A stretch of DNA of 64,000 nt from NCBI GenBank assembly GCA_965199905.1, contig OZ241366.1:3242981-3306980 (forward strand). The letters are read 5' to 3'. Of this stretch, positions 1 to 64,000 are shown piece after piece. Each line of letters starts with the position of its first letter. Within the stretch, counting starts at the first letter, position 1. A program made the translations under genes and the position numbers. This DNA comes from Ilyomonas sp. GTDB taxonomy: Bacteria > Bacteroidota > Bacteroidia > Chitinophagales > Chitinophagaceae. The notes under the pieces are model-generated. The model made no database searches and had not been told where the DNA came from. It saw only the letters and a program-made list of their open reading frames with translations.

Positions 1-684
1 TAGCTTTTTGCGGGCAGCTTCACGGTCACGTATCTGTGCGCTCAGGTTTTTTTCCTGACCTTGCAAACCGCGCACGACATCGTCCTTCTCCTTCCGGTCG
101 GTTTCCATTTCTTTTATCTGCTTGCCTTGCTCCTGCAGCGTGTTGTTTTTTTCACTTTTGGTACTATTCAGGTTATTCATTTTTACCTGTAGCAGGTTCT
201 GCGTTGCGGTAATATTATTTGCCTGCGTTTCGCGGTACTGGCGATAGCTTTTCAGGTAAGCCATGCGTTTAACGGCATCATTAAAATTATCGGCTGAAAA
301 AATGAAGTTCAGATAATCATAATTGCTCCTGTTTTTATAGGCAAATACCAGGTTTTTTGCATAACGGTCTTTCAGTGTATCCAGCTCTTTCCGGTAGCGA
401 TAAATGTCGAGGTTATTCAGATAAATAGCATCATCAATTTTATGCAGTTCCTTATTAATATTTCCCACTAATTCTTCGCGGGCTTTTATTTTCCGCTGCA
501 CCAATGCAAGCTGGCCAATCGATTGCTTTTTATTCTTTTTAATGCTGCTAAGCGTATTGTTCAGGTCGGCAAGCTCCTGCTGCAGTTGCTGTTGCCTGCG
601 CTGTATTTCTTCCTTGGTTTGCTGCGCAAAAGAAGAAAGCGAGAACAAAGCAAATACGATAGCGGCTATCGTTTTCTTGATCAT
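1..684 (-). CDS. Murein hydrolase activator EnvC-like coiled-coil protein, 5' part (runs off the window start)
   Basis: Hand translation from ATG at 684: MIKKTIAAIVFALFSLSSFAQQTKEEIQRRQQQLQQELADLN...YKNRSNYDYLNFIFSADNFNDAVKRMAYLKSY; signal peptide plus long coiled coil, open to position 1; follows DUF4292 as expected in Bacteroidota. Not in the ORF track. Confidence 0.8.
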   Translation of the reverse strand, partial: MIKKTIAAIVFALFSLSSFAQQTKEEIQRRQQQLQQELADLNNTLSSIKKNKKQSIGQLALVQRKIKAREELVGNINKELHKIDDAIYLNNLDIYRYRKELDTLKDRYAKNLVFAYKNRSNYDYLNFIFSADNFNDAVKRMAYLKSYRQYRETQANNITATQNLLQVKMNNLNSTKSEKNNTLQEQGKQIKEMETDRKEKDDVVRGLQGQEKNLSAQIRDREAARKKL

Positions 685-761
685 AGTAGTCAATGTTTAC
701 AGATAGGACAAATGAAATTATCTCACGTTGCCAACAGATTACGCTGACTGCCTGTTAATTA

Positions 762-1598
762 TTATCTGACCTTGTAATTTTTTGGAATATTGAACGGAAA
801 TGTCAGGGTTTTGTTGAAATCGTATTGTTTGAAATCAAGCGACACATCAGTCTTCGATTTTTCAGCTACCGATATTTTACGTGAAGTAGAAAAATAGAAA
901 CTGCCTTCTTTGTTATAATCATCATACGTGATGTCTGCCGTGCGGTTCTTTACCGGGTTCACGTCATCAAGCTTGCTGTGGAGCAGGCGGAGATTGTTTT
1001 TGTCTACTGTCAGCAGGTTTTTAAATATCTGCCCCGACATCAATATCAGCAGGTTGTTATTACTTACCTGGTACGAAATAATATTACTGTCAAGATAAAC
1101 CGGGTTGCCAATTAAAATGTCCTGCAGGCTGTTGAAATCAACCGGCACGCCTGTCAGCTCGCGCAGGTAACTGATGCGCCGATATTGAATTACTTTTTCA
1201 AGCTTATTCATCACTTTTACACTGTCGCGCGTAATCATTACCCGAAATCCTTCTATGCCCAAAGCGCCGGTAAGCGATAGCCAGATAACGCTGTCCTTCT
1301 GCATTCGCAGGTAAGCCGTCGCTCCATCGCTGCCATTGCTGCTGCTATAATCCATTTTCACTTTGGCAGAAAATGTATTGAAACTGATTCGTTGTGTTTC
1401 CAGCTTGCCTATGATACCTTTTATAATGACTGCCGAGTCTATTATATCAGGCTGCGTCACCGGCCTGGAAACCGTGTCTTTCGTGGTAATGGCATTGCCA
1501 ATGCGCTGCACTTTTTTTGTTGGCCGGCAGGCAGCAAACATTATCAATATGCACAAAGAAAAAAGAAGCCATCGCTGTAAGTTATCTGTTATTGTCAT
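762..1598 (-). CDS. DUF4292 domain lipoprotein
   Basis: Lipobox-like IMFAAC; FNTFSAKVKMDY...YLRMQKDSVIWLSLT pattern; usual position between dut and envC. Confidence 0.75.
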   Translation of the reverse strand: MTITDNLQRWLLFSLCILIMFAACRPTKKVQRIGNAITTKDTVSRPVTQPDIIDSAVIIKGIIGKLETQRISFNTFSAKVKMDYSSSNGSDGATAYLRMQKDSVIWLSLTGALGIEGFRVMITRDSVKVMNKLEKVIQYRRISYLRELTGVPVDFNSLQDILIGNPVYLDSNIISYQVSNNNLLILMSGQIFKNLLTVDKNNLRLLHSKLDDVNPVKNRTADITYDDYNKEGSFYFSTSRKISVAEKSKTDVSLDFKQYDFNKTLTFPFNIPKNYKVR

Positions 1599-1675
1599 CC
1601 GTTATTTTTTTTGAATGGTAATGGTGAATGGTAAATAAAATAATTCTTCTTATTAATCATTCATTACCCACCGAA

Positions 1676-2119
1676 TTAATGCCTGCCGGTATGGCCAAAG
1701 CCGCCGCTGCTTCTTTCAGTATCACTAATCGTTGATACTTCCGCCCAGCTTACCTGCTCTACAGGGCTGATGACCATTTGCGCAATGCGGTCGCCGCTTT
1801 CAATAGTGTGTGTTTCGTCAGATAAATTAATCAATATCACTTTGATCTCGCCACGATAATCGGCATCAATTGTTCCCGGGCTGTTGAGGCAGGTAATGCC
1901 ATGATTGGCAGCCAGCCCGCTGCGCGGACGAATCTGTGCTTCGTACCCTTCGGGCAATTCAATAAATAAACCCGTTGGCACCAGCGCCCGTTGCAAAGGC
2001 TGCAATGTGATTGGCTCTTTAATATCTGCCCTGATGTCCATGCCTGCCGCGCCGCCTGTGGCATAATGTGGCAGCGGGTTGGCGGAGCGATTGATAATAT
2101 TTATCGCGATCGTTTTCAC
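1676..2119 (-). CDS. dut: dUTP diphosphatase
   Basis: Motifs [45 protein letters not shown]. Confidence 0.97.
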
Positions 2120-2211
2120 AGCGGCAAATCTAAGCCGATGTAGAATAGAGATAATGTAAATAACAAGACAGACTTACGGCTTGTTGTTCACATATGTAAC
2201 AAGCGTTGCCA

Positions 2212-2250
2212 AAAACAAAGGCAGCCCGATTGCTGAACTGCCTTTGTTTT
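2212..2250 (-). terminator. Intrinsic terminator after the LRR gene
   Basis: AAAACAAAGGCAG...CTGCCTTTGTTTT 13-bp inverted repeat with T-run on the minus strand. Confidence 0.7.
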
Positions 2251-2267
2251 ATAAAAGAAAAACCAGA

Positions 2268-3860
2268 TTACTGTACCACAATCAGCTTCTGTGTTTCGCT
2301 GGTTGCGTGGTTATGTATGTAATAAGTGCCCGGCGTTAAGCGGCTTATATCCATTACTTCATTGCCGCTAACGGTTTTTGAAAATAAACGTTTTCCATCT
2401 GCATCTGTAACCGTTATTACTGAAGTTTCTTCTGTTGTAATATAAACAATATTTCGCGCCGGATTAGGATAAATAGAAAACTTCCGGCTGCCTTGAACAC
2501 GAGCAATGGAAGTTGCTGTTTTGCTGGTTTGCGAAGGCATCACATATTCAAATGTGTCTGTGTACAAAACAAGCCGTGTAGCCACTGCATTTCTTATCTG
2601 CGCGTAGTAATGGCCGCCGGCGGTAGGGCTAAATGAAGAATCTCCTTTTATAGCCATGCTGCTTTTGTCTTCCACCTTATACCAGGTATAAGAATTATTG
2701 CTCAATGTACCGCCGGCATACAGCGATATGCTTTCGCCATTATTATGAATGGACAGCGAAGCCTGCGGAGAATATGTAACAAACGGATAATGCGTTGCTA
2801 CAAATTCCATCCCGTCGAATGTAAAATCGTTATGGCTGATATCGGCATGCAGAAAGACGTTCAATGGCAAAACCGGGTTTTTGTTTGTGCCCTGCGAAAG
2901 GTGGTTATGATCTAAATACAGGTATTGCAAATTGGTCAGCTTCATAAATGAAGAAGGTACTACTCCGCGCAATTCATTGTTGTTTAGGTATAATTGAAAC
3001 AAACTGGAAAGGTTACCAATGGATGAAGGAATACTGCCTGTTAACCGGTTATTGGTTATTGAAAGCAACTGTAAGTTTGTTGCATTACCAATGGTATTTG
3101 TAAGAGAACCACTCAAGCTATTATTATCCAAATATAAAACCTGCAGGCTTTGCAGGTTACCAATAGAAGCGGGAACCGCTCCGCTCAGTTTATTATTTTG
3201 AAGATATAAATACTGAACGCTGCCGAGGTTTCCAATGGTGCCTGGTATAGCTCCGCTTAGCTGGTTGCCTGCCATCTCCAGGATGCGCACGCTGGCGAGG
3301 TTGCCAATAGTTACCGGGATGCTTCCCGACAGCCTGTTATTATTCAGGTTAATGTATTGAGCCTTGGCTAAACTGCCGATGGCAAATGGAATAGCGCCGC
3401 TAAGCCGGTTATTTGACAAATCCAGTTGCTGCAGGTTTTTTAATTTACCCAGAGAAGATGGAAAAGAGCCGGTGAGAGAATTTGTTCCGGCTAAAAACTC
3501 TTTCAGATTTACGAGGTTAGAAATTAAAGAAGGAATGGCGCCTGTAAGCTTATTGTTATACAAGTACAGGTATTGAAGCGCTGCCAGGTTGCTTAATGAA
3601 GAAGGCAGTTTGCCATTCAGATTATTTACGCCAAGATCGATACCCACAACCCGGTTGAAGGAAACTGTTATACCTTTCCAGGTACAAACAGGTGATTGCG
3701 ACAGTCAGTTATCATGGTTTGTCCATGCGTCACCTTTGGTACTGTTGTATAAATCAACCAAAGCGGCAGAGTCGGCTTTATCAACAGCCTGCGCATTTAG
3801 TTTCATTTGAGCAAAAACAAAAAGGGGCACGAAAAAGAGCGGTGTAAAGTTATACCTCAT
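2268..3860 (-). CDS. Secreted leucine-rich-repeat protein with T9SS type A C-terminal sorting domain
   Basis: Start extended by hand to ATG 3860 (MRYNFTPLFFVPLFVFAQMKLNAQAVDKADSAALVDLYNSTKGDAW); about 11 24-aa repeats LxxLxxLxLxNNxLSGxIPxxIG; C-terminal FSIYPNPARN...LTPGTYYI...KLIVVQ. Confidence 0.88.
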
Positions 3861-4282
3861 AAGTCTATTTTTATTGTTTGAAGATGACGGTGATTGGTGA
3901 CGAGTAAATTACATGCACAACTTGGCAGTTGACAAGTCATGAATTCATTTGCTCATAAAGCGCGCGGCAGGCGGTTATACTTTATAATTTGATAAGAGGA
4001 GTAAAAGCATGGATTCGCTGTTTATGATGAAGTAAAATGGTTATTAATGGTCTCAATTGGTTTTTCAGGTAGTGCAAAGTTTGCTTCGGTATAAATCCCT
4101 TCAATCGTTTTGTTCATTCGCTGCATTGATTTTTGAACATCCAAAGAAACAAGAATTTACTGATAACCTTTCTCTGTCTGCATTTGTTTATTACACAGTA
4201 ATTATTTCTCACCATTGGTTTAACCTGCAGGGAATATTTTCAAGATAAAAAAGATGAAATTTACATTTTACGAAAGCAACTG

Positions 4283-4861
4283 ATGAACAAGTATTACGCA
4301 CATCCTTCTTCTTACCTTGATGAGCCGTGCAGCATTGGCGAAGGCACGCAGATCTGGTATTTCTGCCACATTATGCAGAATGCAGTAATTGGCAGCCACT
4401 GCAACATCGGTCAAAACGTAATGATCGGAAAAGGAGTCAGGATAGGCAATAACGTAAAGATTCAAAACAATGTATCGGTGTATGAAGGAGTTACCCTTGA
4501 AGATGATGTGTTCGTTGGTCCGTCAGTTGTTTTTACCAATGTCATTAACCCACGCAGCGCCGTTTCGCGCAAGCATGAATTTAAGCCAACATTAGTGAAA
4601 CGTGGCGCTGCAATCGGTGCTAATGCAACTATCGTTTGTGGCATTACTATTGGCGAATACGCTTTCATTGGTGCAGGAGCCGTTGTTACAAAAGATGTTC
4701 TTTCTTATGCGCTAATAACAGGCAATCCGGCAAGGCAAAAAGGCTGGATGAGTGAGCAAGGTTATAAGTTGCTATTTGATGAAAATGGCAAAGCTGCCTG
4801 CAAAGGAACGGGAGACACTTATGTGTTTAAAGAGGGAAGCGTAAGCAAGCTTGAAGCGTAA
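4283..4861 (+). CDS. Hexapeptide-repeat N-acetyltransferase (WbpD/WlbB-like, UDP-amino-sugar acetyltransferase)
   Basis: [14 protein letters not shown]...NIGQNV...[12 protein letters not shown]...[14 protein letters not shown]...GNPARQKGW. Confidence 0.85.
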
Positions 4862-4862
4862 T

Positions 4863-4910
4863 AAAAAAAGGCGAAGCCGTTTATAAGAAAATAAACGGCT
4901 TCGCTTTTTT
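4863..4910. terminator. Bidirectional intrinsic terminator between convergent acetyltransferase and dnaN
   Basis: AAAAAAAGGCGAAGCCGTTTAT...ATAAACGGCTTCGCTTTTTT: long stem with A-run and T-run. Confidence 0.8.
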
Positions 4911-4947
4911 GTTTCTGTATTATAAACTGATAGCTGATTTCTGACAG

Positions 4948-6063
4948 CTAATTATTCAACATCAATGGCATCACCAGCATCAGTAAATCAGAACCTTCTT
5001 CCTGCTCAATCGGCTTTACAATGCCCGCCTTTGTTGGTGTTGAAAGCTCTACCTTCACTTCATTATCATCTGCCACGTTAAGCATTTCAATCAGAAATTT
5101 GGCGTTGAAAGCAATCTGCAGATCTTCGCCATCATAGTTGCAGTTCATGCGCTCATTTCCTTCAAAAGAAAAGTCAACATCCTGAGCTGTCAATTGCAAT
5201 TCGCTACCACTGATAGCAAGCGCTACCTGGTTGGTGCTTTTATTACTGAACACATTAATGCGGCGCAGCGCACTCTGAAATTCGTTTTTATTTACCACCA
5301 GCTTATATGGATTATCCACCGGTATTACCACTTTATAATCCGGGAAGCGGGCATCTATCAGGCGACAAATGAGGCGCGTGGTTTTATGCGTTACAAACAG
5401 GTGATTGGTGTTGTATGAAACAATGATTTCATCATCATTATCCGGCAGCACATTGCGCAGCAGGTTCAGTGGTTTTTTTGGTACAATAAAACTGTCAGCC
5501 TTCGGGCAGTTTACATCCGTTCTTTTATAGCGAACCAAACGATGCGCATCCGTAGCTACGAACTGCACATAGCCTGTATTCAGCTCAAAGTAAACACCCG
5601 TCATGGCAGGACGCAGATCATCGGAACTAACCGCAAATAATGTTTTGTTGATAGCCGTTACCAACGAGCTGCTTGCCATGGTAAAGTTGTTGGTATCATC
5701 TGCCACCGGCTCTTTTGGAAAGTTGTCAGGGTTTTCGCCCATCATCTTATACTTCCCGTTGTTGCTCGTGATTTCGATACCAAAATTCTTATCGATATTA
5801 AATGTCAAAGGCTGATCAGAAATGTTCTTCAGCGAATCAAGCAATATCCGCGCAGGCACGCAAACGCGGCCATTCTCATTGCTTTCCACATCCATCTGCA
5901 CGCGCATTACGGTTTCAAGATCGGTAGCTGTGATGCTGAGTTTTTTATCGGTAATATCAAATGAAAAATCTTCCAGTATCGGCAGCACAGTGTTGGCATT
6001 AATAACGCCGCTGATCTGCTGCAGTTGTTTTAATAATGATGAAGAAGAGACTATGAATTTCAT
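4948..6063 (-). CDS. dnaN: DNA polymerase III beta sliding clamp
   Basis: ATDLE, RPAMTGV, VATDAHRL, RLIDARFPDY, IAFNAKFLIEML, LVMP motifs; 371 aa. Confidence 0.97.
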   Translation of the reverse strand: MKFIVSSSSLLKQLQQISGVINANTVLPILEDFSFDITDKKLSITATDLETVMRVQMDVESNENGRVCVPARILLDSLKNISDQPLTFNIDKNFGIEITSNNGKYKMMGENPDNFPKEPVADDTNNFTMASSSLVTAINKTLFAVSSDDLRPAMTGVYFELNTGYVQFVATDAHRLVRYKRTDVNCPKADSFIVPKKPLNLLRNVLPDNDDEIIVSYNTNHLFVTHKTTRLICRLIDARFPDYKVVIPVDNPYKLVVNKNEFQSALRRINVFSNKSTNQVALAISGSELQLTAQDVDFSFEGNERMNCNYDGEDLQIAFNAKFLIEMLNVADDNEVKVELSTPTKAGIVKPIEQEEGSDLLMLVMPLMLNN

Positions 6064-6353
6064 TCCGGTTATCGTTTATTTCTATCCTAAAATACTTGTT
6101 ATATGACAGGCAACAAACGTACTGTAAAAAAAGAAGAAACAGAGGTAACGTGCATAGTCTGTTAGCAAAATTTATCGCTTGCGAAAATAAGATTGCCACG
6201 CGAAATCATCATAAGCAATCACCTGTTTTGCCTTCTTTATTCTTATGGTTCTGGTTAAAGAAATTTAAAAAAGGATAACAAAAGAGAGATTTACGAAATA
6301 CATCGTATGTTTGTTACGAAATTATTCGTTTATAAACTTTTCAAACTCAAATT

Positions 6354-7103
6354 ATGAAATATGTACGCCTTGCATCTCCGTTCCTGCCGCTGGCTGGTGC
6401 TATCCTTGTTTTCGCTGCTATTGTTGCCTGGCAGCCCGACACCACAAAGGCAGTTAAGAAAAAATACACGCCTGCAATCATCGACACCGCAGTACCAAAG
6501 CGCGCCGATATTAATCAAATTGACCTTCAACTGAACCTTGATTCTGTAATGCAGCAAGTAAACATTGCTTTATCAAATATTGATTACGCAAAAATGAATG
6601 CGGATATACAGAAAGCGATGGCGCAGATTGATTATAACAAGATCAATCTTGAAGTAAATAAGGCTATGAAAGAAATAGACTGGAAGAAGATAAACGCAGA
6701 TGTTTCCCTTGCTCTCGACAGTGCTAAGATGGCGCTTAATAACATTAATTGGGATGAGATAAAAGCCAATGTGGCTCAGGCACAGGCTGAAGCGCAAAAA
6801 GCAATATCAGAACAGAAAATAAACGGAGCTGAAATTCAAAAACAGGTGCAGGAATCATTACGGAATGCGCAGAAAAGCCTGCAGGCTGCACAGGTGGAAT
6901 TGAGAAATTATAAAGGCTTACAAGAAGCCTTGAAAAATGATGGATTGATTGAAGATGGAAAGCCTTATCACATTCAATTGAAAGAAGGAACTTTGTATAT
7001 TAACGGTGCAAAACAAAGCAAGGCAACTACGGATAAATACAGCCGGTTTTATTCGAACAAAAAGAACTTTAGCGTTGGCGATGATGGTGGCACAAACTTA
7101 TAA
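6354..7103 (+). CDS. Hypothetical exported protein with helical low-complexity repeats (resembles C-terminal part of Bacteroidota M56/BlaR1 proteins)
   Basis: N-terminal hydrophobic segment; repeats IDYAKMNADIQKAMAQIDYNKINLEVNKAMKEIDWKKI; tail LKNDGLIE...LYINGAKQ. Confidence 0.55.
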   Translation: MKYVRLASPFLPLAGAILVFAAIVAWQPDTTKAVKKKYTPAIIDTAVPKRADINQIDLQLNLDSVMQQVNIALSNIDYAKMNADIQKAMAQIDYNKINLEVNKAMKEIDWKKINADVSLALDSAKMALNNINWDEIKANVAQAQAEAQKAISEQKINGAEIQKQVQESLRNAQKSLQAAQVELRNYKGLQEALKNDGLIEDGKPYHIQLKEGTLYINGAKQSKATTDKYSRFYSNKKNFSVGDDGGTNL

Positions 7104-7107
7104 AAAG

Positions 7108-7179
7108 TTTGCCACGGAGGCGCGAAGCCACAATAGAAAATTCAGAAAAAAATTTGTGACTTCGCGCCTTTGTGGCAAA
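7108..7179. repeat. Long imperfect inverted repeat (GCCAC-family copy 1)
   Basis: TTTGCCACGGAGGCGCGAAGCCACAA...TTGTGACTTCGCGCCTTTGTGGCAAA between convergent genes. Confidence 0.8.
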
Positions 7180-7185
7180 CAAAAC

Positions 7186-8367
7186 TTATGCTTTTTCCAG
7201 CGCCTGCTTTATATCAGCAATAATATCATCCACATGCTCCAAGCCTGCTGAAATGCGGATCAATCCCGGCGTAATGCCAACTGCCAAACGCTCTTCTTCT
7301 GTAAGCTTAGAATGCGTTGTACTCGCCGGGTGAGAAGCAATAGAACGCGAATCGCCAAGGTTTGCCGTCATAGATAATAACTCCAGCGAATTCAAAAACT
7401 TACGCCCGCTTTCAATGCCTCCTTTCAGTTCAAAACACAAAATTCCGCCGCCGGCAGTCATTTGTTTTTTTGCAATCTCGTATTGCGGATGCGAAGGAAG
7501 GAACGGATATTTTACCCAACTGATTTTCCCGTTGCCTTCCAGTGCTGTTGCCACCGCCAAAGCGTTCTTACAATGCCTTTCCATGCGCACATCAAGCGTT
7601 TCTAAACTTTTGCTTAAAACCCACGCATTAAAGGCAGATAAAGTTGGTCCGGTATTGCGACAAAACAAATAAATATCTCGTATCAATTCTTTCTTTCCTA
7701 CTATCACACCACCCAATACGCGACCTTGTCCATCTATCCATTTAGTAGCCGAGTGAACAACTAAGTCAGCGCCATAATTAATAGGCAATTGTAGCAGAGG
7801 TGTGGCAAAGCAGTTATCTACATTCAGTATTAAGTTATGTTGCTTCGCAAAGCTTCCCATCCATTCCAAATCGAGCACTTCAAGCTGTGGGTTGGTTGGC
7901 GTTTCTAAGTAAATCATTTTACTGTTTGGCTTCACCGCTTTTTCCCACGCTTCTTTATCATTGGCAGCAATTAAAGTATGCTCAATACCATAGCGCGACA
8001 GGTATTTTGTAACAATGGTAAACGTGCCGCCAAACACCGAACTGCAACACAACAAATGATCGCCGGCTTTTAACAAAGGAAAAATAGAAGCAAACACCGC
8101 CGCCATGCCCGATGCCGTAGCAAAGCCCGCTTCTGCACCTTCCAGCGCTATCATTTTAGCCGTAAATTCATCTACCGTGGGGTTGCTGTACCGGCTATAA
8201 ATATTCTCATCATTCTCTTCGGTAAATGCACCACGCATCGTGTCAGCATCGTCAAACGTGAAGCTGCTGGTGAGGTACATCGGGCTTGAATGTTCGTGTT
8301 GCAAAGTTTTTTCTCCGCGCAGGCGGATGGCTTTCGTTTGCGGATGCCAGATTTCTTTATTCATCAA
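7186..8367 (-). CDS. metZ: O-succinylhomoserine sulfhydrylase / trans-sulfuration PLP enzyme
   Basis: YSRYSNPT, ASGMAAV, ETPTNP, VHSATKWIDGQGR (PLP lysine), ANLGDSRS, GLIRISAGLE. Confidence 0.8.
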   Translation of the reverse strand: MMNKEIWHPQTKAIRLRGEKTLQHEHSSPMYLTSSFTFDDADTMRGAFTEENDENIYSRYSNPTVDEFTAKMIALEGAEAGFATASGMAAVFASIFPLLKAGDHLLCCSSVFGGTFTIVTKYLSRYGIEHTLIAANDKEAWEKAVKPNSKMIYLETPTNPQLEVLDLEWMGSFAKQHNLILNVDNCFATPLLQLPINYGADLVVHSATKWIDGQGRVLGGVIVGKKELIRDIYLFCRNTGPTLSAFNAWVLSKSLETLDVRMERHCKNALAVATALEGNGKISWVKYPFLPSHPQYEIAKKQMTAGGGILCFELKGGIESGRKFLNSLELLSMTANLGDSRSIASHPASTTHSKLTEEERLAVGITPGLIRISAGLEHVDDIIADIKQALEKA

Positions 8368-8372
8368 TATAA

Positions 8373-8819
8373 TTAAACGGTAATTTCAGAAGCTTTGTTT
8401 ACAAATACTTTCCAGCTTATGTCGGCGCCGGCTTTGCGAAGCGTAGCCGCTATGGAGCAATATTTATCCATAGACAAATCAGCCGCGCGCTGCGCTTTGG
8501 CAGTGTCTATTTCACCAAATAAATGAAACTCTACTTCAATCTTCGTCCATAGCGAAGGTTCTACGCCTGCCTGCCGCTCGCCATGCACTTTCATTTTATA
8601 ATCGGTCACCTGTTGGCGCTGTTTATTTAATATGCTAATGACATCAATAGCGCTGCAACCTGCCAGCGCACTCAGCAGTAATTGCATAGGGCGAAACCCA
8701 AAGTCTTTACCGCCGGTTTCGGGGCTGGTATCCATCGGAACGGTATGACCCATTGCATCGGTCGATACAAAGCCATAATCCAGTTGCTGCCTGCTTAATT
8801 CTATCGTTACCATAGTCAA
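8373..8819 (-). CDS. OsmC family protein
   Basis: GFRPMQLLLSALAGCSAIDV...KYCS two-cysteine pattern; 5 bp upstream of metZ-like gene. Confidence 0.9.
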   Translation of the reverse strand: MTMVTIELSRQQLDYGFVSTDAMGHTVPMDTSPETGGKDFGFRPMQLLLSALAGCSAIDVISILNKQRQQVTDYKMKVHGERQAGVEPSLWTKIEVEFHLFGEIDTAKAQRAADLSMDKYCSIAATLRKAGADISWKVFVNKASEITV

Positions 8820-8871
8820 TCATTAAATCGGAAAGCGAAGGTATTGTATTTGGCAGATTTGAGAAACGGGC

Positions 8872-8906
8872 GAGTAGTGAGTTGTGAATGGTGAGTAGTG
8901 AATAGT
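8872..8906. repeat. Heptamer tandem array (5 x GARTDGT)
   Basis: gagtagt gagttgt gaatggt gagtagt gaatagt. Confidence 0.85.
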
Positions 8907-9074
8907 GCGTAGCAAGGTCTGTGTCATTCCACAATTGCCACCAACATTGAACCGCATTGTAATCAAACCAACGGGTGGCTTTGTGTGCAATCTGCTCACC
9001 GCATTTTGCACAGGCAACCTTCAGTAAACATTTAACCAGTTATATCACAGCTTTTGCAGTGCAACATTTTTTTC

Positions 9075-9215
9075 TTTTGGTAACCATCGTCCGTCGCTTT
9101 TCTCATCGGTAGTTGTTGTCATTTCTGCTGCTTCAACACGCAGGAATGCTCCCATCACGTTCGGGGCAATAATTGGGCTTTTCTCAAAGCGAGTAAGAAG
9201 CTCCGGTTTTCTTCA
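9075..9215 (+). repeat. Modular dispersed intergenic element, copy A
   Basis: TTTTGGTAACCATCGTCCGTCGCTTTTCTCATCGGTAGTTGT + hairpin CATTTCTGC..GCAGGAATG + GTTCGGGGCAATAA + AAAGCGAGTAAGAA; matches copies B-E. Confidence 0.85.
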
Positions 9216-9273
9216 GTTTCAAAACATCACATTACTTACAGCCAATACTTTTGCAACGCAAAAACAACAACAC

Positions 9274-9600
9274 ATGGGCTGGCTTTATCTATTGATAGCA
9301 GGTTTTCTGGAAATCGGGTTCAGCATTTCTTTGGCAAAGATGAAAGACACCCTTGGCTGGCTGTTCTGGAGCTGGACGGCTTCGTTCCTGTTTTTCCTGT
9401 TTGTAAGTTTATGGCTGATGTACAAAGCCATCGAAACCATTCCTGTTGGCACCGCTTACGCCGTGTGGACGGGCATAGGCAGCGTTGGAACCGTGATTGT
9501 TGGAATCATTTTCTTTAAAGAACCAACCGATTTCTGGCGGCTGTTTTTTATCGGCATGCTTATCATTTCGCTGATTGGGCTGCGGCTGGTTTCAGAATGA
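9274..9600 (+). CDS. SMR family small multidrug / guanidinium exporter (Gdx/SugE-like)
   Basis: WLYLLIAGFLE membrane glutamate; IPVGTAYAVWTGIG; 4 TM, 108 aa. Confidence 0.9.
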   Translation: MGWLYLLIAGFLEIGFSISLAKMKDTLGWLFWSWTASFLFFLFVSLWLMYKAIETIPVGTAYAVWTGIGSVGTVIVGIIFFKEPTDFWRLFFIGMLIISLIGLRLVSE

Positions 9601-9689
9601 TGATCTTTTATTTAGCAGGCAGGTAACATTCGTTCCTTTTTACAAATTAAAGATTGGTTTTTGAAAATGTAGCTGCGTTTTACTAAATT

Positions 9690-10505
9690 TTAGTTTAGCT
9701 GGATCTCAAATAGGGACGGCCAGTTTTTACCCGTTATATAAAAGCTTTTTTTAGCAGAATCGTAGGCAATTCCGTTCAACACTTTCTCACGGTTGTCAGG
9801 GTTGTTTTCGTCAATTTTTTTGCCGGCCTGCGCCATAATATCACCGATATTTATAACGCCTACAATTTTGCCGGTTTGCAGGTCAATCTTCACAATTTTC
9901 TTCTCATGCCAGATGTTGGCATATACAAAGCCATCCACATATTCAAGTTCATTAATGCTGCTCACCGGTCCATAATTATCAGTGATGCCGAGCGTAGTTA
10001 TTACTTTAAAACTATCCGGGTTTACAAAGTACAAATTGCTGCTTCCTGTGCTTACGATAAGTTGTTTTCCATCTGTCGTCATGCCCCAGCCTTCGTAAGG
10101 AAAATTAAATTCGCTTAGTTTTTTGAACGTTGCCAAATCATACACATACGCTTTGTTATTCTGGTAAGTAAGCTGGTATAGCTTATTGCCAATGATGGCA
10201 ATGCCTTCACCAAAATCTGTGGCAGGCAAATCAACCTTTTGTTCTTCTTTGCCTGTACTTAAATCAGATTTTATCAAACGGCTTTCTTCCGGTTCACCGG
10301 TGCTTTCGTATAAAGCATTGTTGTGCCAGATGAGACCTTCAGTAAAGTTACTGGTATCGTGCGGGTATTCTTTTATTAAGCGATAAGAAATGGTTGGCGG
10401 TGGCGGATTGCTTGCATCACTTATATTGTTATCACTATTGGTATCTGTATTGTTTTTACATGCAATAAAAGAAAAAAGAAGAACAGCCGCAGCTAATTTT
10501 TTCAT
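9690..10505 (-). CDS. Glutaminyl-peptide cyclotransferase (lipoprotein)
   Basis: YPHDTSNFTEGL, FGEGI, QLTY, EGWGMT, NELEY, VLNGIAYD; start moved to MKKLAAAVLLFSFIAC. Confidence 0.92.
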   Translation of the reverse strand: MKKLAAAVLLFSFIACKNNTDTNSDNNISDASNPPPPTISYRLIKEYPHDTSNFTEGLIWHNNALYESTGEPEESRLIKSDLSTGKEEQKVDLPATDFGEGIAIIGNKLYQLTYQNNKAYVYDLATFKKLSEFNFPYEGWGMTTDGKQLIVSTGSSNLYFVNPDSFKVITTLGITDNYGPVSSINELEYVDGFVYANIWHEKKIVKIDLQTGKIVGVINIGDIMAQAGKKIDENNPDNREKVLNGIAYDSAKKSFYITGKNWPSLFEIQLN

Positions 10506-10566
10506 ACAAAAAGGAATGGGCAAATGTAGGAAGGTGAATGATAAAGGGATGTTGAAAATGGAGAAG

Positions 10567-10986
10567 TTATTTCATTTTCATCTGGGCAAAATACGGATGA
10601 TTGGGATTGACAATTAACTCCTGGCGCAGCGGATGAATCAACACATCCATGTCTTCTAACGGAATGGCTCCTAATAAAATTTCACTGTCACCCGGCAACA
10701 CCATAGCACTGCAACTGCTGCGACGGTTTTTAAACCGGATTTCTACCGGCGATACTACGTTGCAGTCTATTATTGATCCATTTGCCAATTGTGCTTTCCT
10801 TGTTTCAACAACAGGCAATTGCAATTGCTCCTGTATGTTTTCGTTAATAGCAAGCATATAACTTCCTGTATCGACAAGTGCCGTTACATACATTCTTTTT
10901 ATTTCTTCTTCACCTATATAATGCCGCCTGGCTAATTCCAGATCGCCGCCATTAATCAATTCAATTTCTGCATATACCAATTTCAT
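10567..10986 (-). CDS. Clan AA (retropepsin-like) aspartic protease
   Basis: ALVDTGS catalytic motif and ILLGAIPLEDMD tail. Confidence 0.85.
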   Translation of the reverse strand: MKLVYAEIELINGGDLELARRHYIGEEEIKRMYVTALVDTGSYMLAINENIQEQLQLPVVETRKAQLANGSIIDCNVVSPVEIRFKNRRSSCSAMVLPGDSEILLGAIPLEDMDVLIHPLRQELIVNPNHPYFAQMKMK

Positions 10987-11021
10987 GATATTTCTATTTA
11001 GTAAATGATAAAGATAAAAAC

Positions 11022-11966
11022 TTATTCCTTTTCTTCCTTCTCCCGCTGCGCATCTAAGTACGCAATACTTACGTTCAACTCATATCCAATCAACAACATC
11101 ATAGAGTTTAAAAAAACCAGCAGCATCAGGATGATAAGCGATCCGATAGAGCCATAAATTTTGTTATAACTGGAAATGTTTTGCGCCCAATATGAAAATA
11201 AGCCGGTAATGATAATCATCAACACCGAAGCAAAGAATGCACCCGGTGTAAACAGCCGGCTTTTCAACTTTACAGTAGGCGCATGTTTGTAAATATAACC
11301 GATGGTATAAATAAATAAAAACAGGATGATAAGCCAGCGTGAATTTTGAATTAACGCAATAAGTGCTTCATTCTTTATGTTCGCCCATGTCATGATTTTA
11401 GCAAATACATAACCTTGCCCCACCGATATAAGAATGGTACCAATCAACAGGCTTACCAGTGTTATGATAAGCCGGATGGCACGCAGCCGCTTTTTGAGAA
11501 AGTTTGTTTTACGCTTTTCTACCACCGACCTGTCGAAGGTGCGGATAATACCCATCATGGCATTGGACGAGGTGAACAGAACTAGTATGAAAGAGAAGGA
11601 TAGCAAGCCGGTTGTTTTCTTATTGAAGAAGTCGTTCAGGAAGTCCGTCAATGCTTTTTTAGTATCGTTGTCTGGTGTAAAGTCACGTATAAAAAGCAGC
11701 AGTTGCTCATATACCTGTTTTGAGCCGGGCACGTATGGAACCAGTATGCACAGGAACAGCGTAATAGCAGGAATGGCAGTGATGATATTAAAGGAAATGG
11801 CAGCCGCGCGTATGTTTAGCCCGTTCTGCTTTATTTGTGCAGCCAGCATATTGAATACATCAAAGATGCGCAGCTTGCGAAAGCCGGGCAGCGTAAGTTT
11901 TTTGCTGGCATTGCGAATGCCAACAACCGGTGATGCAGTAACAAATATGCGCTCTATCTTAGTCAT
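11022..11966 (-). CDS. YihY/BrkB family inner membrane protein
   Basis: RAAAISFN, multiple TM helices, PGAFFA, YNKIYGSIGSLIILMLL. Confidence 0.9.
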   Translation of the reverse strand: MTKIERIFVTASPVVGIRNASKKLTLPGFRKLRIFDVFNMLAAQIKQNGLNIRAAAISFNIITAIPAITLFLCILVPYVPGSKQVYEQLLLFIRDFTPDNDTKKALTDFLNDFFNKKTTGLLSFSFILVLFTSSNAMMGIIRTFDRSVVEKRKTNFLKKRLRAIRLIITLVSLLIGTILISVGQGYVFAKIMTWANIKNEALIALIQNSRWLIILFLFIYTIGYIYKHAPTVKLKSRLFTPGAFFASVLMIIITGLFSYWAQNISSYNKIYGSIGSLIILMLLVFLNSMMLLIGYELNVSIAYLDAQREKEEKE

Positions 11967-11972
11967 GATGGC

Positions 11973-13004
11973 TTACTTCAACTGGCGGCTTTTTAGTAAC
12001 GAATCCAGTGCCTGCTGATACATTTTTGCGTATTGTATATGCTCGGCATACGTAACACTAAAATGACTGTAGCCACTGAAATCGCTTTTGGCTACAAAAA
12101 AATAATAATCGGTTTTAGGTGCATCCAATACGGCATCAATTGTTTTTACCGATGGCGTACAGATAGGACCCGGCGGCAAACCTTTATTTACATACGTATT
12201 ATAAGGCGAAACTACATCCAGATAACCACGCAGAATGCGCTTTATGCTAAAGTCTTTCAGGGCAAATTTAATGGTTGGGTCCGCTTGTAATCTGTCCCCT
12301 TTGCGATAGCGGTTTATGTACACGCTGGCAATCTTCCCTTTATCATCCGCCTTGTTGGTTTCTTCTTCTACTATAGATGCTATGGTAACAACCTGCGCAG
12401 GCGTAAGGCTGGCAGCATCTGCTTTTTGCAAACGGTTATCGCTGCTCCAGAATTTATCCTTTTCATCTTCCAGCCGCCGCAGAATTTTGGTGAGCGATGT
12501 ATTCCAGTAAACAACATACGTATCTGGTATCACCAGTGTCATCAGCGTGTTGGTATCTACGCCGAGTTGTTGTAAAGAATCATTGCTGTTGAAGTAGAGA
12601 GAAGCATGAATAGAATCGGTGGAAAAGTTTCGCCCGATGAGCTTTGCAAAATCATTGGCTGTACGCAGCTTGGTAATAACGAGGCGAACTGCGGATTGCC
12701 TGTTATTGCGAAGCGTTCTTACCACATCAAGCACACTTTGCCCCGGCTCAATGGCAAAGCGGCCCGGCTTTAACCGATCCCATACGCCAGCTTGTCTCGC
12801 AAGGATATTAAACCACCATACATGATTAATATAATTGCTGTCTCCCAGTTGCTGCTGCGCCTGCCGCTTTACAGGCTGGTTATCGTAGAGAAAAAGGTAT
12901 TTAGGTTTGGATGAAAAAGTAGTGGCAGTGCCAAACGTAATCCAGGCAAAGTATAAAGCCGCAACAGCGATGATGATACCAATGGCAAGAAGCACTTTTT
13001 TCAT
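11973..13004 (-). CDS. mltG: Endolytic transglycosylase MltG
   Basis: TIASIVEEET, IASVYINR, LQADPT, SPYNTY..GLPPGPI, YFFVAK; start taken at MKKVLLAIG. Confidence 0.95.
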   Translation of the reverse strand: MKKVLLAIGIIIAVAALYFAWITFGTATTFSSKPKYLFLYDNQPVKRQAQQQLGDSNYINHVWWFNILARQAGVWDRLKPGRFAIEPGQSVLDVVRTLRNNRQSAVRLVITKLRTANDFAKLIGRNFSTDSIHASLYFNSNDSLQQLGVDTNTLMTLVIPDTYVVYWNTSLTKILRRLEDEKDKFWSSDNRLQKADAASLTPAQVVTIASIVEEETNKADDKGKIASVYINRYRKGDRLQADPTIKFALKDFSIKRILRGYLDVVSPYNTYVNKGLPPGPICTPSVKTIDAVLDAPKTDYYFFVAKSDFSGYSHFSVTYAEHIQYAKMYQQALDSLLKSRQLK

Positions 13005-13171
13005 CTCAGACATTTCCTCTTGTGAAGGTCGCAATTTATAGAGAAGAACGGATTAATAAGATTGTATTGGACGGGCATCGTTCTATGTACGGTGTACGAT
13101 GTTATTGCAAGCTCTTACAATATTGCGGAAATGAAAAGGACAATAAAATCTATTTACGCATTGCCAACAAC

Positions 13172-13612
13172 TCACCATTCACCACTCACCTTCAGCACCA
13201 TTACGGTCAGCCGGCTGATACATGTCATTTTCCCCGTAGCTTCTTCGCGTATTTGTATGTCCCACACATGCGTTTGCCTGCCGAGGTGTATCGGGCGACA
13301 GGTAGCAATTACGTTGCCGCCGGTTACGCTGCGCAAATGATTCGCATTAATCTCAAGACCCACACAACGATATTTTTCCCTGTCAACAACAAGCGCACTG
13401 GCAACGCTGCCTGCGGTTTCTGCCAAAGCGGCTGAAGCGCCGCCATGAAGGATGCCAAAAGGCTGTTTTGTTTTTTCATTTACCGGCATGCTGGCGCGTA
13501 AAAAGTCATCGCCGATTTCGGTGAACGCGATGCCAAGATGTGCACTCATGGTGTCGGTATCACGGTTCTGCAGATCGTGTATGGTAATATCTTTTTTAAA
13601 CCAGATGGACAT
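13172..13612 (-). CDS. Hotdog-fold thioesterase (PaaI/MenI-like)
   Basis: KQPFGILHGGASAALAET, VGLEINANHLRS, HLGRQTHVWDI. Confidence 0.9.
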   Translation of the reverse strand: MSIWFKKDITIHDLQNRDTDTMSAHLGIAFTEIGDDFLRASMPVNEKTKQPFGILHGGASAALAETAGSVASALVVDREKYRCVGLEINANHLRSVTGGNVIATCRPIHLGRQTHVWDIQIREEATGKMTCISRLTVMVLKVSGEW

Positions 13613-13680
13613 GATTGGAGTTATGAATTATAAATTATGAATGATGGATTGTTATTCCTGCAAATGACTGAGAAAGATCG

Positions 13681-14151
13681 CTATCTATGGATAGATTTTT
13701 TTACCGGCCCGGGCAAAAAAGTTCCGGCATCTGCGCCGTGGCGAATGATGTCTCTCACTAAGGTAGAAGCCACCGATGTGTATTGCGGAGAGCAGGTAAG
13801 AAAGATGGTTTCAATGTTTAGGTCAAGGCTGCGGTTCATGTCGGCAATTACTTTTTCATATTCAAAATCACTAACGTAACGTATGCCACGAAGGATGTAG
13901 TTAGCGTTTACATTGCGACAACATTCTACCGTTAATCCTTCATAAATAAGAGCTTCTACACGAGGCTCATCTTTATAAATTTCCTGCAGCCATTGCAGCC
14001 TTTGCTCGTCGCTGAACATGGGTTGCTTATTGGCATTTTTTCCAATACCAATATATAGTTTATCAAACAGGTTGAGGCTGCGGTCAATAATATCCGTATG
14101 CCCCAATGTAACAGGATCGAATGTGCCCGGAAATAATGCGATGCGCGACAT
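13681..14151 (-). CDS. coaD: Phosphopantetheine adenylyltransferase
   Basis: FPGTFDPVTLGH, ILRGIR...DFEYE, MNR, VASTLVR. Confidence 0.97.
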   Translation of the reverse strand: MSRIALFPGTFDPVTLGHTDIIDRSLNLFDKLYIGIGKNANKQPMFSDEQRLQWLQEIYKDEPRVEALIYEGLTVECCRNVNANYILRGIRYVSDFEYEKVIADMNRSLDLNIETIFLTCSPQYTSVASTLVRDIIRHGADAGTFLPGPVKKSIHR

Positions 14152-14158
14152 TCTTTTC

Positions 14159-14190
14159 GAATTATGAGTTATGAATTATGAGTTATGAAT
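14159..14190. repeat. Heptamer tandem array (4 x GARTTAT)
   Basis: gaattat gagttat gaattat gagttat gaat; a similar array lies at 13617-13645. Confidence 0.85.
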
Positions 14191-14235
14191 GCCCTGCCTT
14201 TGTGCTAATACCGCATACCTTAAACCCCGTATCTT

Positions 14236-15165
14236 TTAATTGTCTCTTCCTGCCAAAAGATACAAGGCAGCCATGCGTACAGCAACGCCATTTTCTACCT
14301 GGTTCAATATTATGGAGTAAGGTCCATCGGCCACATCGCTGTCAAGCTCAACGCCGCGATTGATAGGACCGGGATGCATAATGACAATATCTTTTCCTAC
14401 TTCGTCAAGCAGCTTGCGGCTTATGCCATAAGCGAGGTTGTATTCGCGCAGCGACGAAAAAAGTGGCTGGTTCTGACGTTCCAGTTGTATGCGCAATACG
14501 TTGGCAACATCGCACCACTGCAGCGCCTTTTTTACACTGTATTCCACACGTACCCCAAAAGCTTGCTGAATGTATTTGGGAATGAGTGTAGGCGGACCCG
14601 CTACAGTAACTTCGGCGCCCATTTTTGTAAGCAAATAAATATTACTTAGCGCTACGCGGCTGTGCATGATATCGCCAATGATAGCAACCTTCAATCCTTC
14701 CAGACTACGGTTTAATCTTTCCTGCATAGATAGCGCATCAAGCAGTGCCTGCGTAGGATGCTCATTGATACCATCACCGGCATTAATGATGGCGGCGGAA
14801 ATATGCTTCGCCAGGAAGTGCGGCGCACCGCTGGCGCTATGACGCATTACCACCATATCTACCTTCATGCTTAGTATGTTATTCACCGTATCAAGGAGTG
14901 TTTCGCCCTTGGATACAGAGGAAGCCGAAGCGGTGAAGTTGAGCGTATCGGCACTTAACCGCCGCTCTGCCAGCTCGAAAGAGATGCGTGTGCGCGTGGA
15001 ATTTTCGAAGAACAAATTGACAATAGTTACATCTCGGAGGGAAGGCACTTTTTTTACCGGTCTTTGTAATACTTCCTTGAATTGAGAGGCGGTGGAGAGT
15101 AGTAATGAGATATCCTCTTTGGTAAGGTCTTTAATGCCCAGCAGATGCGGCGTGGATAGTTTCAT
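14236..15165 (-). CDS. pyrB: Aspartate carbamoyltransferase catalytic subunit
   Basis: FFENSTRTRISF, KGETLLDT, NAGDGINEHPTQALLD, GDIMHSRV, MHPGPINRGVE. Confidence 0.97.
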   Translation of the reverse strand: MKLSTPHLLGIKDLTKEDISLLLSTASQFKEVLQRPVKKVPSLRDVTIVNLFFENSTRTRISFELAERRLSADTLNFTASASSVSKGETLLDTVNNILSMKVDMVVMRHSASGAPHFLAKHISAAIINAGDGINEHPTQALLDALSMQERLNRSLEGLKVAIIGDIMHSRVALSNIYLLTKMGAEVTVAGPPTLIPKYIQQAFGVRVEYSVKKALQWCDVANVLRIQLERQNQPLFSSLREYNLAYGISRKLLDEVGKDIVIMHPGPINRGVELDSDVADGPYSIILNQVENGVAVRMAALYLLAGRDN

Positions 15166-15409
15166 TAAAGAGCGAAGATATAGGAAAAGGAAAAACGGTG
15201 GGATAATTTATACTTAGTAAAACAAGAAAATTGGCGTTAATAAGTAGATGCGGCTTTGCAATGGTTGACGTATCTTATTCTATTATTGCATGCTACAGTT
15301 AAAACTAAGCGCTAAATTTGAGCTGGCGGTTTTTGGTGCCGCTATAATGGAATGCGGCAAGATGTTGTACATTATTTTAAAACAACATCCCATTAAAGCA
15401 TAAATTACA

Positions 15410-16165
15410 ATGGATAACGACTTACGCTTCAAACTTATCAAACCCGAAAAATCACTTTCCCATTTTGTAGAAAGTTTTTGGCTGTTGCAGAATCCATCTG
15501 ACAGCGATAAAGAAATTATTGTATTACCGGATGGACACATAGAACTCACTTTCTCACAATCTGCAATTGAGCCTTTTCATGCCACACTCTCTGGCATTGA
15601 AACATATCCTGAACCTGTAATAATACCGGCTAAAACACTCACGTTTGCCATCAGTTTTAAACTGCTTTCTATAGAATATATCTTCCACAATACGATCTCC
15701 AATTTGCTAAACTATGCAGAACATCTGCCTCTTAACTTTTGGAATTTCAATACAAACGATTTAGAAGAATTCAATTTTTTTTGTACAAAATCATCTCAGA
15801 AAATTGCTTCCTTATTACCCGAAGAAATTGACAACAGGAAGCAAATGCTTTTTGAATTGTTGTATGCTTCAAACGGATCAATTTCTATCAAAGAACTTTC
15901 TCAAAAAGTGTTTTGGAGCAGCCGACAAATCAACCGATACTTCAACCAGCAGTTTGGTATTTCATTAAAAGCGTATTGCAATATTTTACGCTTCAGGGCT
16001 TCGCTGGAACATATCGCACAAGGCAAATTGTCTCCTCAACTAAACTTTACAGATCAAAGTCATTTTATAAAAGAAATCAAGAAGTTTTCAGGCGTGATAC
16101 CGAAAGTATTATTGAAAAATGAAAACGACCGATTTATACAATTTTCAGCGCTGCTATCAAAATAG
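15410..16165 (+). CDS. AraC-family transcriptional regulator
   Basis: SHFVESFW, IVLPDG N-terminal pattern; SSRQINRYF...GISLK...ILRF, FTDQSHFIKEIKKFSGVIP HTH. Confidence 0.9.
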   Translation: MDNDLRFKLIKPEKSLSHFVESFWLLQNPSDSDKEIIVLPDGHIELTFSQSAIEPFHATLSGIETYPEPVIIPAKTLTFAISFKLLSIEYIFHNTISNLLNYAEHLPLNFWNFNTNDLEEFNFFCTKSSQKIASLLPEEIDNRKQMLFELLYASNGSISIKELSQKVFWSSRQINRYFNQQFGISLKAYCNILRFRASLEHIAQGKLSPQLNFTDQSHFIKEIKKFSGVIPKVLLKNENDRFIQFSALLSK

Positions 16166-16194
16166 TTTTGCAGTCATAAAACTGTCGATAGAAA

Positions 16195-17352
16195 ATGCTG
16201 ATAGAAAATAAATCCATTGCCATTGTTGGCGGCGGACCCGGAGGGTTAATACTGGCAAGGCTTTTACAACTAAAAGGTGCCAATGTAAATGTATATGAAA
16301 GAGACCTGAATAAAGATGCCCGTGTGCAAGGCTCGCCGCTTGATATGCACGAAGAATCAGGAATGGCGGCTTTGCGCAAAGCGAACCTGGCAGATGAGTT
16401 TGGTAAGAATGTTCGTATTGGTGCTGATAAAAAAATAATCACCAATGAACAGGGAGAGATTTTTTTCAGTGACCACAAAAGCAAACCCGGAGAAGCTGCC
16501 AGTAAATATTCCCGTCCAGAAATAGATCGTGGTGTTTTACGAAAAGTATTACTCGAATCTTTGCAACCCGGAACAGTTGTGTGGGACAGTCATTTTCTTT
16601 CAATGGAAGCGCAGAATAAAGGCTGGCTATTGCATTTCAAAAATGGATCATCAGCATACGCAGATCTGGTGATTGCGGCTGATGGCGCCAATTCTAAAAT
16701 CCGTCCTTACATCACAAGTAGTAAAGCGTTTTATTCAGGTATTACTATGGTTGAAATCAATATTCATAATGCCGCCATAGCAACGCCACATATTTATGCA
16801 TTGCTCAACGGCGGAAAGATTATGGCTTTCGGAAATGAAAAATGCATTTTGGGAGGGCAGAAAGGCAATGGCGATTTAGGATTTTATCTAAGCCTTAAAA
16901 TTGATGAAAACTGGTCTGTAAGTAATGATCTGGATTATTTTGATAAGGCTCAGTTTCTACAATGGTTTAAAACAGAATATTCTGAATGGAGCTCAGCCTG
17001 GTACGAGCTGATTGAAAACGCAAGCACACCTTTTATCCCGCGCCCTATTTACTGTGCGCCATTAGATCAAAACTGGGAAGCTTTGCCCAATGCAACCATG
17101 CTTGGTGACGCTTCGCATGTGATGCCGCCTTTTGCTGGAGAAGGCGCCAACACTGCGATGCTGGATGCTTTGGAACTGAGCGAGTGTGTAACAAATGATG
17201 CTTATAATACCTTGCCCGAAGCCATTTCTGCTTATGAAATAAACATGCGTAAACGAGCATCAGCGGCAGCAAAAGAATCGCTCCAAAATGGTGAGCAAAT
17301 GCATTCGGAAGGTGCTTTGAATAAGATATTGCATGTATTTAGCGGACAGTAA
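16195..17352 (+). CDS. FAD-dependent monooxygenase, TetX-like
   Basis: IAIVGGGPGGLILARLLQ..G..V.VYERD, PEIDRGVLRKVLLESL...VVW, ADLVIAADGANSKIR, LGDASHVMPPFAGEGANTAMLDA; layout matches TetX as recalled. Confidence 0.8.
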   Translation: MLIENKSIAIVGGGPGGLILARLLQLKGANVNVYERDLNKDARVQGSPLDMHEESGMAALRKANLADEFGKNVRIGADKKIITNEQGEIFFSDHKSKPGEAASKYSRPEIDRGVLRKVLLESLQPGTVVWDSHFLSMEAQNKGWLLHFKNGSSAYADLVIAADGANSKIRPYITSSKAFYSGITMVEINIHNAAIATPHIYALLNGGKIMAFGNEKCILGGQKGNGDLGFYLSLKIDENWSVSNDLDYFDKAQFLQWFKTEYSEWSSAWYELIENASTPFIPRPIYCAPLDQNWEALPNATMLGDASHVMPPFAGEGANTAMLDALELSECVTNDAYNTLPEAISAYEINMRKRASAAAKESLQNGEQMHSEGALNKILHVFSGQ

Positions 17353-17423
17353 AAAAAGTTTGGTGAAAGTTTGTTGGTGTACAGATATAGCAACTTGATT
17401 TTCTTTTGCCAGGCATGAAGAAA

Positions 17424-18179
17424 CTACACCCGCTTTATCACCCTCAGCTTATGTGTACGCTGCCCTGTATCGCGGTTTACGATGCCGAACGAATCGATAT
17501 CATCAACACGTACTTTGCCGGAGGCGTGAATGATTTCGCTGCTGCTGAAGAGAATGCCAACATGAATAATGCGTCCTTCTTCATTATCGAAAAAAGCGAG
17601 ATCGCCACACTGGGCCTCCTGTAAAAAATGAACCACTTCGCCTTCTAATGCCTGCTGGTGGGCATCGCGCTGCAAGAGCTTTCCAAACAGTTTGCAAACC
17701 TGCTGTACAAAGCCGCTGCAATCAATACCAAACGAACTTTTACCACCCCAGAGATAAGGTACATTTTCATATAACAAAGCCGCCATTTTTACCACATCAT
17801 CTTTATAAAAAGAAGGCTCAAAAAGCAGGGCTTCTTCTCCGGAATATTGAACAGAATAATTGGCAAAACTGGCTTCCTCAAACACGGGTGTACCAACGGA
17901 TATATACATTTCCGTTCCGTTAATTACCACCGTATTGTTGCGCCGGAATGTATAAGACAGAGGTTTTCGCAGTGCAATATTTCTATCTACTCTTGCTACC
18001 TGGCTTGTTTGTGCCCAGCCAATATAATCATCGTAAAGACACCTGATTTTTGTGAAGTCTTTTGTTATATCCAATACTTCGGCGGCTTCGCCAAATAAAA
18101 GCTGGCTAACCATTTCGCCGCGATGAGAAGGATCGCTGCGCAGGGGGCAAACGGCAACGGAGCACAGAGCAAACATCAT
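17424..18179 (-). CDS. NlpC/P60 (C40) peptidase with N-terminal SH3-like domain
   Basis: EMVSQLLFGE; PYLWGGKSSFGIDCSGF; IIHVGI; IIHASG. Confidence 0.93.
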   Translation of the reverse strand: MMFALCSVAVCPLRSDPSHRGEMVSQLLFGEAAEVLDITKDFTKIRCLYDDYIGWAQTSQVARVDRNIALRKPLSYTFRRNNTVVINGTEMYISVGTPVFEEASFANYSVQYSGEEALLFEPSFYKDDVVKMAALLYENVPYLWGGKSSFGIDCSGFVQQVCKLFGKLLQRDAHQQALEGEVVHFLQEAQCGDLAFFDNEEGRIIHVGILFSSSEIIHASGKVRVDDIDSFGIVNRDTGQRTHKLRVIKRV

Positions 18180-18349
18180 AATGAGAAAATGAAAATCGTA
18201 AACACTTATCCGCCGACAGGCAGGCTCAAAAGTATAACGGTGTTAGCAACGACATCGCAATTTTAATTTTTACTTCCAAAATTTTATGTCCCTTCGGTGT
18301 GGAATTTTTGGCAAGCATGCATCTTACAGAATAAAAGAGCTTTCATTGC

Positions 18350-18919
18350 GTGGGCGAACAAAGTAATATACATACGAGCGATCAACAGTTGCTGGAGCAA
18401 TGGTACGAAACAAGGGATAATCGCTTGTTGGGCACATTGCTGCAACGCTACACGTTGTTGCTGCTGGGTGTGTGTATGAAGTATTTGAAGAATGAAGAGG
18501 AAGCAAAAGATGCCGTACAGCATGTGTTTTTAAAAGCCATTTCGGAGCTTCCAAAATACAAGGTTGAATACCTGAAAAGCTGGCTTTATATGATAGCGCG
18601 TAACCATTGTTTAATGAAGCTGCGCGATAACCACATCATTACCAAAGAAGTGGGCGACTGGCTGACAGAAGAAGCTGGCAGCGACGACTGGAACGGGCTT
18701 GATAAAGAAGCTTTGCTGCTGTACATGGAGGAAGCGATACAGCAACTGAACACGGAACAAAAAACCTGCGTAACTTTATTTTATCTTCATCACAAATCGT
18801 ACAGCGAAATCAGCGCAATAACGGGGCAAAGCCTGATGCAGGTGAAGAGCTGTATACAGAACGGCAAGCGCAACCTGAAGCTTTTAATCAGCAAAAAACA
18901 GAAAGAGCAAAATGGCTGA
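18350..18919 (+). CDS. ECF RNA polymerase sigma-70 factor
   Basis: EEAKDAVQHVF, KSWLYMIARNHC region 2; SYSEIS...VKSCIQNGKRNL region 4; GTG start. Confidence 0.92.
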   Translation: MGEQSNIHTSDQQLLEQWYETRDNRLLGTLLQRYTLLLLGVCMKYLKNEEEAKDAVQHVFLKAISELPKYKVEYLKSWLYMIARNHCLMKLRDNHIITKEVGDWLTEEAGSDDWNGLDKEALLLYMEEAIQQLNTEQKTCVTLFYLHHKSYSEISAITGQSLMQVKSCIQNGKRNLKLLISKKQKEQNG

Positions 18920-19265
18920 TAGCAACAACATATTATCTGACAACGACATGACCGACGAGCAGCTTTTAAGCTACCTCGAAGGCAAGCTGCAGGGCGACGA
19001 ACTGGCGCAGATGGAAAAGCAGTTGCAGGATGATGCGTTTGTAGCTGATGCCATTGAAGGACTGCAACAGTTTTCTTCCAGTAAAAAGCTCGATCAGTAT
19101 GTAAGAACGTTGAACCTGAGCCTGCATCAACAATTGGCTAACCGCAAAAAGAAGCGCTGGCAGCGCAGGTTGGAAAGTCCTTCGTGGCTAACAACTGCGG
19201 TGATAATTGTTTTACTGCTTTGCCTTTTGGGTTATGTGGTAGTGAAGTTTGTGGAAGCACATTAA
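18912..19265 (+). CDS. Probable short anti-sigma factor (N-terminal domain + one TM helix)
   Basis: Overlaps sigma stop; EQLLSYLEGKL...ADAIEGL pattern; single C-terminal TM. Confidence 0.7.
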   Translation: MADSNNILSDNDMTDEQLLSYLEGKLQGDELAQMEKQLQDDAFVADAIEGLQQFSSSKKLDQYVRTLNLSLHQQLANRKKKRWQRRLESPSWLTTAVIIVLLLCLLGYVVVKFVEAH

Positions 19266-19470
19266 GTAGAAATTTTATGCGATTTCCCTGTTGAGATTGA
19301 CTTACTTTTTAAAAAAATTTACTAACGCTGCCTGCTCCGTTCTCTTTGTGCAAATTATTATTCGTTGTAAAAAACAACGGAATTTTTTATTTGATAAAAG
19401 CAATCAGCAACCGATTATTGGCTGCTAATTTTATAGATTATAGCAGCCTTCAATTCTCTTACTTTGCAGT

Positions 19471-20739
19471 ATGATTTGTGGTAAGACAATGCTGCGGAAA
19501 ACATCTTTTATTTTTATTCTTATCTGCCCGCTATTCTCTTTATTTTCCTTTGGGCAAAATGGTTTGCCCGTTATAAAACAAGGCACATGGCAAGGCGTTC
19601 TTCACCGCCCGGACAGCGCTGATATTGTATTCAATTTTACCACAGTAAAAGAAAACAAAAAACCGGTTTGGTATATACAAAATGCAGGTGAGCGTTTACT
19701 GGTTGACAGCATTTATCAGCAAGATGATTCGCTTTTTGTACAGATGCCATTCTTTGCTTCGCGCTTTGCGTTGGCTTTACAAAAAGATGGCAGCCTTGCA
19801 GGCACATACATTAAAAATTATGGCGCAAGACAGATGGAAATACCCTTTACCGCTATGTATGGAAAAGGCGTGCGTTATGCTGTGGCAACAACGCCGCGTT
19901 ATCATATCAGCGGCACCTGGCAGGCGCAGTTTGAAGGCAGCGATTCACTTTCGTCGTATGCACTTGGCGAGTTTATACAAAACGCGAAAGGCATTGTAAC
20001 AGGCACGTTTCGCACGGCGACAGGCGACTACCGCTACCTGGAAGGAAGTGTGAGCGGAGACAGTTTACGCTTGTCGGGTTTTGATGGCGGTCATGCTATT
20101 TTATTTGCGGCACACATTGCAGATAATACGACAATTACCGATGGTGTTTTATATTCAGGATTAACAAGCAAAATAAACTGGACAGCGAAGAAAAATAATC
20201 GTGCAAAACTGCCGGACAGCTACGGAATTACGAAGATGCGCCCGGGCGAAACAAGCTTTTCGTTTCGGTTTCCTTCAACAGACAGCGTGATGATTTCAAA
20301 TACTGATGCGGCTTATAAGGGTAAAGTTGTTATCGTGCAGATACTTGGCTCATGGTGCCCAAACTGTATGGATGAAACTTCGTTTTTAAGTCCTTATTAT
20401 AACGCTAATAAAGATAAAGGGCTTGAAATAATCGGGCTGGCTTATGAGCGCACGGAAGACTTTACAGAATCGAAAGAAGCGCTGCAACCTTTTCGCAAAC
20501 GCTTTGCCGTACAGTATCCATTTTTAGTAACAGGCGTGTCGGTTTCTGACTCGCTGAAAACAGAAAAAACGCTGCCGCAACTTGATGAGATCAAAGTATT
20601 TCCTACCACTATTTTTATTAATAAAAAAGGACAGGTAGATAAGATACATACTGGCTATGACGGACCAGCAACAGGCGTGCATTACGAAGAATTTAAAAAG
20701 GAATTTGAAGAAGAAGTTGATAAGCTGCTGAAAGAATAA
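19471..20739 (+). CDS. TlpA-family thioredoxin-like (peroxiredoxin/disulfide reductase) protein
   Basis: GKVVIVQILGSWCPNCMDE CxxC in C-terminal domain; FPTTIFINKKG. Confidence 0.88.
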   Translation: MICGKTMLRKTSFIFILICPLFSLFSFGQNGLPVIKQGTWQGVLHRPDSADIVFNFTTVKENKKPVWYIQNAGERLLVDSIYQQDDSLFVQMPFFASRFALALQKDGSLAGTYIKNYGARQMEIPFTAMYGKGVRYAVATTPRYHISGTWQAQFEGSDSLSSYALGEFIQNAKGIVTGTFRTATGDYRYLEGSVSGDSLRLSGFDGGHAILFAAHIADNTTITDGVLYSGLTSKINWTAKKNNRAKLPDSYGITKMRPGETSFSFRFPSTDSVMISNTDAAYKGKVVIVQILGSWCPNCMDETSFLSPYYNANKDKGLEIIGLAYERTEDFTESKEALQPFRKRFAVQYPFLVTGVSVSDSLKTEKTLPQLDEIKVFPTTIFINKKGQVDKIHTGYDGPATGVHYEEFKKEFEEEVDKLLKE

Positions 20740-20797
20740 ACTTCTGTAAATATGGAAAGCGTGTAAGTAAATTATTGGAGAATACTATTGAAAAATT

Positions 20798-20905
20798 GAA
20801 ATGGCTTTTTTTATTCGCTTTTATAAAAGTTCAATCATTGCCCTGAACCCATCTGTGAGTGACACAACTGTCGATCACAAAAGAGACTGACGATGGCTAC
20901 CAAAA
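20798..20905 (-). repeat. Modular dispersed intergenic element, copy B
   Basis: Reverse complement: TTTTGGTAGCCATCGTCAGTCTCTTTTGTGATCGACAGTTG + TGTCACTCACA + GTTCAGGGCAATGA + AAAAGCGAATAAAAAAAGCCATTTC. Confidence 0.85.
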
Positions 20906-20998
20906 TTGTATTTGTATTTCTTCAAATCGATCTACTGATCATTATAAATATCTTCGGTAAAAGATAGTTGCTATATTTAATTTGCTTAATGATTCCTT

Positions 20999-22099
20999 AT
21001 GAATAAAATGAAATCGTCTTCTTTCAAAATCATCCTGACTTATGTATTAATAACAGGATGCTTTGTGAATGCGACTGCACAGCAAAAACTGAATGTGATT
21101 GTTGCAGGCTTGAACCACGACCATGTGCACAATATATTGCATGCTTACACCGATGGAAAGGTTTCTATCATTGGCATTGCAGAACCTGATAAAAGTTTAT
21201 GGAAGAAATTCGGTGATCAATATCATTTGCCTGATTCACTGTTTTCTGAAAGTCTTACTGACTTATTAAAACACAAAAAGCCCGACGCGGTATTGGGTTA
21301 TAATGAAGTGGGAAAACACGTTGACATTGTGCAAATCTGTGCGCCAATGCACATTCCTGTAATGGTGGAAAAACCACTGGCAGCTACATTGCCGCAGGCA
21401 AAAGAAATGGAGCGGCTGGCAAAGCAATACAATACGCTTTTGCTCACGAATTACGAAACCACGTGGTATCCTTCGTTTCACGATGTGTATGATACGGTGA
21501 ATAGCCATAGCATGGGCAGTATTAAGAAAATGGTTTGCCATGATGGTCACCAGGGTCCTAAAGAAATTAACTGCAGCAACCAGTTTCTGAAATGGCTGAC
21601 AGACCCGGTTTTAAATGGTGCCGGCGCGCTTAATGATTTCGGTTGTTATGGTGCCGATTTAATGACCTGGCTGATGCATGGCAAGCGCCCGATATCTGTA
21701 ACGGCTGTTACCAAACATTACAAGCCTGATGTGTATCCTAAGGTTGATGATGATGCAACGGTTTTGGTAGAATACGATAGCGCCACGGGTTTGATTGAAG
21801 GTTCGTGGAACTGGCCGTTCTCCATTAAAGATATGGAAGTATGGTGCGAAACCGGCTACCTGCATGCATTTGATAACACCAATATTTACAGCCGCAAACG
21901 CGAGAAGATAGTAGCTTCCAAACAAGCAGATGCGTTGGCAGCTCCACAGAATGATCCGTTGATTTATTTAGCCGCTGTATTGAATCATCAACTTACCGGC
22001 GATAATGATTTATCGTCTCTTCGTTACAACATGATTGTGATGGAAATATTAGATGCGGCAAAACGATCGGCGGCATCGGGAAAGAAGATTGTATTGTAA
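20999..22099 (+). CDS. Gfo/Idh/MocA family oxidoreductase, exported
   Basis: VAGLNHDHV, VMVEKPLA, GGAL-like GAGALNDFGCYG; signal-peptide-like N-terminus. Confidence 0.88.
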   Translation: MNKMKSSSFKIILTYVLITGCFVNATAQQKLNVIVAGLNHDHVHNILHAYTDGKVSIIGIAEPDKSLWKKFGDQYHLPDSLFSESLTDLLKHKKPDAVLGYNEVGKHVDIVQICAPMHIPVMVEKPLAATLPQAKEMERLAKQYNTLLLTNYETTWYPSFHDVYDTVNSHSMGSIKKMVCHDGHQGPKEINCSNQFLKWLTDPVLNGAGALNDFGCYGADLMTWLMHGKRPISVTAVTKHYKPDVYPKVDDDATVLVEYDSATGLIEGSWNWPFSIKDMEVWCETGYLHAFDNTNIYSRKREKIVASKQADALAAPQNDPLIYLAAVLNHQLTGDNDLSSLRYNMIVMEILDAAKRSAASGKKIVL

Positions 22100-22142
22100 C
22101 AATTTATAAAATTTGATTGCTTACATTTGACAAAAGAGATAT

Positions 22143-22334
22143 ATGGCAATCCGCAAACAGCAAATTATCGATACCATAAGCGCAATGCCCGAAGATGAGT
22201 TTGAGAATATTGATGTTTTACTTGAACGCATTATGGTGTTAGAAAAAATTGAAAAAGCAGAACAGAACATCATTGATAATAAAGTTTATACAACCGAAGA
22301 AGCCAGACAAAAGCTTGCGCAATGGTTTCAATAA
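22143..22334 (+). CDS. Putative type II antitoxin
   Basis: 63 aa, acidic, IEKAEQNIIDNKVYTTEEA; stop overlaps the start of a RelE/ParE-like frame. Confidence 0.7.
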   Translation: MAIRKQQIIDTISAMPEDEFENIDVLLERIMVLEKIEKAEQNIIDNKVYTTEEARQKLAQWFQ

Positions 22335-22632
22335 TATGGACAGACGAAGCTTTATCAGATATTGATAATATTGCTGCTTATTCAGTAAAGATTCTTTATT
22401 TTATGCCAGGCAGTTTGTTCAAAAATTATTTGCTGCAACAGTGAAAATTGAACGTTACCCTTAAATCGGTAAGCCTCTTCAGGAATTGCCCGATTCTGTT
22501 TATAAGGAAATCCTTTTTAAAAAGTATAGAATCATTTATCGTTTTGATGATGTGCATGTTTACATTATCAGCGTTCATCACTCTGCATGGCTTCTTAAAA
22601 ACAATATTACCTTCAAAGATGATTTTTCTTAG
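22322..22632 (+). pseudogene. RelE/ParE family toxin pseudogene (frameshift + nonsense)
   Basis: Reconstructed MVSIIWTDEALSDIDNIAAY/SKDSLFYARQFVQKLF...RYP*IGK...YKEILFKKYRIIYRFDDVHVYIISVHHS; 1-nt shift near 22380, in-frame TAA near 22471. Confidence 0.85.
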
Positions 22633-22756
22633 ACGCTAACAGTTCGTTTTAAAAGTGATTCTAAAATCAAACTTAAATCCTGTTATCAACACATTAATTC
22701 GCTTTGTTTTGCTGTTATCTGTTATAATTAATGTTTTTACTATTTGCAAACAAAAT

Positions 22757-23848
22757 ATGACTGGTAAACGATTTTTTTTCTTTCTTCTTTTTATTCCGTT
22801 TCCATCTTTCTCTCAACAATTAAAACCTGGTTTTGATAAAGCCGAATACGCTGAAATGTTGCGCATTTCAGCGCGGCAAACCGATAGTAGTTATTGGGCA
22901 AATCATGCAATTGCTGGGCCTTCCGATTTTGATTTGCAGTATCGCTCGCCGGTTACCGGTCTGGAGAATCGCTGGGATTTTTGGGTGAATAAAGAACAAG
23001 ATATTGCTACCATCAGCATTCGCGGCACAACTGCAAATAGCGTTAGCTGGCTTGAAAATTTTTATTCTGCAATGGTGCCTGCAAAAGGTGAACTACAGTT
23101 AAATGACAGCACTACTTTTTCCTACCAGTTAGCTGATAACGATAAAGCCGCTGTGCATCTTGGCTGGCTTGTTGGGCTTGCTGGCATGGCAAACGGCATG
23201 GTTGCTCAAATAGACTCTTGCTACAAAAAAGGCATTCACGATTTTTATATCATGGGGCATAGCCAGGGCGGCGCTATTGCTTACCTGCTCACGGCTTATC
23301 TTCATTACAAACAAATGGCTGATTCGCTGCCGCGTGACATTACCTTTAAAACCTATTGCAGCGCCGCGCCTAAGCCTGGCAACTTATTTTTTGCTTACGA
23401 TTATGAACGCTATACAACAAACGGCTGGGCATACAATGTAGTAAACACGGCCGATTGGGTGCCACAAACGCCGGTAACAATTCAAACACTCGATGACTTT
23501 AATAAAACTAATCCGTTCAGTGACATAAGAGCGGTGCTTCGCAAACAAAAATTTCCAAAAAATGTAGTTTTGCGTCATGCTTATAACAGGCTGAATAAAA
23601 CGACGCGCAAAGCCAGGAAAACATACCAGCGATATCTGGGTGACATTACTAATAAATTTGTTCGCAAAACTTTGCCGCAACTGAAAGAGCCGGATTATTA
23701 TAACTCCCTGCAGTTTGAGCGCGCGGGCAATTATATCATCCTGAATGCCGATGCAGATTACTACAAAAAGTTTCCTGACGATAAGAAGAAAATATTCATT
23801 CATCATGGCATTGGTGCTTATTTATACTTGTTGAAAAAGATGCCTTAA
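22757..23848 (+). CDS. Lipase class 3 family protein, exported
   Basis: SIRGTT, GHSQGG nucleophile elbow, VVNTADWVP, C-terminal HH; start moved to MTGKRFFF. Confidence 0.88.
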   Translation: MTGKRFFFFLLFIPFPSFSQQLKPGFDKAEYAEMLRISARQTDSSYWANHAIAGPSDFDLQYRSPVTGLENRWDFWVNKEQDIATISIRGTTANSVSWLENFYSAMVPAKGELQLNDSTTFSYQLADNDKAAVHLGWLVGLAGMANGMVAQIDSCYKKGIHDFYIMGHSQGGAIAYLLTAYLHYKQMADSLPRDITFKTYCSAAPKPGNLFFAYDYERYTTNGWAYNVVNTADWVPQTPVTIQTLDDFNKTNPFSDIRAVLRKQKFPKNVVLRHAYNRLNKTTRKARKTYQRYLGDITNKFVRKTLPQLKEPDYYNSLQFERAGNYIILNADADYYKKFPDDKKKIFIHHGIGAYLYLLKKMP

Positions 23849-23929
23849 CTTTTATTGTGCCTTCGTTGGTTCTGTTTTTGAGAGCTGTTATGCGCTTCGG
23901 AAATAAGAATCACTTGCCGGATAAATTTC

Positions 23930-25771
23930 ATGATAGTTATGGAACAGGTTCATCCCAATTATAGTACAACCAACAGCCGCGAAGAAGGCACAGAAGACGA
24001 GATATTTAACAGCCCTTTGCCGCGTGCCGTTGTGCGTCCTAATGCTTACATATTATTGGATGGTGAGTGGAAATTTGAGCTGGATAAAGAAGATGCCGGC
24101 TTGCAGGAAGGCTGGTTTCTCTGGCATCAATATCATGATACCGCGCATTGGCCTGGCAGTATTGAAGAGCAGATTAATAAAGGCAAGGAAGAACTGAATC
24201 ATCCTGCATGGCAGGATAAAATTGTGGTTTGGTATGAACGGGATTTTCCAATGCCTGATCGTTCTCAGTTATCACCGCAAACCATGATGCAGCTTACGTT
24301 TGGCGCTTGTGGGTATGAAACGCGCGTTTGGCTCAATGGTCAGCCATTATCAACTATTGAAGGAGAAAATGCACATGTAGGCGAATACACTTCTTTCTCG
24401 TATGAAATTAACGAAGAAAGCCTGCAACTGGTGAACCGCCTTACGGTTCGCATTGCTGATACGATGGATGCCGATATTCCGCGTGGCAAACAGGAATCGT
24501 ATGTGTACAAACGTGGCGGCATCTGGTACCAAACTTATAGCGGTGCAGTGCGCAGTGTATGGCTGGAAGCGGTGGAGCGCAACCGGCTTCGCTCGCGTGT
24601 GGGCGTGGTAAGCATTGTAGAAGATAATCTGGTACGGTTCAACGTCACCACCCGCATTCATGATGCCGGTGATTACACCGTTCGCCTGCAGGTATTTAAC
24701 CGAAAACAGGAAACGAACGAACCTATTGCTTCTTCCGATTATCCATTGCACTTAGAAACAGGGGAAAAACAGCAGCGTCTTGTACTGGAAATACCGGATG
24801 CAAAATATTGGTCGCACCAATCACCACACCTGTATCGCCTGAAGGCAACTCTGATAGATAACAGAGGATATGAAGCAGAAATAGAAACCCGTTTCGGACT
24901 GCGCAAAATAGAAGCGCGCGGCTGTTGTATTTACCTGAATAACGAAGCGATTTATCTGGATGGTATTTTATATCAGCCCAATACATCTACCTACGAAGAG
25001 ATTAAGATGCACATGTATGCAATGAAGGAACTGGGTTGCAACCTTGTGCGCATACATATTGCCGGTGTTGACCCGCGCGTATATAATCTTGCTGATAAAA
25101 TGGGCATGCTGCTATGGGTAGAAGTACCCAGCCCGCACCGTTCCAATGTAGTAAGCCGGGCTGCGCACAGAGCTGAACTAATACGCTCACTGGCTTTAAT
25201 AGAAAATCATCCTTCGGTTGTTATCTGGAGTTTGTATAATGAAGACTGGGGCATTCAGGATGTAGGTACAAGTGCCGATACGCGCAATTATATCATTGAT
25301 ACTTATCGATACATGCAGTTAGCGCATCCGCAGTTTCTGGTGGTCGATAATGATGGCTGGCAGCATGTATCTTTTGAAGGACGATTGCAATCTGATTTAT
25401 TGACCGCGCATCTTTACACGCCTGACATAGACAGGTGGCGCGAAGTATTGGATAAGTTGGTGGATGGACAATTGAATGGCGTGGCAGCTTTTCCGCTTGT
25501 AGTTGGCGATCCCTATTTCTATCGCCGCCAAATGCCGCTTTTAGTGAGCGAATGGGGCGGTTTTGGCTTTGTAAATTATGGCGGACCAAAAGATGCGGAT
25601 GAGCGCGCGCAGCAAATAACATTGTTCAAAGAAGAGCTTCGCAAACGCCCGATAGCCGGTGATGTTTATACACAGGCAACAAACATTGAAGAAGAAAGAA
25701 ACGGTATTATAGATGCGGGAACGGGCGAGCTGAAAGTGCCGGCCGGAATATTAGCGTCGAAGCCGCGATAA
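23930..25771 (+). CDS. Glycoside hydrolase family 2
   Basis: LLDGEWKF, RGKQ...IWY...SG..RSVWLE, RFGLRKIE, NHPSVVIWSLYNEDWG, LVSEWGG; no signal peptide. Confidence 0.88.
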   Translation: MIVMEQVHPNYSTTNSREEGTEDEIFNSPLPRAVVRPNAYILLDGEWKFELDKEDAGLQEGWFLWHQYHDTAHWPGSIEEQINKGKEELNHPAWQDKIVVWYERDFPMPDRSQLSPQTMMQLTFGACGYETRVWLNGQPLSTIEGENAHVGEYTSFSYEINEESLQLVNRLTVRIADTMDADIPRGKQESYVYKRGGIWYQTYSGAVRSVWLEAVERNRLRSRVGVVSIVEDNLVRFNVTTRIHDAGDYTVRLQVFNRKQETNEPIASSDYPLHLETGEKQQRLVLEIPDAKYWSHQSPHLYRLKATLIDNRGYEAEIETRFGLRKIEARGCCIYLNNEAIYLDGILYQPNTSTYEEIKMHMYAMKELGCNLVRIHIAGVDPRVYNLADKMGMLLWVEVPSPHRSNVVSRAAHRAELIRSLALIENHPSVVIWSLYNEDWGIQDVGTSADTRNYIIDTYRYMQLAHPQFLVVDNDGWQHVSFEGRLQSDLLTAHLYTPDIDRWREVLDKLVDGQLNGVAAFPLVVGDPYFYRRQMPLLVSEWGGFGFVNYGGPKDADERAQQITLFKEELRKRPIAGDVYTQATNIEEERNGIIDAGTGELKVPAGILASKPR

Positions 25772-25783
25772 AAGGTATAAAAA

Positions 25784-25896
25784 AAGAGGCTGTCTCAAAA
25801 GCCGAGACAGCCTCTTTTTTATTCGGATACCTGATGGAGAAAGTTCTCGTTTAAGCGATTCTCAAAGCCTTTATTTTACTTTTGAGACAGCCTCTT
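25784..25896. mobile_element. MITE-like element / IS end remnant with 17-bp terminal inverted repeats
   Basis: AAGAGGCTGTCTCAAAA (25784-25800) and TTTTGAGACAGCCTCTT (25880-25896); a third half-copy GAGACAGCCTCTT at 25804 forms a terminator-like hairpin; no transposase. Confidence 0.6.
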
Positions 25897-25910
25897 GTTA
25901 TTTGATAGAA

Positions 25911-26135
25911 CTATACCTTCTTCGGCGGCAATGCAAACGCCACTGCCTCATGCTCAAAATGCCCGCGGTGAGAGCCATCGCAAAAAGGCTTATTTTGCGA
26001 AAGACCGCAACGACAAATTGATACAACTGTGCGTCCGCCTAAACCGTACGGATTGCCGTCTTTATCTACAATTTCAAAATCACCATCTACTTTCAAAGAA
26101 CCATTGCTGTTTACTGTCAGTTTTACTGCTGCCAT
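25911..26135 (-). CDS. CDGSH iron-sulfur domain protein
   Basis: ICRCGLSQNKPFCDGSH; start moved to MAAVKLTVNSNGS. Confidence 0.93.
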   Translation of the reverse strand: MAAVKLTVNSNGSLKVDGDFEIVDKDGNPYGLGGRTVVSICRCGLSQNKPFCDGSHRGHFEHEAVAFALPPKKV

Positions 26136-26290
26136 ACTTATTATGTTTTGCGATAAAAATAAGGATTCAGAATTTAGGAATTTAGCAAGCAGCGAAAAGG
26201 TTGACAGAATCCTCATTATTGGCACAACTTCAAAAAGTTTGTAACTAAACAATCTTTCCGCCGTTGTACTATTCATAGAAACCACCTGAC

Positions 26291-26461
26291 ATGAAAAAGA
26301 TTTATTTTACACTCTTCATACTATTGCTTTGCACAGCTTCTGTATTCAGTTCGCAGTTGTATAATAATGCATCTGCAGTTCAAACAAAAAATATTACTCC
26401 AACGTATAAAGATTCTACAAGCATTATTTCCGGCATTATTGCCTTGCCATCGTTCAGGTAA
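26291..26461 (+). CDS. Small (56 aa) putative exported protein
   Basis: Hand translation MKKIYFTLFILLLCTASVFSSQLYNNASAVQTKNITPTYKDSTSIISGIIALPSFR; typical Bacteroidota signal peptide; below the ORF-track cutoff. Confidence 0.45.
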   Translation: MKKIYFTLFILLLCTASVFSSQLYNNASAVQTKNITPTYKDSTSIISGIIALPSFR

Positions 26462-26471
26462 ACAACCATTC

Positions 26472-27611
26472 TTAAAAAGGTTCGCCGTGTGTGGCTTTTA
26501 TAAGAGTGCGTGACAGTGCCGGAACGGCGCTCATCGCTTTTAAAAACAGCGAGGTAGACCTTGTTCCGCCAAATGAACGCTGAATCATTCGACCTACAAA
26601 TAACCGCTTTGCAAAATGCCGGTTCCAATGAATTTTATATTGCTCTTCCATTTGGCGGCGCATTATTTTTTCCTGTAAAAACAAGTCGATGTTTTCAAAT
26701 GCCAGCAGCGATGCATGCATTGCCATACTCATCCCGTTGCCGCATAAAGGCGTTATCAATCCGGCAGCATCGCCTACCATCAGCATCCCATTTTCCCCTT
26801 GTGTTTTTTTTTCGAAAGAGATTTGCGAAATCGCCAGTGGTTGTTTGTAAATAAAATGGGCTTTAGTAAAAATATCTCTCAAAAAAGGATTTTGCGATAG
26901 CAGTTCTTTTTCCATATCCGCAATGCTGTTTCCATATTTTTTCAGATTGCCGGCAGTAGTTAAATAACATAAACAGCACTTATCATCTTCAATGTTTGAA
27001 ATGCCGCAATAGCCATCCGGAAAGTTATGCAGGGCAATGGTATCAATAGGTTGCGGATACTTGATGTGATACTTGATACCGATATAATTGTTCAGTTTGC
27101 TTACCTTTTGCTGCGCAAAAGCTCGCTTCCATTGAATGTCTAAATTGCCTCGTTTGCCATAAGCGCAGCACGCAACTTTTGCTTTGTATGTATAATCGGT
27201 TGTCGTAATAATAAATCCATTTTCTTCCTGCCTTACATCATTCACTTTTGTTTTTGTGAACAAGGCAACGCCTTTCTTCAAAGCCTGCTCATATAATAAG
27301 TTATCCAGGCAAAAACGGCTGATGCCAAAGCCGCCTAAATCCAAAGGAAAAGAATACGCTTTTCCATTTACACCAGATACGGTTAGTTGATTGATATGAG
27401 GCAACGACAGTGATGGCAAATCTACGCCGAGCCGTTGCAAAAAGCCGAAGCTTTCGTTGCTTATATATTCGCCACATACTTTATGAAACGGGTATTGTTC
27501 TTTTTCAAACAAAGCGGTTTTGTAGCCTGCCTGCGCCGCTTGTATTGCCAGCGACAAACCGGCAAGCCCGCCACCAATCACGGCAATATCAAATTCATCA
27601 TTATTATACAT
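26472..27611 (-). CDS. NAD(P)/FAD-dependent oxidoreductase (geranylgeranyl-reductase-like family)
   Basis: IGGGLAGLSLA, FEKEQYPFHKVCGEYIS, VGDAAGLITPLCGNGMSMA; start moved to MYNNDEFD, overlapping the upstream stop. Confidence 0.85.
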   Translation of the reverse strand: MYNNDEFDIAVIGGGLAGLSLAIQAAQAGYKTALFEKEQYPFHKVCGEYISNESFGFLQRLGVDLPSLSLPHINQLTVSGVNGKAYSFPLDLGGFGISRFCLDNLLYEQALKKGVALFTKTKVNDVRQEENGFIITTTDYTYKAKVACCAYGKRGNLDIQWKRAFAQQKVSKLNNYIGIKYHIKYPQPIDTIALHNFPDGYCGISNIEDDKCCLCYLTTAGNLKKYGNSIADMEKELLSQNPFLRDIFTKAHFIYKQPLAISQISFEKKTQGENGMLMVGDAAGLITPLCGNGMSMAMHASLLAFENIDLFLQEKIMRRQMEEQYKIHWNRHFAKRLFVGRMIQRSFGGTRSTSLFLKAMSAVPALSRTLIKATHGEPF

Positions 27612-28299
27612 GGTTGCAAAGAATAAGATAACGGAATGCCCACTGCCATTGGGTTTTATAAGATGTAATGCGGGCTTCTGTAAATAAATGCTGCCATTCT
27701 TTTTTATGAAACCCTCGCGCCACACTTAGCGGCGCATCCTGCTTTACAAGATAAGATTTTGAGAAGAACTTCGTCAGCCATTTGATGGAATAATACGCTA
27801 TAAAATGACGTTGCAAATCATTAATAAAAAAACCAATAGCTGTGTTTTGCCTCATCCATTGCAGTTGCATAACCAGTTCTTCATCCGCAAAATGATGACA
27901 GAATAAACTGGAAAAAATGATATCTGGTTTTGCATCAAAAACAACGTTTTTATAATCGCTCGTTATCCATGTTGCAAAAGGCTGCAGTTCTTTTTTTGTT
28001 TGGGCAAACTGAATGCATTCGGGCTTCATATCAATACCAATAAAAGTGGCTTGCACATTATGCTTCTTACACCAATTATGAATAGCCAATAAATTATCGC
28101 CGCCGCCGCAACCAATTTCGCAAACATGAATTTGCTGTTTGTTGCTGCGCAAAGCATTAAACCCTTTTAGTGTGATACGATGACCGCCAAGAAGCGTGTT
28201 AATCGTGTCCAATTCCTGCATATTCTGTTTAATGTCAGCAAACGGAATATCATCCTTGTCTAACAGTTCTTTTTGAGAGGAGCGCTTGCGCAAATTCAT
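27604..28299 (-). CDS. SAM-dependent methyltransferase
   Basis: VCEIGCGGGD motif I, DIIFSSLFCHHF, INDLQR. Confidence 0.88.
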   Translation of the reverse strand: MNLRKRSSQKELLDKDDIPFADIKQNMQELDTINTLLGGHRITLKGFNALRSNKQQIHVCEIGCGGGDNLLAIHNWCKKHNVQATFIGIDMKPECIQFAQTKKELQPFATWITSDYKNVVFDAKPDIIFSSLFCHHFADEELVMQLQWMRQNTAIGFFINDLQRHFIAYYSIKWLTKFFSKSYLVKQDAPLSVARGFHKKEWQHLFTEARITSYKTQWQWAFRYLILCNHV

Positions 28300-29381
28300 A
28301 GAACAGTTGCAGTGAAAGTTTCCATGGTTAAGCCCGGACCGAAAGCAACGCCTAACATCGGGGCAGACGATTTCGTTTTTTGCTGAGATAATATTTCTTT
28401 CAATACAAAAAAGATGGTGGCGCTCGACATATTGCCGTAATCATTCAATACACGGCGCGATGCAGTTGTTGCCTCACCTGGCAGTTGCAGTTGTTTTTGA
28501 ATGGCATCAACAATGCGCCGTCCGCCGGGATGAAGACACCAGTGTTTCACATCATGAATACTTAAATTGCTTTGCTTTAAAGCATCTGCCACAAGAGAAG
28601 AAATATCCTGTTCAATCAATTGCGGAATATAGCCGCTCAACGTCATCAGGAAACCTTTGTTACTGATTTCCCAGGCCATGTCTTTTTTTCCATTGAAAGC
28701 AATGTGAGAATGAAATGTATCGATGCTTGCCAAAGCTTTTTTGCTTTTATCATTGCTCATAATTAAAGCCGCACTGCCATCGGCAAACAGCAAGCTGCTG
28801 GCTGCATTATCCAAAGTATATTCCTGCTGAAAGTGAAGCGTGCAAAGCTCTGTGGCTACTATCAATACATTTGCATTGGGTGTGCTGTCGCAAATCATCT
28901 TGCCCAATTTTAATGCATGAATGCCTGCATAGCAACCCATAAAATTGACAGATGTGCGAAAGATATTGGGTGATAATTGCAACGATTCAGTTAGCTCAAG
29001 ATCCAATCCCGGCGCACTCATGCCGGTGCAGCTTACGGTTATAAGATGCGTAATAGTGATATCATCTTTCAAATTATCCAAACAACTTTGCGCTGCCTCT
29101 AAACTCAAAGGCAACGCGTGTTGCTTGTATATTTTCATCCTTGTATCCAGCGGTGTTTCTTCATTGCTTTCCACATTGATGAACTGCCATTGCTGCGGTG
29201 GCACGCTGAAATCTTTCAATACCGAATAACGCTTTTCGATGCCGCTTTGATGATAGAGAAAAGCGAGCTTACGCTTATCGGTTGCATCAAGATTATATGC
29301 GTGCTGCATGAAATTTAGAATGTCGCCCTGCCGGTGACAATGCTGAGGAACCGCTGTTGCTATAGAAATAATATTAGCCAA
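28296..29381 (-). CDS. Type III polyketide synthase (chalcone-synthase-like)
   Basis: Triad Cys (FMGCYAG), His (WCLHPGG), Asn (YGNMSSAT); FADG; AFGPGLTME; TTG start overlapping UbiA stop. Confidence 0.95.
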   Translation of the reverse strand: MANIISIATAVPQHCHRQGDILNFMQHAYNLDATDKRKLAFLYHQSGIEKRYSVLKDFSVPPQQWQFINVESNEETPLDTRMKIYKQHALPLSLEAAQSCLDNLKDDITITHLITVSCTGMSAPGLDLELTESLQLSPNIFRTSVNFMGCYAGIHALKLGKMICDSTPNANVLIVATELCTLHFQQEYTLDNAASSLLFADGSAALIMSNDKSKKALASIDTFHSHIAFNGKKDMAWEISNKGFLMTLSGYIPQLIEQDISSLVADALKQSNLSIHDVKHWCLHPGGRRIVDAIQKQLQLPGEATTASRRVLNDYGNMSSATIFFVLKEILSQQKTKSSAPMLGVAFGPGLTMETFTATVL

Positions 29382-30237
29382 CCTGATTGAATATAAATAA
29401 GGTGATAAACGCAAGATTTGTACATATCGATGCCAGCCAGTTCATACGCATTGTATACATGAAATTTGCGTTTGATTGATTTTTCCAGACTTTATTTACC
29501 CAATAAAAAAAATAAAAAAGCACCGGAATAAAAAAGGCCTGCAATAGTAAGAAACGAGTGATCTGCTGCGCGCGTTGAAAGTGGACAAACAGCAAGCCAA
29601 AAGCGATGGCATACATAACAGCACACCATATAAATGTTCCCTTAATACCGAGCAAAATGCTAATGGTTTTTACGCCGTCTTTTTTATCGGCTTCATGCTG
29701 GTACACCTGCGTAATAGGATAGAAGCCGCCGATTAAAAAGGTAGCCGCAACGCATGCTGTTACGGGAAATGAAGTTGAACGCATTGCATTTGCTCCAACA
29801 TAAACCATCGCGAATGTAAGCGCGCCCTGGTTGAGAATAACAGTAAGATAACCGATGATTGGATACTGCTTCAATCTTATTTTTCTATAACTGTATAACC
29901 TCGAAAAAAGAATGTACACAATGATGCCTGCTGCAAAATAAACGCTGATAAAAAAGGAAAGGCTGATGGCTGTGATATCTAATATTATGGTTGTATAAAA
30001 TAACTGTTCCGTTGGCTGTAAAGGATTTGCAATACCGCCGATTGGGCTTTCATCTCTGTCCATATAACTATTGTATCCATTGCTTGATGGATAGACAAGA
30101 AGATGCAGGATACCGAAAACAAGGATGGCATTAACAGCATATACAACAGGCATCGTGCTCAATGCAAACCAATAGACAGGCATCAGGAAAAATGAGAACG
30201 GAAAGCGCAATAACTGTATGGTAGAGCGATGAAGCAT
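29374..30237 (-). CDS. UbiA family prenyltransferase
   Basis: NGYNSYMDRDE first Asp-rich motif, YQHEADKKDGVKT second motif, about 8 TM helices. Confidence 0.88.
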   Translation of the reverse strand: MLHRSTIQLLRFPFSFFLMPVYWFALSTMPVVYAVNAILVFGILHLLVYPSSNGYNSYMDRDESPIGGIANPLQPTEQLFYTTIILDITAISLSFFISVYFAAGIIVYILFSRLYSYRKIRLKQYPIIGYLTVILNQGALTFAMVYVGANAMRSTSFPVTACVAATFLIGGFYPITQVYQHEADKKDGVKTISILLGIKGTFIWCAVMYAIAFGLLFVHFQRAQQITRFLLLQAFFIPVLFYFFYWVNKVWKNQSNANFMYTMRMNWLASICTNLAFITLFIFNQVG

Positions 30238-30524
30238 GAAGAGTGAAGATAAATGGAATCAGCAAGAATAAGTTCCTTCCGCTTCATTCGTTTATACAAT
30301 TATTGCAGAGCTCACTTTTACTTTTGCAAAAGAGGATTCAACAGTGATTCAATTTGTAACTATATAAAGGTGTCTTTACAGGAATTGCTTTGATACAAAA
30401 TGATAAATAAAGCCAGCCACATTTTAAATAACCTTCTATCTTTAGCCGCTGCAAATAATAACGATTGCACAAACAGGTCTTACGCAAAATAGTTGCGCTA
30501 ACAGTCCATGATAAATTACTTTCC

Positions 30525-31916
30525 ATGTTCATAGAAACAACACCAACATCTTCTGCACAAGCTGCTAAAGGCGGCAGTTCTTTATTCGGCATTTCATTGA
30601 TTGCAGCGTTAGCCGGTTTTATTTTCGGCTTCGATACCGTGGTGATTTCCGGTGCCGACAAACCGATACAAGCCTTATGGCATACGTCTCCGTGGTTTCA
30701 TGGTTTTTTCATTATGTCGATGGCATTGTGGGGAACTGTGGTTGGGGCGTTGTTTGGCGGTATTCCCACGCAGAAATACGGGCGAAAAAAAGTGCTGATC
30801 TGGATCGGTATTTTCTTTACGGTTTCCTCGCTTGGTTCTGCCTTTGCCACTGATCCGTACGTGTTTTCATTTTTCCGTTTTATTGGTGGTTTGGGCATTG
30901 GTGTATCATCGGTAGCGGCACCTACTTATGTATCGGAAATTTCGACACCGGCTTCGCGTGGCAGGCTGGTAGCTATGTACCAGTTTAATATTGTGTTTGC
31001 TATTCTCGTGGCTTACATCTCCAACTATCTTTTAAAAGGTGTAGGCGGCGAAAATGACTGGCGTTATATGCTGGGTGTGATGGCGATTCCTTCTCTCATT
31101 TATTCCATACTTGTTTTTAGCATTCCCGAAAGCCCGCGCTGGCTGATAACGCAAGGCAGGGAAGCAGAAGCGAAGACTATACTGAACAAGCTGGGCTTTG
31201 CAAATGCCGATGCCGAAATTACGTCTGTAAAAGCAGGCGTGCAGCACGAAGACAGCGGCAGCAAAACCGAATCTTTCTTTAGTGCCAAACATAAAACGGT
31301 GCTGTGGCTTGCCTTCTTTGTTGCCTTCTTTAACCAGATGTCCGGCATCAATTTCATTCTGTACTATGCGCCGCGCATTTTGGAAAGCGCAGGCCTGGCT
31401 ACTTCAGATTCGTTAATGAGTTCTATTATCATCGGAGCTACCAACCTGGTGTTTACTTTTGCAGGCTTGTACTTAATAGATCGCGTGGGAAGAAAAACGC
31501 TATTGCTGATTGGTTCCATTGGTTATATCATCAGCTTAAGTGCAGTTGCCTGGTGCTTTTACAGCCATGCCAGCGATTGGCTGTTTACGCTTTTCCTGGC
31601 TATGTTTATTGCTTCTCATGCTATTGGACAGGGTGCTGTTATCTGGGTATTTATTTCCGAAATTTTTCCTAACAAAATACGCGCGCTGGGTCAGTCGTTT
31701 GGTGCGGGCACGCACTGGGTTTTTGCGGCGCTCATTACTTTGTTTACACCTACATTTATTGATAGTGAAAAGGGAGTTTTTAAAGATGAGCCTTATTATA
31801 TCTTTATCTTCTTCGCCTTTATGATGGTGCTGCAATTGATTTGGGTAGTAACGAAAGTGCCTGAAACAAAAGGCAAATCGCTGGAGCAAATACAGAGCGA
31901 GTTGGGAATGGGATGA
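30525..31916 (+). CDS. Sugar porter family MFS transporter
   Basis: GFIFGFDTVVISG, YVSEIS..RG, PESPRWL, IDRVGRK, WVFISEIFP, PETKGKSLE. Confidence 0.95.
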   Translation: MFIETTPTSSAQAAKGGSSLFGISLIAALAGFIFGFDTVVISGADKPIQALWHTSPWFHGFFIMSMALWGTVVGALFGGIPTQKYGRKKVLIWIGIFFTVSSLGSAFATDPYVFSFFRFIGGLGIGVSSVAAPTYVSEISTPASRGRLVAMYQFNIVFAILVAYISNYLLKGVGGENDWRYMLGVMAIPSLIYSILVFSIPESPRWLITQGREAEAKTILNKLGFANADAEITSVKAGVQHEDSGSKTESFFSAKHKTVLWLAFFVAFFNQMSGINFILYYAPRILESAGLATSDSLMSSIIIGATNLVFTFAGLYLIDRVGRKTLLLIGSIGYIISLSAVAWCFYSHASDWLFTLFLAMFIASHAIGQGAVIWVFISEIFPNKIRALGQSFGAGTHWVFAALITLFTPTFIDSEKGVFKDEPYYIFIFFAFMMVLQLIWVVTKVPETKGKSLEQIQSELGMG

Positions 31917-31984
31917 TGGGGATTGAATAAGTAAGGTTTAATATTTTCCGAAAGCAATAATCTTTTTAATAGTGAATCTTTTAA

Positions 31985-32098
31985 GAAATGGCTGTTCCTT
32001 ATTCGCTTCGATAAAAGCCACATCATTGCCCGGAACAATGATCCGCCGCGGCGGACGCAACGGTCGATCACAAAAGAGACAGACGATGGTTACCAAAA
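31985..32098 (-). repeat. Modular dispersed intergenic element, copy C
   Basis: Reverse complement: TTTTGGTAACCATCGTCTGTCTCTTTTGTGATCGACCGTTG + palindrome TCCGCCGCGGCGGA + GTTCCGGGCAATGA + GAAGCGAATAAGGAACAGCCATTTC. Confidence 0.88.
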
Positions 32099-32248
32099 TC
32101 TGTATTTTATAAATTGCTAAGCACTTCTTTTGAAGAATATTAATATTTAATCTTACTTATTACGTTGCTCTGACATTATCTTAATATTAATTCTGGCTCT
32201 TTATCGGCTGACAAGAGCACCATCTCTATTTTTGCATAAATTCACTCT

Positions 32249-32896
32249 ATGGCGTTAAATACGTTTGGTAAATTGTTCATGCCGAAAAACAAAATTTTTT
32301 ATGAACTGTTTGAACAGGTAGGAACAACGGTACAAAGCATGGCAAATCTGCTGAAGCAAATGGTGTACGAGCCGGATAAAAAACAACGCACGCAGCTCAT
32401 CTCGCAGCTTGAAGATATGGAGCATCGCAACGACGACACCACACACCGCATCTTTACTGAACTAAGCCGCAACTTTATAACGCCATTTGACCGCGAAGAC
32501 ATTCACTCGCTTACTTCGGCGCTCGATGATATATGCGATTATATTTATGGCTCTGCCAAAAAAATCAATTTCTACCACGTAAATCCCGATGATACCGGCA
32601 TCCGCAAGATGGCCGAGTTGATTGTAGATTCCTGTTCAGAAATTAAAATTGCAGTGAACGAGCTGCGCGATATGAAGAACCTGCGCCGCATGACGGAAGC
32701 TATGGTTCGCGTAAACAGCATTGAGAACCAGGCAGACGATATTTACGACCTGAACCTGGAGCACCTTTTCGAGCACGAAAACGACATGAAAGCGTTTATC
32801 AAGAAAAGGGAAATTTACCAGGCAATGGAAATCGTAACTGACAAATGCGAGGACGCTGCCAACGTAATTGAATCTATTATTGTTAAGTACGCATAG
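32249..32896 (+). CDS. DUF47 family phosphate transport regulator
   Basis: EHRNDD...FITPFDREDIHSLTSALDDICD; ENQADDIY; TDKCEDAAN. Confidence 0.93.
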   Translation: MALNTFGKLFMPKNKIFYELFEQVGTTVQSMANLLKQMVYEPDKKQRTQLISQLEDMEHRNDDTTHRIFTELSRNFITPFDREDIHSLTSALDDICDYIYGSAKKINFYHVNPDDTGIRKMAELIVDSCSEIKIAVNELRDMKNLRRMTEAMVRVNSIENQADDIYDLNLEHLFEHENDMKAFIKKREIYQAMEIVTDKCEDAANVIESIIVKYA

Positions 32897-32929
32897 TATC
32901 ATTTATAACACTTACTGCTAACTACACGC

Positions 32930-33937
32930 ATGAGTTTACTCATAGTCATTATAGCCCTGGCCATCATCTTTGATTATATCAATGGCTTTCACGATGCGGC
33001 AAATTCTATTGCCACCATCGTATCTACCAAAGTGCTTACACCTTTCCAGGCAGTGCTGTGGGCCGCGTTCTGGAACTTCGTTGCCTTCTTTGTTTTTAAA
33101 GAACACAAGGTTGCCAACACAGTTGCAAAAACCATTTATCCCGAATATGTTGACCTGGTTGTAATTCTCGCTGGCTTGATTGCCGCCATCATCTGGAATC
33201 TTTTTACGTGGTGGTTTGGCATTCCATCCAGTTCATCACACACATTGATTGGTGGTTTTATAGGTGCAGCGGTTGCCAAAGTGGGTTCCTTTAGTGTTGT
33301 AGTAATGGCAAACCTTACCAAGACTGTTCTGTTCATTTTCCTCTCACCACTCATCGGTATGATACTCGCTTTTTTTATCACGGTTGCCATTGTCTGGATC
33401 AGCCGAAAATCGCGGCCGTATAAAACGGAGCGATGGTTTAAACGGTTGCAGCTTGTATCATCCGCCGCGTTCAGTTTAGGTCATGGCGGCAACGACGCGC
33501 AGAAAGTAATGGGACTGATTACGGTGGCTATTGTCTATCATCAAACCAATGGTCATGTTCCTGATAACGTAGTAGAGCAAATGCCTTTTTGGGTGCCGCT
33601 TGCCTGTTATTCCGCCATTGGTTTAGGCACCATGAGCGGCGGCTGGCGCATTGTAAAAACCATGGGTACACGCATTACTAAAGTTACTCCGCTTGAAGGC
33701 GTAGCGGCGGAAACGGCGGCTGCCAGCACATTGATACTCACCGAAGGCCTTGGCATTCCTGTCAGCACCACGCATACTATCACCGGTTCTATCATTGGCG
33801 TTGGCGCCACCAAGCGTTTGTCTGCCGTTCGCTGGGGCGTTACCATTAACCTGATCTGGGCCTGGGTGCTTACCATTCCGGTTAGCGCTTTGTTGGCCGC
33901 CGGCATTTATTTTTTGTTGAATCTTTTTATAAAGTAA
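32930..33937 (+). CDS. Inorganic phosphate transporter (PiT family)
   Basis: GFHDAANSIAT, GIPSSSSH, HGGNDAQK, GIPVSTTH signatures. Confidence 0.95.
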   Translation: MSLLIVIIALAIIFDYINGFHDAANSIATIVSTKVLTPFQAVLWAAFWNFVAFFVFKEHKVANTVAKTIYPEYVDLVVILAGLIAAIIWNLFTWWFGIPSSSSHTLIGGFIGAAVAKVGSFSVVVMANLTKTVLFIFLSPLIGMILAFFITVAIVWISRKSRPYKTERWFKRLQLVSSAAFSLGHGGNDAQKVMGLITVAIVYHQTNGHVPDNVVEQMPFWVPLACYSAIGLGTMSGGWRIVKTMGTRITKVTPLEGVAAETAAASTLILTEGLGIPVSTTHTITGSIIGVGATKRLSAVRWGVTINLIWAWVLTIPVSALLAAGIYFLLNLFIK

Positions 33938-33952
33938 AAAAAAGAATACAGT

Positions 33953-34026
33953 TTTTGGTAACCATCGTCTGTCGCTTTTGTGATCGGCAGTTGTCCGCCG
34001 CGGCGGATCAAAGTTCGGACTAATGA
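33953..34026 (+). repeat. Modular dispersed intergenic element, copy D (3' tail missing)
   Basis: TTTTGGTAACCATCGTCTGTCGCTTTTGTGATCGGCAGTTG + TCCGCCGCGGCGGA + GTTCGGACATAATGA. Confidence 0.85.
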
Positions 34027-34046
34027 CGGAGCAGTATGAAAATGCG

Positions 34047-34862
34047 TTATCCTTCCCTATTTTCCTGAATCAATTTCTTTACCCAATCAACCAGTTCAGC
34101 GCCTCCTTCCATAATAAACTCCTGCCCCTGTGCCGCACTTTGAAAATGTGTTTCTCGAAAAGAAGCCGGGCGATGATACGACATTGGTTGTTTGAAAAAA
34201 GTGTACGGTTTCCATTTACTTCTTGTCATTCCTTCTGCGGTTAATACAAGGTCGGCGTTATAAGTAAAACAACCGGAACCTGAAACCGAGTTGTTTAAAG
34301 AGAATGTATTGCCGGCCACATAAATACTATTGTTCTTTACATCTGTAAAGCTGCCATTTAAATGAGCATGATGACGTGAATAAGCAGGAACGTTTTCACT
34401 GCAGTGATATACAGCACCTATCTGCAAATAACCATAGATGATATGAAGATAAGGCGCACCTTTTTTATACTGTAACTCACCTTTATTATCATATTCCGTT
34501 TCTTTAAACCAGCCGAAGAATAAAAAAATATCTTCCTTCTTTACTTCATACTTCTTCGGCACAGTTAGCGCCGCATCGCATTGCCCGAAAATAGAAACAC
34601 GTTCCTGTGGATGCGGCGAGCTTATATTCTTTCTTATATCAGGATCTAAATGACAAGTATCATTCGCTTGAATAGTCGTGCTCGGCTTTAGTTCTTTAAT
34701 GGTTTCGAAGTATGATTTGCCGTTATAAAAAATCTCATTAAATGTTGTTATATCATTCTTCCGCGGGATGGGCAAAGAAAGCAGGGTGCCGTCCGGCAAT
34801 ACCGGGCTTGGCTGCTTACCAAACTTTGAATCAAACCCTTTGCGGCTAAAGATGATTTTCAT
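34047..34862 (-). CDS. Nmad3-like (nucleotide modification associated domain 3) protein
   Basis: MKIIFSRKGFDSKFGKQPSPVLPDGTLLSLPIP, CHLDPDI, FGQ, DIFLFFGWF, HIIYGYLQIG, GQEF patterns recalled for this family. Confidence 0.75.
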   Translation of the reverse strand: MKIIFSRKGFDSKFGKQPSPVLPDGTLLSLPIPRKNDITTFNEIFYNGKSYFETIKELKPSTTIQANDTCHLDPDIRKNISSPHPQERVSIFGQCDAALTVPKKYEVKKEDIFLFFGWFKETEYDNKGELQYKKGAPYLHIIYGYLQIGAVYHCSENVPAYSRHHAHLNGSFTDVKNNSIYVAGNTFSLNNSVSGSGCFTYNADLVLTAEGMTRSKWKPYTFFKQPMSYHRPASFRETHFQSAAQGQEFIMEGGAELVDWVKKLIQENREG

Positions 34863-34936
34863 CGGCTTGCGGTACTATAAATATTGACAAGATTTTTCTG
34901 AAGAAATGGCTTTTCGAGAGGTCTTTCAGCATTAAT

Positions 34937-36229
34937 CTACTTCTTCAATACTTTCTTCGCTACCTCCAAACCCTGCACCAGCGCGGCTTCCACCGTTCCA
35001 CCGGAAGCGCCGGAATACAAACCCTCGCCAGCAAAATAAATAGTATCAGCAATGGGCTCTCTCAAAATTTTTTTCGCTTCTTCCGAACCAGTCATGCTGT
35101 AAGAATATGCCCCTTTTGCATACACATCTTTTCTCCAGTTTACTATGTGCGAAGCGGTCAGTATTTGCTTTATTTCATCTAATGATTTTCCGAAAATACC
35201 GGCTATAGATTGTAGCGATACCTGCAGCATTTCTTCATCACTCATCTCATCGAAAGAGGCTGTTCTTTTACCTGCTATCCAACCTGTCAACATCGGGTAA
35301 GGTGATGGTTTTTGTGTCCACCACGTAGTTACTATTTGATCAGAAAAAAAGAACAAAGCCTCTTTCTGTTTCTGCCAGAAAAGATGAGAAAATTGAAGCA
35401 ATATTTTAATCACATTTCCATAACCTATATTATTGATCGCTTCCTGTAGTTGCGGCAAAGCAGGCGAAAAAAGAATGGAACTTTTTTCATCATTTTCCTG
35501 CAATACACCTAACGGAACGGTCATAATAATTTGCTTTGCAGAAAATGCTTCGCCGGCTGCTGTTGTTACAGTCACTTCTCCTTTCTGCCAGCTTACTTCC
35601 CTCACCGTTTTATTCAGCAAAATGAGGCAATCATTTTCTAAACAGGAAGAGACCAATGCATCAACCATCCGAACATAACCGCCAGCAATATGATACGTGA
35701 CTTCTTCTTCGTTCTGCCATTCATTGCGAAGCGCAAACACACTTGCTTTGTCGGGATCAACGGCATCGAAACCCTGTGCATATTGCAAAGCCTGCCCGCG
35801 CAAAGCGCTGTGTTTTTCTTCGCTAAAATGTTGGTTTAAAAACTGCGAAAGCGTTGTGTCATCTTTCAGTTTGTTCATCTTCTTCATCAGCACATTCCAG
35901 CCCTCAATCTGCTCTTCTTCTTCGCGCCATTCGCCGCTTTTGTTCCTCATCATGTCACCTTCTGTTTCGATGTAAGTGATGCCGGCTTTTTTCAAAAGCT
36001 TAAACGTTACCGGCAGGTTGCCGTGAATAAATTCAGGACCCGTTTCCACGGCCTGTAAAAAGCCATCGCCGTTAATGGTATGGATGCGCCCGCCGGTTCT
36101 GTTGCGTGCTTCTAACACCGTTACTTTCTTTCCTTTTTGCGATAGTTCCCTGGCTGCCATCAGCCCGCAGGCGCCGGCACCAATTATTATTATGTCTGAT
36201 TTTATTATCATTGTCTGATTGGTTGTCAT
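34937..36229 (-). CDS. Flavin monoamine oxidase family protein
   Basis: IIGAGACGL, LEARNRTGGRIHT, GPEFIHG, GAYSY, IYFAGE...GTVEAAL. Confidence 0.9.
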   Translation of the reverse strand: MTTNQTMIIKSDIIIIGAGACGLMAARELSQKGKKVTVLEARNRTGGRIHTINGDGFLQAVETGPEFIHGNLPVTFKLLKKAGITYIETEGDMMRNKSGEWREEEEQIEGWNVLMKKMNKLKDDTTLSQFLNQHFSEEKHSALRGQALQYAQGFDAVDPDKASVFALRNEWQNEEEVTYHIAGGYVRMVDALVSSCLENDCLILLNKTVREVSWQKGEVTVTTAAGEAFSAKQIIMTVPLGVLQENDEKSSILFSPALPQLQEAINNIGYGNVIKILLQFSHLFWQKQKEALFFFSDQIVTTWWTQKPSPYPMLTGWIAGKRTASFDEMSDEEMLQVSLQSIAGIFGKSLDEIKQILTASHIVNWRKDVYAKGAYSYSMTGSEEAKKILREPIADTIYFAGEGLYSGASGGTVEAALVQGLEVAKKVLKK

Positions 36230-36325
36230 ATTTACTTACCCAAAGTCATTCATTTTACAGAATAAAAAAAGAAGGCTTACACCTTCTTTCCATATCATTT
36301 ATTTTAACTAATGGCTGTCCGGCAC

Positions 36326-37231
36326 TTATTCCTTTGGCCACAGGTTGTTTGGATAAGCGCCGCTGTTTACCAAGGCTTCAATATCTGCTTTTACTACCGG
36401 TGCATCTTCCTTATACGTAACGCCAAACCATTTGGCGCTGGTTGGTATCACTTCTAATTTACCCATGCCTTCTTTAATGAATTGGTCCGCCGCTTTTGGC
36501 ATTAAAAATTCAGCTTTTGGGTCGGTGCCGTTTTTACTTAAAAACTCTCCAAATAATCTTTCGCAAAGCGTAATAAAATTAGGAGCGAAGCAGAAGAAGT
36601 TCATGCTCACTTTAGTATTTTCCGTTAGGGGCACAAAGTTGCCGCCATCTTCATACACGATACCACCGTCTTTGCGGTAGATTTTCAGACGTTCATCTAT
36701 GGCAGTCAATTCACCTTTATCATTTGTGCTGATAACACCGCGGCTTACGCTGCCGTTTTCGCTCAATGTATTCGACAATTCGTAACCAAGCACAGCATAC
36801 CTGTCATCCGCTACGCGGGAAGTAAGAAAATCGTATGCTTTCCTGAACGCATCTTTGCCATAAAAGTCATCTGCATTAATAACTGCAAACGGCTCGCCCA
36901 CGGCAGCTTTGGTACACAATACCGCCTGACCGGTTCCCCAGGGCTTTACGCGGTCGGCTGGCACCTGGTAGTCGCCAACAAAAGAAGTGAGCTTTTGATA
37001 CACATATTCGGTTTCTATCTTCCCTTTCAGTTTGGGTTCGAAGATGCCCATAAACACATCAGAAAAGTCTTCGCGGATGATGAATACTACTTTCTGAAAG
37101 CCGGCTTCAATGGCATCATAGATAGAATAATCCATGATGGTTTCGCCCGAAGGACCGAACGACTGTGTTTGCTTCATACTTCCATAGCGGCTGGCCATGC
37201 CCGCTGCCAGAATAACCAAGGTTGGCTGCAT
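36326..37231 (-). CDS. Sugar-phosphate nucleotidyltransferase
   Basis: LVILAAGMASRYG, KPWGTGQA, VINADDFYG, WFGVTYKED. Confidence 0.88.
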   Translation of the reverse strand: MQPTLVILAAGMASRYGSMKQTQSFGPSGETIMDYSIYDAIEAGFQKVVFIIREDFSDVFMGIFEPKLKGKIETEYVYQKLTSFVGDYQVPADRVKPWGTGQAVLCTKAAVGEPFAVINADDFYGKDAFRKAYDFLTSRVADDRYAVLGYELSNTLSENGSVSRGVISTNDKGELTAIDERLKIYRKDGGIVYEDGGNFVPLTENTKVSMNFFCFAPNFITLCERLFGEFLSKNGTDPKAEFLMPKAADQFIKEGMGKLEVIPTSAKWFGVTYKEDAPVVKADIEALVNSGAYPNNLWPKE

Positions 37232-37305
37232 AATTGAATTTTTTTTAGAACGTTGCGAAGCTAATTCAATGCCGGATAGCGGGCAACCGTTTTTAGTAAA
37301 ATAAT

Positions 37306-38202
37306 ATGAAGGAAGAAAAGCGCATCGCGGTGCAACATATAAAAGCTGACTGGCTGAAGAAACGGAAGATACATTTAGATGTACTGCGGCTTGATGAATG
37401 GCACCTTGTTGTGAGCGGGAATAAATGGTTTAAGCTGCAATATTATTTGCGGGAAGCGAAGGAAAAAGGCTTTGCTGCGGTTGCTACTTTCGGCGGTGCG
37501 TATTCCAATCATATTGTAGCCACAGCATTTGCTTGTAAGGAAGAGGGCTTGCAAAGCATTGGCATTATAAGAGGTGAGAAGCCGAAGCGGTTTTCACATA
37601 CATTATTGAATGCAGAAGCGTATGGCATGCATTTGCAGTTTGTTAGTCGTGAAGAATATAGGAAGAAAGAAGAATTGAAAGCATTATTTCCCCAAGCCTA
37701 TTGGATAAACGAAGGTGGCTATGGAGAATTGGGCGCTGCCGGTGCGGCGAATATTTTGCCCCTGGCAGATGATTGGAAAATATACACGCATATCGCTTGC
37801 GCTGTGGGAACGGGAACCACGCTGGCAGGCTTGATAACAAAGGCATTGTCAAATCAAACGATGATTGGTTTTAGTGCTTTGAAAAATAATGCCGGTTTGG
37901 AAGGAGAGGTTAGAGAGTTATTAAGTGAACCTGATGCATCAAAGCCATTCAGGATTATACACGATTATCACTTTGGCGGCTACGCCAAATACAATGCGGC
38001 ATTATTAGACTATATGAACGATGTTTGGAAGCAGCATCATTTGCCGCTGGATTTTGTTTATACCGCAAAAGCGTTTTATGGCTTGCAGGATATGATTGAA
38101 AAGGAAGATGTTTTTACGATTGGAAGCCGCATTTTATTTATTCATACAGGAGGTTTGCAGGGAAATGAATCGCTGGGAAATCAGGTATTGACTTTTTCAT
38201 AA
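37306..38202 (+). CDS. ACC deaminase / D-cysteine desulfhydrase-like PLP enzyme
   Basis: SGNKWFKL, TFGGAYSNH, CAVGTGTTLAG, PLDFVYTAK, FIHTGGLQG. Confidence 0.88.
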   Translation: MKEEKRIAVQHIKADWLKKRKIHLDVLRLDEWHLVVSGNKWFKLQYYLREAKEKGFAAVATFGGAYSNHIVATAFACKEEGLQSIGIIRGEKPKRFSHTLLNAEAYGMHLQFVSREEYRKKEELKALFPQAYWINEGGYGELGAAGAANILPLADDWKIYTHIACAVGTGTTLAGLITKALSNQTMIGFSALKNNAGLEGEVRELLSEPDASKPFRIIHDYHFGGYAKYNAALLDYMNDVWKQHHLPLDFVYTAKAFYGLQDMIEKEDVFTIGSRILFIHTGGLQGNESLGNQVLTFS

Positions 38203-38239
38203 AACCCGCCACCCTATATTTGTTTTTTGTTCCCACCGG

Positions 38240-39064
38240 ATGAAAGGACTAATCAGATTTTTTATCATACTCATTATTACTATTAGCTGTTCAAACCTGT
38301 ATGCACAGCAGCAGGAAGTGAAAGCCGCATTGCCGCAGTTTGATCTTCAGATTATTGGCAAAGACAGGGTGCGCATCAGTTGGGTAAATCCATATGGTGC
38401 CGACCTGATACAAATCAATGTACAGCGTTCTTACGATAGTCTTCGCGGTTATAAAACGGTATTCTCCACGCCATCGCCGGAGCTGCCAGAGAATGGTTTC
38501 ATTGAGCCGTATTATCCCGGTGTGAAAACTTATTACCGCATCTTTTACATGCTTAGCAGCAATGCGTATTTCTTTACCAAAGTAAAAAATACATTGCCCT
38601 CGTTGCTGACTGATTCCATGGCAGCGCAATTAGCCAAAACAAATGATACAGTAACCATAAAAACGGTCGATACCATCCTGGCGCGCCTGCCTTACAGCCA
38701 GTTCTTAAAATTCAGAGATTCGGTGTTTACCAAAACAAAAGACAGTCTTTTGCTGCTTAGCAACGATACTGTTTTGTTGAAGCCATACATATACGATGGT
38801 CCATGGCGGGCGTCGGTGTATTTTTTTACCGACAGAAGTGGCGTTATCAATTTGCATTTGCCGCTGGCAAAAGAAAAAACGTATTCACTGCATGTGTTTG
38901 AAGCAGATGCAAAGACGCCTGTGTTCTCCATCAAACGCGTATTGGAACCCGACCTCATGATAGATAAAACCAATTTCCTGCATGCCGGCTGGTTTTCGTT
39001 TGAGCTGTATGAAGATGGAAAGCTAAAGGAGCGGAATAAACTATTTGTACAGAAAGAGTTTTGA
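38240..39064 (+). CDS. Hypothetical exported protein
   Basis: Signal peptide; 274 aa open frame with coding-like composition; no recognised motif. Confidence 0.7.
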   Translation: MKGLIRFFIILIITISCSNLYAQQQEVKAALPQFDLQIIGKDRVRISWVNPYGADLIQINVQRSYDSLRGYKTVFSTPSPELPENGFIEPYYPGVKTYYRIFYMLSSNAYFFTKVKNTLPSLLTDSMAAQLAKTNDTVTIKTVDTILARLPYSQFLKFRDSVFTKTKDSLLLLSNDTVLLKPYIYDGPWRASVYFFTDRSGVINLHLPLAKEKTYSLHVFEADAKTPVFSIKRVLEPDLMIDKTNFLHAGWFSFELYEDGKLKERNKLFVQKEF

Positions 39065-39065
39065 T

Positions 39066-39158
39066 TTTGCCACAAAGAACATAAAGCAATATAACGAAGA
39101 AGGTGTAGTAAAAATATTCTTACTACACCTTCTTTTCTTAGCGCCTTTGCGGCCATAA
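39066..39158. repeat. Long imperfect inverted repeat (GCCAC-family copy 2)
   Basis: TTTGCCACAAAG...GAAGGTGTAGTAA..TTACTACACCTTC...CCTTTGCGGC between convergent genes. Confidence 0.7.
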
Positions 39159-39161
39159 AGT

Positions 39162-40244
39162 TTATAAATACATATCGCCCTTACTGCGCTTTACTTCAGC
39201 TACATATTCTTTAATGGCTTGTTCTTTATTTTTTTCGCAGATGAGTAATACATCAGGCGTATCTACCACGATGAAATCATTCAAGCCTTGCAACACAACA
39301 AGCTTTTCATGTGGTGCAGCCACCATACATTTCACGGCGTCAATTACAATAACGTTGTTGGCAGAAACCGCGTTGCCGAGATAGTCTTTTTCAAGATTAT
39401 CATAAGCGCTGTTCCAGGTGCCAAGGTCGCTCCAGCCAAAAGAAGAGGGAATCACGTACACGTTATACGCATGCTCCATAATAGCATAGTCGATAGAAAT
39501 ATTGGTGCAAAGTGAATAGATGCGTTCCACAGCATCTTTTTCGCTTGAGGTATTAAAATGATCTGCTTCCACAGCAAACACTTCATACATTTCCGGCTGG
39601 TATCTTTCAAACGCATCCAGAATATCCTGCACGCGCCAGATGAAAATGCCGCCGTTCCAAAGAAAGTCACCGCTTTCAAAAAAGGTTTTGGCAAGCTCCA
39701 GGTCGGGCTTTTCGGTAAAAGTTTTTACCTTATAAACATTCGTTGCGGCTTCTTCTGTTTCGTGCTGAATATAACCATAACCAGTATTTGGATACGTTGG
39801 CTTAATGCCGAGTGTAACGAATGCTTTTTTCTCTTCCGCAAATGCTAACGCCTCGTTTGAAATCTTTATAAATTCTTCCACATCAATTATCATGTGGTCG
39901 CTTGGGGCGATGATTAGCGTGGCATCGGGGTCTTTTTGCTTCAATTTAAAGGAAACGTAGGCAATGCACGGCGCTGTGTTTTTGCGGCTCGGCTCGGCTA
40001 CAATATTCTGTACCGGTATATTCGGCAATTGCTCTGCCACGAGGTCGGCGTATTCGGCCGATGTTACCACATAAATATTTTCGGTGGGAATAAAACGGCT
40101 GTAGCGCTCAAATGTCCACTGGATAAGGGTTTTGCCGGTGTTTAAAATGTCAAGGAATTGCTTGGGGCGACCAATGCGGCTTTGGGGCCAAAAGCGGCTG
40201 CCGATACCACCCGCCATAATGGCGACGTAATGATTTTTATTCAT
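39162..40244 (-). CDS. Mannose-1-phosphate guanylyltransferase
   Basis: AIMAGGIGSRFWP..PKQFL, EPSRKNTAP, PSDH, GYGYI, FTEKP, WNGGIF, WSDLGTW. Confidence 0.95.
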   Translation of the reverse strand: MNKNHYVAIMAGGIGSRFWPQSRIGRPKQFLDILNTGKTLIQWTFERYSRFIPTENIYVVTSAEYADLVAEQLPNIPVQNIVAEPSRKNTAPCIAYVSFKLKQKDPDATLIIAPSDHMIIDVEEFIKISNEALAFAEEKKAFVTLGIKPTYPNTGYGYIQHETEEAATNVYKVKTFTEKPDLELAKTFFESGDFLWNGGIFIWRVQDILDAFERYQPEMYEVFAVEADHFNTSSEKDAVERIYSLCTNISIDYAIMEHAYNVYVIPSSFGWSDLGTWNSAYDNLEKDYLGNAVSANNVIVIDAVKCMVAAPHEKLVVLQGLNDFIVVDTPDVLLICEKNKEQAIKEYVAEVKRSKGDMYL

Positions 40245-40552
40245 GCTGTTGTTTTGCGATAGTGGATTTACCTGTTAATGATAATCCGCGCTACCGTTAA
40301 TCAATAATTGTGCTTTACTCTGCCAGATGTACAAATCAACTCTTGTTTTCAGGTTTTATTAATATGGCAGGTTATAAAAGTTGTTTTATAAAGTCTGTTT
40401 GCAAAACCTATTTTATGCGTTCAACCTTATGTCCTTAGCAATTCATCCAGGATTGGGACTATACAACCTTATTACCTTATTTTTACGGAGGGAAATAAGG
40501 TTTCTCTGCGGAACTTAGTTTGCTATCTGAAAGATGATAATCGTCATCCATC

Positions 40553-41518
40553 TTATAAAATGCCTTCCCGTAATAAATCGTGCAAATGCAGAACTCCTAA
40601 GTATGTATTGTTTTCGCCCGTAATAACCAATTGTGTAATATCGCTTCTTTTCATAATTTCGAAGGCTTCGGTGGCAAGCGTTTGCGGCGCAATGCTTTTA
40701 GGGTTTTTAGAGTAAATATCAAAAGCCGTCACGCTGCTGATGTTATCAGTTTTCTCGAGCATGCGGCGGATATCGCCGTCGGTGATGATGCCGAGAAGGG
40801 TTTCATTTTCATCTACCACGGCAGTGCAGCCAAGTCGTTTGCGGGAGATTTCACTTATGATGGCTTTTACCGGCGTGGTGAGCAGCACCTGCGGTTTTTC
40901 GTTTATCTTATATAAATCTTCAGCTCTTAAATAAAGACGTTTGCCAATATTGCCACCGGGATGATAACGCGCAAAATCGCTTTCGTCGAAACCTTTGAGC
41001 GTCATAAGGCAGACGGCAAGGGCATCGCCGATAACGAGCTGGGCAGTGGTGCTGTTGGTGGGAGCTAAGTTGTTGAGGCAAGATTCTTCGGTTACGGAAG
41101 CATTGAGAACAAGGCTTGCTTCGCCTGCTAAGTAAGACTTATGGTTGCCGGTAATGGCAATCATTATTTTACACAATTGTTTTAAAATCGGCACCAACGT
41201 CTTTATTTCACTGCTGTTTCCGCTGTTGCTGAGTATAATAATGAGGTCATCTTTTTGTATCATTCCGAGGTCGCCGTGAATAGCGTCGGCAGCGTGCATA
41301 AAAAGAGCAGGTGTACCTGTAGAGTTGAAGGTGGCGACAATTTTCCGGGCGATGATGGCGCTTTTGCCAACGCCGGTCACCACGGTTCTGCCGGTGCAGG
41401 CCTGAATGGCTTCAACGGCTTTTTGGAAATTTTCGCCGATAAACTCTTCAAGGCGGGCAATGGAGCGAGCTTCGGAGCGGATGGTTTGTATGGCGGTAGC
41501 GAGGATATCTGTGGTCAT
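40553..41518 (-). CDS. KpsF/GutQ family sugar-phosphate isomerase (arabinose-5-phosphate isomerase) with CBS pair
   Basis: TGVGKSAIIARKIVATFNSTGT, HGDLG, LAPTNSTT, GDALAVCL, HPGG, GIITDGDIRR; start moved to MTTDILATA. Confidence 0.92.
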   Translation of the reverse strand: MTTDILATAIQTIRSEARSIARLEEFIGENFQKAVEAIQACTGRTVVTGVGKSAIIARKIVATFNSTGTPALFMHAADAIHGDLGMIQKDDLIIILSNSGNSSEIKTLVPILKQLCKIMIAITGNHKSYLAGEASLVLNASVTEESCLNNLAPTNSTTAQLVIGDALAVCLMTLKGFDESDFARYHPGGNIGKRLYLRAEDLYKINEKPQVLLTTPVKAIISEISRKRLGCTAVVDENETLLGIITDGDIRRMLEKTDNISSVTAFDIYSKNPKSIAPQTLATEAFEIMKRSDITQLVITGENNTYLGVLHLHDLLREGIL

Positions 41519-41853
41519 GCGGGGCAAAGGTAATGGGGAAGATTGGGTTTGGGGCAAGAGATGCCTGCTTATCCGGTTGTTGGATGCCGCCTTTTCTTGT
41601 TTCACGAAAAGGCGGTTTCTGGTAATGGAAAAGGCGGTTTTTATTTCCGGGTAAATGAAGAAAAAGTTTAAAGGCTGTTTTCGGATGGAAACTGTAACTT
41701 TAAACAATAGAAATCTGCTGAGGGAACTTTAACAAGTTACGGTTGTTTATATGGACGATTCGGGGTTAATTTCGTCTCCCTTTTTCCTTACTTTTTATTT
41801 TTCAATAAAGTTTTTTAAATCGCCTTGCTGCACGTACAGAGGCACCGACAATT

Positions 41854-44151
41854 ATGGCAACAGTTTCAAAAAGAACAACGACCGCGCGAACTGCGAGAAA
41901 ATCCAAAAGTGTAAATGAAGAGATTGAGCGAAAACCAGTTGCTAATACCTTTACTCACAATTACGAAATTCATAAACATCTGCAGGCAAACTTTGGGTTT
42001 GAACATTTTAAGGGCTTGCAGGAAGATGCGATAAACAGCCTGCTGAACGGGCGTGATACGTTTGTGATTATGCCAACGGGCGGCGGAAAAAGCTTGTGCT
42101 ACCAGTTGCCGGCGCTGATTCTCGAAGGCTGTGCTATTATAGTGAGTCCGCTGATAGCGTTAATGAAGAACCAGGTGGACCTTGTGCGTGGTTATAGTGA
42201 GAATGATAATGTGGCGCATTTTTTAAATTCGTCTTTGAACAAAGGACAGATTACGCAGGTAAAAAGCGATTTGATAGAAGGCAAAACAAAACTGCTGTAC
42301 GTGGCGCCTGAAACGTTGACGAAGCAGGAGAACTTAGATTTCTTTAAAGATCTGAAGGTGTCTTTTTTTGCGGTGGATGAAGCGCACTGTATTTCGGAAT
42401 GGGGACATGATTTTCGTCCTGAATATCGCCGCCTGCGCGAGATGATGGATATCATTAACCCGGAAATTCCTGTAGTGGCTTTAACGGCTACAGCTACGCC
42501 AAAAGTGCAGAGCGATATTGTAAAGAACCTTGGGTTGCGCAGCGCCAATGTTTTTATTTCGTCGTTTAACCGCCCGAACCTGTATTATGAAATTGTGCCG
42601 AAAGTGAAGAAAGACCAGACGATTAAGAGTATCGTCCGCTTCATTACGGGTATGAAAAATAAAAGTGGCATTATCTATACACTCAATAGAAAAACTACGG
42701 AAGAGCTGGCTGATGTGCTGATGGCAAACGGGATTAAAGCCGTAGCTTATCATGCGGGTTTGGATGCCAAACTGCGCGCAGATAGACAGGATCAGTTTCT
42801 GAATGAAGATGTGCAGGTAATTGTGGCAACCATCGCCTTCGGGATGGGGATTGATAAGCCGGATATCAGGTTTGTGATTCACTTTAACGTGCCGAAATCG
42901 ATTGAAAATTATTACCAGGAAACAGGTCGTGCTGGACGTGACGGATTGGAAGGAAAATGCTTGTTATACTATTCTCATAAGGATGTTTCCAAACTGGAGC
43001 ACCTGATGCGCGATAAGCCTTTAAGCGAGCGAGAAGTAGGTGCGCAGCTAATAAATGAAACGCTGGCATTTGCAGAGACTTCGGTTTGCAGAAGAAAGGT
43101 GCTGATGCATTATTTTGGTGAAGATTGGGGTGATGAGAATTGCCAGAATTGTGATAACTGCCTGCATCCGAAAGAGAAAATTGAAGCTAAAGAGGAAGCC
43201 TGTAAAGTGCTGAAAGTGGTGAATGCGCTGGAAGAACGCTTCCCCGCGGATTACGCGGTGAATATCATTACCGGCAGGCAAACGCCGCAGGTACAGATGT
43301 ATCGCCATGAAAAACTGGATGTGTTTGGCATTGGTAAGGATAAAGATGATCATTTCTGGAATAGCCTGATCAGGCAGATGCTTCTTTTTAATTTGCTGCG
43401 CAAAGACATTGAAGAATATGGCTTACTGAAGTTTACAGAAGAAGGACATGCATTTTTAAAGAAATCGCATTCATTTAAGATTGTATTGAACAACTCATTT
43501 GAAGATGCGAACTATGATGATGAGGAAGGTGAAGGTGCGGGCGCAACCGGTGGTGCAGCAGACGAAAAACTGCTTGACATGCTGAAAGAGATGCGCCAGA
43601 AAGAAGCGAAGAAAAAAGGCTTGCCTCCCTTTGTGCTGTTCCTTGAAAATTCGCTGATAGATATGGCAACCATGTACCCGACTTCGATGGGAGAAATGGA
43701 AAAATGCCAGGGCGTAAGTAAAGGGAAGGCTTTAAAATTTGGTCGTCCGTTTATTGATTTGATTGCGAAATATGTAGAGGAAAATGACATTGAAAAGCCG
43801 GATGATTTTGTAATGAAAAGCGTTGCCAACAAGAGCAGCAATAAGATTTACATCATTCAGAATATTGATAAAAAAATTCCGTTGGAAACCATTGCCCGCA
43901 ATAAAGATTTGCGGCTGGATTCTTTGCTGGAAGAAATGGAAACGATTGTGGCAAGCGGTACGAAGCTAAACCTGAATTATGCCATTGAAAGCATGCTGGA
44001 TGATGACGACCAGGACGAGATCATTGATTATTTCCGCAGTTGCGAGACGTCTTCTTTAGATGTGGCAAGGGAAGAATTATCTGACAGTAATTACAACTGG
44101 GAACAGTTGAAGATTATGCGTATCAAATTTTTAAGCGAGTACGGAAATTAG
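41854..44151 (+). CDS. recQ: ATP-dependent DNA helicase RecQ
   Basis: MPTGGGKSLCYQ, VDEAHCISEWGHDFRPEY, ALTATA, ATIAFGMGIDKPD, QETGRAGRDG, Zn-binding CRR..C..CDNC, HRDC. Confidence 0.97.
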   Translation: MATVSKRTTTARTARKSKSVNEEIERKPVANTFTHNYEIHKHLQANFGFEHFKGLQEDAINSLLNGRDTFVIMPTGGGKSLCYQLPALILEGCAIIVSPLIALMKNQVDLVRGYSENDNVAHFLNSSLNKGQITQVKSDLIEGKTKLLYVAPETLTKQENLDFFKDLKVSFFAVDEAHCISEWGHDFRPEYRRLREMMDIINPEIPVVALTATATPKVQSDIVKNLGLRSANVFISSFNRPNLYYEIVPKVKKDQTIKSIVRFITGMKNKSGIIYTLNRKTTEELADVLMANGIKAVAYHAGLDAKLRADRQDQFLNEDVQVIVATIAFGMGIDKPDIRFVIHFNVPKSIENYYQETGRAGRDGLEGKCLLYYSHKDVSKLEHLMRDKPLSEREVGAQLINETLAFAETSVCRRKVLMHYFGEDWGDENCQNCDNCLHPKEKIEAKEEACKVLKVVNALEERFPADYAVNIITGRQTPQVQMYRHEKLDVFGIGKDKDDHFWNSLIRQMLLFNLLRKDIEEYGLLKFTEEGHAFLKKSHSFKIVLNNSFEDANYDDEEGEGAGATGGAADEKLLDMLKEMRQKEAKKKGLPPFVLFLENSLIDMATMYPTSMGEMEKCQGVSKGKALKFGRPFIDLIAKYVEENDIEKPDDFVMKSVANKSSNKIYIIQNIDKKIPLETIARNKDLRLDSLLEEMETIVASGTKLNLNYAIESMLDDDDQDEIIDYFRSCETSSLDVAREELSDSNYNWEQLKIMRIKFLSEYGN

Positions 44152-44182
44152 TCATAAGTAATACGTTCATATTATAAATAAA

Positions 44183-44214
44183 AGTCATGATGCGACTGCA
44201 TCGTGGCTTTTTTT
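44183..44214 (+). terminator. Intrinsic terminator after recQ
   Basis: AGTCATGATGC-GACT-GCATCGTGGCT followed by a T-run. Confidence 0.6.
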
Positions 44215-44258
44215 GTGGAAATAAAAAGGTGGCTGCATCTTACTTGAAAACCAATTTT

Positions 44259-44777
44259 ATGGCAGAGATTCAAACCGCAACATCATCACACAAACACGGA
44301 AAGCCAACACGGAAGCGGCTTTCCACGCGTATCGACTTAACCCCGATGGTCGACTTAGGCTTTTTGCTGATTACGTTTTTCATTTTTACAACGGCATTGT
44401 CTACACCGTCGGTAATGAAGCTGAACTTACCTGTTGATGATGTTGAAGACAAAATGACTGTTTCTAAAAACAAAGTATTTACACTTGTGTTAGGTAAGAA
44501 TAATTTGGTTGGTTATTATTTTGGTTCGGATGCTGCGGCTATGCAGTTTACAAATTATTCAGGAGCTGGCATTCGTGCAGAAATACAAAGGGCACAGCAG
44601 CAGGTAGCGAGAAAGTTTGGGGATAAGCTGGAGCTTTTTACCCTTATTAAACCCACACCAGAATCATCTTATAAAAATGTGGTAGATGCGCTGGACGAAA
44701 TGCTTATTAATGGTGTAAAGCGCTATGTACTAACGGAAGCAGATGCGGCGGAAGTGAAGATGACGGATGGGAAATAG
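44259..44777 (+). CDS. ExbD/TolR family biopolymer transporter
   Basis: RIDLTPMVDLGFLLITFFIFT, YKNVVDALDEM; start at MAEIQ. Confidence 0.9.
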   Translation: MAEIQTATSSHKHGKPTRKRLSTRIDLTPMVDLGFLLITFFIFTTALSTPSVMKLNLPVDDVEDKMTVSKNKVFTLVLGKNNLVGYYFGSDAAAMQFTNYSGAGIRAEIQRAQQQVARKFGDKLELFTLIKPTPESSYKNVVDALDEMLINGVKRYVLTEADAAEVKMTDGK

Positions 44778-44965
44778 TTTGTGGAAAAAAGATGCCTTTA
44801 CAGAAATACAAGTTGTCTTTTTCAGCCATTTGCATTACTGAAAACTGTATTTGCCTGTAATCTTCTTAATTTTTTTTCAGGTTAATCCTTTCAACATTTT
44901 TCTGCGGTTGTAATGGCATATACTTTGGGAAATTACAATACGGAATTTCCCAAAAATTTTCATAC

Positions 44966-45220
44966 ATGACAACGACAGTATCTGATCTGCACAGTACGTT
45001 TGAATATTTAGAAATAGCTGCCATTACGTGCACTGGCAATAGTATGGTGGTTAAGGTTCTTGATGTGCAGGGAAGAATTGCCAAAATCATTCGTCAAAGT
45101 GTTGAAGACAATATTGACAGGTTGCGCCTGAATGTTGAGGACTTGTGTACGGGTAAATACATTATCAATATTTTTTCAGATGATCACTTTATCAAAGCTG
45201 TCCGGTACACAAAAATTTAA
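44966..45220 (+). CDS. Small protein resembling a stand-alone T9SS C-terminal domain
   Basis: VKVLDVQGR...LNVEDLCTGKYIINI...K; no signal peptide; own terminator. Confidence 0.6.
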   Translation: MTTTVSDLHSTFEYLEIAAITCTGNSMVVKVLDVQGRIAKIIRQSVEDNIDRLRLNVEDLCTGKYIINIFSDDHFIKAVRYTKI

Positions 45221-45240
45221 TAGCCGCTTACCTAATTTAT

Positions 45241-45270
45241 AAAAGCCCGTTCTTTTGAGCGGGTTTTTTA
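45241..45270 (+). terminator. Intrinsic terminator
   Basis: CCCGTTC-TTTT-GAGCGGG followed by TTTTTT. Confidence 0.65.
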
Positions 45271-45313
45271 TTCGTTTGAAGCCTACATTTACAATAGATT
45301 TTAATAGCTGCCT

Positions 45314-46573
45314 TTGATTACCAAACGTCATATTCCGTTTTTAAAAGCCGTTTTTCTACATAGTATTTCTGCCTTCGGCGGTCCGCAGGGGCATTATGGA
45401 ATGATGCTGAAAACATTTGTTCACCAGCGGAAGGACATAACAGAAGAAGAACTAACGGAATATATTGGCTTTTGCCAGATGCTGCCGGGCGCATCATCTA
45501 CACAAACGCTAACGCTAATAGGGTACAAGAGAGGTGGTCTTCCTTTAGCAATTCTGACTCTGCTTATCTGGGTTTTACCTGCCTGCTTTATCATGAGTGC
45601 ATTGTCTTTTTTATTGCCTTATATCAGCAATAAATATTTTAATGTACAGATCTTCAAGTACATACAACCAATGGCAATTGGTTTTATTACTTTTTCGGCG
45701 TTCCGGCTATTTCGTCTTTCTGTGCACAATACCATTACGCGGTTTATTATGGTGATTGTGAGCTTGCTTACTTTTTTATTCTTCAAAACTCCCTGGATAT
45801 TTCCAGCTATGCTAATATCTGCCGGCATTGCCACCAATTTCAGCGACAAGCGATATCCTGATAAAAAAGAGGGCAGAAAAAAAATCAGGTGGGGAAATAT
45901 TATTATTTTTTCCTCTCTCTTCCTCATTGCGGCATCTTTGAGCGAAACAGCAAGAAACCAGGAATGGAAAAACCGCGGACCGTATAATTTATTTGAGAAT
46001 TTTTACCGTTTTGGAAGCCTTGTGTTTGGTGGCGGCGATGTTCTAATGCCTATGATGTATGAACAGTATGTTGTGCGTCCAAATACAGATATTGTGCGGC
46101 AAAAAAATCCGAATGTACTTCGTATGACGAAAGAAGAGTTTTTAACAGGCTCAGGAATGGTTCGGGCAATTCCAGGACCCGTTTTTTCAATTGGCTCATA
46201 TGTTGGCGGAACTGTGTTAGGCAAAAAAAATATCGATTATCAGGCGATTGGGTGTTTAATTGGTATGATCGCTATTTTTCTGCCGAGCGCTCTTTTGGTC
46301 TTGTTCTTCTTTCCGGTTTGGAATAATCTGAAAAAATATACAGCTATTTATCGATCGCTGGAAGGCATCAATGCTGCAGTTGCAGGAATTATTACGGGTT
46401 CCTGTATTTTCCTGATTCATGATATTTTCAGTGGCAATTTACTGCCGGTTACACCGCTTTCTGCGTTTGTTGATATCGGCGTTATTGTGGGTACTTTTTG
46501 CTTTCTCTATTTCACAAAATTGAGAGCTCCTTTTATTGCTTTAGCCTGCTTGCTCCTTGGTATTTTTTTCTGA
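45314..46573 (+). CDS. Chromate transporter (CHR family, long form)
   Basis: [32 protein letters not shown] duplicated halves; TTG start. Confidence 0.92.
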
Positions 46574-47143
46574 CTGCTGATAATAGCGATTCCTTATAAT
46601 CTCATCATAAACAGTATCTGGTAATAAATACCTGACACTTTTTTTACTTTGAATTTGTTGACGAATATAAGTTGAAGAAATTTCCAATAGAGGAGCTTCT
46701 ACAATCCGGCAATTTGCTTTATCATAATTTAAAACCGGAAACTTGGGCCTATTATATATAATAAATGAAAAATTTTTAAGTAAAATATGTCCATTTTTCC
46801 ATTTACTGATGTTTTGAAAACTATCTGACCCTAAAATGATTTTATAATTGTGTGAAGGATTTTTTTCTTGCAGATAAGTGAGTGTGTCAACTGTATAAGA
46901 CGGAACAGGCAGTTTAAATTCAATATCAGATACCTGCAAATGAGAACTGTCGCCAATAGCCAGGCGAACTAAATGCAGCCGGTGATAACTGTTTAAAAGA
47001 GACGACGATGGCTTAAAGGGATTTTGCGGAGAAACAACGAACCAAACTTGTTCTACATCGGTATGTTGCTGTACAAATTCAGCGATAATAAGATGACCGA
47101 CATGAATAGGATTGAAAGAGCCAAAATACAATCCGATATTCAT
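46541..47143 (-). CDS. nadD: Nicotinate-nucleotide adenylyltransferase
   Basis: [41 protein letters not shown]. Confidence 0.96.
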
Positions 47144-47144
47144 A

Positions 47145-47375
47145 TTAATTGATTTCTTCAACCAGAATGTTTGCAGCTTCTTCTTTACGAAGACTTAGTA
47201 TATAACCAGAAACAGCAACTGATATAGGATCACCTAATGGTGCTATCTTATCAATCCAAATAACTTCTCCAGGCACGCAACCCATTTCCATCAGTTTGAT
47301 ATGTATATCCTCATTTGCAAATTCCTTAATTGTAACTTCTTTTCCCGCTGGCATTTCCGTTAATTTTTTAAGCAT
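47145..47375 (-). CDS. FeoA family protein
   Basis: KLMEMGCVPG...APLGDPI...LSLRKEEA. Confidence 0.92.
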   Translation of the reverse strand: MLKKLTEMPAGKEVTIKEFANEDIHIKLMEMGCVPGEVIWIDKIAPLGDPISVAVSGYILSLRKEEAANILVEEIN

Positions 47376-47454
47376 GCAGCAAAAGTAGAATTAGATTTTT
47401 TTTAAAGTCTCATACCATCGTAAAATAACGCCTTCACAACCCGAATCGGTAAAT

Positions 47455-47898
47455 TTGCAAATGCCTTTGGTTACTTTTCAAAATGCAGATGCTACGCCTG
47501 TTTTTAAAGGCAAAGCGAAACTCAAAAAGTTTATTCCGGAATTTTTTTCCGATTATAAGTTATCACTTGAATCACTTACTGTTGTTTTTTGTTCTGATGA
47601 ATATCTTCTTGTGCTCAATCGCCAATTTTTACAGCATGATTATTATACCGATATTCTAACTTTTGATTTAGGTTTTAGTTATTCGACTGTAGGAGAAATT
47701 TACATCAGCATAGATAGAGTTAAGGAAAACGCACTCTCACTAAATGTTTCCTTTCAGGATGAATTGCTGAGAATTATTTTTCATGGAATTTTGCATTTGT
47801 GCGGCTTTAGTGATAAAACTTCTTTACAGAAGAAAAAAATGACGGAAAAAGAGAATCAGTTGCTCGCCAGGTTTGCGGCATTTCACGTGAAACAATAA
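47455..47898 (+). CDS. ybeY: rRNA maturation endoribonuclease YbeY
   Basis: HDYYTDILTF, GEIYISIDRV, HGILHLCGFSD; TTG start. Confidence 0.93.
   Translation: MQMPLVTFQNADATPVFKGKAKLKKFIPEFFSDYKLSLESLTVVFCSDEYLLVLNRQFLQHDYYTDILTFDLGFSYSTVGEIYISIDRVKENALSLNVSFQDELLRIIFHGILHLCGFSDKTSLQKKKMTEKENQLLARFAAFHVKQ
47879..47894. promoter_or_regulatory. parS-like ParB binding site
   Basis: CATTTCACGTGAAACA: 14/16 match to TGTTTCACGTGAAACA with intact palindromic core; in the ybeY 3' end just before mnmG. Confidence 0.7.
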
Positions 47899-47906
47899 AG
47901 AAAATT

Positions 47907-49775
47907 ATGTTTTTAGAATACGATGTAATTGTAGCTGGCGCAGGCCATGCAGGTTGCGAAGCTGCATGTGCGGCAGCAAATATGGGAAGTAGCGTATTAT
48001 TGGTAACAATGAATATGCAAACCATAGCTCAAATGAGCTGCAATCCAGCTATGGGCGGAATTGCAAAAGGGCAAATTGTTCGGGAAATAGATGCACTGGG
48101 AGGTATGAGTGGAATTGTTACAGATATAAGCTCCTTACAATTTCGCATGCTCAACAAAAGCAAAGGACCAGCCATGTGGAGCCCCCGTGCCCAATGTGAT
48201 AGAATGCTATTTGCACAAACCTGGCGTGAAAAATTAGAAGAAAACAGGAATGTCGATTTCTACCAAGATACTGTTCAATCCATTATTATTGAAAATAAGA
48301 AGGTTTGCGGAGTCATCACCAGTTTGGGAAACGAAATCAGATGCAAAGCAGTCGTCTTAACAAGCGGAACTTTTTTGAACGGCGTTATACACATAGGAGA
48401 GAAGCGGATAGGCGGCGGCCGTGTGGCAGAAAAAGCAGCTACTGGTATTACAGAACAATTAGTGAGCTTGGGTTTTAGCAGTAACCGCTTAAAAACAGGA
48501 ACACCGCCTCGCATTGATGGGCGAAGCCTGGATTACTCAAAAATGGAAGAGCAAAAAGGCGATGATGAAATCATTGGCTTCTCTTACTTGCCATTTCAAA
48601 AGTTGAAACCTGAAAATCAACTAAGCTGTTTTGTAACCTATACCAATTCGACCGTTCACGATATTCTGAAAACCGGTTTTGACAGAAGCCCGATGTTTAC
48701 AGGCAGAATTGAAGGTACAGGCCCACGTTATTGCCCGAGTATTGAAGATAAAATAAACCGCTTTGCTGATCGGGACAGGCACCAGATTTTTGTAGAACCA
48801 GAAGGTTTTAAAACGGTTGAAATCTATGTAAATGGCTTTTCTACTTCGTTACCGGAAGAAGTTCAGCACCAGGCAATCCGGCAAATGCCGGGCTTTGAAA
48901 ATGCAAAAATGTTTCGCCCTGGTTATGCGATAGAATATGATTTTTTTCCACCAACACAACTGACAGCAAGTCTTGAAACCAAGTATGTAAACAACCTGTT
49001 TTTTGCCGGGCAAATCAATGGCACAACAGGCTATGAAGAGGCAGCCTGCCAGGGACTAATAGCCGGAATGAATGCACACTTAAAAGTGCAGGAGAAAGAA
49101 CCACTTATTTTGAAAAGAAATGAAGCTTACATTGGTGTATTAATCGATGACCTGATTAATAAAGGAACAGATGAACCATACCGTATGTTCACAAGCCGAG
49201 CAGAATACCGGACGCTTCTCAGGCAAGATAATGCCGATTTGCGCTTGACTGAAATGAGCTATAAACTTGGATTGGCAAGTGAAAAAAGAATGGAACTGAT
49301 GTCAGCAAAAAAACAGGAAGTAGCCGATATTATAAAGAAAGTAAACACAACTACCATTTCTCCTTCAGAAATAAATGGTTATTTACAGCAAATAGAATCT
49401 GCACCAATTGTAGAAAAACAAAAGCTATCTAAAATTATTTTACGCCCCGATGTATCGTTGCAAGCTGTGATAGAATCCTTTTCTCAATTAGAGAATAGTT
49501 TTTCCGGATATTCGATTGATTCTTTACAACAAAGCGAGATACAGATTAAATATGAACGTTATATAGAAAAAGAAGAACAACTTGTTGCAAAGCTGAATGA
49601 ATTGGAAAATCTGGTGATTCCGGATGTTTTTGACTATAATAGCATTTCGGCTTTAAGCAATGAAGCGCTTCAAAAGTTTAAAAGAATTCGTCCCAGAACC
49701 ATTGGACAAGCCAGCCGGATAAGCGGCGTAAACCCAAGCGATATTCAAATACTTATGATATATATTGGAAGATAA
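47907..49775 (+). CDS. mnmG: tRNA uridine-5-carboxymethylaminomethyl modification enzyme
   Basis: GAGHAGCEAA, MSCNPAMGG, LKTGTPPR, GPRYCPSIEDK, AGQINGTTGYEEAA, RMFTSRAEYR. Confidence 0.98.
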   Translation: MFLEYDVIVAGAGHAGCEAACAAANMGSSVLLVTMNMQTIAQMSCNPAMGGIAKGQIVREIDALGGMSGIVTDISSLQFRMLNKSKGPAMWSPRAQCDRMLFAQTWREKLEENRNVDFYQDTVQSIIIENKKVCGVITSLGNEIRCKAVVLTSGTFLNGVIHIGEKRIGGGRVAEKAATGITEQLVSLGFSSNRLKTGTPPRIDGRSLDYSKMEEQKGDDEIIGFSYLPFQKLKPENQLSCFVTYTNSTVHDILKTGFDRSPMFTGRIEGTGPRYCPSIEDKINRFADRDRHQIFVEPEGFKTVEIYVNGFSTSLPEEVQHQAIRQMPGFENAKMFRPGYAIEYDFFPPTQLTASLETKYVNNLFFAGQINGTTGYEEAACQGLIAGMNAHLKVQEKEPLILKRNEAYIGVLIDDLINKGTDEPYRMFTSRAEYRTLLRQDNADLRLTEMSYKLGLASEKRMELMSAKKQEVADIIKKVNTTTISPSEINGYLQQIESAPIVEKQKLSKIILRPDVSLQAVIESFSQLENSFSGYSIDSLQQSEIQIKYERYIEKEEQLVAKLNELENLVIPDVFDYNSISALSNEALQKFKRIRPRTIGQASRISGVNPSDIQILMIYIGR

Positions 49776-49902
49776 GTAATTGATAAACAATAGATTACAA
49801 TAAATAAAAATATTAATCATTCCCAAATTCCGGTTAAAAGCGGTCTGACATTTTTAACTGCCATAGTTCATCTGTAATATTACAGGCAAATCTGCCTTTT
49901 CA

Positions 49903-50679
49903 TTGAAAACGTTCCGGTTATTATTTGTTTTTCTTTTACTTTCCGGTGCTTCTTCAACATTGAAAGCACAGGTTGTACAAGTATCCGGTTCTGTTTACGA
50001 TTTTAGCAACCGGCTCCCAATAGAAGCTGTTAGCGTGGTGTGCACTTGTGGCAGCGGAACGATAACGGATTCAAACGGGCATTACAATATCTTGGTAAGG
50101 GAACATGATTCTTTATATTTCTCTTACCTCGGAAAAAATACCATCAAATATCCTGTTGATACCATCAGATACCCGGAGGCATTTGAAATCGGGTTGCATG
50201 TAGATGTAAAATGGTTGCCGGAAGTAAAAGTGAAAACCCATAATTATTACATGGATTCGTTGGAAAACAGGCGTGCTTATGCCAAGGTATTTAATTATCA
50301 GAAACCAGGTATCGCCATTAACAGAAATTCTCCATCAACATATGTTCCCGGCGCTTTAACGGTAGGTTTCGATTTGGACGAACTCATCAATATGTTTCGC
50401 TTCCGAAAAAACCGCCAAATGTTAGCTTTTCAAAATCGCCTGATGAAAGAAGAGCAGGACAAATACATTGATCATCGCTACAGCGTAAGACTGGTGAAAC
50501 AACTTACAAAATTAGAACCTCCTGAATTACAAACATTTATGGATCAATATCGCCCGGAATACGACATCCTGCAGCAAATGAACGATCTGGAATTAGGATA
50601 TTATATCGAGTTATGTTTTGATGACTACCGGAAACAGAAAAACGATACTCACCGCAGAAGTATATTAGGAACCAATTAA
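49903..50679 (+). CDS. Hypothetical exported protein with carboxypeptidase-regulatory-like N-terminal domain
   Basis: Signal peptide; SGSVYD...PIEAVSV...TITDSNGHY...FSYLG pattern; TTG start. Confidence 0.7.
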   Translation: MKTFRLLFVFLLLSGASSTLKAQVVQVSGSVYDFSNRLPIEAVSVVCTCGSGTITDSNGHYNILVREHDSLYFSYLGKNTIKYPVDTIRYPEAFEIGLHVDVKWLPEVKVKTHNYYMDSLENRRAYAKVFNYQKPGIAINRNSPSTYVPGALTVGFDLDELINMFRFRKNRQMLAFQNRLMKEEQDKYIDHRYSVRLVKQLTKLEPPELQTFMDQYRPEYDILQQMNDLELGYYIELCFDDYRKQKNDTHRRSILGTN

Positions 50680-50689
50680 TCATCCTTTA

Positions 50690-51697
50690 TTATCCAATCA
50701 ACCCGGCTTTTTTACTGATATCCAGCATTCTTTCGATAGGTTTTAAAGCAGCGATCCGCAAATCTTCCCGCATAGTTAATTCCGGTATCTCATACTCCAT
50801 ACACAAATACACTTTTTCGAGGGAATTTAGCTTCATATGCGGGCAATCGTTGCAGGCGCAGCTATTATCCGGCGGCGCAGGAATAAACGTCTTATTTGGG
50901 GCGTCTTTCTGCATTTGGTGAAGAATGCCCGTTTCAGTTGCCACAATGTATTCCTGACCTTCGTCCTGCACAGCATAACGAAGTATTTGTGTAGTACTGC
51001 CAATATAATCCGCCGCACGCAGCACGGCATCTTCGCATTCCGGATGCGCAAGCACTTTCGCATTTGGGTGGCGCAGTTTCAGCTTTGTGATTTTTTCAAG
51101 GCTGAAAATCTCATGAACCATACAGGCGCCGTTCCACAGCAGCATGTTTCTTCCGGTTTTCTTATTCAGGTAAGCACCGAGATTTTTATCCGGTGCAAAA
51201 ATGATGGGCTGATCTTCCGGTATGCTTTCAATAATCTTCACTGCATTACTGCTGGTACAGATAATATCACTCAAAGCTTTTATTTCGGCTGAACAATTTA
51301 CATAACTTACCACCAAATGATCCGGATGCTTCTCTTTAAACATCCTGAACAAGGGCGCCGGTGCGCTATCCGCCAGTGAGCAACCTGCATTCAGGTCGGG
51401 CAACAAAACCTTACGTGTTGGATTTAGAATTTTGGCTGTTTCAGCCATGAAATGAACGCCGGCGAACACTATTATATCTGCATCAGTTTTAGCGGCGTAT
51501 TGCGCCAATCCGAGGCTATCCCCGATATAATCTGCCACATCCTGTATATCCGCATCCTGATAGTAGTGCGCAAGCAGCACCGCGTTCTTTTCCTTTTTCA
51601 GCCGTTCTATCTCTTTAAATAAATCAATTGTGGGATTTATGTCGATATCCAGAAACCCGCGTTTCGAAACTTTTTCTTTTGCTTCTGCTATGTTCAT
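50690..51697 (-). CDS. nadA: Quinolinate synthase
   Basis: LLAHYYQ, GDSLGL, GVHFMAE, AGCSLA, YVNCSA, CMVHE, HPEC, C.C..CPHMK. Confidence 0.97.
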
Positions 51698-51699
51698 AA

Positions 51700-51940
51700 C
51701 TGTTGTAGTATGTATTTAATAATACTTATTTATATAAAATACCTATTACTATTACGGGTGTGTATATCGTGATAACTTACTTATACACACAGTACAAAGG
51801 TACTTAACTGATGTGTTTTCCACATGTATGTTAACATAAGCTGATTTCAACAAATCAGTTGTAATAACAGCTTAGCCTGTTTATCAACAATCCAAAAATT
51901 TAATGCCGGATTTGTTCATATTCCGCTATCCACATAAAAT
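51700..51940. other. Putative chromosomal replication origin (oriC)
   Basis: AT-rich tract 51706-51755 followed by DnaA-box-like 9-mers: TGTGTATAT 51759, TTATACACA 51781 (perfect TTATNCACA), TTTTCCACA 51816, TTATCAACA 51881, CTATCCACA 51926; divergent intergenic gap near parS and mnmG. Confidence 0.7.
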
Positions 51941-52133
51941 GCACTGTTGGTTAAGAGAAGAAAAATGGTGAGTAGTTTTCTCTTTTTCCGCATTCCAGGC
52001 AAAAGACGGTTATTTGTTCTACCAGTTTCCACAAAGCAAAAGAGGCGCAGGCAGCGTTTTACACCAAAAACCGACCTTATTCACATGGAGTGTGAAAAGA
52101 GAAAATCATTTTTTTCACTATGAAATACAAGAC

Positions 52134-52649
52134 ATGAAAAAATCCATAGTATCCTTTTTGCTTTTTACAGGCATAAGCGTTTTTATAACGGGCTGTTTGA
52201 AAGACAACAGCAATGCTACGCCGGCTATTGATTGCGACGGAATCACCATAACAGCACCTGTGGGCGAAATCTCTACCCTGAAACAACGTCTCGATTCACT
52301 CGGAATTCTTTCAACACAGCAAGACCCGCACGGCTTTTTTTATAGTATGGATTCTACCAAAGCGACTGATTCAGGGGTTCATGCCACGCCTTGTTCCAAT
52401 GTAGCCGTTACTTACAGCATTGCCCGGCTGGGCGATACTGTTTTCGAAAGGTCAGATTCTGTTATCGCTATTTCCTTGCCTCTCACCAATGTAATAGGAT
52501 TAAAAGCAGCCCTGCCTTTAATGAAAAAAAGAGCCACTATGACGCTCTATCTGCCGCCCAGCTTGGCTTACGGAACCTCTGGTTATAAAACCGTTCCGGG
52601 CAATACTTACATGACTTTTACCATCACACTTTATGATTTTTCAAACTAA
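52134..52649 (+). CDS. FKBP-type peptidyl-prolyl isomerase lipoprotein
   Basis: Lipobox VFITGC; VIGLKAALPLM...LYLPPSLAYG...VPGNTYMTFTITL. Confidence 0.8.
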   Translation: MKKSIVSFLLFTGISVFITGCLKDNSNATPAIDCDGITITAPVGEISTLKQRLDSLGILSTQQDPHGFFYSMDSTKATDSGVHATPCSNVAVTYSIARLGDTVFERSDSVIAISLPLTNVIGLKAALPLMKKRATMTLYLPPSLAYGTSGYKTVPGNTYMTFTITLYDFSN

Positions 52650-52719
52650 TATAACAACGGTCCTTATTACATTATATTTATTACCCCATAACGATTAACG
52701 GATCATTTAAATAATGCAG

Positions 52720-52863
52720 AATGCAGTTTTGATAGCCATCGTCAGTCACTTTTGTGGTCAACAGTTGTTGCCATTCCTGCTGCTTCTACACGCAGGAATG
52801 CTTCCATCAAGGTTCAGGGCAATAAGGGTGATTTTACCAAAGCGAATAAGAAACAGCCATTTC
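52720..52863 (+). repeat. Modular dispersed intergenic element, copy E
   Basis: TTTTGATAGCCATCGTCAGTCACTTTTGTGGTCAACAGTTG + hairpin CATTCCTGC..GCAGGAATG + GTTCAGGGCAATAA + AAAGCGAATAAGAAACAGCCATTTC. Confidence 0.85.
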
Positions 52864-52879
52864 AAAAGATTTATCACCC

Positions 52880-53283
52880 AAAAAATCGGTAACTAAAGAA
52901 TTTACTTTTTTCCCAAAGGATGATGTGCTTTTTGCAAAGATTACACCTTGTATGGAAAATGGCAAAGGTGCTTTGGTGCCGGATTTAACGAACCAAATTG
53001 GTTTTGGCCTGATGAGTCTAAAATCTTACCTAAGATTCTTTTCCATTTTACCCAATGGAAAGAACTGCGATTGTCAGCAGAAAAATCAATGACTGGAGTT
53101 TCTGGTGATAGAAGAGTACCAAAATCATTTCTTGAATCTTATGAAATTCCCGTTCCTCCGTTTCCCGAGCAGCAAAGAATTATTTTTGAAATGGAACAGA
53201 TAGAACAGTAAATCAAAGCATTAGAGCTAACACTCAATGATATACTGCAGCGGAAAAAAAGTGATTATTAAATATTTGAATTG
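52880..53283 (+). pseudogene. Restriction-modification specificity (HsdS-like) domain remnant
   Basis: TFFPKDDVLFAKITPCMENGKGAL...QIGFG, then frameshift to ...SMTGVSGDRRVPKSFLESYEIPVPPFPEQQRII...EQ* and a further shift; 5' part absent. Confidence 0.8.
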
Positions 53284-53351
53284 ATAACAGGTTCTGCTTT
53301 TTTAAGGCAATTCATTTGAAAAAAACAACCAATTCGCGCAATTTTGCAGAC

Positions 53352-54575
53352 ATGGCAAAAGCGAAGAAAACAGCGGTAAAGAAAGCCGAAACCACCTCGG
53401 CGCTGGCAATTACAAAAAAGGGAACCGAAAAGTTAAGCTCTAACCAGGCTGCCTTTAATAAGCTGGCAACCCGCATTGAAAAAATCCGGAAAGAAATTGA
53501 GCGAAAAGAAGCACAACTTGACGAAGCTGTGATTTTGTACGGGCAAACCGTGCCGCCTTTGGAGGACGAGGTCATCCGGCAACGCCACCAGTTATTGTTA
53601 CTGATGTATCCGTTTTACCAGCAAAAAAAACTGCCTAAAACCCTGCATCCGTACCTGAAAGATATGCTGCAAAACTTGATAAGCGACGTGCTGCAAAACA
53701 GTCCCGACGAAGCCGATGACGAGTTGAAGGCCATCTTTACGGAACTGGAAGGCGAAGACTACGAAACCGTTTTGAAACGGGAAGAGAAGGAGATGGAAGA
53801 GGAAATGCGGCAGACTTTTAAAAGCTTTGGTGTGGATATGAACTGGGAGGAAGACACGAAGCTGAGCGAAGAAGAAATGACACGCAAACTGCACGAGTTT
53901 CAGCAACAGGTGCAGGAGAAGAAAGCCGAAGAGCAACGCCGCTGGAAAGAGCAATATAAAACCCGCCCGAAAACGGCAAAACAGGTAGAAAAAGAAAAAG
54001 CGGAACAGGCGGCGGAACAAGCAAAGCAGAAAAACATCAGCACCATTTACCGCCAGTTGGCAAAGCTGTTTCACCCCGACCTGGAACAAGACGAAGACCG
54101 GCGCATGGAAAAGGAAGTGCTGATGAAGCAACTGACCGAAGCCTACGAAACTAAAAACCTGCACACCCTGCTGATGCTGGAGCTGAAATGGATACACAAT
54201 GAAACCAATCACATAGAAAGTTTGACTGAGGAAAAGCTGGGCGTGTATCTCGATATTTTGCGAAGCCAGGCGACAGAATTGGAGACACAAAAATGGCACA
54301 TTCTTCAACAGCCGAGGTATGGCTTTTTGGTAAAGCGATATGGTTTTCGGCCACTAACTTATCCTGTGAAAACTGTAAAAGAAAACATTAATGATCTACA
54401 ATTGCAGAAAAAAGAAATAGACACAGATATTGCGGGTTTACAGGGACAGCAGGCTGCACATTATTTAAAAAATATTGTGCAGGACTGGAGAGACAATCAA
54501 AAACTCCTGCAGCAGAGTGAACATGATTTGAACAACATCCTGGGTATGATGTTTTCAAATGGTGGTAAGTGGTAG
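53352..54575 (+). CDS. Coiled-coil protein with internal J-domain-like segment
   Basis: IYRQLAKLFHPDLE...MKQLTEAYE (HPD motif, helices II-IV) in a Glu/Lys-rich 400-aa helical protein. Confidence 0.75.
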   Translation: MAKAKKTAVKKAETTSALAITKKGTEKLSSNQAAFNKLATRIEKIRKEIERKEAQLDEAVILYGQTVPPLEDEVIRQRHQLLLLMYPFYQQKKLPKTLHPYLKDMLQNLISDVLQNSPDEADDELKAIFTELEGEDYETVLKREEKEMEEEMRQTFKSFGVDMNWEEDTKLSEEEMTRKLHEFQQQVQEKKAEEQRRWKEQYKTRPKTAKQVEKEKAEQAAEQAKQKNISTIYRQLAKLFHPDLEQDEDRRMEKEVLMKQLTEAYETKNLHTLLMLELKWIHNETNHIESLTEEKLGVYLDILRSQATELETQKWHILQQPRYGFLVKRYGFRPLTYPVKTVKENINDLQLQKKEIDTDIAGLQGQQAAHYLKNIVQDWRDNQKLLQQSEHDLNNILGMMFSNGGKW

Positions 54576-54667
54576 TAATGTTCTACAAATAAGGGAATAG
54601 CCAAAAAGCATTTACAGAAAATGACTTTTGGTTTATACCAAGTTTATAAGTAAAAAGTAAAATTGAT

Positions 54668-57352
54668 TTACTCCACCACCGGGCGCAGCCACTTTTCCGC
54701 CATGTCTTCGTCCCAGCCTTTGCGTTGCTTATAATCCTCATATTGGTCTTTTTGTATTTTACCAATACCAAAATATTTGCTTTGCGGGTGGCTGAAATAC
54801 CAGCCGCATACAGAGCTGGCAGGATACATAGCCAATGATTCAGTAAGTGTAATTCCTGTTTGTTCCGACGCATTCAGTATATGAAACAGTTTGAATTTTT
54901 CGGTATGATCCGGACAAGCCGGGTAGCCGGGTGCAGGACGAATACCCACATATCTTTCCTTGATTAATTCTGCATTATTTAGCTCTTCACTCTTTGCGTA
55001 TCCCCAATATTCAGTACGCACTTTTTTGTGAAGTAGTTCTGTAAACGCTTCCGCAAAGCGGTCTGTTAGTGCCTGCAGCATAATTTTATTGTAGTCATCG
55101 TGCTGTTCCTGGAAATGCTCAATGTGCGGTTCAATGCCATGAATGGTAACGGCAAACGCACCCATATAATCCTGTGTTTCATGTGAAACAGGTGCTATAA
55201 AATCAGCTAACGAGATGTTTGGTTCTGATGCTGTCTTCTTAACTTGCTGGCGCAAAAATTCAAGATTAATTTGCTCATTATTGTATTCAACTAATAGGGT
55301 ATCCGGGGCTGATTTTTTTGCCTTATAAAAACCTATTACTGCTTTTGGTGTGAGCCATTTTTCTGCGATGATAGTATCAAGCAAAGCATTTGCATCGTTG
55401 TACAATTTGGTAGCTTCTGCACCAATTACGGCATCGGTTAGCAGGTCGGGAAAACGTCCGCCCAACTCCCATGAAATAAAGAAAGGCGCCCAGTCTATAA
55501 ACTTGCGTATCTCACTTAAATCATAATCATCAAACGACTTTGTACCAAGGAAAGTTGGCATTGGCGGCTCATAATTTTGCCAGTCAACCTTTACAGAATT
55601 TTTCTGCGATTCGGCAAAAGAAAGATAAGGCTTTGCTGTGCGCTTGCTGGCAAAATCGTCGCGCAGCTTTTGATATTCTTTTACAATACCACCGAGATAA
55701 TCGGGCTTGTTTTCTTTGTTCAATAATGTGCCGGCAACTGTTACGCTACGCGATGCATCGAGCACATGCACAACTCCATTTTGATATTCCGGAGATATCT
55801 TAACAGCGGTATGCATACGGCTTGTGGTGGCGCCGCCGATGAGCAAAGGTTGTTGCATATTGCGGCGCCTCATCTCTCGCGCTACGTTCACCATTTCATC
55901 AAGTGATGGCGTTATTAATCCACTTAACCCGATGATGTCAACGTTCTCTTTTATAGCAGTATCAAGTATTTTATCGGTAGCAACCATTACGCCCAGATCG
56001 ATGATATCGTAACCATTACAAGCCAGTACAACGCCTACAATGTTTTTACCAATATCATGCACATCGCCTTTTACCGTAGCGAGTAAAATTTTTGCCGCGC
56101 CGCCTTGTTTTGCATTTGGATTGTTCTTCTTTTCTTCTTCAATAAACGGTGTGAGCCAGGCAACGCTTTTCTTCATCACGCGCGCGCTTTTTACCACTTG
56201 TGGCAGGAACATTTTACCAGAACCAAACAAGTCACCCACCACGTTCATACCGTCCATCAGCGGACCTTCAATTACTTCAAGCGGACGAGGATATTGTTGT
56301 CGCGCTTCTTCCGTATCTGCATCTATATAATCGGTAATGCCATTGACCAACGCATGCTTTAAACGCTCTTTTACAGGCGTGTTGCGCCAGGCATCATCTT
56401 TCTTTATTTCCTTGCCTTTGCTCTTTACTGTTTCCGCAAATTGAATGAGCTTTTCTGTGGCTTCATTGTTAGTATTGTTGCGATTGAGGATTACATCTTC
56501 GCAAAGCTCTTTCAGCTTCGGTTCTATTTCATCGTATACCACAAGCTGACCGGCATTTACGATGCCCATGTCCATACCTGCTTTAATGGCATAATACAAA
56601 AACACGCTGTGCATCGCTTCGCGCACCGGCTCATTGCCACGAAACGAAAACGATACATTACTTACGCCACCACTGATTTTTGCGAGTGGCATTTTTTGCT
56701 TGATGGTACGTGTGCCTTCAATAAAATCAACCGCGTAATTGTTGTGTTCTTCAATGCCGGTGGCTATCGCAAAAATATTAGGATCGAAAATGATATCCTG
56801 CGGTGCAAAACCCACTTCATTTACTAATATATCATACGCTTTGGAACAAATGGTAATGCGCCGTTCGTATGTGTCGGCTTGTCCCTGTTCATCAAACGCC
56901 ATCACCACTACAGAAGCGCCAAAGCTTTGACAAATAAAGGCCTGCTCAACGAATTTTTCAACACCTTCCTTCATTGAAATGGAGTTGACAATACACTTGC
57001 CCTGCACACATTTCAAGCCGGCTTCTATCACCGAAAACTTAGAGGAATCTATCATCACCGGGATCTTCGCAATATCCGGCTCGCTTTGCAACAAATTTAT
57101 GAACGTGGTCATGGCCTGTACGCCATCAAGCAGGGCATCGTCCATGTTCACATCTATCACCTGCGCGCCGCTTTCTACTTGTTGCCGCGCTACGCTCAGG
57201 GCTTCTTCGTATTTGTTTTCCTTGATGAGCCGCGCAAACTTTTTACTGCCCGTTACGTTGGTGCGCTCACCAATATTGATGAAGTTTGTTTCGGGACGAA
57301 TAATCAGAGGCTCTAAGCCGGAAAGACGCAAGTAAGGTTTGATCGAGCTCAT
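54668..57352 (-). CDS. metH: Cobalamin-dependent methionine synthase, pterin / B12 / reactivation domains
   Basis: [28 protein letters not shown]12 motif, [22 protein letters not shown]. Confidence 0.96.
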
Positions 57353-57358
57353 ATTCTA

Positions 57359-57451
57359 TTTGCCACGAAGGCACTAAGTCACAAAGTAAATCTTGAGAAA
57401 ACGAATAAATAAAAAGTCACAAAATTTCTTTGTGACTTTAAGTCCTTATGG
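57359..57451. repeat. Long imperfect inverted repeat (GCCAC-family copy 3)
   Basis: TTTGCCACGAAGGCACTAAGTCACAAAG...CTTTGTGACTTTAAGTCCTTATGG, between the two metH halves. Confidence 0.75.
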
Positions 57452-58501
57452 TTACACCAATTCCTCTTCCACCACCGGTAATTTTCTCGGCACAATCTTT
57501 CTTACATTCTCGGCAATGTGCTTAATATGATCCGGCGTGGTACCGCAACAACCGCCCACAATATTTACAAATCCTTCCTTCGCCCAATCTTCAATGAAAT
57601 GTGCTGTCTCGTGCGGTTGCTCATCATATTCACCCATGGCATTTGGCAAACCTGCATTGGGATACGCCGATGTATAACAAGCCGCAATTTCACTCAACTC
57701 GGCAATATGACTGCGCATTTCCTGCGCGCCGAGAGCACAATTTAAACCAATGCTTAAAGGCTTTGCGTGCATTACCGATACATAAAAAGCTTCCAGTGTT
57801 TGCCCGCTTAATGTGCGTCCGCTGGCATCGGTAATGGTGCCGCTGATCATAACCGGCAAGGGTTTTTGTTTTATATCACGGAAGTATTTTTTTACGGCAA
57901 AAATGGCTGCCTTTGCGTTGAGTGTATCGAAGATGGTTTCAATTAATAACACATCAACACCACCATCAACCAAACCCTTTATTTGTTCGTAATAAGCATT
58001 GGATACATCATCGAATGTAACGGCGCGATAACCGGGATTGTTTACATCCGGCGACAGTGACAATGTTTTATTCATCGGGCCAATAGCGCCCGCAACATAC
58101 TTCTGGTTGGTGGTTGATGGTTGATGGTTGGCAGTAAATTCTTCAATCGCTTCTCTTGCACATTTGGCAGCCGCTACATTCAGCTCGTAAGCAATTGCCT
58201 GCATATCATAATCTGCCTGCGCAATAGAGGTGCTGGAGAAAGTATTGGTTTCTAAAATATCCGCACCCGCAGCAAGGTATTCTTTATGTATCGCCTTAAT
58301 GATCTGCGGTTGCGTAATGCACAGCAAATCGTTATTCCCTTTTACATCGGTATGCCAGTTGGCAAAATGCCCGCCGCGGTAATCTTCTTCTTCCAGTTTA
58401 TAGCGTTGGATCATGGTTCCCATGGCACCATCAATCACCAAAATGCGCTGCTCTAAATCACTGTAAATAGAGCCTTTTTTACCGGACAAAATATCATTCA
58501 T
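57452..58501 (-). CDS. Homocysteine S-methyltransferase domain protein (N-terminal half of split MetH)
   Basis: [60 protein letters not shown]. Confidence 0.95.
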
Positions 58502-58618
58502 ACATCATCCTTTTTTTGATGAAAAATACACAGCTTTATACAATGTTGTGTTGTTGTATATCTGTGGTTCAACCCAAACTATAAACGAATGGAAAACTGT
58601 AAAGAGAGAGTTTCGTAT

Positions 58619-58674
58619 CGTTTATTAGTTCAGCTTTTTTCGGCAGGCGGAACAATAAACAAATCTTCCTGCGG
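58619..58674 (-). ncRNA. SAM-II-type riboswitch (inferred)
   Basis: Minus strand GCAGG-AAGATTT-GTTTATT-GTTCCG-CCTGC-CGAAAAAA-GCTGAA-CT-AATAAAC: P1 GCAGG/CCTGC, GAUUU, pseudoknot GTTTATT/AATAAAC, GCUGAA; heads the metH leader. Confidence 0.75.
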
Positions 58675-58677
58675 GTG

Positions 58678-58685
58678 CAAAGATA
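58678..58685 (-). promoter_or_regulatory. Bacteroidota sigma-70 -7 box for the metH transcript
   Basis: TATCTTTG (TAnnTTTG) directly upstream of the riboswitch P1. Confidence 0.65.
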
Positions 58686-58690
58686 TATGA

Positions 58691-59311
58691 TTATCTATTG
58701 GAAATATAGCTGCCCACCGGTAAGCGGTTGGTCAGGCTCCGGGCTAAAGTAAGTTCATCGGCATATTCCAGTTCGCCACCGAAAGCAATGCCACGGGCGA
58801 TGGTTGTCACTTTACAAGGAAGTTGCTGTATCTTTTTTTGAATGTAATAGATTGTTGTATCGCCCTGTATGTTTGGGTTTAAGGCAAACACCAGTTCTTC
58901 TGTTTCTTCCTCGCCTACACGATTAATTAAAGACTCAATATTCAACTGGTCAGGACCAATGCCATCAAGTGGTGAAATAACACCACCCAGCACATGATAT
59001 GTACCGCTGAATTGCTGCGTGCTTTCAATGGCAATCACATCACGAATATTTTCAACCACGCAAATCAACCGCTGGTTGCGCAAAGGGTTAGCGCATATAG
59101 CGCATACTTCCCCGTCGCTCACATTGCTACAGCGTTTGCAAAACTTGATTTCGGCACGCATCTTCGTAATCGTCTCACCAAAATGAGCCACTTCAGGCTC
59201 TTCCTGTTTTAACAAATGAAGCACTAAACGAAGGGCTGTTTTCTTACCAATACCGGGCAGTTTTGCAAATTCATTTACCGCATTTTCCAACAGGTGAGAA
59301 GCTAATTGCAT
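58691..59311 (-). CDS. recR: Recombination mediator RecR
   Basis: LPGIGKKTA HhH, C4 Zn finger, ICVVE, YHVLGG.ISPLDGIGP Toprim, IARGIAFGGELEYADELTL. Confidence 0.97.
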   Translation of the reverse strand: MQLASHLLENAVNEFAKLPGIGKKTALRLVLHLLKQEEPEVAHFGETITKMRAEIKFCKRCSNVSDGEVCAICANPLRNQRLICVVENIRDVIAIESTQQFSGTYHVLGGVISPLDGIGPDQLNIESLINRVGEEETEELVFALNPNIQGDTTIYYIQKKIQQLPCKVTTIARGIAFGGELEYADELTLARSLTNRLPVGSYISNR

Positions 59312-59406
59312 AGCTTACAAAGATATAAAACGAGGCAGCCTTTTGCAAGGAAATAAGGTGGTTTTACAAGGCTGCAAGAGGGATTAACAAAGCGTTTTTT
59401 GAAGAA

Positions 59407-59500
59407 GCTGTCAGCCATCAGGAGTCAGCTTTTAACTTTTGAAAGAAGTAGAGAGAAAGCATTATTTTTCTGGTAGCTGATGGCTGAAAGCTGACAGCCA
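59407..59500. repeat. Pair of oppositely oriented heptamer arrays
   Basis: gtcagcc atcagga gtcagct ... gctgatg gctgaaa gctgaca gcc. Confidence 0.7.
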
Positions 59501-59502
59501 AC

Positions 59503-61518
59503 TTAATATTTTATCAGCTTTTCTATTATTTTATCCAGCCTCGATTTTGCCAGGAAATTCTTTTCCAATTCTATATTAAAAGGGATTGGTGTATCCAGGC
59601 TCGCGCATCTCGCCACGGGCGCGTCCAGCATCATATAACAATGTTCGTTTATCCACGCTGATAACTCGCCGCCAATGCCGCCGGTTAAGGTATCTTCATG
59701 CAAAATCAGAACTTTTCCTGTGCGTTGTACACTCGCTTTTATAGCTTCGTAATCCAGCGGTAATAAAGTTCGCAAATCAAGGATATCAAAAGACACATCT
59801 TTATATCTATCTGCACAATCCATTGCCCAATGAACGCCCATACCATAAGTGATGATGCTCACATCTGAGCCTCCTTTTACAATACGCGCCTTACCAATCT
59901 CTACTTCATAATAATCCGCTGGCACATTGCCTTCAATACTTCTATACATCGCTTTGTGCTCAAAAAACAATACAGGATTGGGATCATTAATTGCCGCAAT
60001 CAGCAAACCTTTTGCGTCCATTGGCGACGAAGGGTAAACCACTTTCAAACCCGGCGTATGTACAAACCAGGCTTCATTACTCTGGCTGTGAAACGGACCC
60101 GCGCCCACGCCCGCTCCCGTTGGCATACGAATCACCACATCTGCATTTTGTCCCCAGCGATAATTGATCTTCGCCAGGTTATTTACAATCTGGTTAAAGC
60201 CAACGGTTGCAAAATCGGCAAACTGCATTTCCATCACACTCTTGTATCCTTCCAAACTCAACCCAAGCGATGTACCCACAATAGCGCTTTCGCAGATTGG
60301 CGTATTACGCACCCGCGCCTTGCCAAATGCCTGAACAAATCCTTCCGTAATTTTAAAAGCTCCGCCATATCCGGCAATGTCCTGCCCCATCAAAATAAGA
60401 TTCGGATACTGAACCATACTTTGATACAATCCTTCTTTAATAGCATCAACAAACCGTTTTTCGGTTGATGGCTGATAGCTGGTAGTTGATGGTGAAGAAT
60501 TATCTAATACCATCACCGTAGGGCGGCGATACCCGGACGCGGATGCCGAATACACATCGTGCAGCTCTTCTTCCGTGTTTACTTTTATGGCGTCATTATT
60601 AGACAAGTTCAGCTCGTTGTCAATATGTTTTTTTATATCGTTGTATAATTCTTCCTTTTGTTCTTTGCCAATAACGCCTTCCTTTAACAGGAAATTCTCA
60701 TAGTTAACCACCGGGTCTTTTTTACCCCATTCTTCAAACAGTTTTGCCGGCACGTACTTCGTTCCGCTGGCTTCTTCGTGCCCGCGCATCCGGAAGGTAT
60801 CGCATTCTATCAGGTAAGGTTTGCCTTCGGCGATGCATTGCGTTCTGGCGCGGCTAACCGTTTCAATCACTTCAAGAATGTTATTTCCATCAATGCGCAC
60901 ACCGCTCATTCCATATCCACGCGCTCTGTCTACCAAATGCTCGCAGGCATATTGTTCGTTCGTCGGCGTGCTAAGCCCGTAGCCATTATTTTCTATTAAA
61001 AAAATAACCGGCAGCTTCCATACTGCAGCCACATTCAGGGCTTCGTGAAAATCGCCTTCACTTGTGCCGCCTTCACCCGTAAAGGCAAGCGACACTTTTT
61101 TATCACTCCGTAATTTATAAGCTAATGAAACACCATCGGCAATAGCAAGCTGCGGACCGAGATGAGAAATCATGCCGCAGATATGATGCGCGCGGCTCCC
61201 AAAATGAAAGCTCCGCTCCCGCCCTTTGCTGTATCCTTCCGAGCTGCCCTGCCATTGAGCAAACAACTTACGCAACGGCATGTTGCGCGTGGTAAATACA
61301 CCAAGGTTGCGGTGCAGCGGCATAATCCATTCATCATCCTGCAAGGCATATATACTGCCCACAGCAATGGCTTCCTGCCCGATGCCGCTGAACCATTTGC
61401 TGATCTTTCCCTGTCGCAGCAGCACCAGCATTTTTTCCTCTATCAGCCGCGGCAGTAAAAGCTTTTTATAAATAGCAATGAGTTGTTCGTTAGAAAACCC
61501 TCTCCTGTTAAATTGCAT
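59503..61518 (-). CDS. Fused 2-oxoacid (probably branched-chain) dehydrogenase E1 alpha/beta
   Basis: SGIGQEA, GEGGTSEGDFHEALN, ENNGY, RMRGHEE, NTPICE, EMQFADF, GPFHSQ, DLRTLLPLD. Confidence 0.93.
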   Translation of the reverse strand: MQFNRRGFSNEQLIAIYKKLLLPRLIEEKMLVLLRQGKISKWFSGIGQEAIAVGSIYALQDDEWIMPLHRNLGVFTTRNMPLRKLFAQWQGSSEGYSKGRERSFHFGSRAHHICGMISHLGPQLAIADGVSLAYKLRSDKKVSLAFTGEGGTSEGDFHEALNVAAVWKLPVIFLIENNGYGLSTPTNEQYACEHLVDRARGYGMSGVRIDGNNILEVIETVSRARTQCIAEGKPYLIECDTFRMRGHEEASGTKYVPAKLFEEWGKKDPVVNYENFLLKEGVIGKEQKEELYNDIKKHIDNELNLSNNDAIKVNTEEELHDVYSASASGYRRPTVMVLDNSSPSTTSYQPSTEKRFVDAIKEGLYQSMVQYPNLILMGQDIAGYGGAFKITEGFVQAFGKARVRNTPICESAIVGTSLGLSLEGYKSVMEMQFADFATVGFNQIVNNLAKINYRWGQNADVVIRMPTGAGVGAGPFHSQSNEAWFVHTPGLKVVYPSSPMDAKGLLIAAINDPNPVLFFEHKAMYRSIEGNVPADYYEVEIGKARIVKGGSDVSIITYGMGVHWAMDCADRYKDVSFDILDLRTLLPLDYEAIKASVQRTGKVLILHEDTLTGGIGGELSAWINEHCYMMLDAPVARCASLDTPIPFNIELEKNFLAKSRLDKIIEKLIKY

Positions 61519-61710
61519 GAAACCGTTTTGGTGTAATGGCAAAGGCGAAGATAACAGATAGCCATCAGCCGTTAGCTACGAGCCAACCGTTTTGGAAATT
61601 GAATTAATAAAAAAGCGAACATCTGATTGTTATGAACAAAATCCCATTTTGAACAAGCCGGTTTGTTTACATAATACAACTTATAGCTGACAACCCACGC
61701 CTCATACCTT

Positions 61711-62415
61711 TTAAAATATTTCCTCCAGCTCCTGCAGGTGATGAATGATATAAGTGGGTTCAATAAGATCATCCACATCAATGCACAAATGATTCACAAA
61801 CACAGTGTCTAAACCGGCATTCATTGCGCCGCCAATATCCGCATCCAGGTTGTCTCCTATCATGATGCATTCATCCGCATTTGTACCACAACGCTTCATG
61901 GCAAAATCAAAAATCTCTTTATCCGGTTTCAGGCTATTGCTGTTTTCCGACGTAATCACTTCAGTAAAAAAATGCCGCAGGTTACTACTTGCTAACTTAC
62001 TGTGTTGCACTGCATCAAAACCGTTGGTAATAAGGTGCATTGCGTATCCTTTATCCCGCAGGTAAGTCAAAATTTCTATCGTATATGGAAACAGGTTTTT
62101 CTTCAGCGGCAATATCTGTAGAAACTCTACCGACATCTGCTTAGCCAGCGCTTCCTCTGCAATCTTAAAGTCTAATAATGCCAGCCACATACGCTTCCAC
62201 CGCAGCTCTTCCTGCTTTATGAAACCCTTTGTGTACCTGTCCCACAGCTTATGATTATGATAACTGTATTGATTGAAGAAAGAGTCAAAACTATACACGC
62301 CCCTTTTATCAAGCTGGTGAGCGATATGCAAATCATGCAGCGATTCTTTTGCATTCATTTCAAAATCCCACAATGTATGATCAAGGTCAAAGAATAAGTG
62401 CTGGTATTGTTTCAT
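61711..62415 (-). CDS. YjjG family HAD pyrimidine nucleotidase
   Basis: FFDLDHTLWDF, LITNGF, KPDKEIF, MIGDNLDADI; start at MKQYQH. Confidence 0.92.
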   Translation of the reverse strand: MKQYQHLFFDLDHTLWDFEMNAKESLHDLHIAHQLDKRGVYSFDSFFNQYSYHNHKLWDRYTKGFIKQEELRWKRMWLALLDFKIAEEALAKQMSVEFLQILPLKKNLFPYTIEILTYLRDKGYAMHLITNGFDAVQHSKLASSNLRHFFTEVITSENSNSLKPDKEIFDFAMKRCGTNADECIMIGDNLDADIGGAMNAGLDTVFVNHLCIDVDDLIEPTYIIHHLQELEEIF

Positions 62416-62595
62416 AAAAAGAAAACACCAAATATAAAAAGCGCCGGATAGAATCAGGAATTCATCTTCCCTAAAAGCATCAAAAACTTTCTTCCCACGC
62501 AATTTCTGAGAGTCCTGAACCGTGCAGACCGACAGCTTGTAAACCATTAACAACCACAAATAACTTTTATTCTATAAACAATCACATCCGCAATT

Positions 62596-63128
62596 ATGGC
62601 ACAAAACGAAACCGGCCACGAAAAGAACTTCGCCAACTTTAAAAGCTCAACATTATTATGGGTATGGTCAAAGATTACCAGCCTGACAATCCCCTCGCCT
62701 CACTTGAAAATGCACAAAACATCATCGCTAAAGGCGAGCCCGTTATAACCAGCATCCGCAAAGAAACCTTTCCCGTTTATTCTAAAGCGGTTGCCGACAC
62801 CGAAGAAGAAGTTGAAACCGCCGTTTCCTTAACCGGCAAGATTCGCTCCTCCCGCACCAAAAAGAAACCAAAGGAAGAAGTACCCGACGCACCGCCTGCC
62901 GAACATTCCACCTCGCAGCGTACCTACGATTACCAGATTGCTTTCTTCTCCGAGCTCATTGGCGTTTTTACCACCAATGGCAAATACAAACCAAAACAAA
63001 CCGGCATGTTGCCTGTCGCCGAAAAAGTAAAAGATTACCTGTCCTTCATTTACGAGTATGGCATCTCCGAAATGAAATACATCAACGCCTCAAATTCACT
63101 TATCCGAAGAAATAATATAGTTAAGTAG
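62596..63128 (+). pseudogene. Frameshifted Bacteroidota helical hypothetical protein
   Basis: ATG 62596 gives MAQNETGHEKNFANFK, then a 1-nt shift in an A-run joins the ORF-track frame LNIIMGMVKDYQP...SSQRTYD...TGMLPVAEKVKDY. Confidence 0.6.
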
Positions 63129-63130
63129 TC

Positions 63131-63325
63131 ATGCACAATTATGCATGCAAAACTCAGTTATCAGATTCCGCATGGCGCTGAAGATGCCACAGGTTGCGGA
63201 ATGATGAAGTGATGGCGGTAAACCTGACCACAGAATGCCTGGGCATTGACAGTGAAAATCATTTGTTCTCAAAACTGAACAAAGAGCACCGGGCTGATTT
63301 TAAAAACCTGTTCAGCCGTAAGTAA
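63131..63325 (+). pseudogene. IS982-family transposase 5' remnant
   Basis: ATGCACAAT start; VMAVNLTTECLGIDSENHLFSKLNKEHRADFKNLFSRK* resembles the IS982 N-terminal motif (ALSLTAE.LSIDSEN.LF.KL) as recalled. Confidence 0.7.
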
Positions 63326-63372
63326 GAATTAGAATCTCCTAATATTGAATAAGCCTATTCCCTACTCTTTCC

Positions 63373-63999
63373 TTATCGGCCACCCGTAATAGCTGTTGTA
63401 AAGCGTGGCAACATCCGCTTTAAAAGCCAATAAATAAGTAATGATAAAACGACAACAACTAATACTACAAAAAAGAAGAAAAAAGTTAAGTATAAATCGC
63501 TCTGAGGGTGAAAAGCAATGAATAGTATTCTTTTAATAATAGTAAGTAAAGGTTCATGTATAGCAAACAGGAAAAAAGCTGATTGTAAAAGAAATGTGTG
63601 TACTCTGATTTTGCCATTAATAAGTAGATAGCTAACTACTTTAAACCAGAAAAAGATTCCAATAATAATTCCGGCATTGTGTAAAATTGGGTTCCATGTA
63701 TATCGCTCTGTTAGCAAATCAGCAATTACAATCAACGGATACAATAAAGGGAAATAAGTTATTTTTTCCGTTACAGTCACTAAGTTCTTCTTATGTAAAC
63801 TAAACCAGGCTCCAAACGTAAAAAAGAAGATGGCTATCATGCTTAATCCGGGTATTGGAAAGCCATATCCATAATACCATAACATGGCTAAAGCAAGTAA
63901 GCCAGGCCAACTAAAATATTTGATATAAACATAAATCAGAGGTGTCAAAATAACGGTAACCATCAGGTCACGGATAAACCAGAATTGATAAGAAATAGG
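63373..63999 (-). CDS. Acyltransferase family 3 membrane protein, 3' part (runs off the window end)
   Basis: Frame open to the edge: PISYQFWFIRDLMVTVILTP; many TM helices; FFLFAIHEP; TGGR end; low GC. Confidence 0.85.
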   Translation of the reverse strand, partial: PISYQFWFIRDLMVTVILTPLIYVYIKYFSWPGLLALAMLWYYGYGFPIPGLSMIAIFFFTFGAWFSLHKKNLVTVTEKITYFPLLYPLIVIADLLTERYTWNPILHNAGIIIGIFFWFKVVSYLLINGKIRVHTFLLQSAFFLFAIHEPLLTIIKRILFIAFHPQSDLYLTFFFFFVVLVVVVLSLLIYWLLKRMLPRFTTAITGGR

Positions 64000-64000
64000 C

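Follow-up and report, generated by a model that had tools for sequence, protein, structure and literature searches.

A lineage-restricted mosaic repeat with an exchangeable central hairpin between the genes of an Ilyomonas-like bacterium

What kind of element recurs between the genes of this Ilyomonas sp. contig, with constant outer sequences and an interchangeable centre? The window – the whole 64,000-nucleotide stretch that was analysed – contains five copies of a unit of 100–165 nt, here called A to E, in the orientations +, −, −, + and +. A first-pass annotation had left open whether they were a mobile element or a structured non-coding RNA. The copies are present where it had placed them and on the same strands: the core motif CCATCGTCNGTCNCTTTT has five exact matches in the window against 0.37 expected, none of 100 shuffles reached five, and the nhmmer E-values across the copies range from 1e-22 to 1e-49. 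All five are intergenic, as had been reported, in a window of which 14% is non-coding. They are members of an intergenic repeat family with about 90–160 copies per genome in an Ilyomonas-like soil/lichen bacterium. The family probably belongs to the REP/BIME kind, as a non-autonomous mosaic repeat that is present in high copy number and specific to the lineage; most likely it is selfish DNA, and neither a gene for an RNA nor the remnant of a protein gene.

The modules of the unit are, in order, an AT-rich lead-in, arm 1, a stem-loop or none, arm 2, a small AT-rich palindrome and a tail. Arm 1 (TTTTGGTARCCATCGTCNGTCNCTTTTGTGATCGACAGTTG) is non-palindromic, strongly conserved and common to all five window copies, with pairwise identities of 76–93%. 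The left arm extends ca. 10–25 nt further upstream than first drawn, as an AT-rich stretch ending AAATACAG. Arm 2 (ATCAAGGTTCNGGGCAATGATTG) is found in all five copies, intact or diverged, and the palindrome between it and the tail, GCTTTT-N-AAAAGC, in four of the five (not in D). The tail, previously credited to four copies, is full in three of them (B, C and E) and diverged in A; D has none. The inserts, with lengths of 43, 44, 16, 21 and 19 nt, are of mutually unrelated types and all occupy one fixed position between the arms.

Copy A (nhmmer envelope 9050–9212, +; arm 1 at 9075–9115) lies between divergent OsmC and SMR genes, with the TAnnTTTG-like box that precedes SMR downstream of the copy. 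Its stem-loop, CATTTCTGC-N11-GCAGGAATG, is at 9120–9148 and includes one T.G pair, and its arm 2, GTTCGGGGCAAT, starts at about 9159. Copy B (envelope 20796–20928, −; arm 1 at 20865–20905) carries, besides the 16-nt insert, an arm 2, an AT-rich palindrome and a full tail. Its neighbours are a redoxin gene, whose 3’ end faces it, and a GFO/IDH oxidoreductase gene, whose 5’ end does; the copy is antisense to both genes. Copy C (envelope 31981–32121, −; arm 1 at 32058–32098) has an MFS sugar transporter gene on one side and PhoU_div on the other. Its insert contains the perfect palindrome TCCGCCGCGGCGGA at 32042–32055, and its arm 2, AT-rich palindrome and full tail are all there. Copy D (envelope 33933–34032, +; arm 1 at 33953–33993) has the same palindrome at 33994–34007 but is truncated, with a diverged arm 2. 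The PHO4 and Nmad3 genes converge on it from either side, and the gene order at this point is unlike that of all relatives compared. Copy E (envelope 52702–52866, +) lies next to an HsdS fragment, with an FKBP isomerase gene on its other side. It has an AT-rich left extension (52702–52726) and arm 1 at 52727–52767; its start had been put at 52720, but TTTTGA begins at 52727. The stem-loop CATTCCTGC-TGCTTCTACAC-GCAGGAATG follows at 52772–52800 and arm 2 at about 52806–52828, then the palindrome and the full tail to 52863.

Three self-complementary inserts had been described, and two of these types, A/E and C/D, are real stems. The A/E hairpin is 29 nt long, with a 9-bp stem and an 11-nt loop, and within the window its pattern occurs only inside copies A and E. 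The folds of A, E, C, D and the additional copy F are each more stable than 96.6–99.8% of shuffles. The third type did not hold up as a stable fold: the copy B insert alone has no predicted structure (0.0 kcal/mol), and its TGTG/CACA stem (20854–20866) has only 4 bp and borrows bases from arm 1. B is more aptly regarded as a copy that lacks a stable hairpin. The stems are flanked by TTGC and CT(C/T)CC in A, E and F, and by GTTG and TCAA in C, D and H.

The modular scaffold with unrelated inserts at a fixed position, proposed from the five copies, extends genome-wide. Copy numbers were estimated as summed depth over single-copy depth in contigs of public runs holding the same genome. With copy C as the reference there are ca. 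89–94 copies of arm 1, ca. 40 of arm 2 and 2–26 of the tail, and with copy B as the reference ca. 48–59 of arm 1 and ca. 7 of the B-type short insert – diverged copies are undercounted in these figures, as contigs were placed at at least 80% likeness, and the metagenomic runs may include a second related strain, which bears on the copy numbers. The CATTCCTGC-N11-GCAGGAATG hairpin is present in ca. 150–160 copies at 80% likeness and 40–65 at 93%. Over ca. 35 nt of arm 1, only about 1–3 sites vary above 10% in its ca. 90 copies.

The central hairpin has been both exchanged and inverted between copies. Loose contig ends after arm 1 read GATTCTTGCGTGTCGAAGCAGCAGGAATC, which matches the E hairpin at 25 of 29 positions as reverse complement and at 16 of 29 in direct form (counted from the printed sequences); the A/E hairpin is found in both orientations relative to arm 1. 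There is a fourth hairpin type, ATTCCTTCTG-CAAC-CAGAAGGAAT, as well as an alternative inner half of arm 1 (AGCCATCGTCTATGTAAATATTAAGCTGCG) and, at one locus, a tandem duplication of arm 1.

When 185,579 species genomes were scanned with an exact arm-1 pattern, the only true additional locus was in an Ilyomonas sp. MAG (L001, two copies within 8 kb). An ORF called over a copy, P0122, led to a single extra locus (L019); another such spurious ORF, P0123, had no record, and the 60-aa forward ORF of copy E, used as a query for further copies, had no match. Scans of metagenome contigs and viral contigs and searches of plasmids and phages returned nothing real. Relatives whose PHO4 is 85–90% identical had no copy in ca. 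100 kb of sequence from syntenic or related loci, and none was detected in the syntenic MFS-PhoU-PHO4 loci of relatives, including the intergenic region that holds copy C. Within the sequences sampled, the family is confined to one lineage, the window genome plus one Ilyomonas sp. MAG; the exact pattern of the genome scan was overly strict and would have missed copies G and H, so this narrow distribution is a lower bound.

A multicopy small RNA or cis-acting RNA family, with a transcribed scaffold and a central stem maintained as a structure but free to vary in sequence, would account for a stem at the same position in seven of the eight copies despite unrelated sequences, but is an unlikely reading. 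The structured-RNA proposal found no support. Rfam gave zero matches at the gathering threshold over the whole window and, in a permissive search, only chance-level matches (E of at least 0.25) around C, D and E. The whole-element fold z-scores are only −0.4 to −1.0. In RNAalifold, the end of arm 1 could pair with arm 2 over 11 bp, and one change in this possible helix is compensatory, but the helix is weak, is broken in B, C and E, and has a positive (unfavourable) covariation term; no conserved helix was found beyond the central hairpin. Where the stems of A, C, G and H depart from Watson-Crick pairing, they have G.T on the arm-1 strand, a point in favour of this reading, but any strand preference, by G.T pairs and energies, proved mixed, and the better-folding strand differs between copies. 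Five of the eight copies point towards a nearby co-directional gene; against this, no promoter or terminator signatures were found at the copies, a sigma-70 scan found nothing, and inspection by eye gave no convincing TAnnTTTG box of the Bacteroidota type ahead of arm 1. A single RNA fold fits poorly with a hairpin that occurs in both orientations, and no copy is present at the syntenic loci of relatives. Polyadenylated RNA runs of the host organism held no reads of the bacterium. Two local candidates were also rejected. For a promoter inside the element, the stretch before TTTTGG is, by eye, only loosely TAnnTTTG-like and without a properly spaced −33 TTTG. Against a riboswitch or leader for SMR, the gene that follows copy A, Rfam has no match and the SMR box is downstream of the element. 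The first-pass annotation also had the centre selected for structure rather than sequence. This is not required: the inserts are separate repeat modules, and their replacement explains the swapped centres without compensatory evolution.

No other non-palindromic module is as abundant or as uniform as arm 1, and its uniformity over ca. 90 copies could reflect functional constraint instead of recent spread. Arm 1 might be a site for a nucleoid, replication or regulatory protein, kept uniform by selection in host-recruited DNA much as BIMEs bind IHF and gyrase. The strictly intergenic placement of the copies fits such a role, but they associate with no gene class, and we consider it rather improbable. 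Since no relative outside the lineage has the sequence, any host-site function would be very young; it is compatible with a selfish origin and does not exclude a REP/BIME-type repeat. Decay of a duplicated protein gene or small ORF on the opposite strand (…KWLFLIRFxKSxIIAxN … QLSITKETDDGYQ) was suggested by a continuous 61-codon reverse frame in copy C and by several differences among the first six copies that, in the reverse frame, looked synonymous. It was tested and rejected, and is extremely improbable: the differing insert lengths leave the two arms out of frame with each other, stop codons fall in the loops of A and F, and variable columns at codon positions 3/2/1 number 12/9/6 (estimated chi-square ca. 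2, not significant), without codon periodicity. Among 1.84 billion representative proteins there was no homologous family, only a 61-aa ORF over another copy of the element and a low-complexity chance match.

The repeat reading fits better than a structured RNA because of the high copy number, the restriction to one lineage within the sequences sampled, the absence from the syntenic loci of relatives, the random orientation to neighbouring genes, and the promoter-like boxes between element and downstream gene. Orientation towards neighbours is mixed over the window and the additional copies, and in copies A and G a TAnnTTTG-like box of the downstream gene lies, by eye, between the element and the start codon. 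We infer mobility from such features rather than demonstrate it: target duplications, insertion polymorphism and a transposase were all looked for, and none was found. No shared direct repeat or target-site duplication could be seen flanking the copies, whose ends are fuzzy, with no alignable empty site; the intergenic DNA of relatives is too diverged to align, which precludes comparison of boundaries and target duplications with empty sites there. Copies A, C and D are all retained in a strain with 99.5% identity, and no contig of the public runs skips B, C, D or E. A joint from 31945 to 32142, considered as an empty allele, belongs to another locus. The ca. 60 ORFs of the window and the loci holding F, G and H encode no Y1_Tnp, Y1/HUH or other transposase. 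The GC skew of the window was uninformative about replication-strand bias.

If the family is a selfish repeat, it would have spread by transposition or DNA copying and not by vertical descent of a functional gene, with the stem-loop perhaps the module whose activity is latest or whose homogenisation has gone furthest. The likeliest route would be either a single-strand DNA enzyme that recognises hairpins and is encoded at some other place in the genome (a RAYT or IS200-type HUH transposase), or gene conversion and template switching at the palindrome. Effects on the host, including transcript ends, mRNA stability and rearrangement breakpoints, would probably be by-products. A distinctly long shot is that the scaffold is a docking site at which hairpin cassettes are inserted, exchanged and flipped by a site-specific single-strand DNA enzyme, or that the ca. 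90 scaffolds are a very large sRNA family differing in one stem. The docking site, if real, would be a hairpin-cassette system without a described counterpart.

The closest likeness is to the REP and BIME sequences of Enterobacteria and Pseudomonas. REPs are short (20–40 nt), imperfect, high-copy extragenic palindromes, and the hairpin here is a 29-nt stem-loop with ca. 150 copies per genome, found only between genes. As in BIMEs, hairpin and conserved non-palindromic motifs are combined in mosaic, lineage-specific units, in both orientations and several flavours; the alternatives here are two arm-1 inner halves, four hairpin types and two orientations, along with arm 2, the palindrome and the tail. 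Binding of IHF, gyrase or Pol I is a BIME trait for comparison. There are also differences. The host is a member of the Bacteroidota. There is no GTAG/CGTC tag at the foot of the stem, though CGTC occurs in arm 1 ca. 25 nt from its inner end. Among eight copies there is a single hairpin per copy rather than the inverted doublet of a REPIN, and no RAYT was seen among the ca. 60 window ORFs or at the F, G and H loci. At ca. 100 nt, the scaffold far exceeds the linker motifs of BIMEs in length, and it is also better conserved than they are.

The BOX elements of Streptococcus pneumoniae (boxA-boxB(n)-boxC) are likewise modular, intergenic and non-coding, with ca. 100 copies of ca. 100–200 nt and a variable middle between constant ends. 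The middle of BOX varies by copy number of one module, while here it varies by unrelated hairpins, and the Rfam scan, the one sequence comparison made, gave no relationship between the two. In being non-coding, dispersed, intergenic, hairpin-containing and 100–170 nt long, the family also resembles MITEs and the IS200/IS605-derived PATEs, and PATEs likewise have no inverted ends; they also make no target duplications, of which none could be seen here. Local alignment of the left part with the reverse complement of the right part, which asked whether arm 1 and arm 2 plus tail form a long palindrome or terminal inverted repeats, did no better than shuffled sequence in all six copies tested. Since neither arm is an inverted repeat of the other, the element is not a classical MITE, which has terminal inverted repeats, or a REPIN. 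PATEs have matching subterminal hairpins at both ends; here there is one strong central hairpin, and the second palindrome, GCTTTT..AAAAGC, is weak, AT-rich and unrelated to the central stem. No parent IS is known for the Ilyomonas family.

REPs are regularly nested in larger repeated sequences, such as Anabaena GTAG-15 and Halothiobacillus CGTC-1 (Di Nocera et al. 2013, PMC3733652). In those repeats, as here, a palindromic repeat sits at a fixed place in a larger one, of which empty examples are rare or absent; the host sequence in those cases is palindromic and carries REP dimers, while here unrelated arms flank a single exchangeable hairpin. Few reports of dispersed REP-like repeats in Bacteroidota were found, with the same paper mentioning the phylum only in passing, and literature searches found none in Chitinophagaceae. 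The family combines a long asymmetric scaffold, an exchanged and inverted hairpin and a very recent, lineage-restricted expansion. It is a compact system for asking how hairpin repeats spread without a GTAG tag, a REPIN doublet or an obvious RAYT.

The family also affects sequence data in practical ways. It generates spurious ORF calls such as P0122. Logan contigs end within the hairpin, and copies break short-read assemblies; with one copy also at a synteny breakpoint, the family matters for genome assembly and comparison.

The five copies in the window (A, 9050–9212, plus strand; B, 20796–20928, minus; C, 31981–32121, minus; D, 33933–34032, plus; and E, 52702–52866, plus) were read directly and aligned, and they share a common plan of five modules. 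These are an AT-rich lead-in that ends in AAATACAG; arm 1, TTTTGGTARCCATCGTCNGTCNCTTTTGTGATCGACAGTTG; a variable insert between arm 1 and arm 2; arm 2, ATCAAnGTTCnGGGCAATGAttg; and a small AT-rich palindrome, GCTTTT-N-AAAAGC, with a tail, GAATAAGAAACAGCCATTTC. The last module is found in B, C and E, is diverged in A, and is absent in D. Arm 1 is 76–93% identical between copies. Its 16-base core has five exact matches in the window, versus 0.37 expected, and nhmmer recovered all five copies (E-values 1e-22 to 1e-49) with no other credible match in the window. Non-coding DNA makes up 14% of the window, and all five lie in it. The five-copy, shared-arm intergenic element proposed in the first-pass annotation was thus borne out by direct reading, core counts and profile search alike.

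That annotation also described three unrelated hairpin inserts, of which two stood. The A/E insert has a 9-bp stem and an 11-nt loop, and the C/D insert is a perfect palindrome, TCCGCCGCGGCGGA; the predicted folds of these two types are more stable than those of 96.6–99.8% of shuffled sequences. No stable fold was predicted for the insert of copy B, so the third hairpin is marginal.

The family is genome-wide. Contigs from public runs that contain this genome were matched to single copies, and copy number was estimated as summed depth divided by single-copy depth, at a likeness cut-off of 80% unless stated. With copy C as reference, there are about 89–94 copies of arm 1, about 40 of arm 2 and 2–26 of the tail; with copy B, about 48–59 of arm 1 and about 7 of the B-type short insert. 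The A/E hairpin, with copy E as reference, is present in about 150–160 copies, or 40–65 at 93% likeness. Contig parts extending past the matched regions revealed further module variants. In many copies the A/E-type hairpin is inverted relative to arm 1: one such sequence, GATTCTTGCGTGTCGAAGCAGCAGGAATC, matches the E hairpin at 25/29 positions as its reverse complement and at 16/29 in direct form (our count). The variants also include a fourth type of hairpin (ATTCCTTCTG-CAAC-CAGAAGGAAT), a sub-family in which the inner half of arm 1 is replaced by AGCCATCGTCTATGTAAATATTAAGCTGCG, and one locus with a tandem duplication of arm 1. Near-identical hairpins mostly have scaffold-like flanks, though in a few these are missing. 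From the copy estimates and the comparison of flanks, the hairpin outnumbers the other modules and varies least, and the arms are older or more diverged.

The copies have no constant partner gene or orientation. The OsmC and SMR genes that flank copy A are divergent, B and C are each antisense to both neighbors, D is between convergent genes, and E follows an FKBP gene and precedes an HsdS fragment. Three further copies, F and G in the Ilyomonas sp. MAG (locus L001) and H on a metagenome contig (L019) from an assembly that includes contigs sharing 99.5% identity with the window, are upstream of genes for AlgH-like, thioredoxin-like and sigma-54 regulator proteins. Inspection by eye of copies A and G placed a TAnnTTTG-type box, belonging to the downstream gene, after the element and ahead of the start codon, so the element is outside those leaders. 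The window carries chromosomal housekeeping genes, among them dnaN, mnmG, recQ, recR, metH and nadA, and no transposase or HUH gene was found in it. The HsdS (type I restriction specificity subunit) remnant directly after copy E (52948–53211) is 87 aa long, with no methylase or nuclease partner nearby.

Among 185,579 species, each represented by one genome, the exact arm-1 pattern had one true locus, in the Ilyomonas sp. MAG. Only chance matches occurred in the metagenome scan, and viral-contig scans and plasmid and phage searches found no element. The pattern is narrow – copies G and H would escape it – so this distribution is a lower bound. Relatives with a PHO4 protein 85–90% identical, including Ilyomonas limi, keep the gene order GH2 ... 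MFS-PhoU-PHO4, yet the roughly 100 kb fetched from them contains no copy; an empty site could not be defined, as their intergenic DNA has diverged too far. A strain 99.5% identical to the window retains A, C and D, and in none of the runs is there a contig that leaves out B, C, D or E. Around copy C (31945–32142), single-copy-depth contigs from three runs match 21–22 nt on one side, continue through 31–32 unrelated letters, and then match the other side, bridging an interval of 196–197 nt. Since the main contig crosses C at equal depth, this joint was assigned to a different locus and not to an empty allele. Copy D lies at the exact point where gene order departs from every fetched relative (33937–34862, on to about 41700): after PHO4, relatives carry UvrB, PfkB or epimerase genes, while the window carries Nmad3, amine oxidase and sugar-nucleotide genes. 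Repeat copies may be markers of rearrangement or insertion junctions.

Several other identities for the element were considered. A structured ncRNA family, one of the readings first suggested, gained no support: the element has no match in Rfam, no terminator or promoter signature was found at the copies, and whole-element folds are weak (z-scores −0.4 to −1.0). The only helix proposed by RNAalifold has 11 pairs and joins arm 2 to the end of arm 1; its total energy is −4.3 kcal/mol and its covariation term is positive. It is disrupted in B, C and E, and the better-folding strand is not constant among copies. The reverse strand at first appeared codon-like, but a coding relic was rejected: insert lengths break the frame, stops fall in the loops, and the variable columns number 12, 9 and 6 at codon positions 3, 2 and 1, which is not a significant bias. 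A protein search (1.84 billion sequences) returned only a spurious 61-aa ORF atop another copy of the element. Nor does the element look like a classical MITE or REPIN: arm 1 and arm 2 do not form an inverted repeat, no target duplication could be seen, and each unit has a single hairpin.

The findings agree with a mosaic repeat of the REP/BIME kind that is non-autonomous and lineage-specific, and whose central stem-loop module is swapped and flipped from copy to copy. Regular nesting of REPs within larger repeats is on record (PMC3733652), although the larger host sequence in that case is palindromic. Candidate modes of spread are a hairpin-recognizing HUH transposase whose gene lies elsewhere, or gene conversion and template switching acting on the palindrome. 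A putative DNA-binding role recruited by the host would be compatible with how uniform arm 1 is.

The predicted 61-aa protein (P0122/P0123) at 10001–10186 of contig L019 is the reverse strand of an element copy, an instance of the repeat yielding spurious ORFs in databases. Short heptamer arrays (GTGARTN / TTATGAR) occur at 1612–1636, 8872–8912, 13170–13198, 13621–13650 and 14159–14190 in the window; all but one sit immediately upstream of minus-strand start codons, and a similar run, GAGTGGTGAGTGATGA, adjoins copy G. A strong hairpin resembling a bidirectional terminator (AAAAAAGAGGCTGTCTC..GAGACAGCCTCTTTTTT, 19-bp stem) is at 25780–25900, and a second half-copy follows after about 80 nt. Elsewhere in the genome, copies of the arm element directly adjoin this sequence, and the bin that contains it (25511–26011) has 4–6x single-copy depth in public contigs; it therefore has the appearance of a further multi-copy family of intergenic hairpins. 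In a relative (locus L012, 1597–2354), a HigB toxin/HTH antitoxin pair takes the place that this repeat has in the window, between the genes for GH2 and CDGSH.
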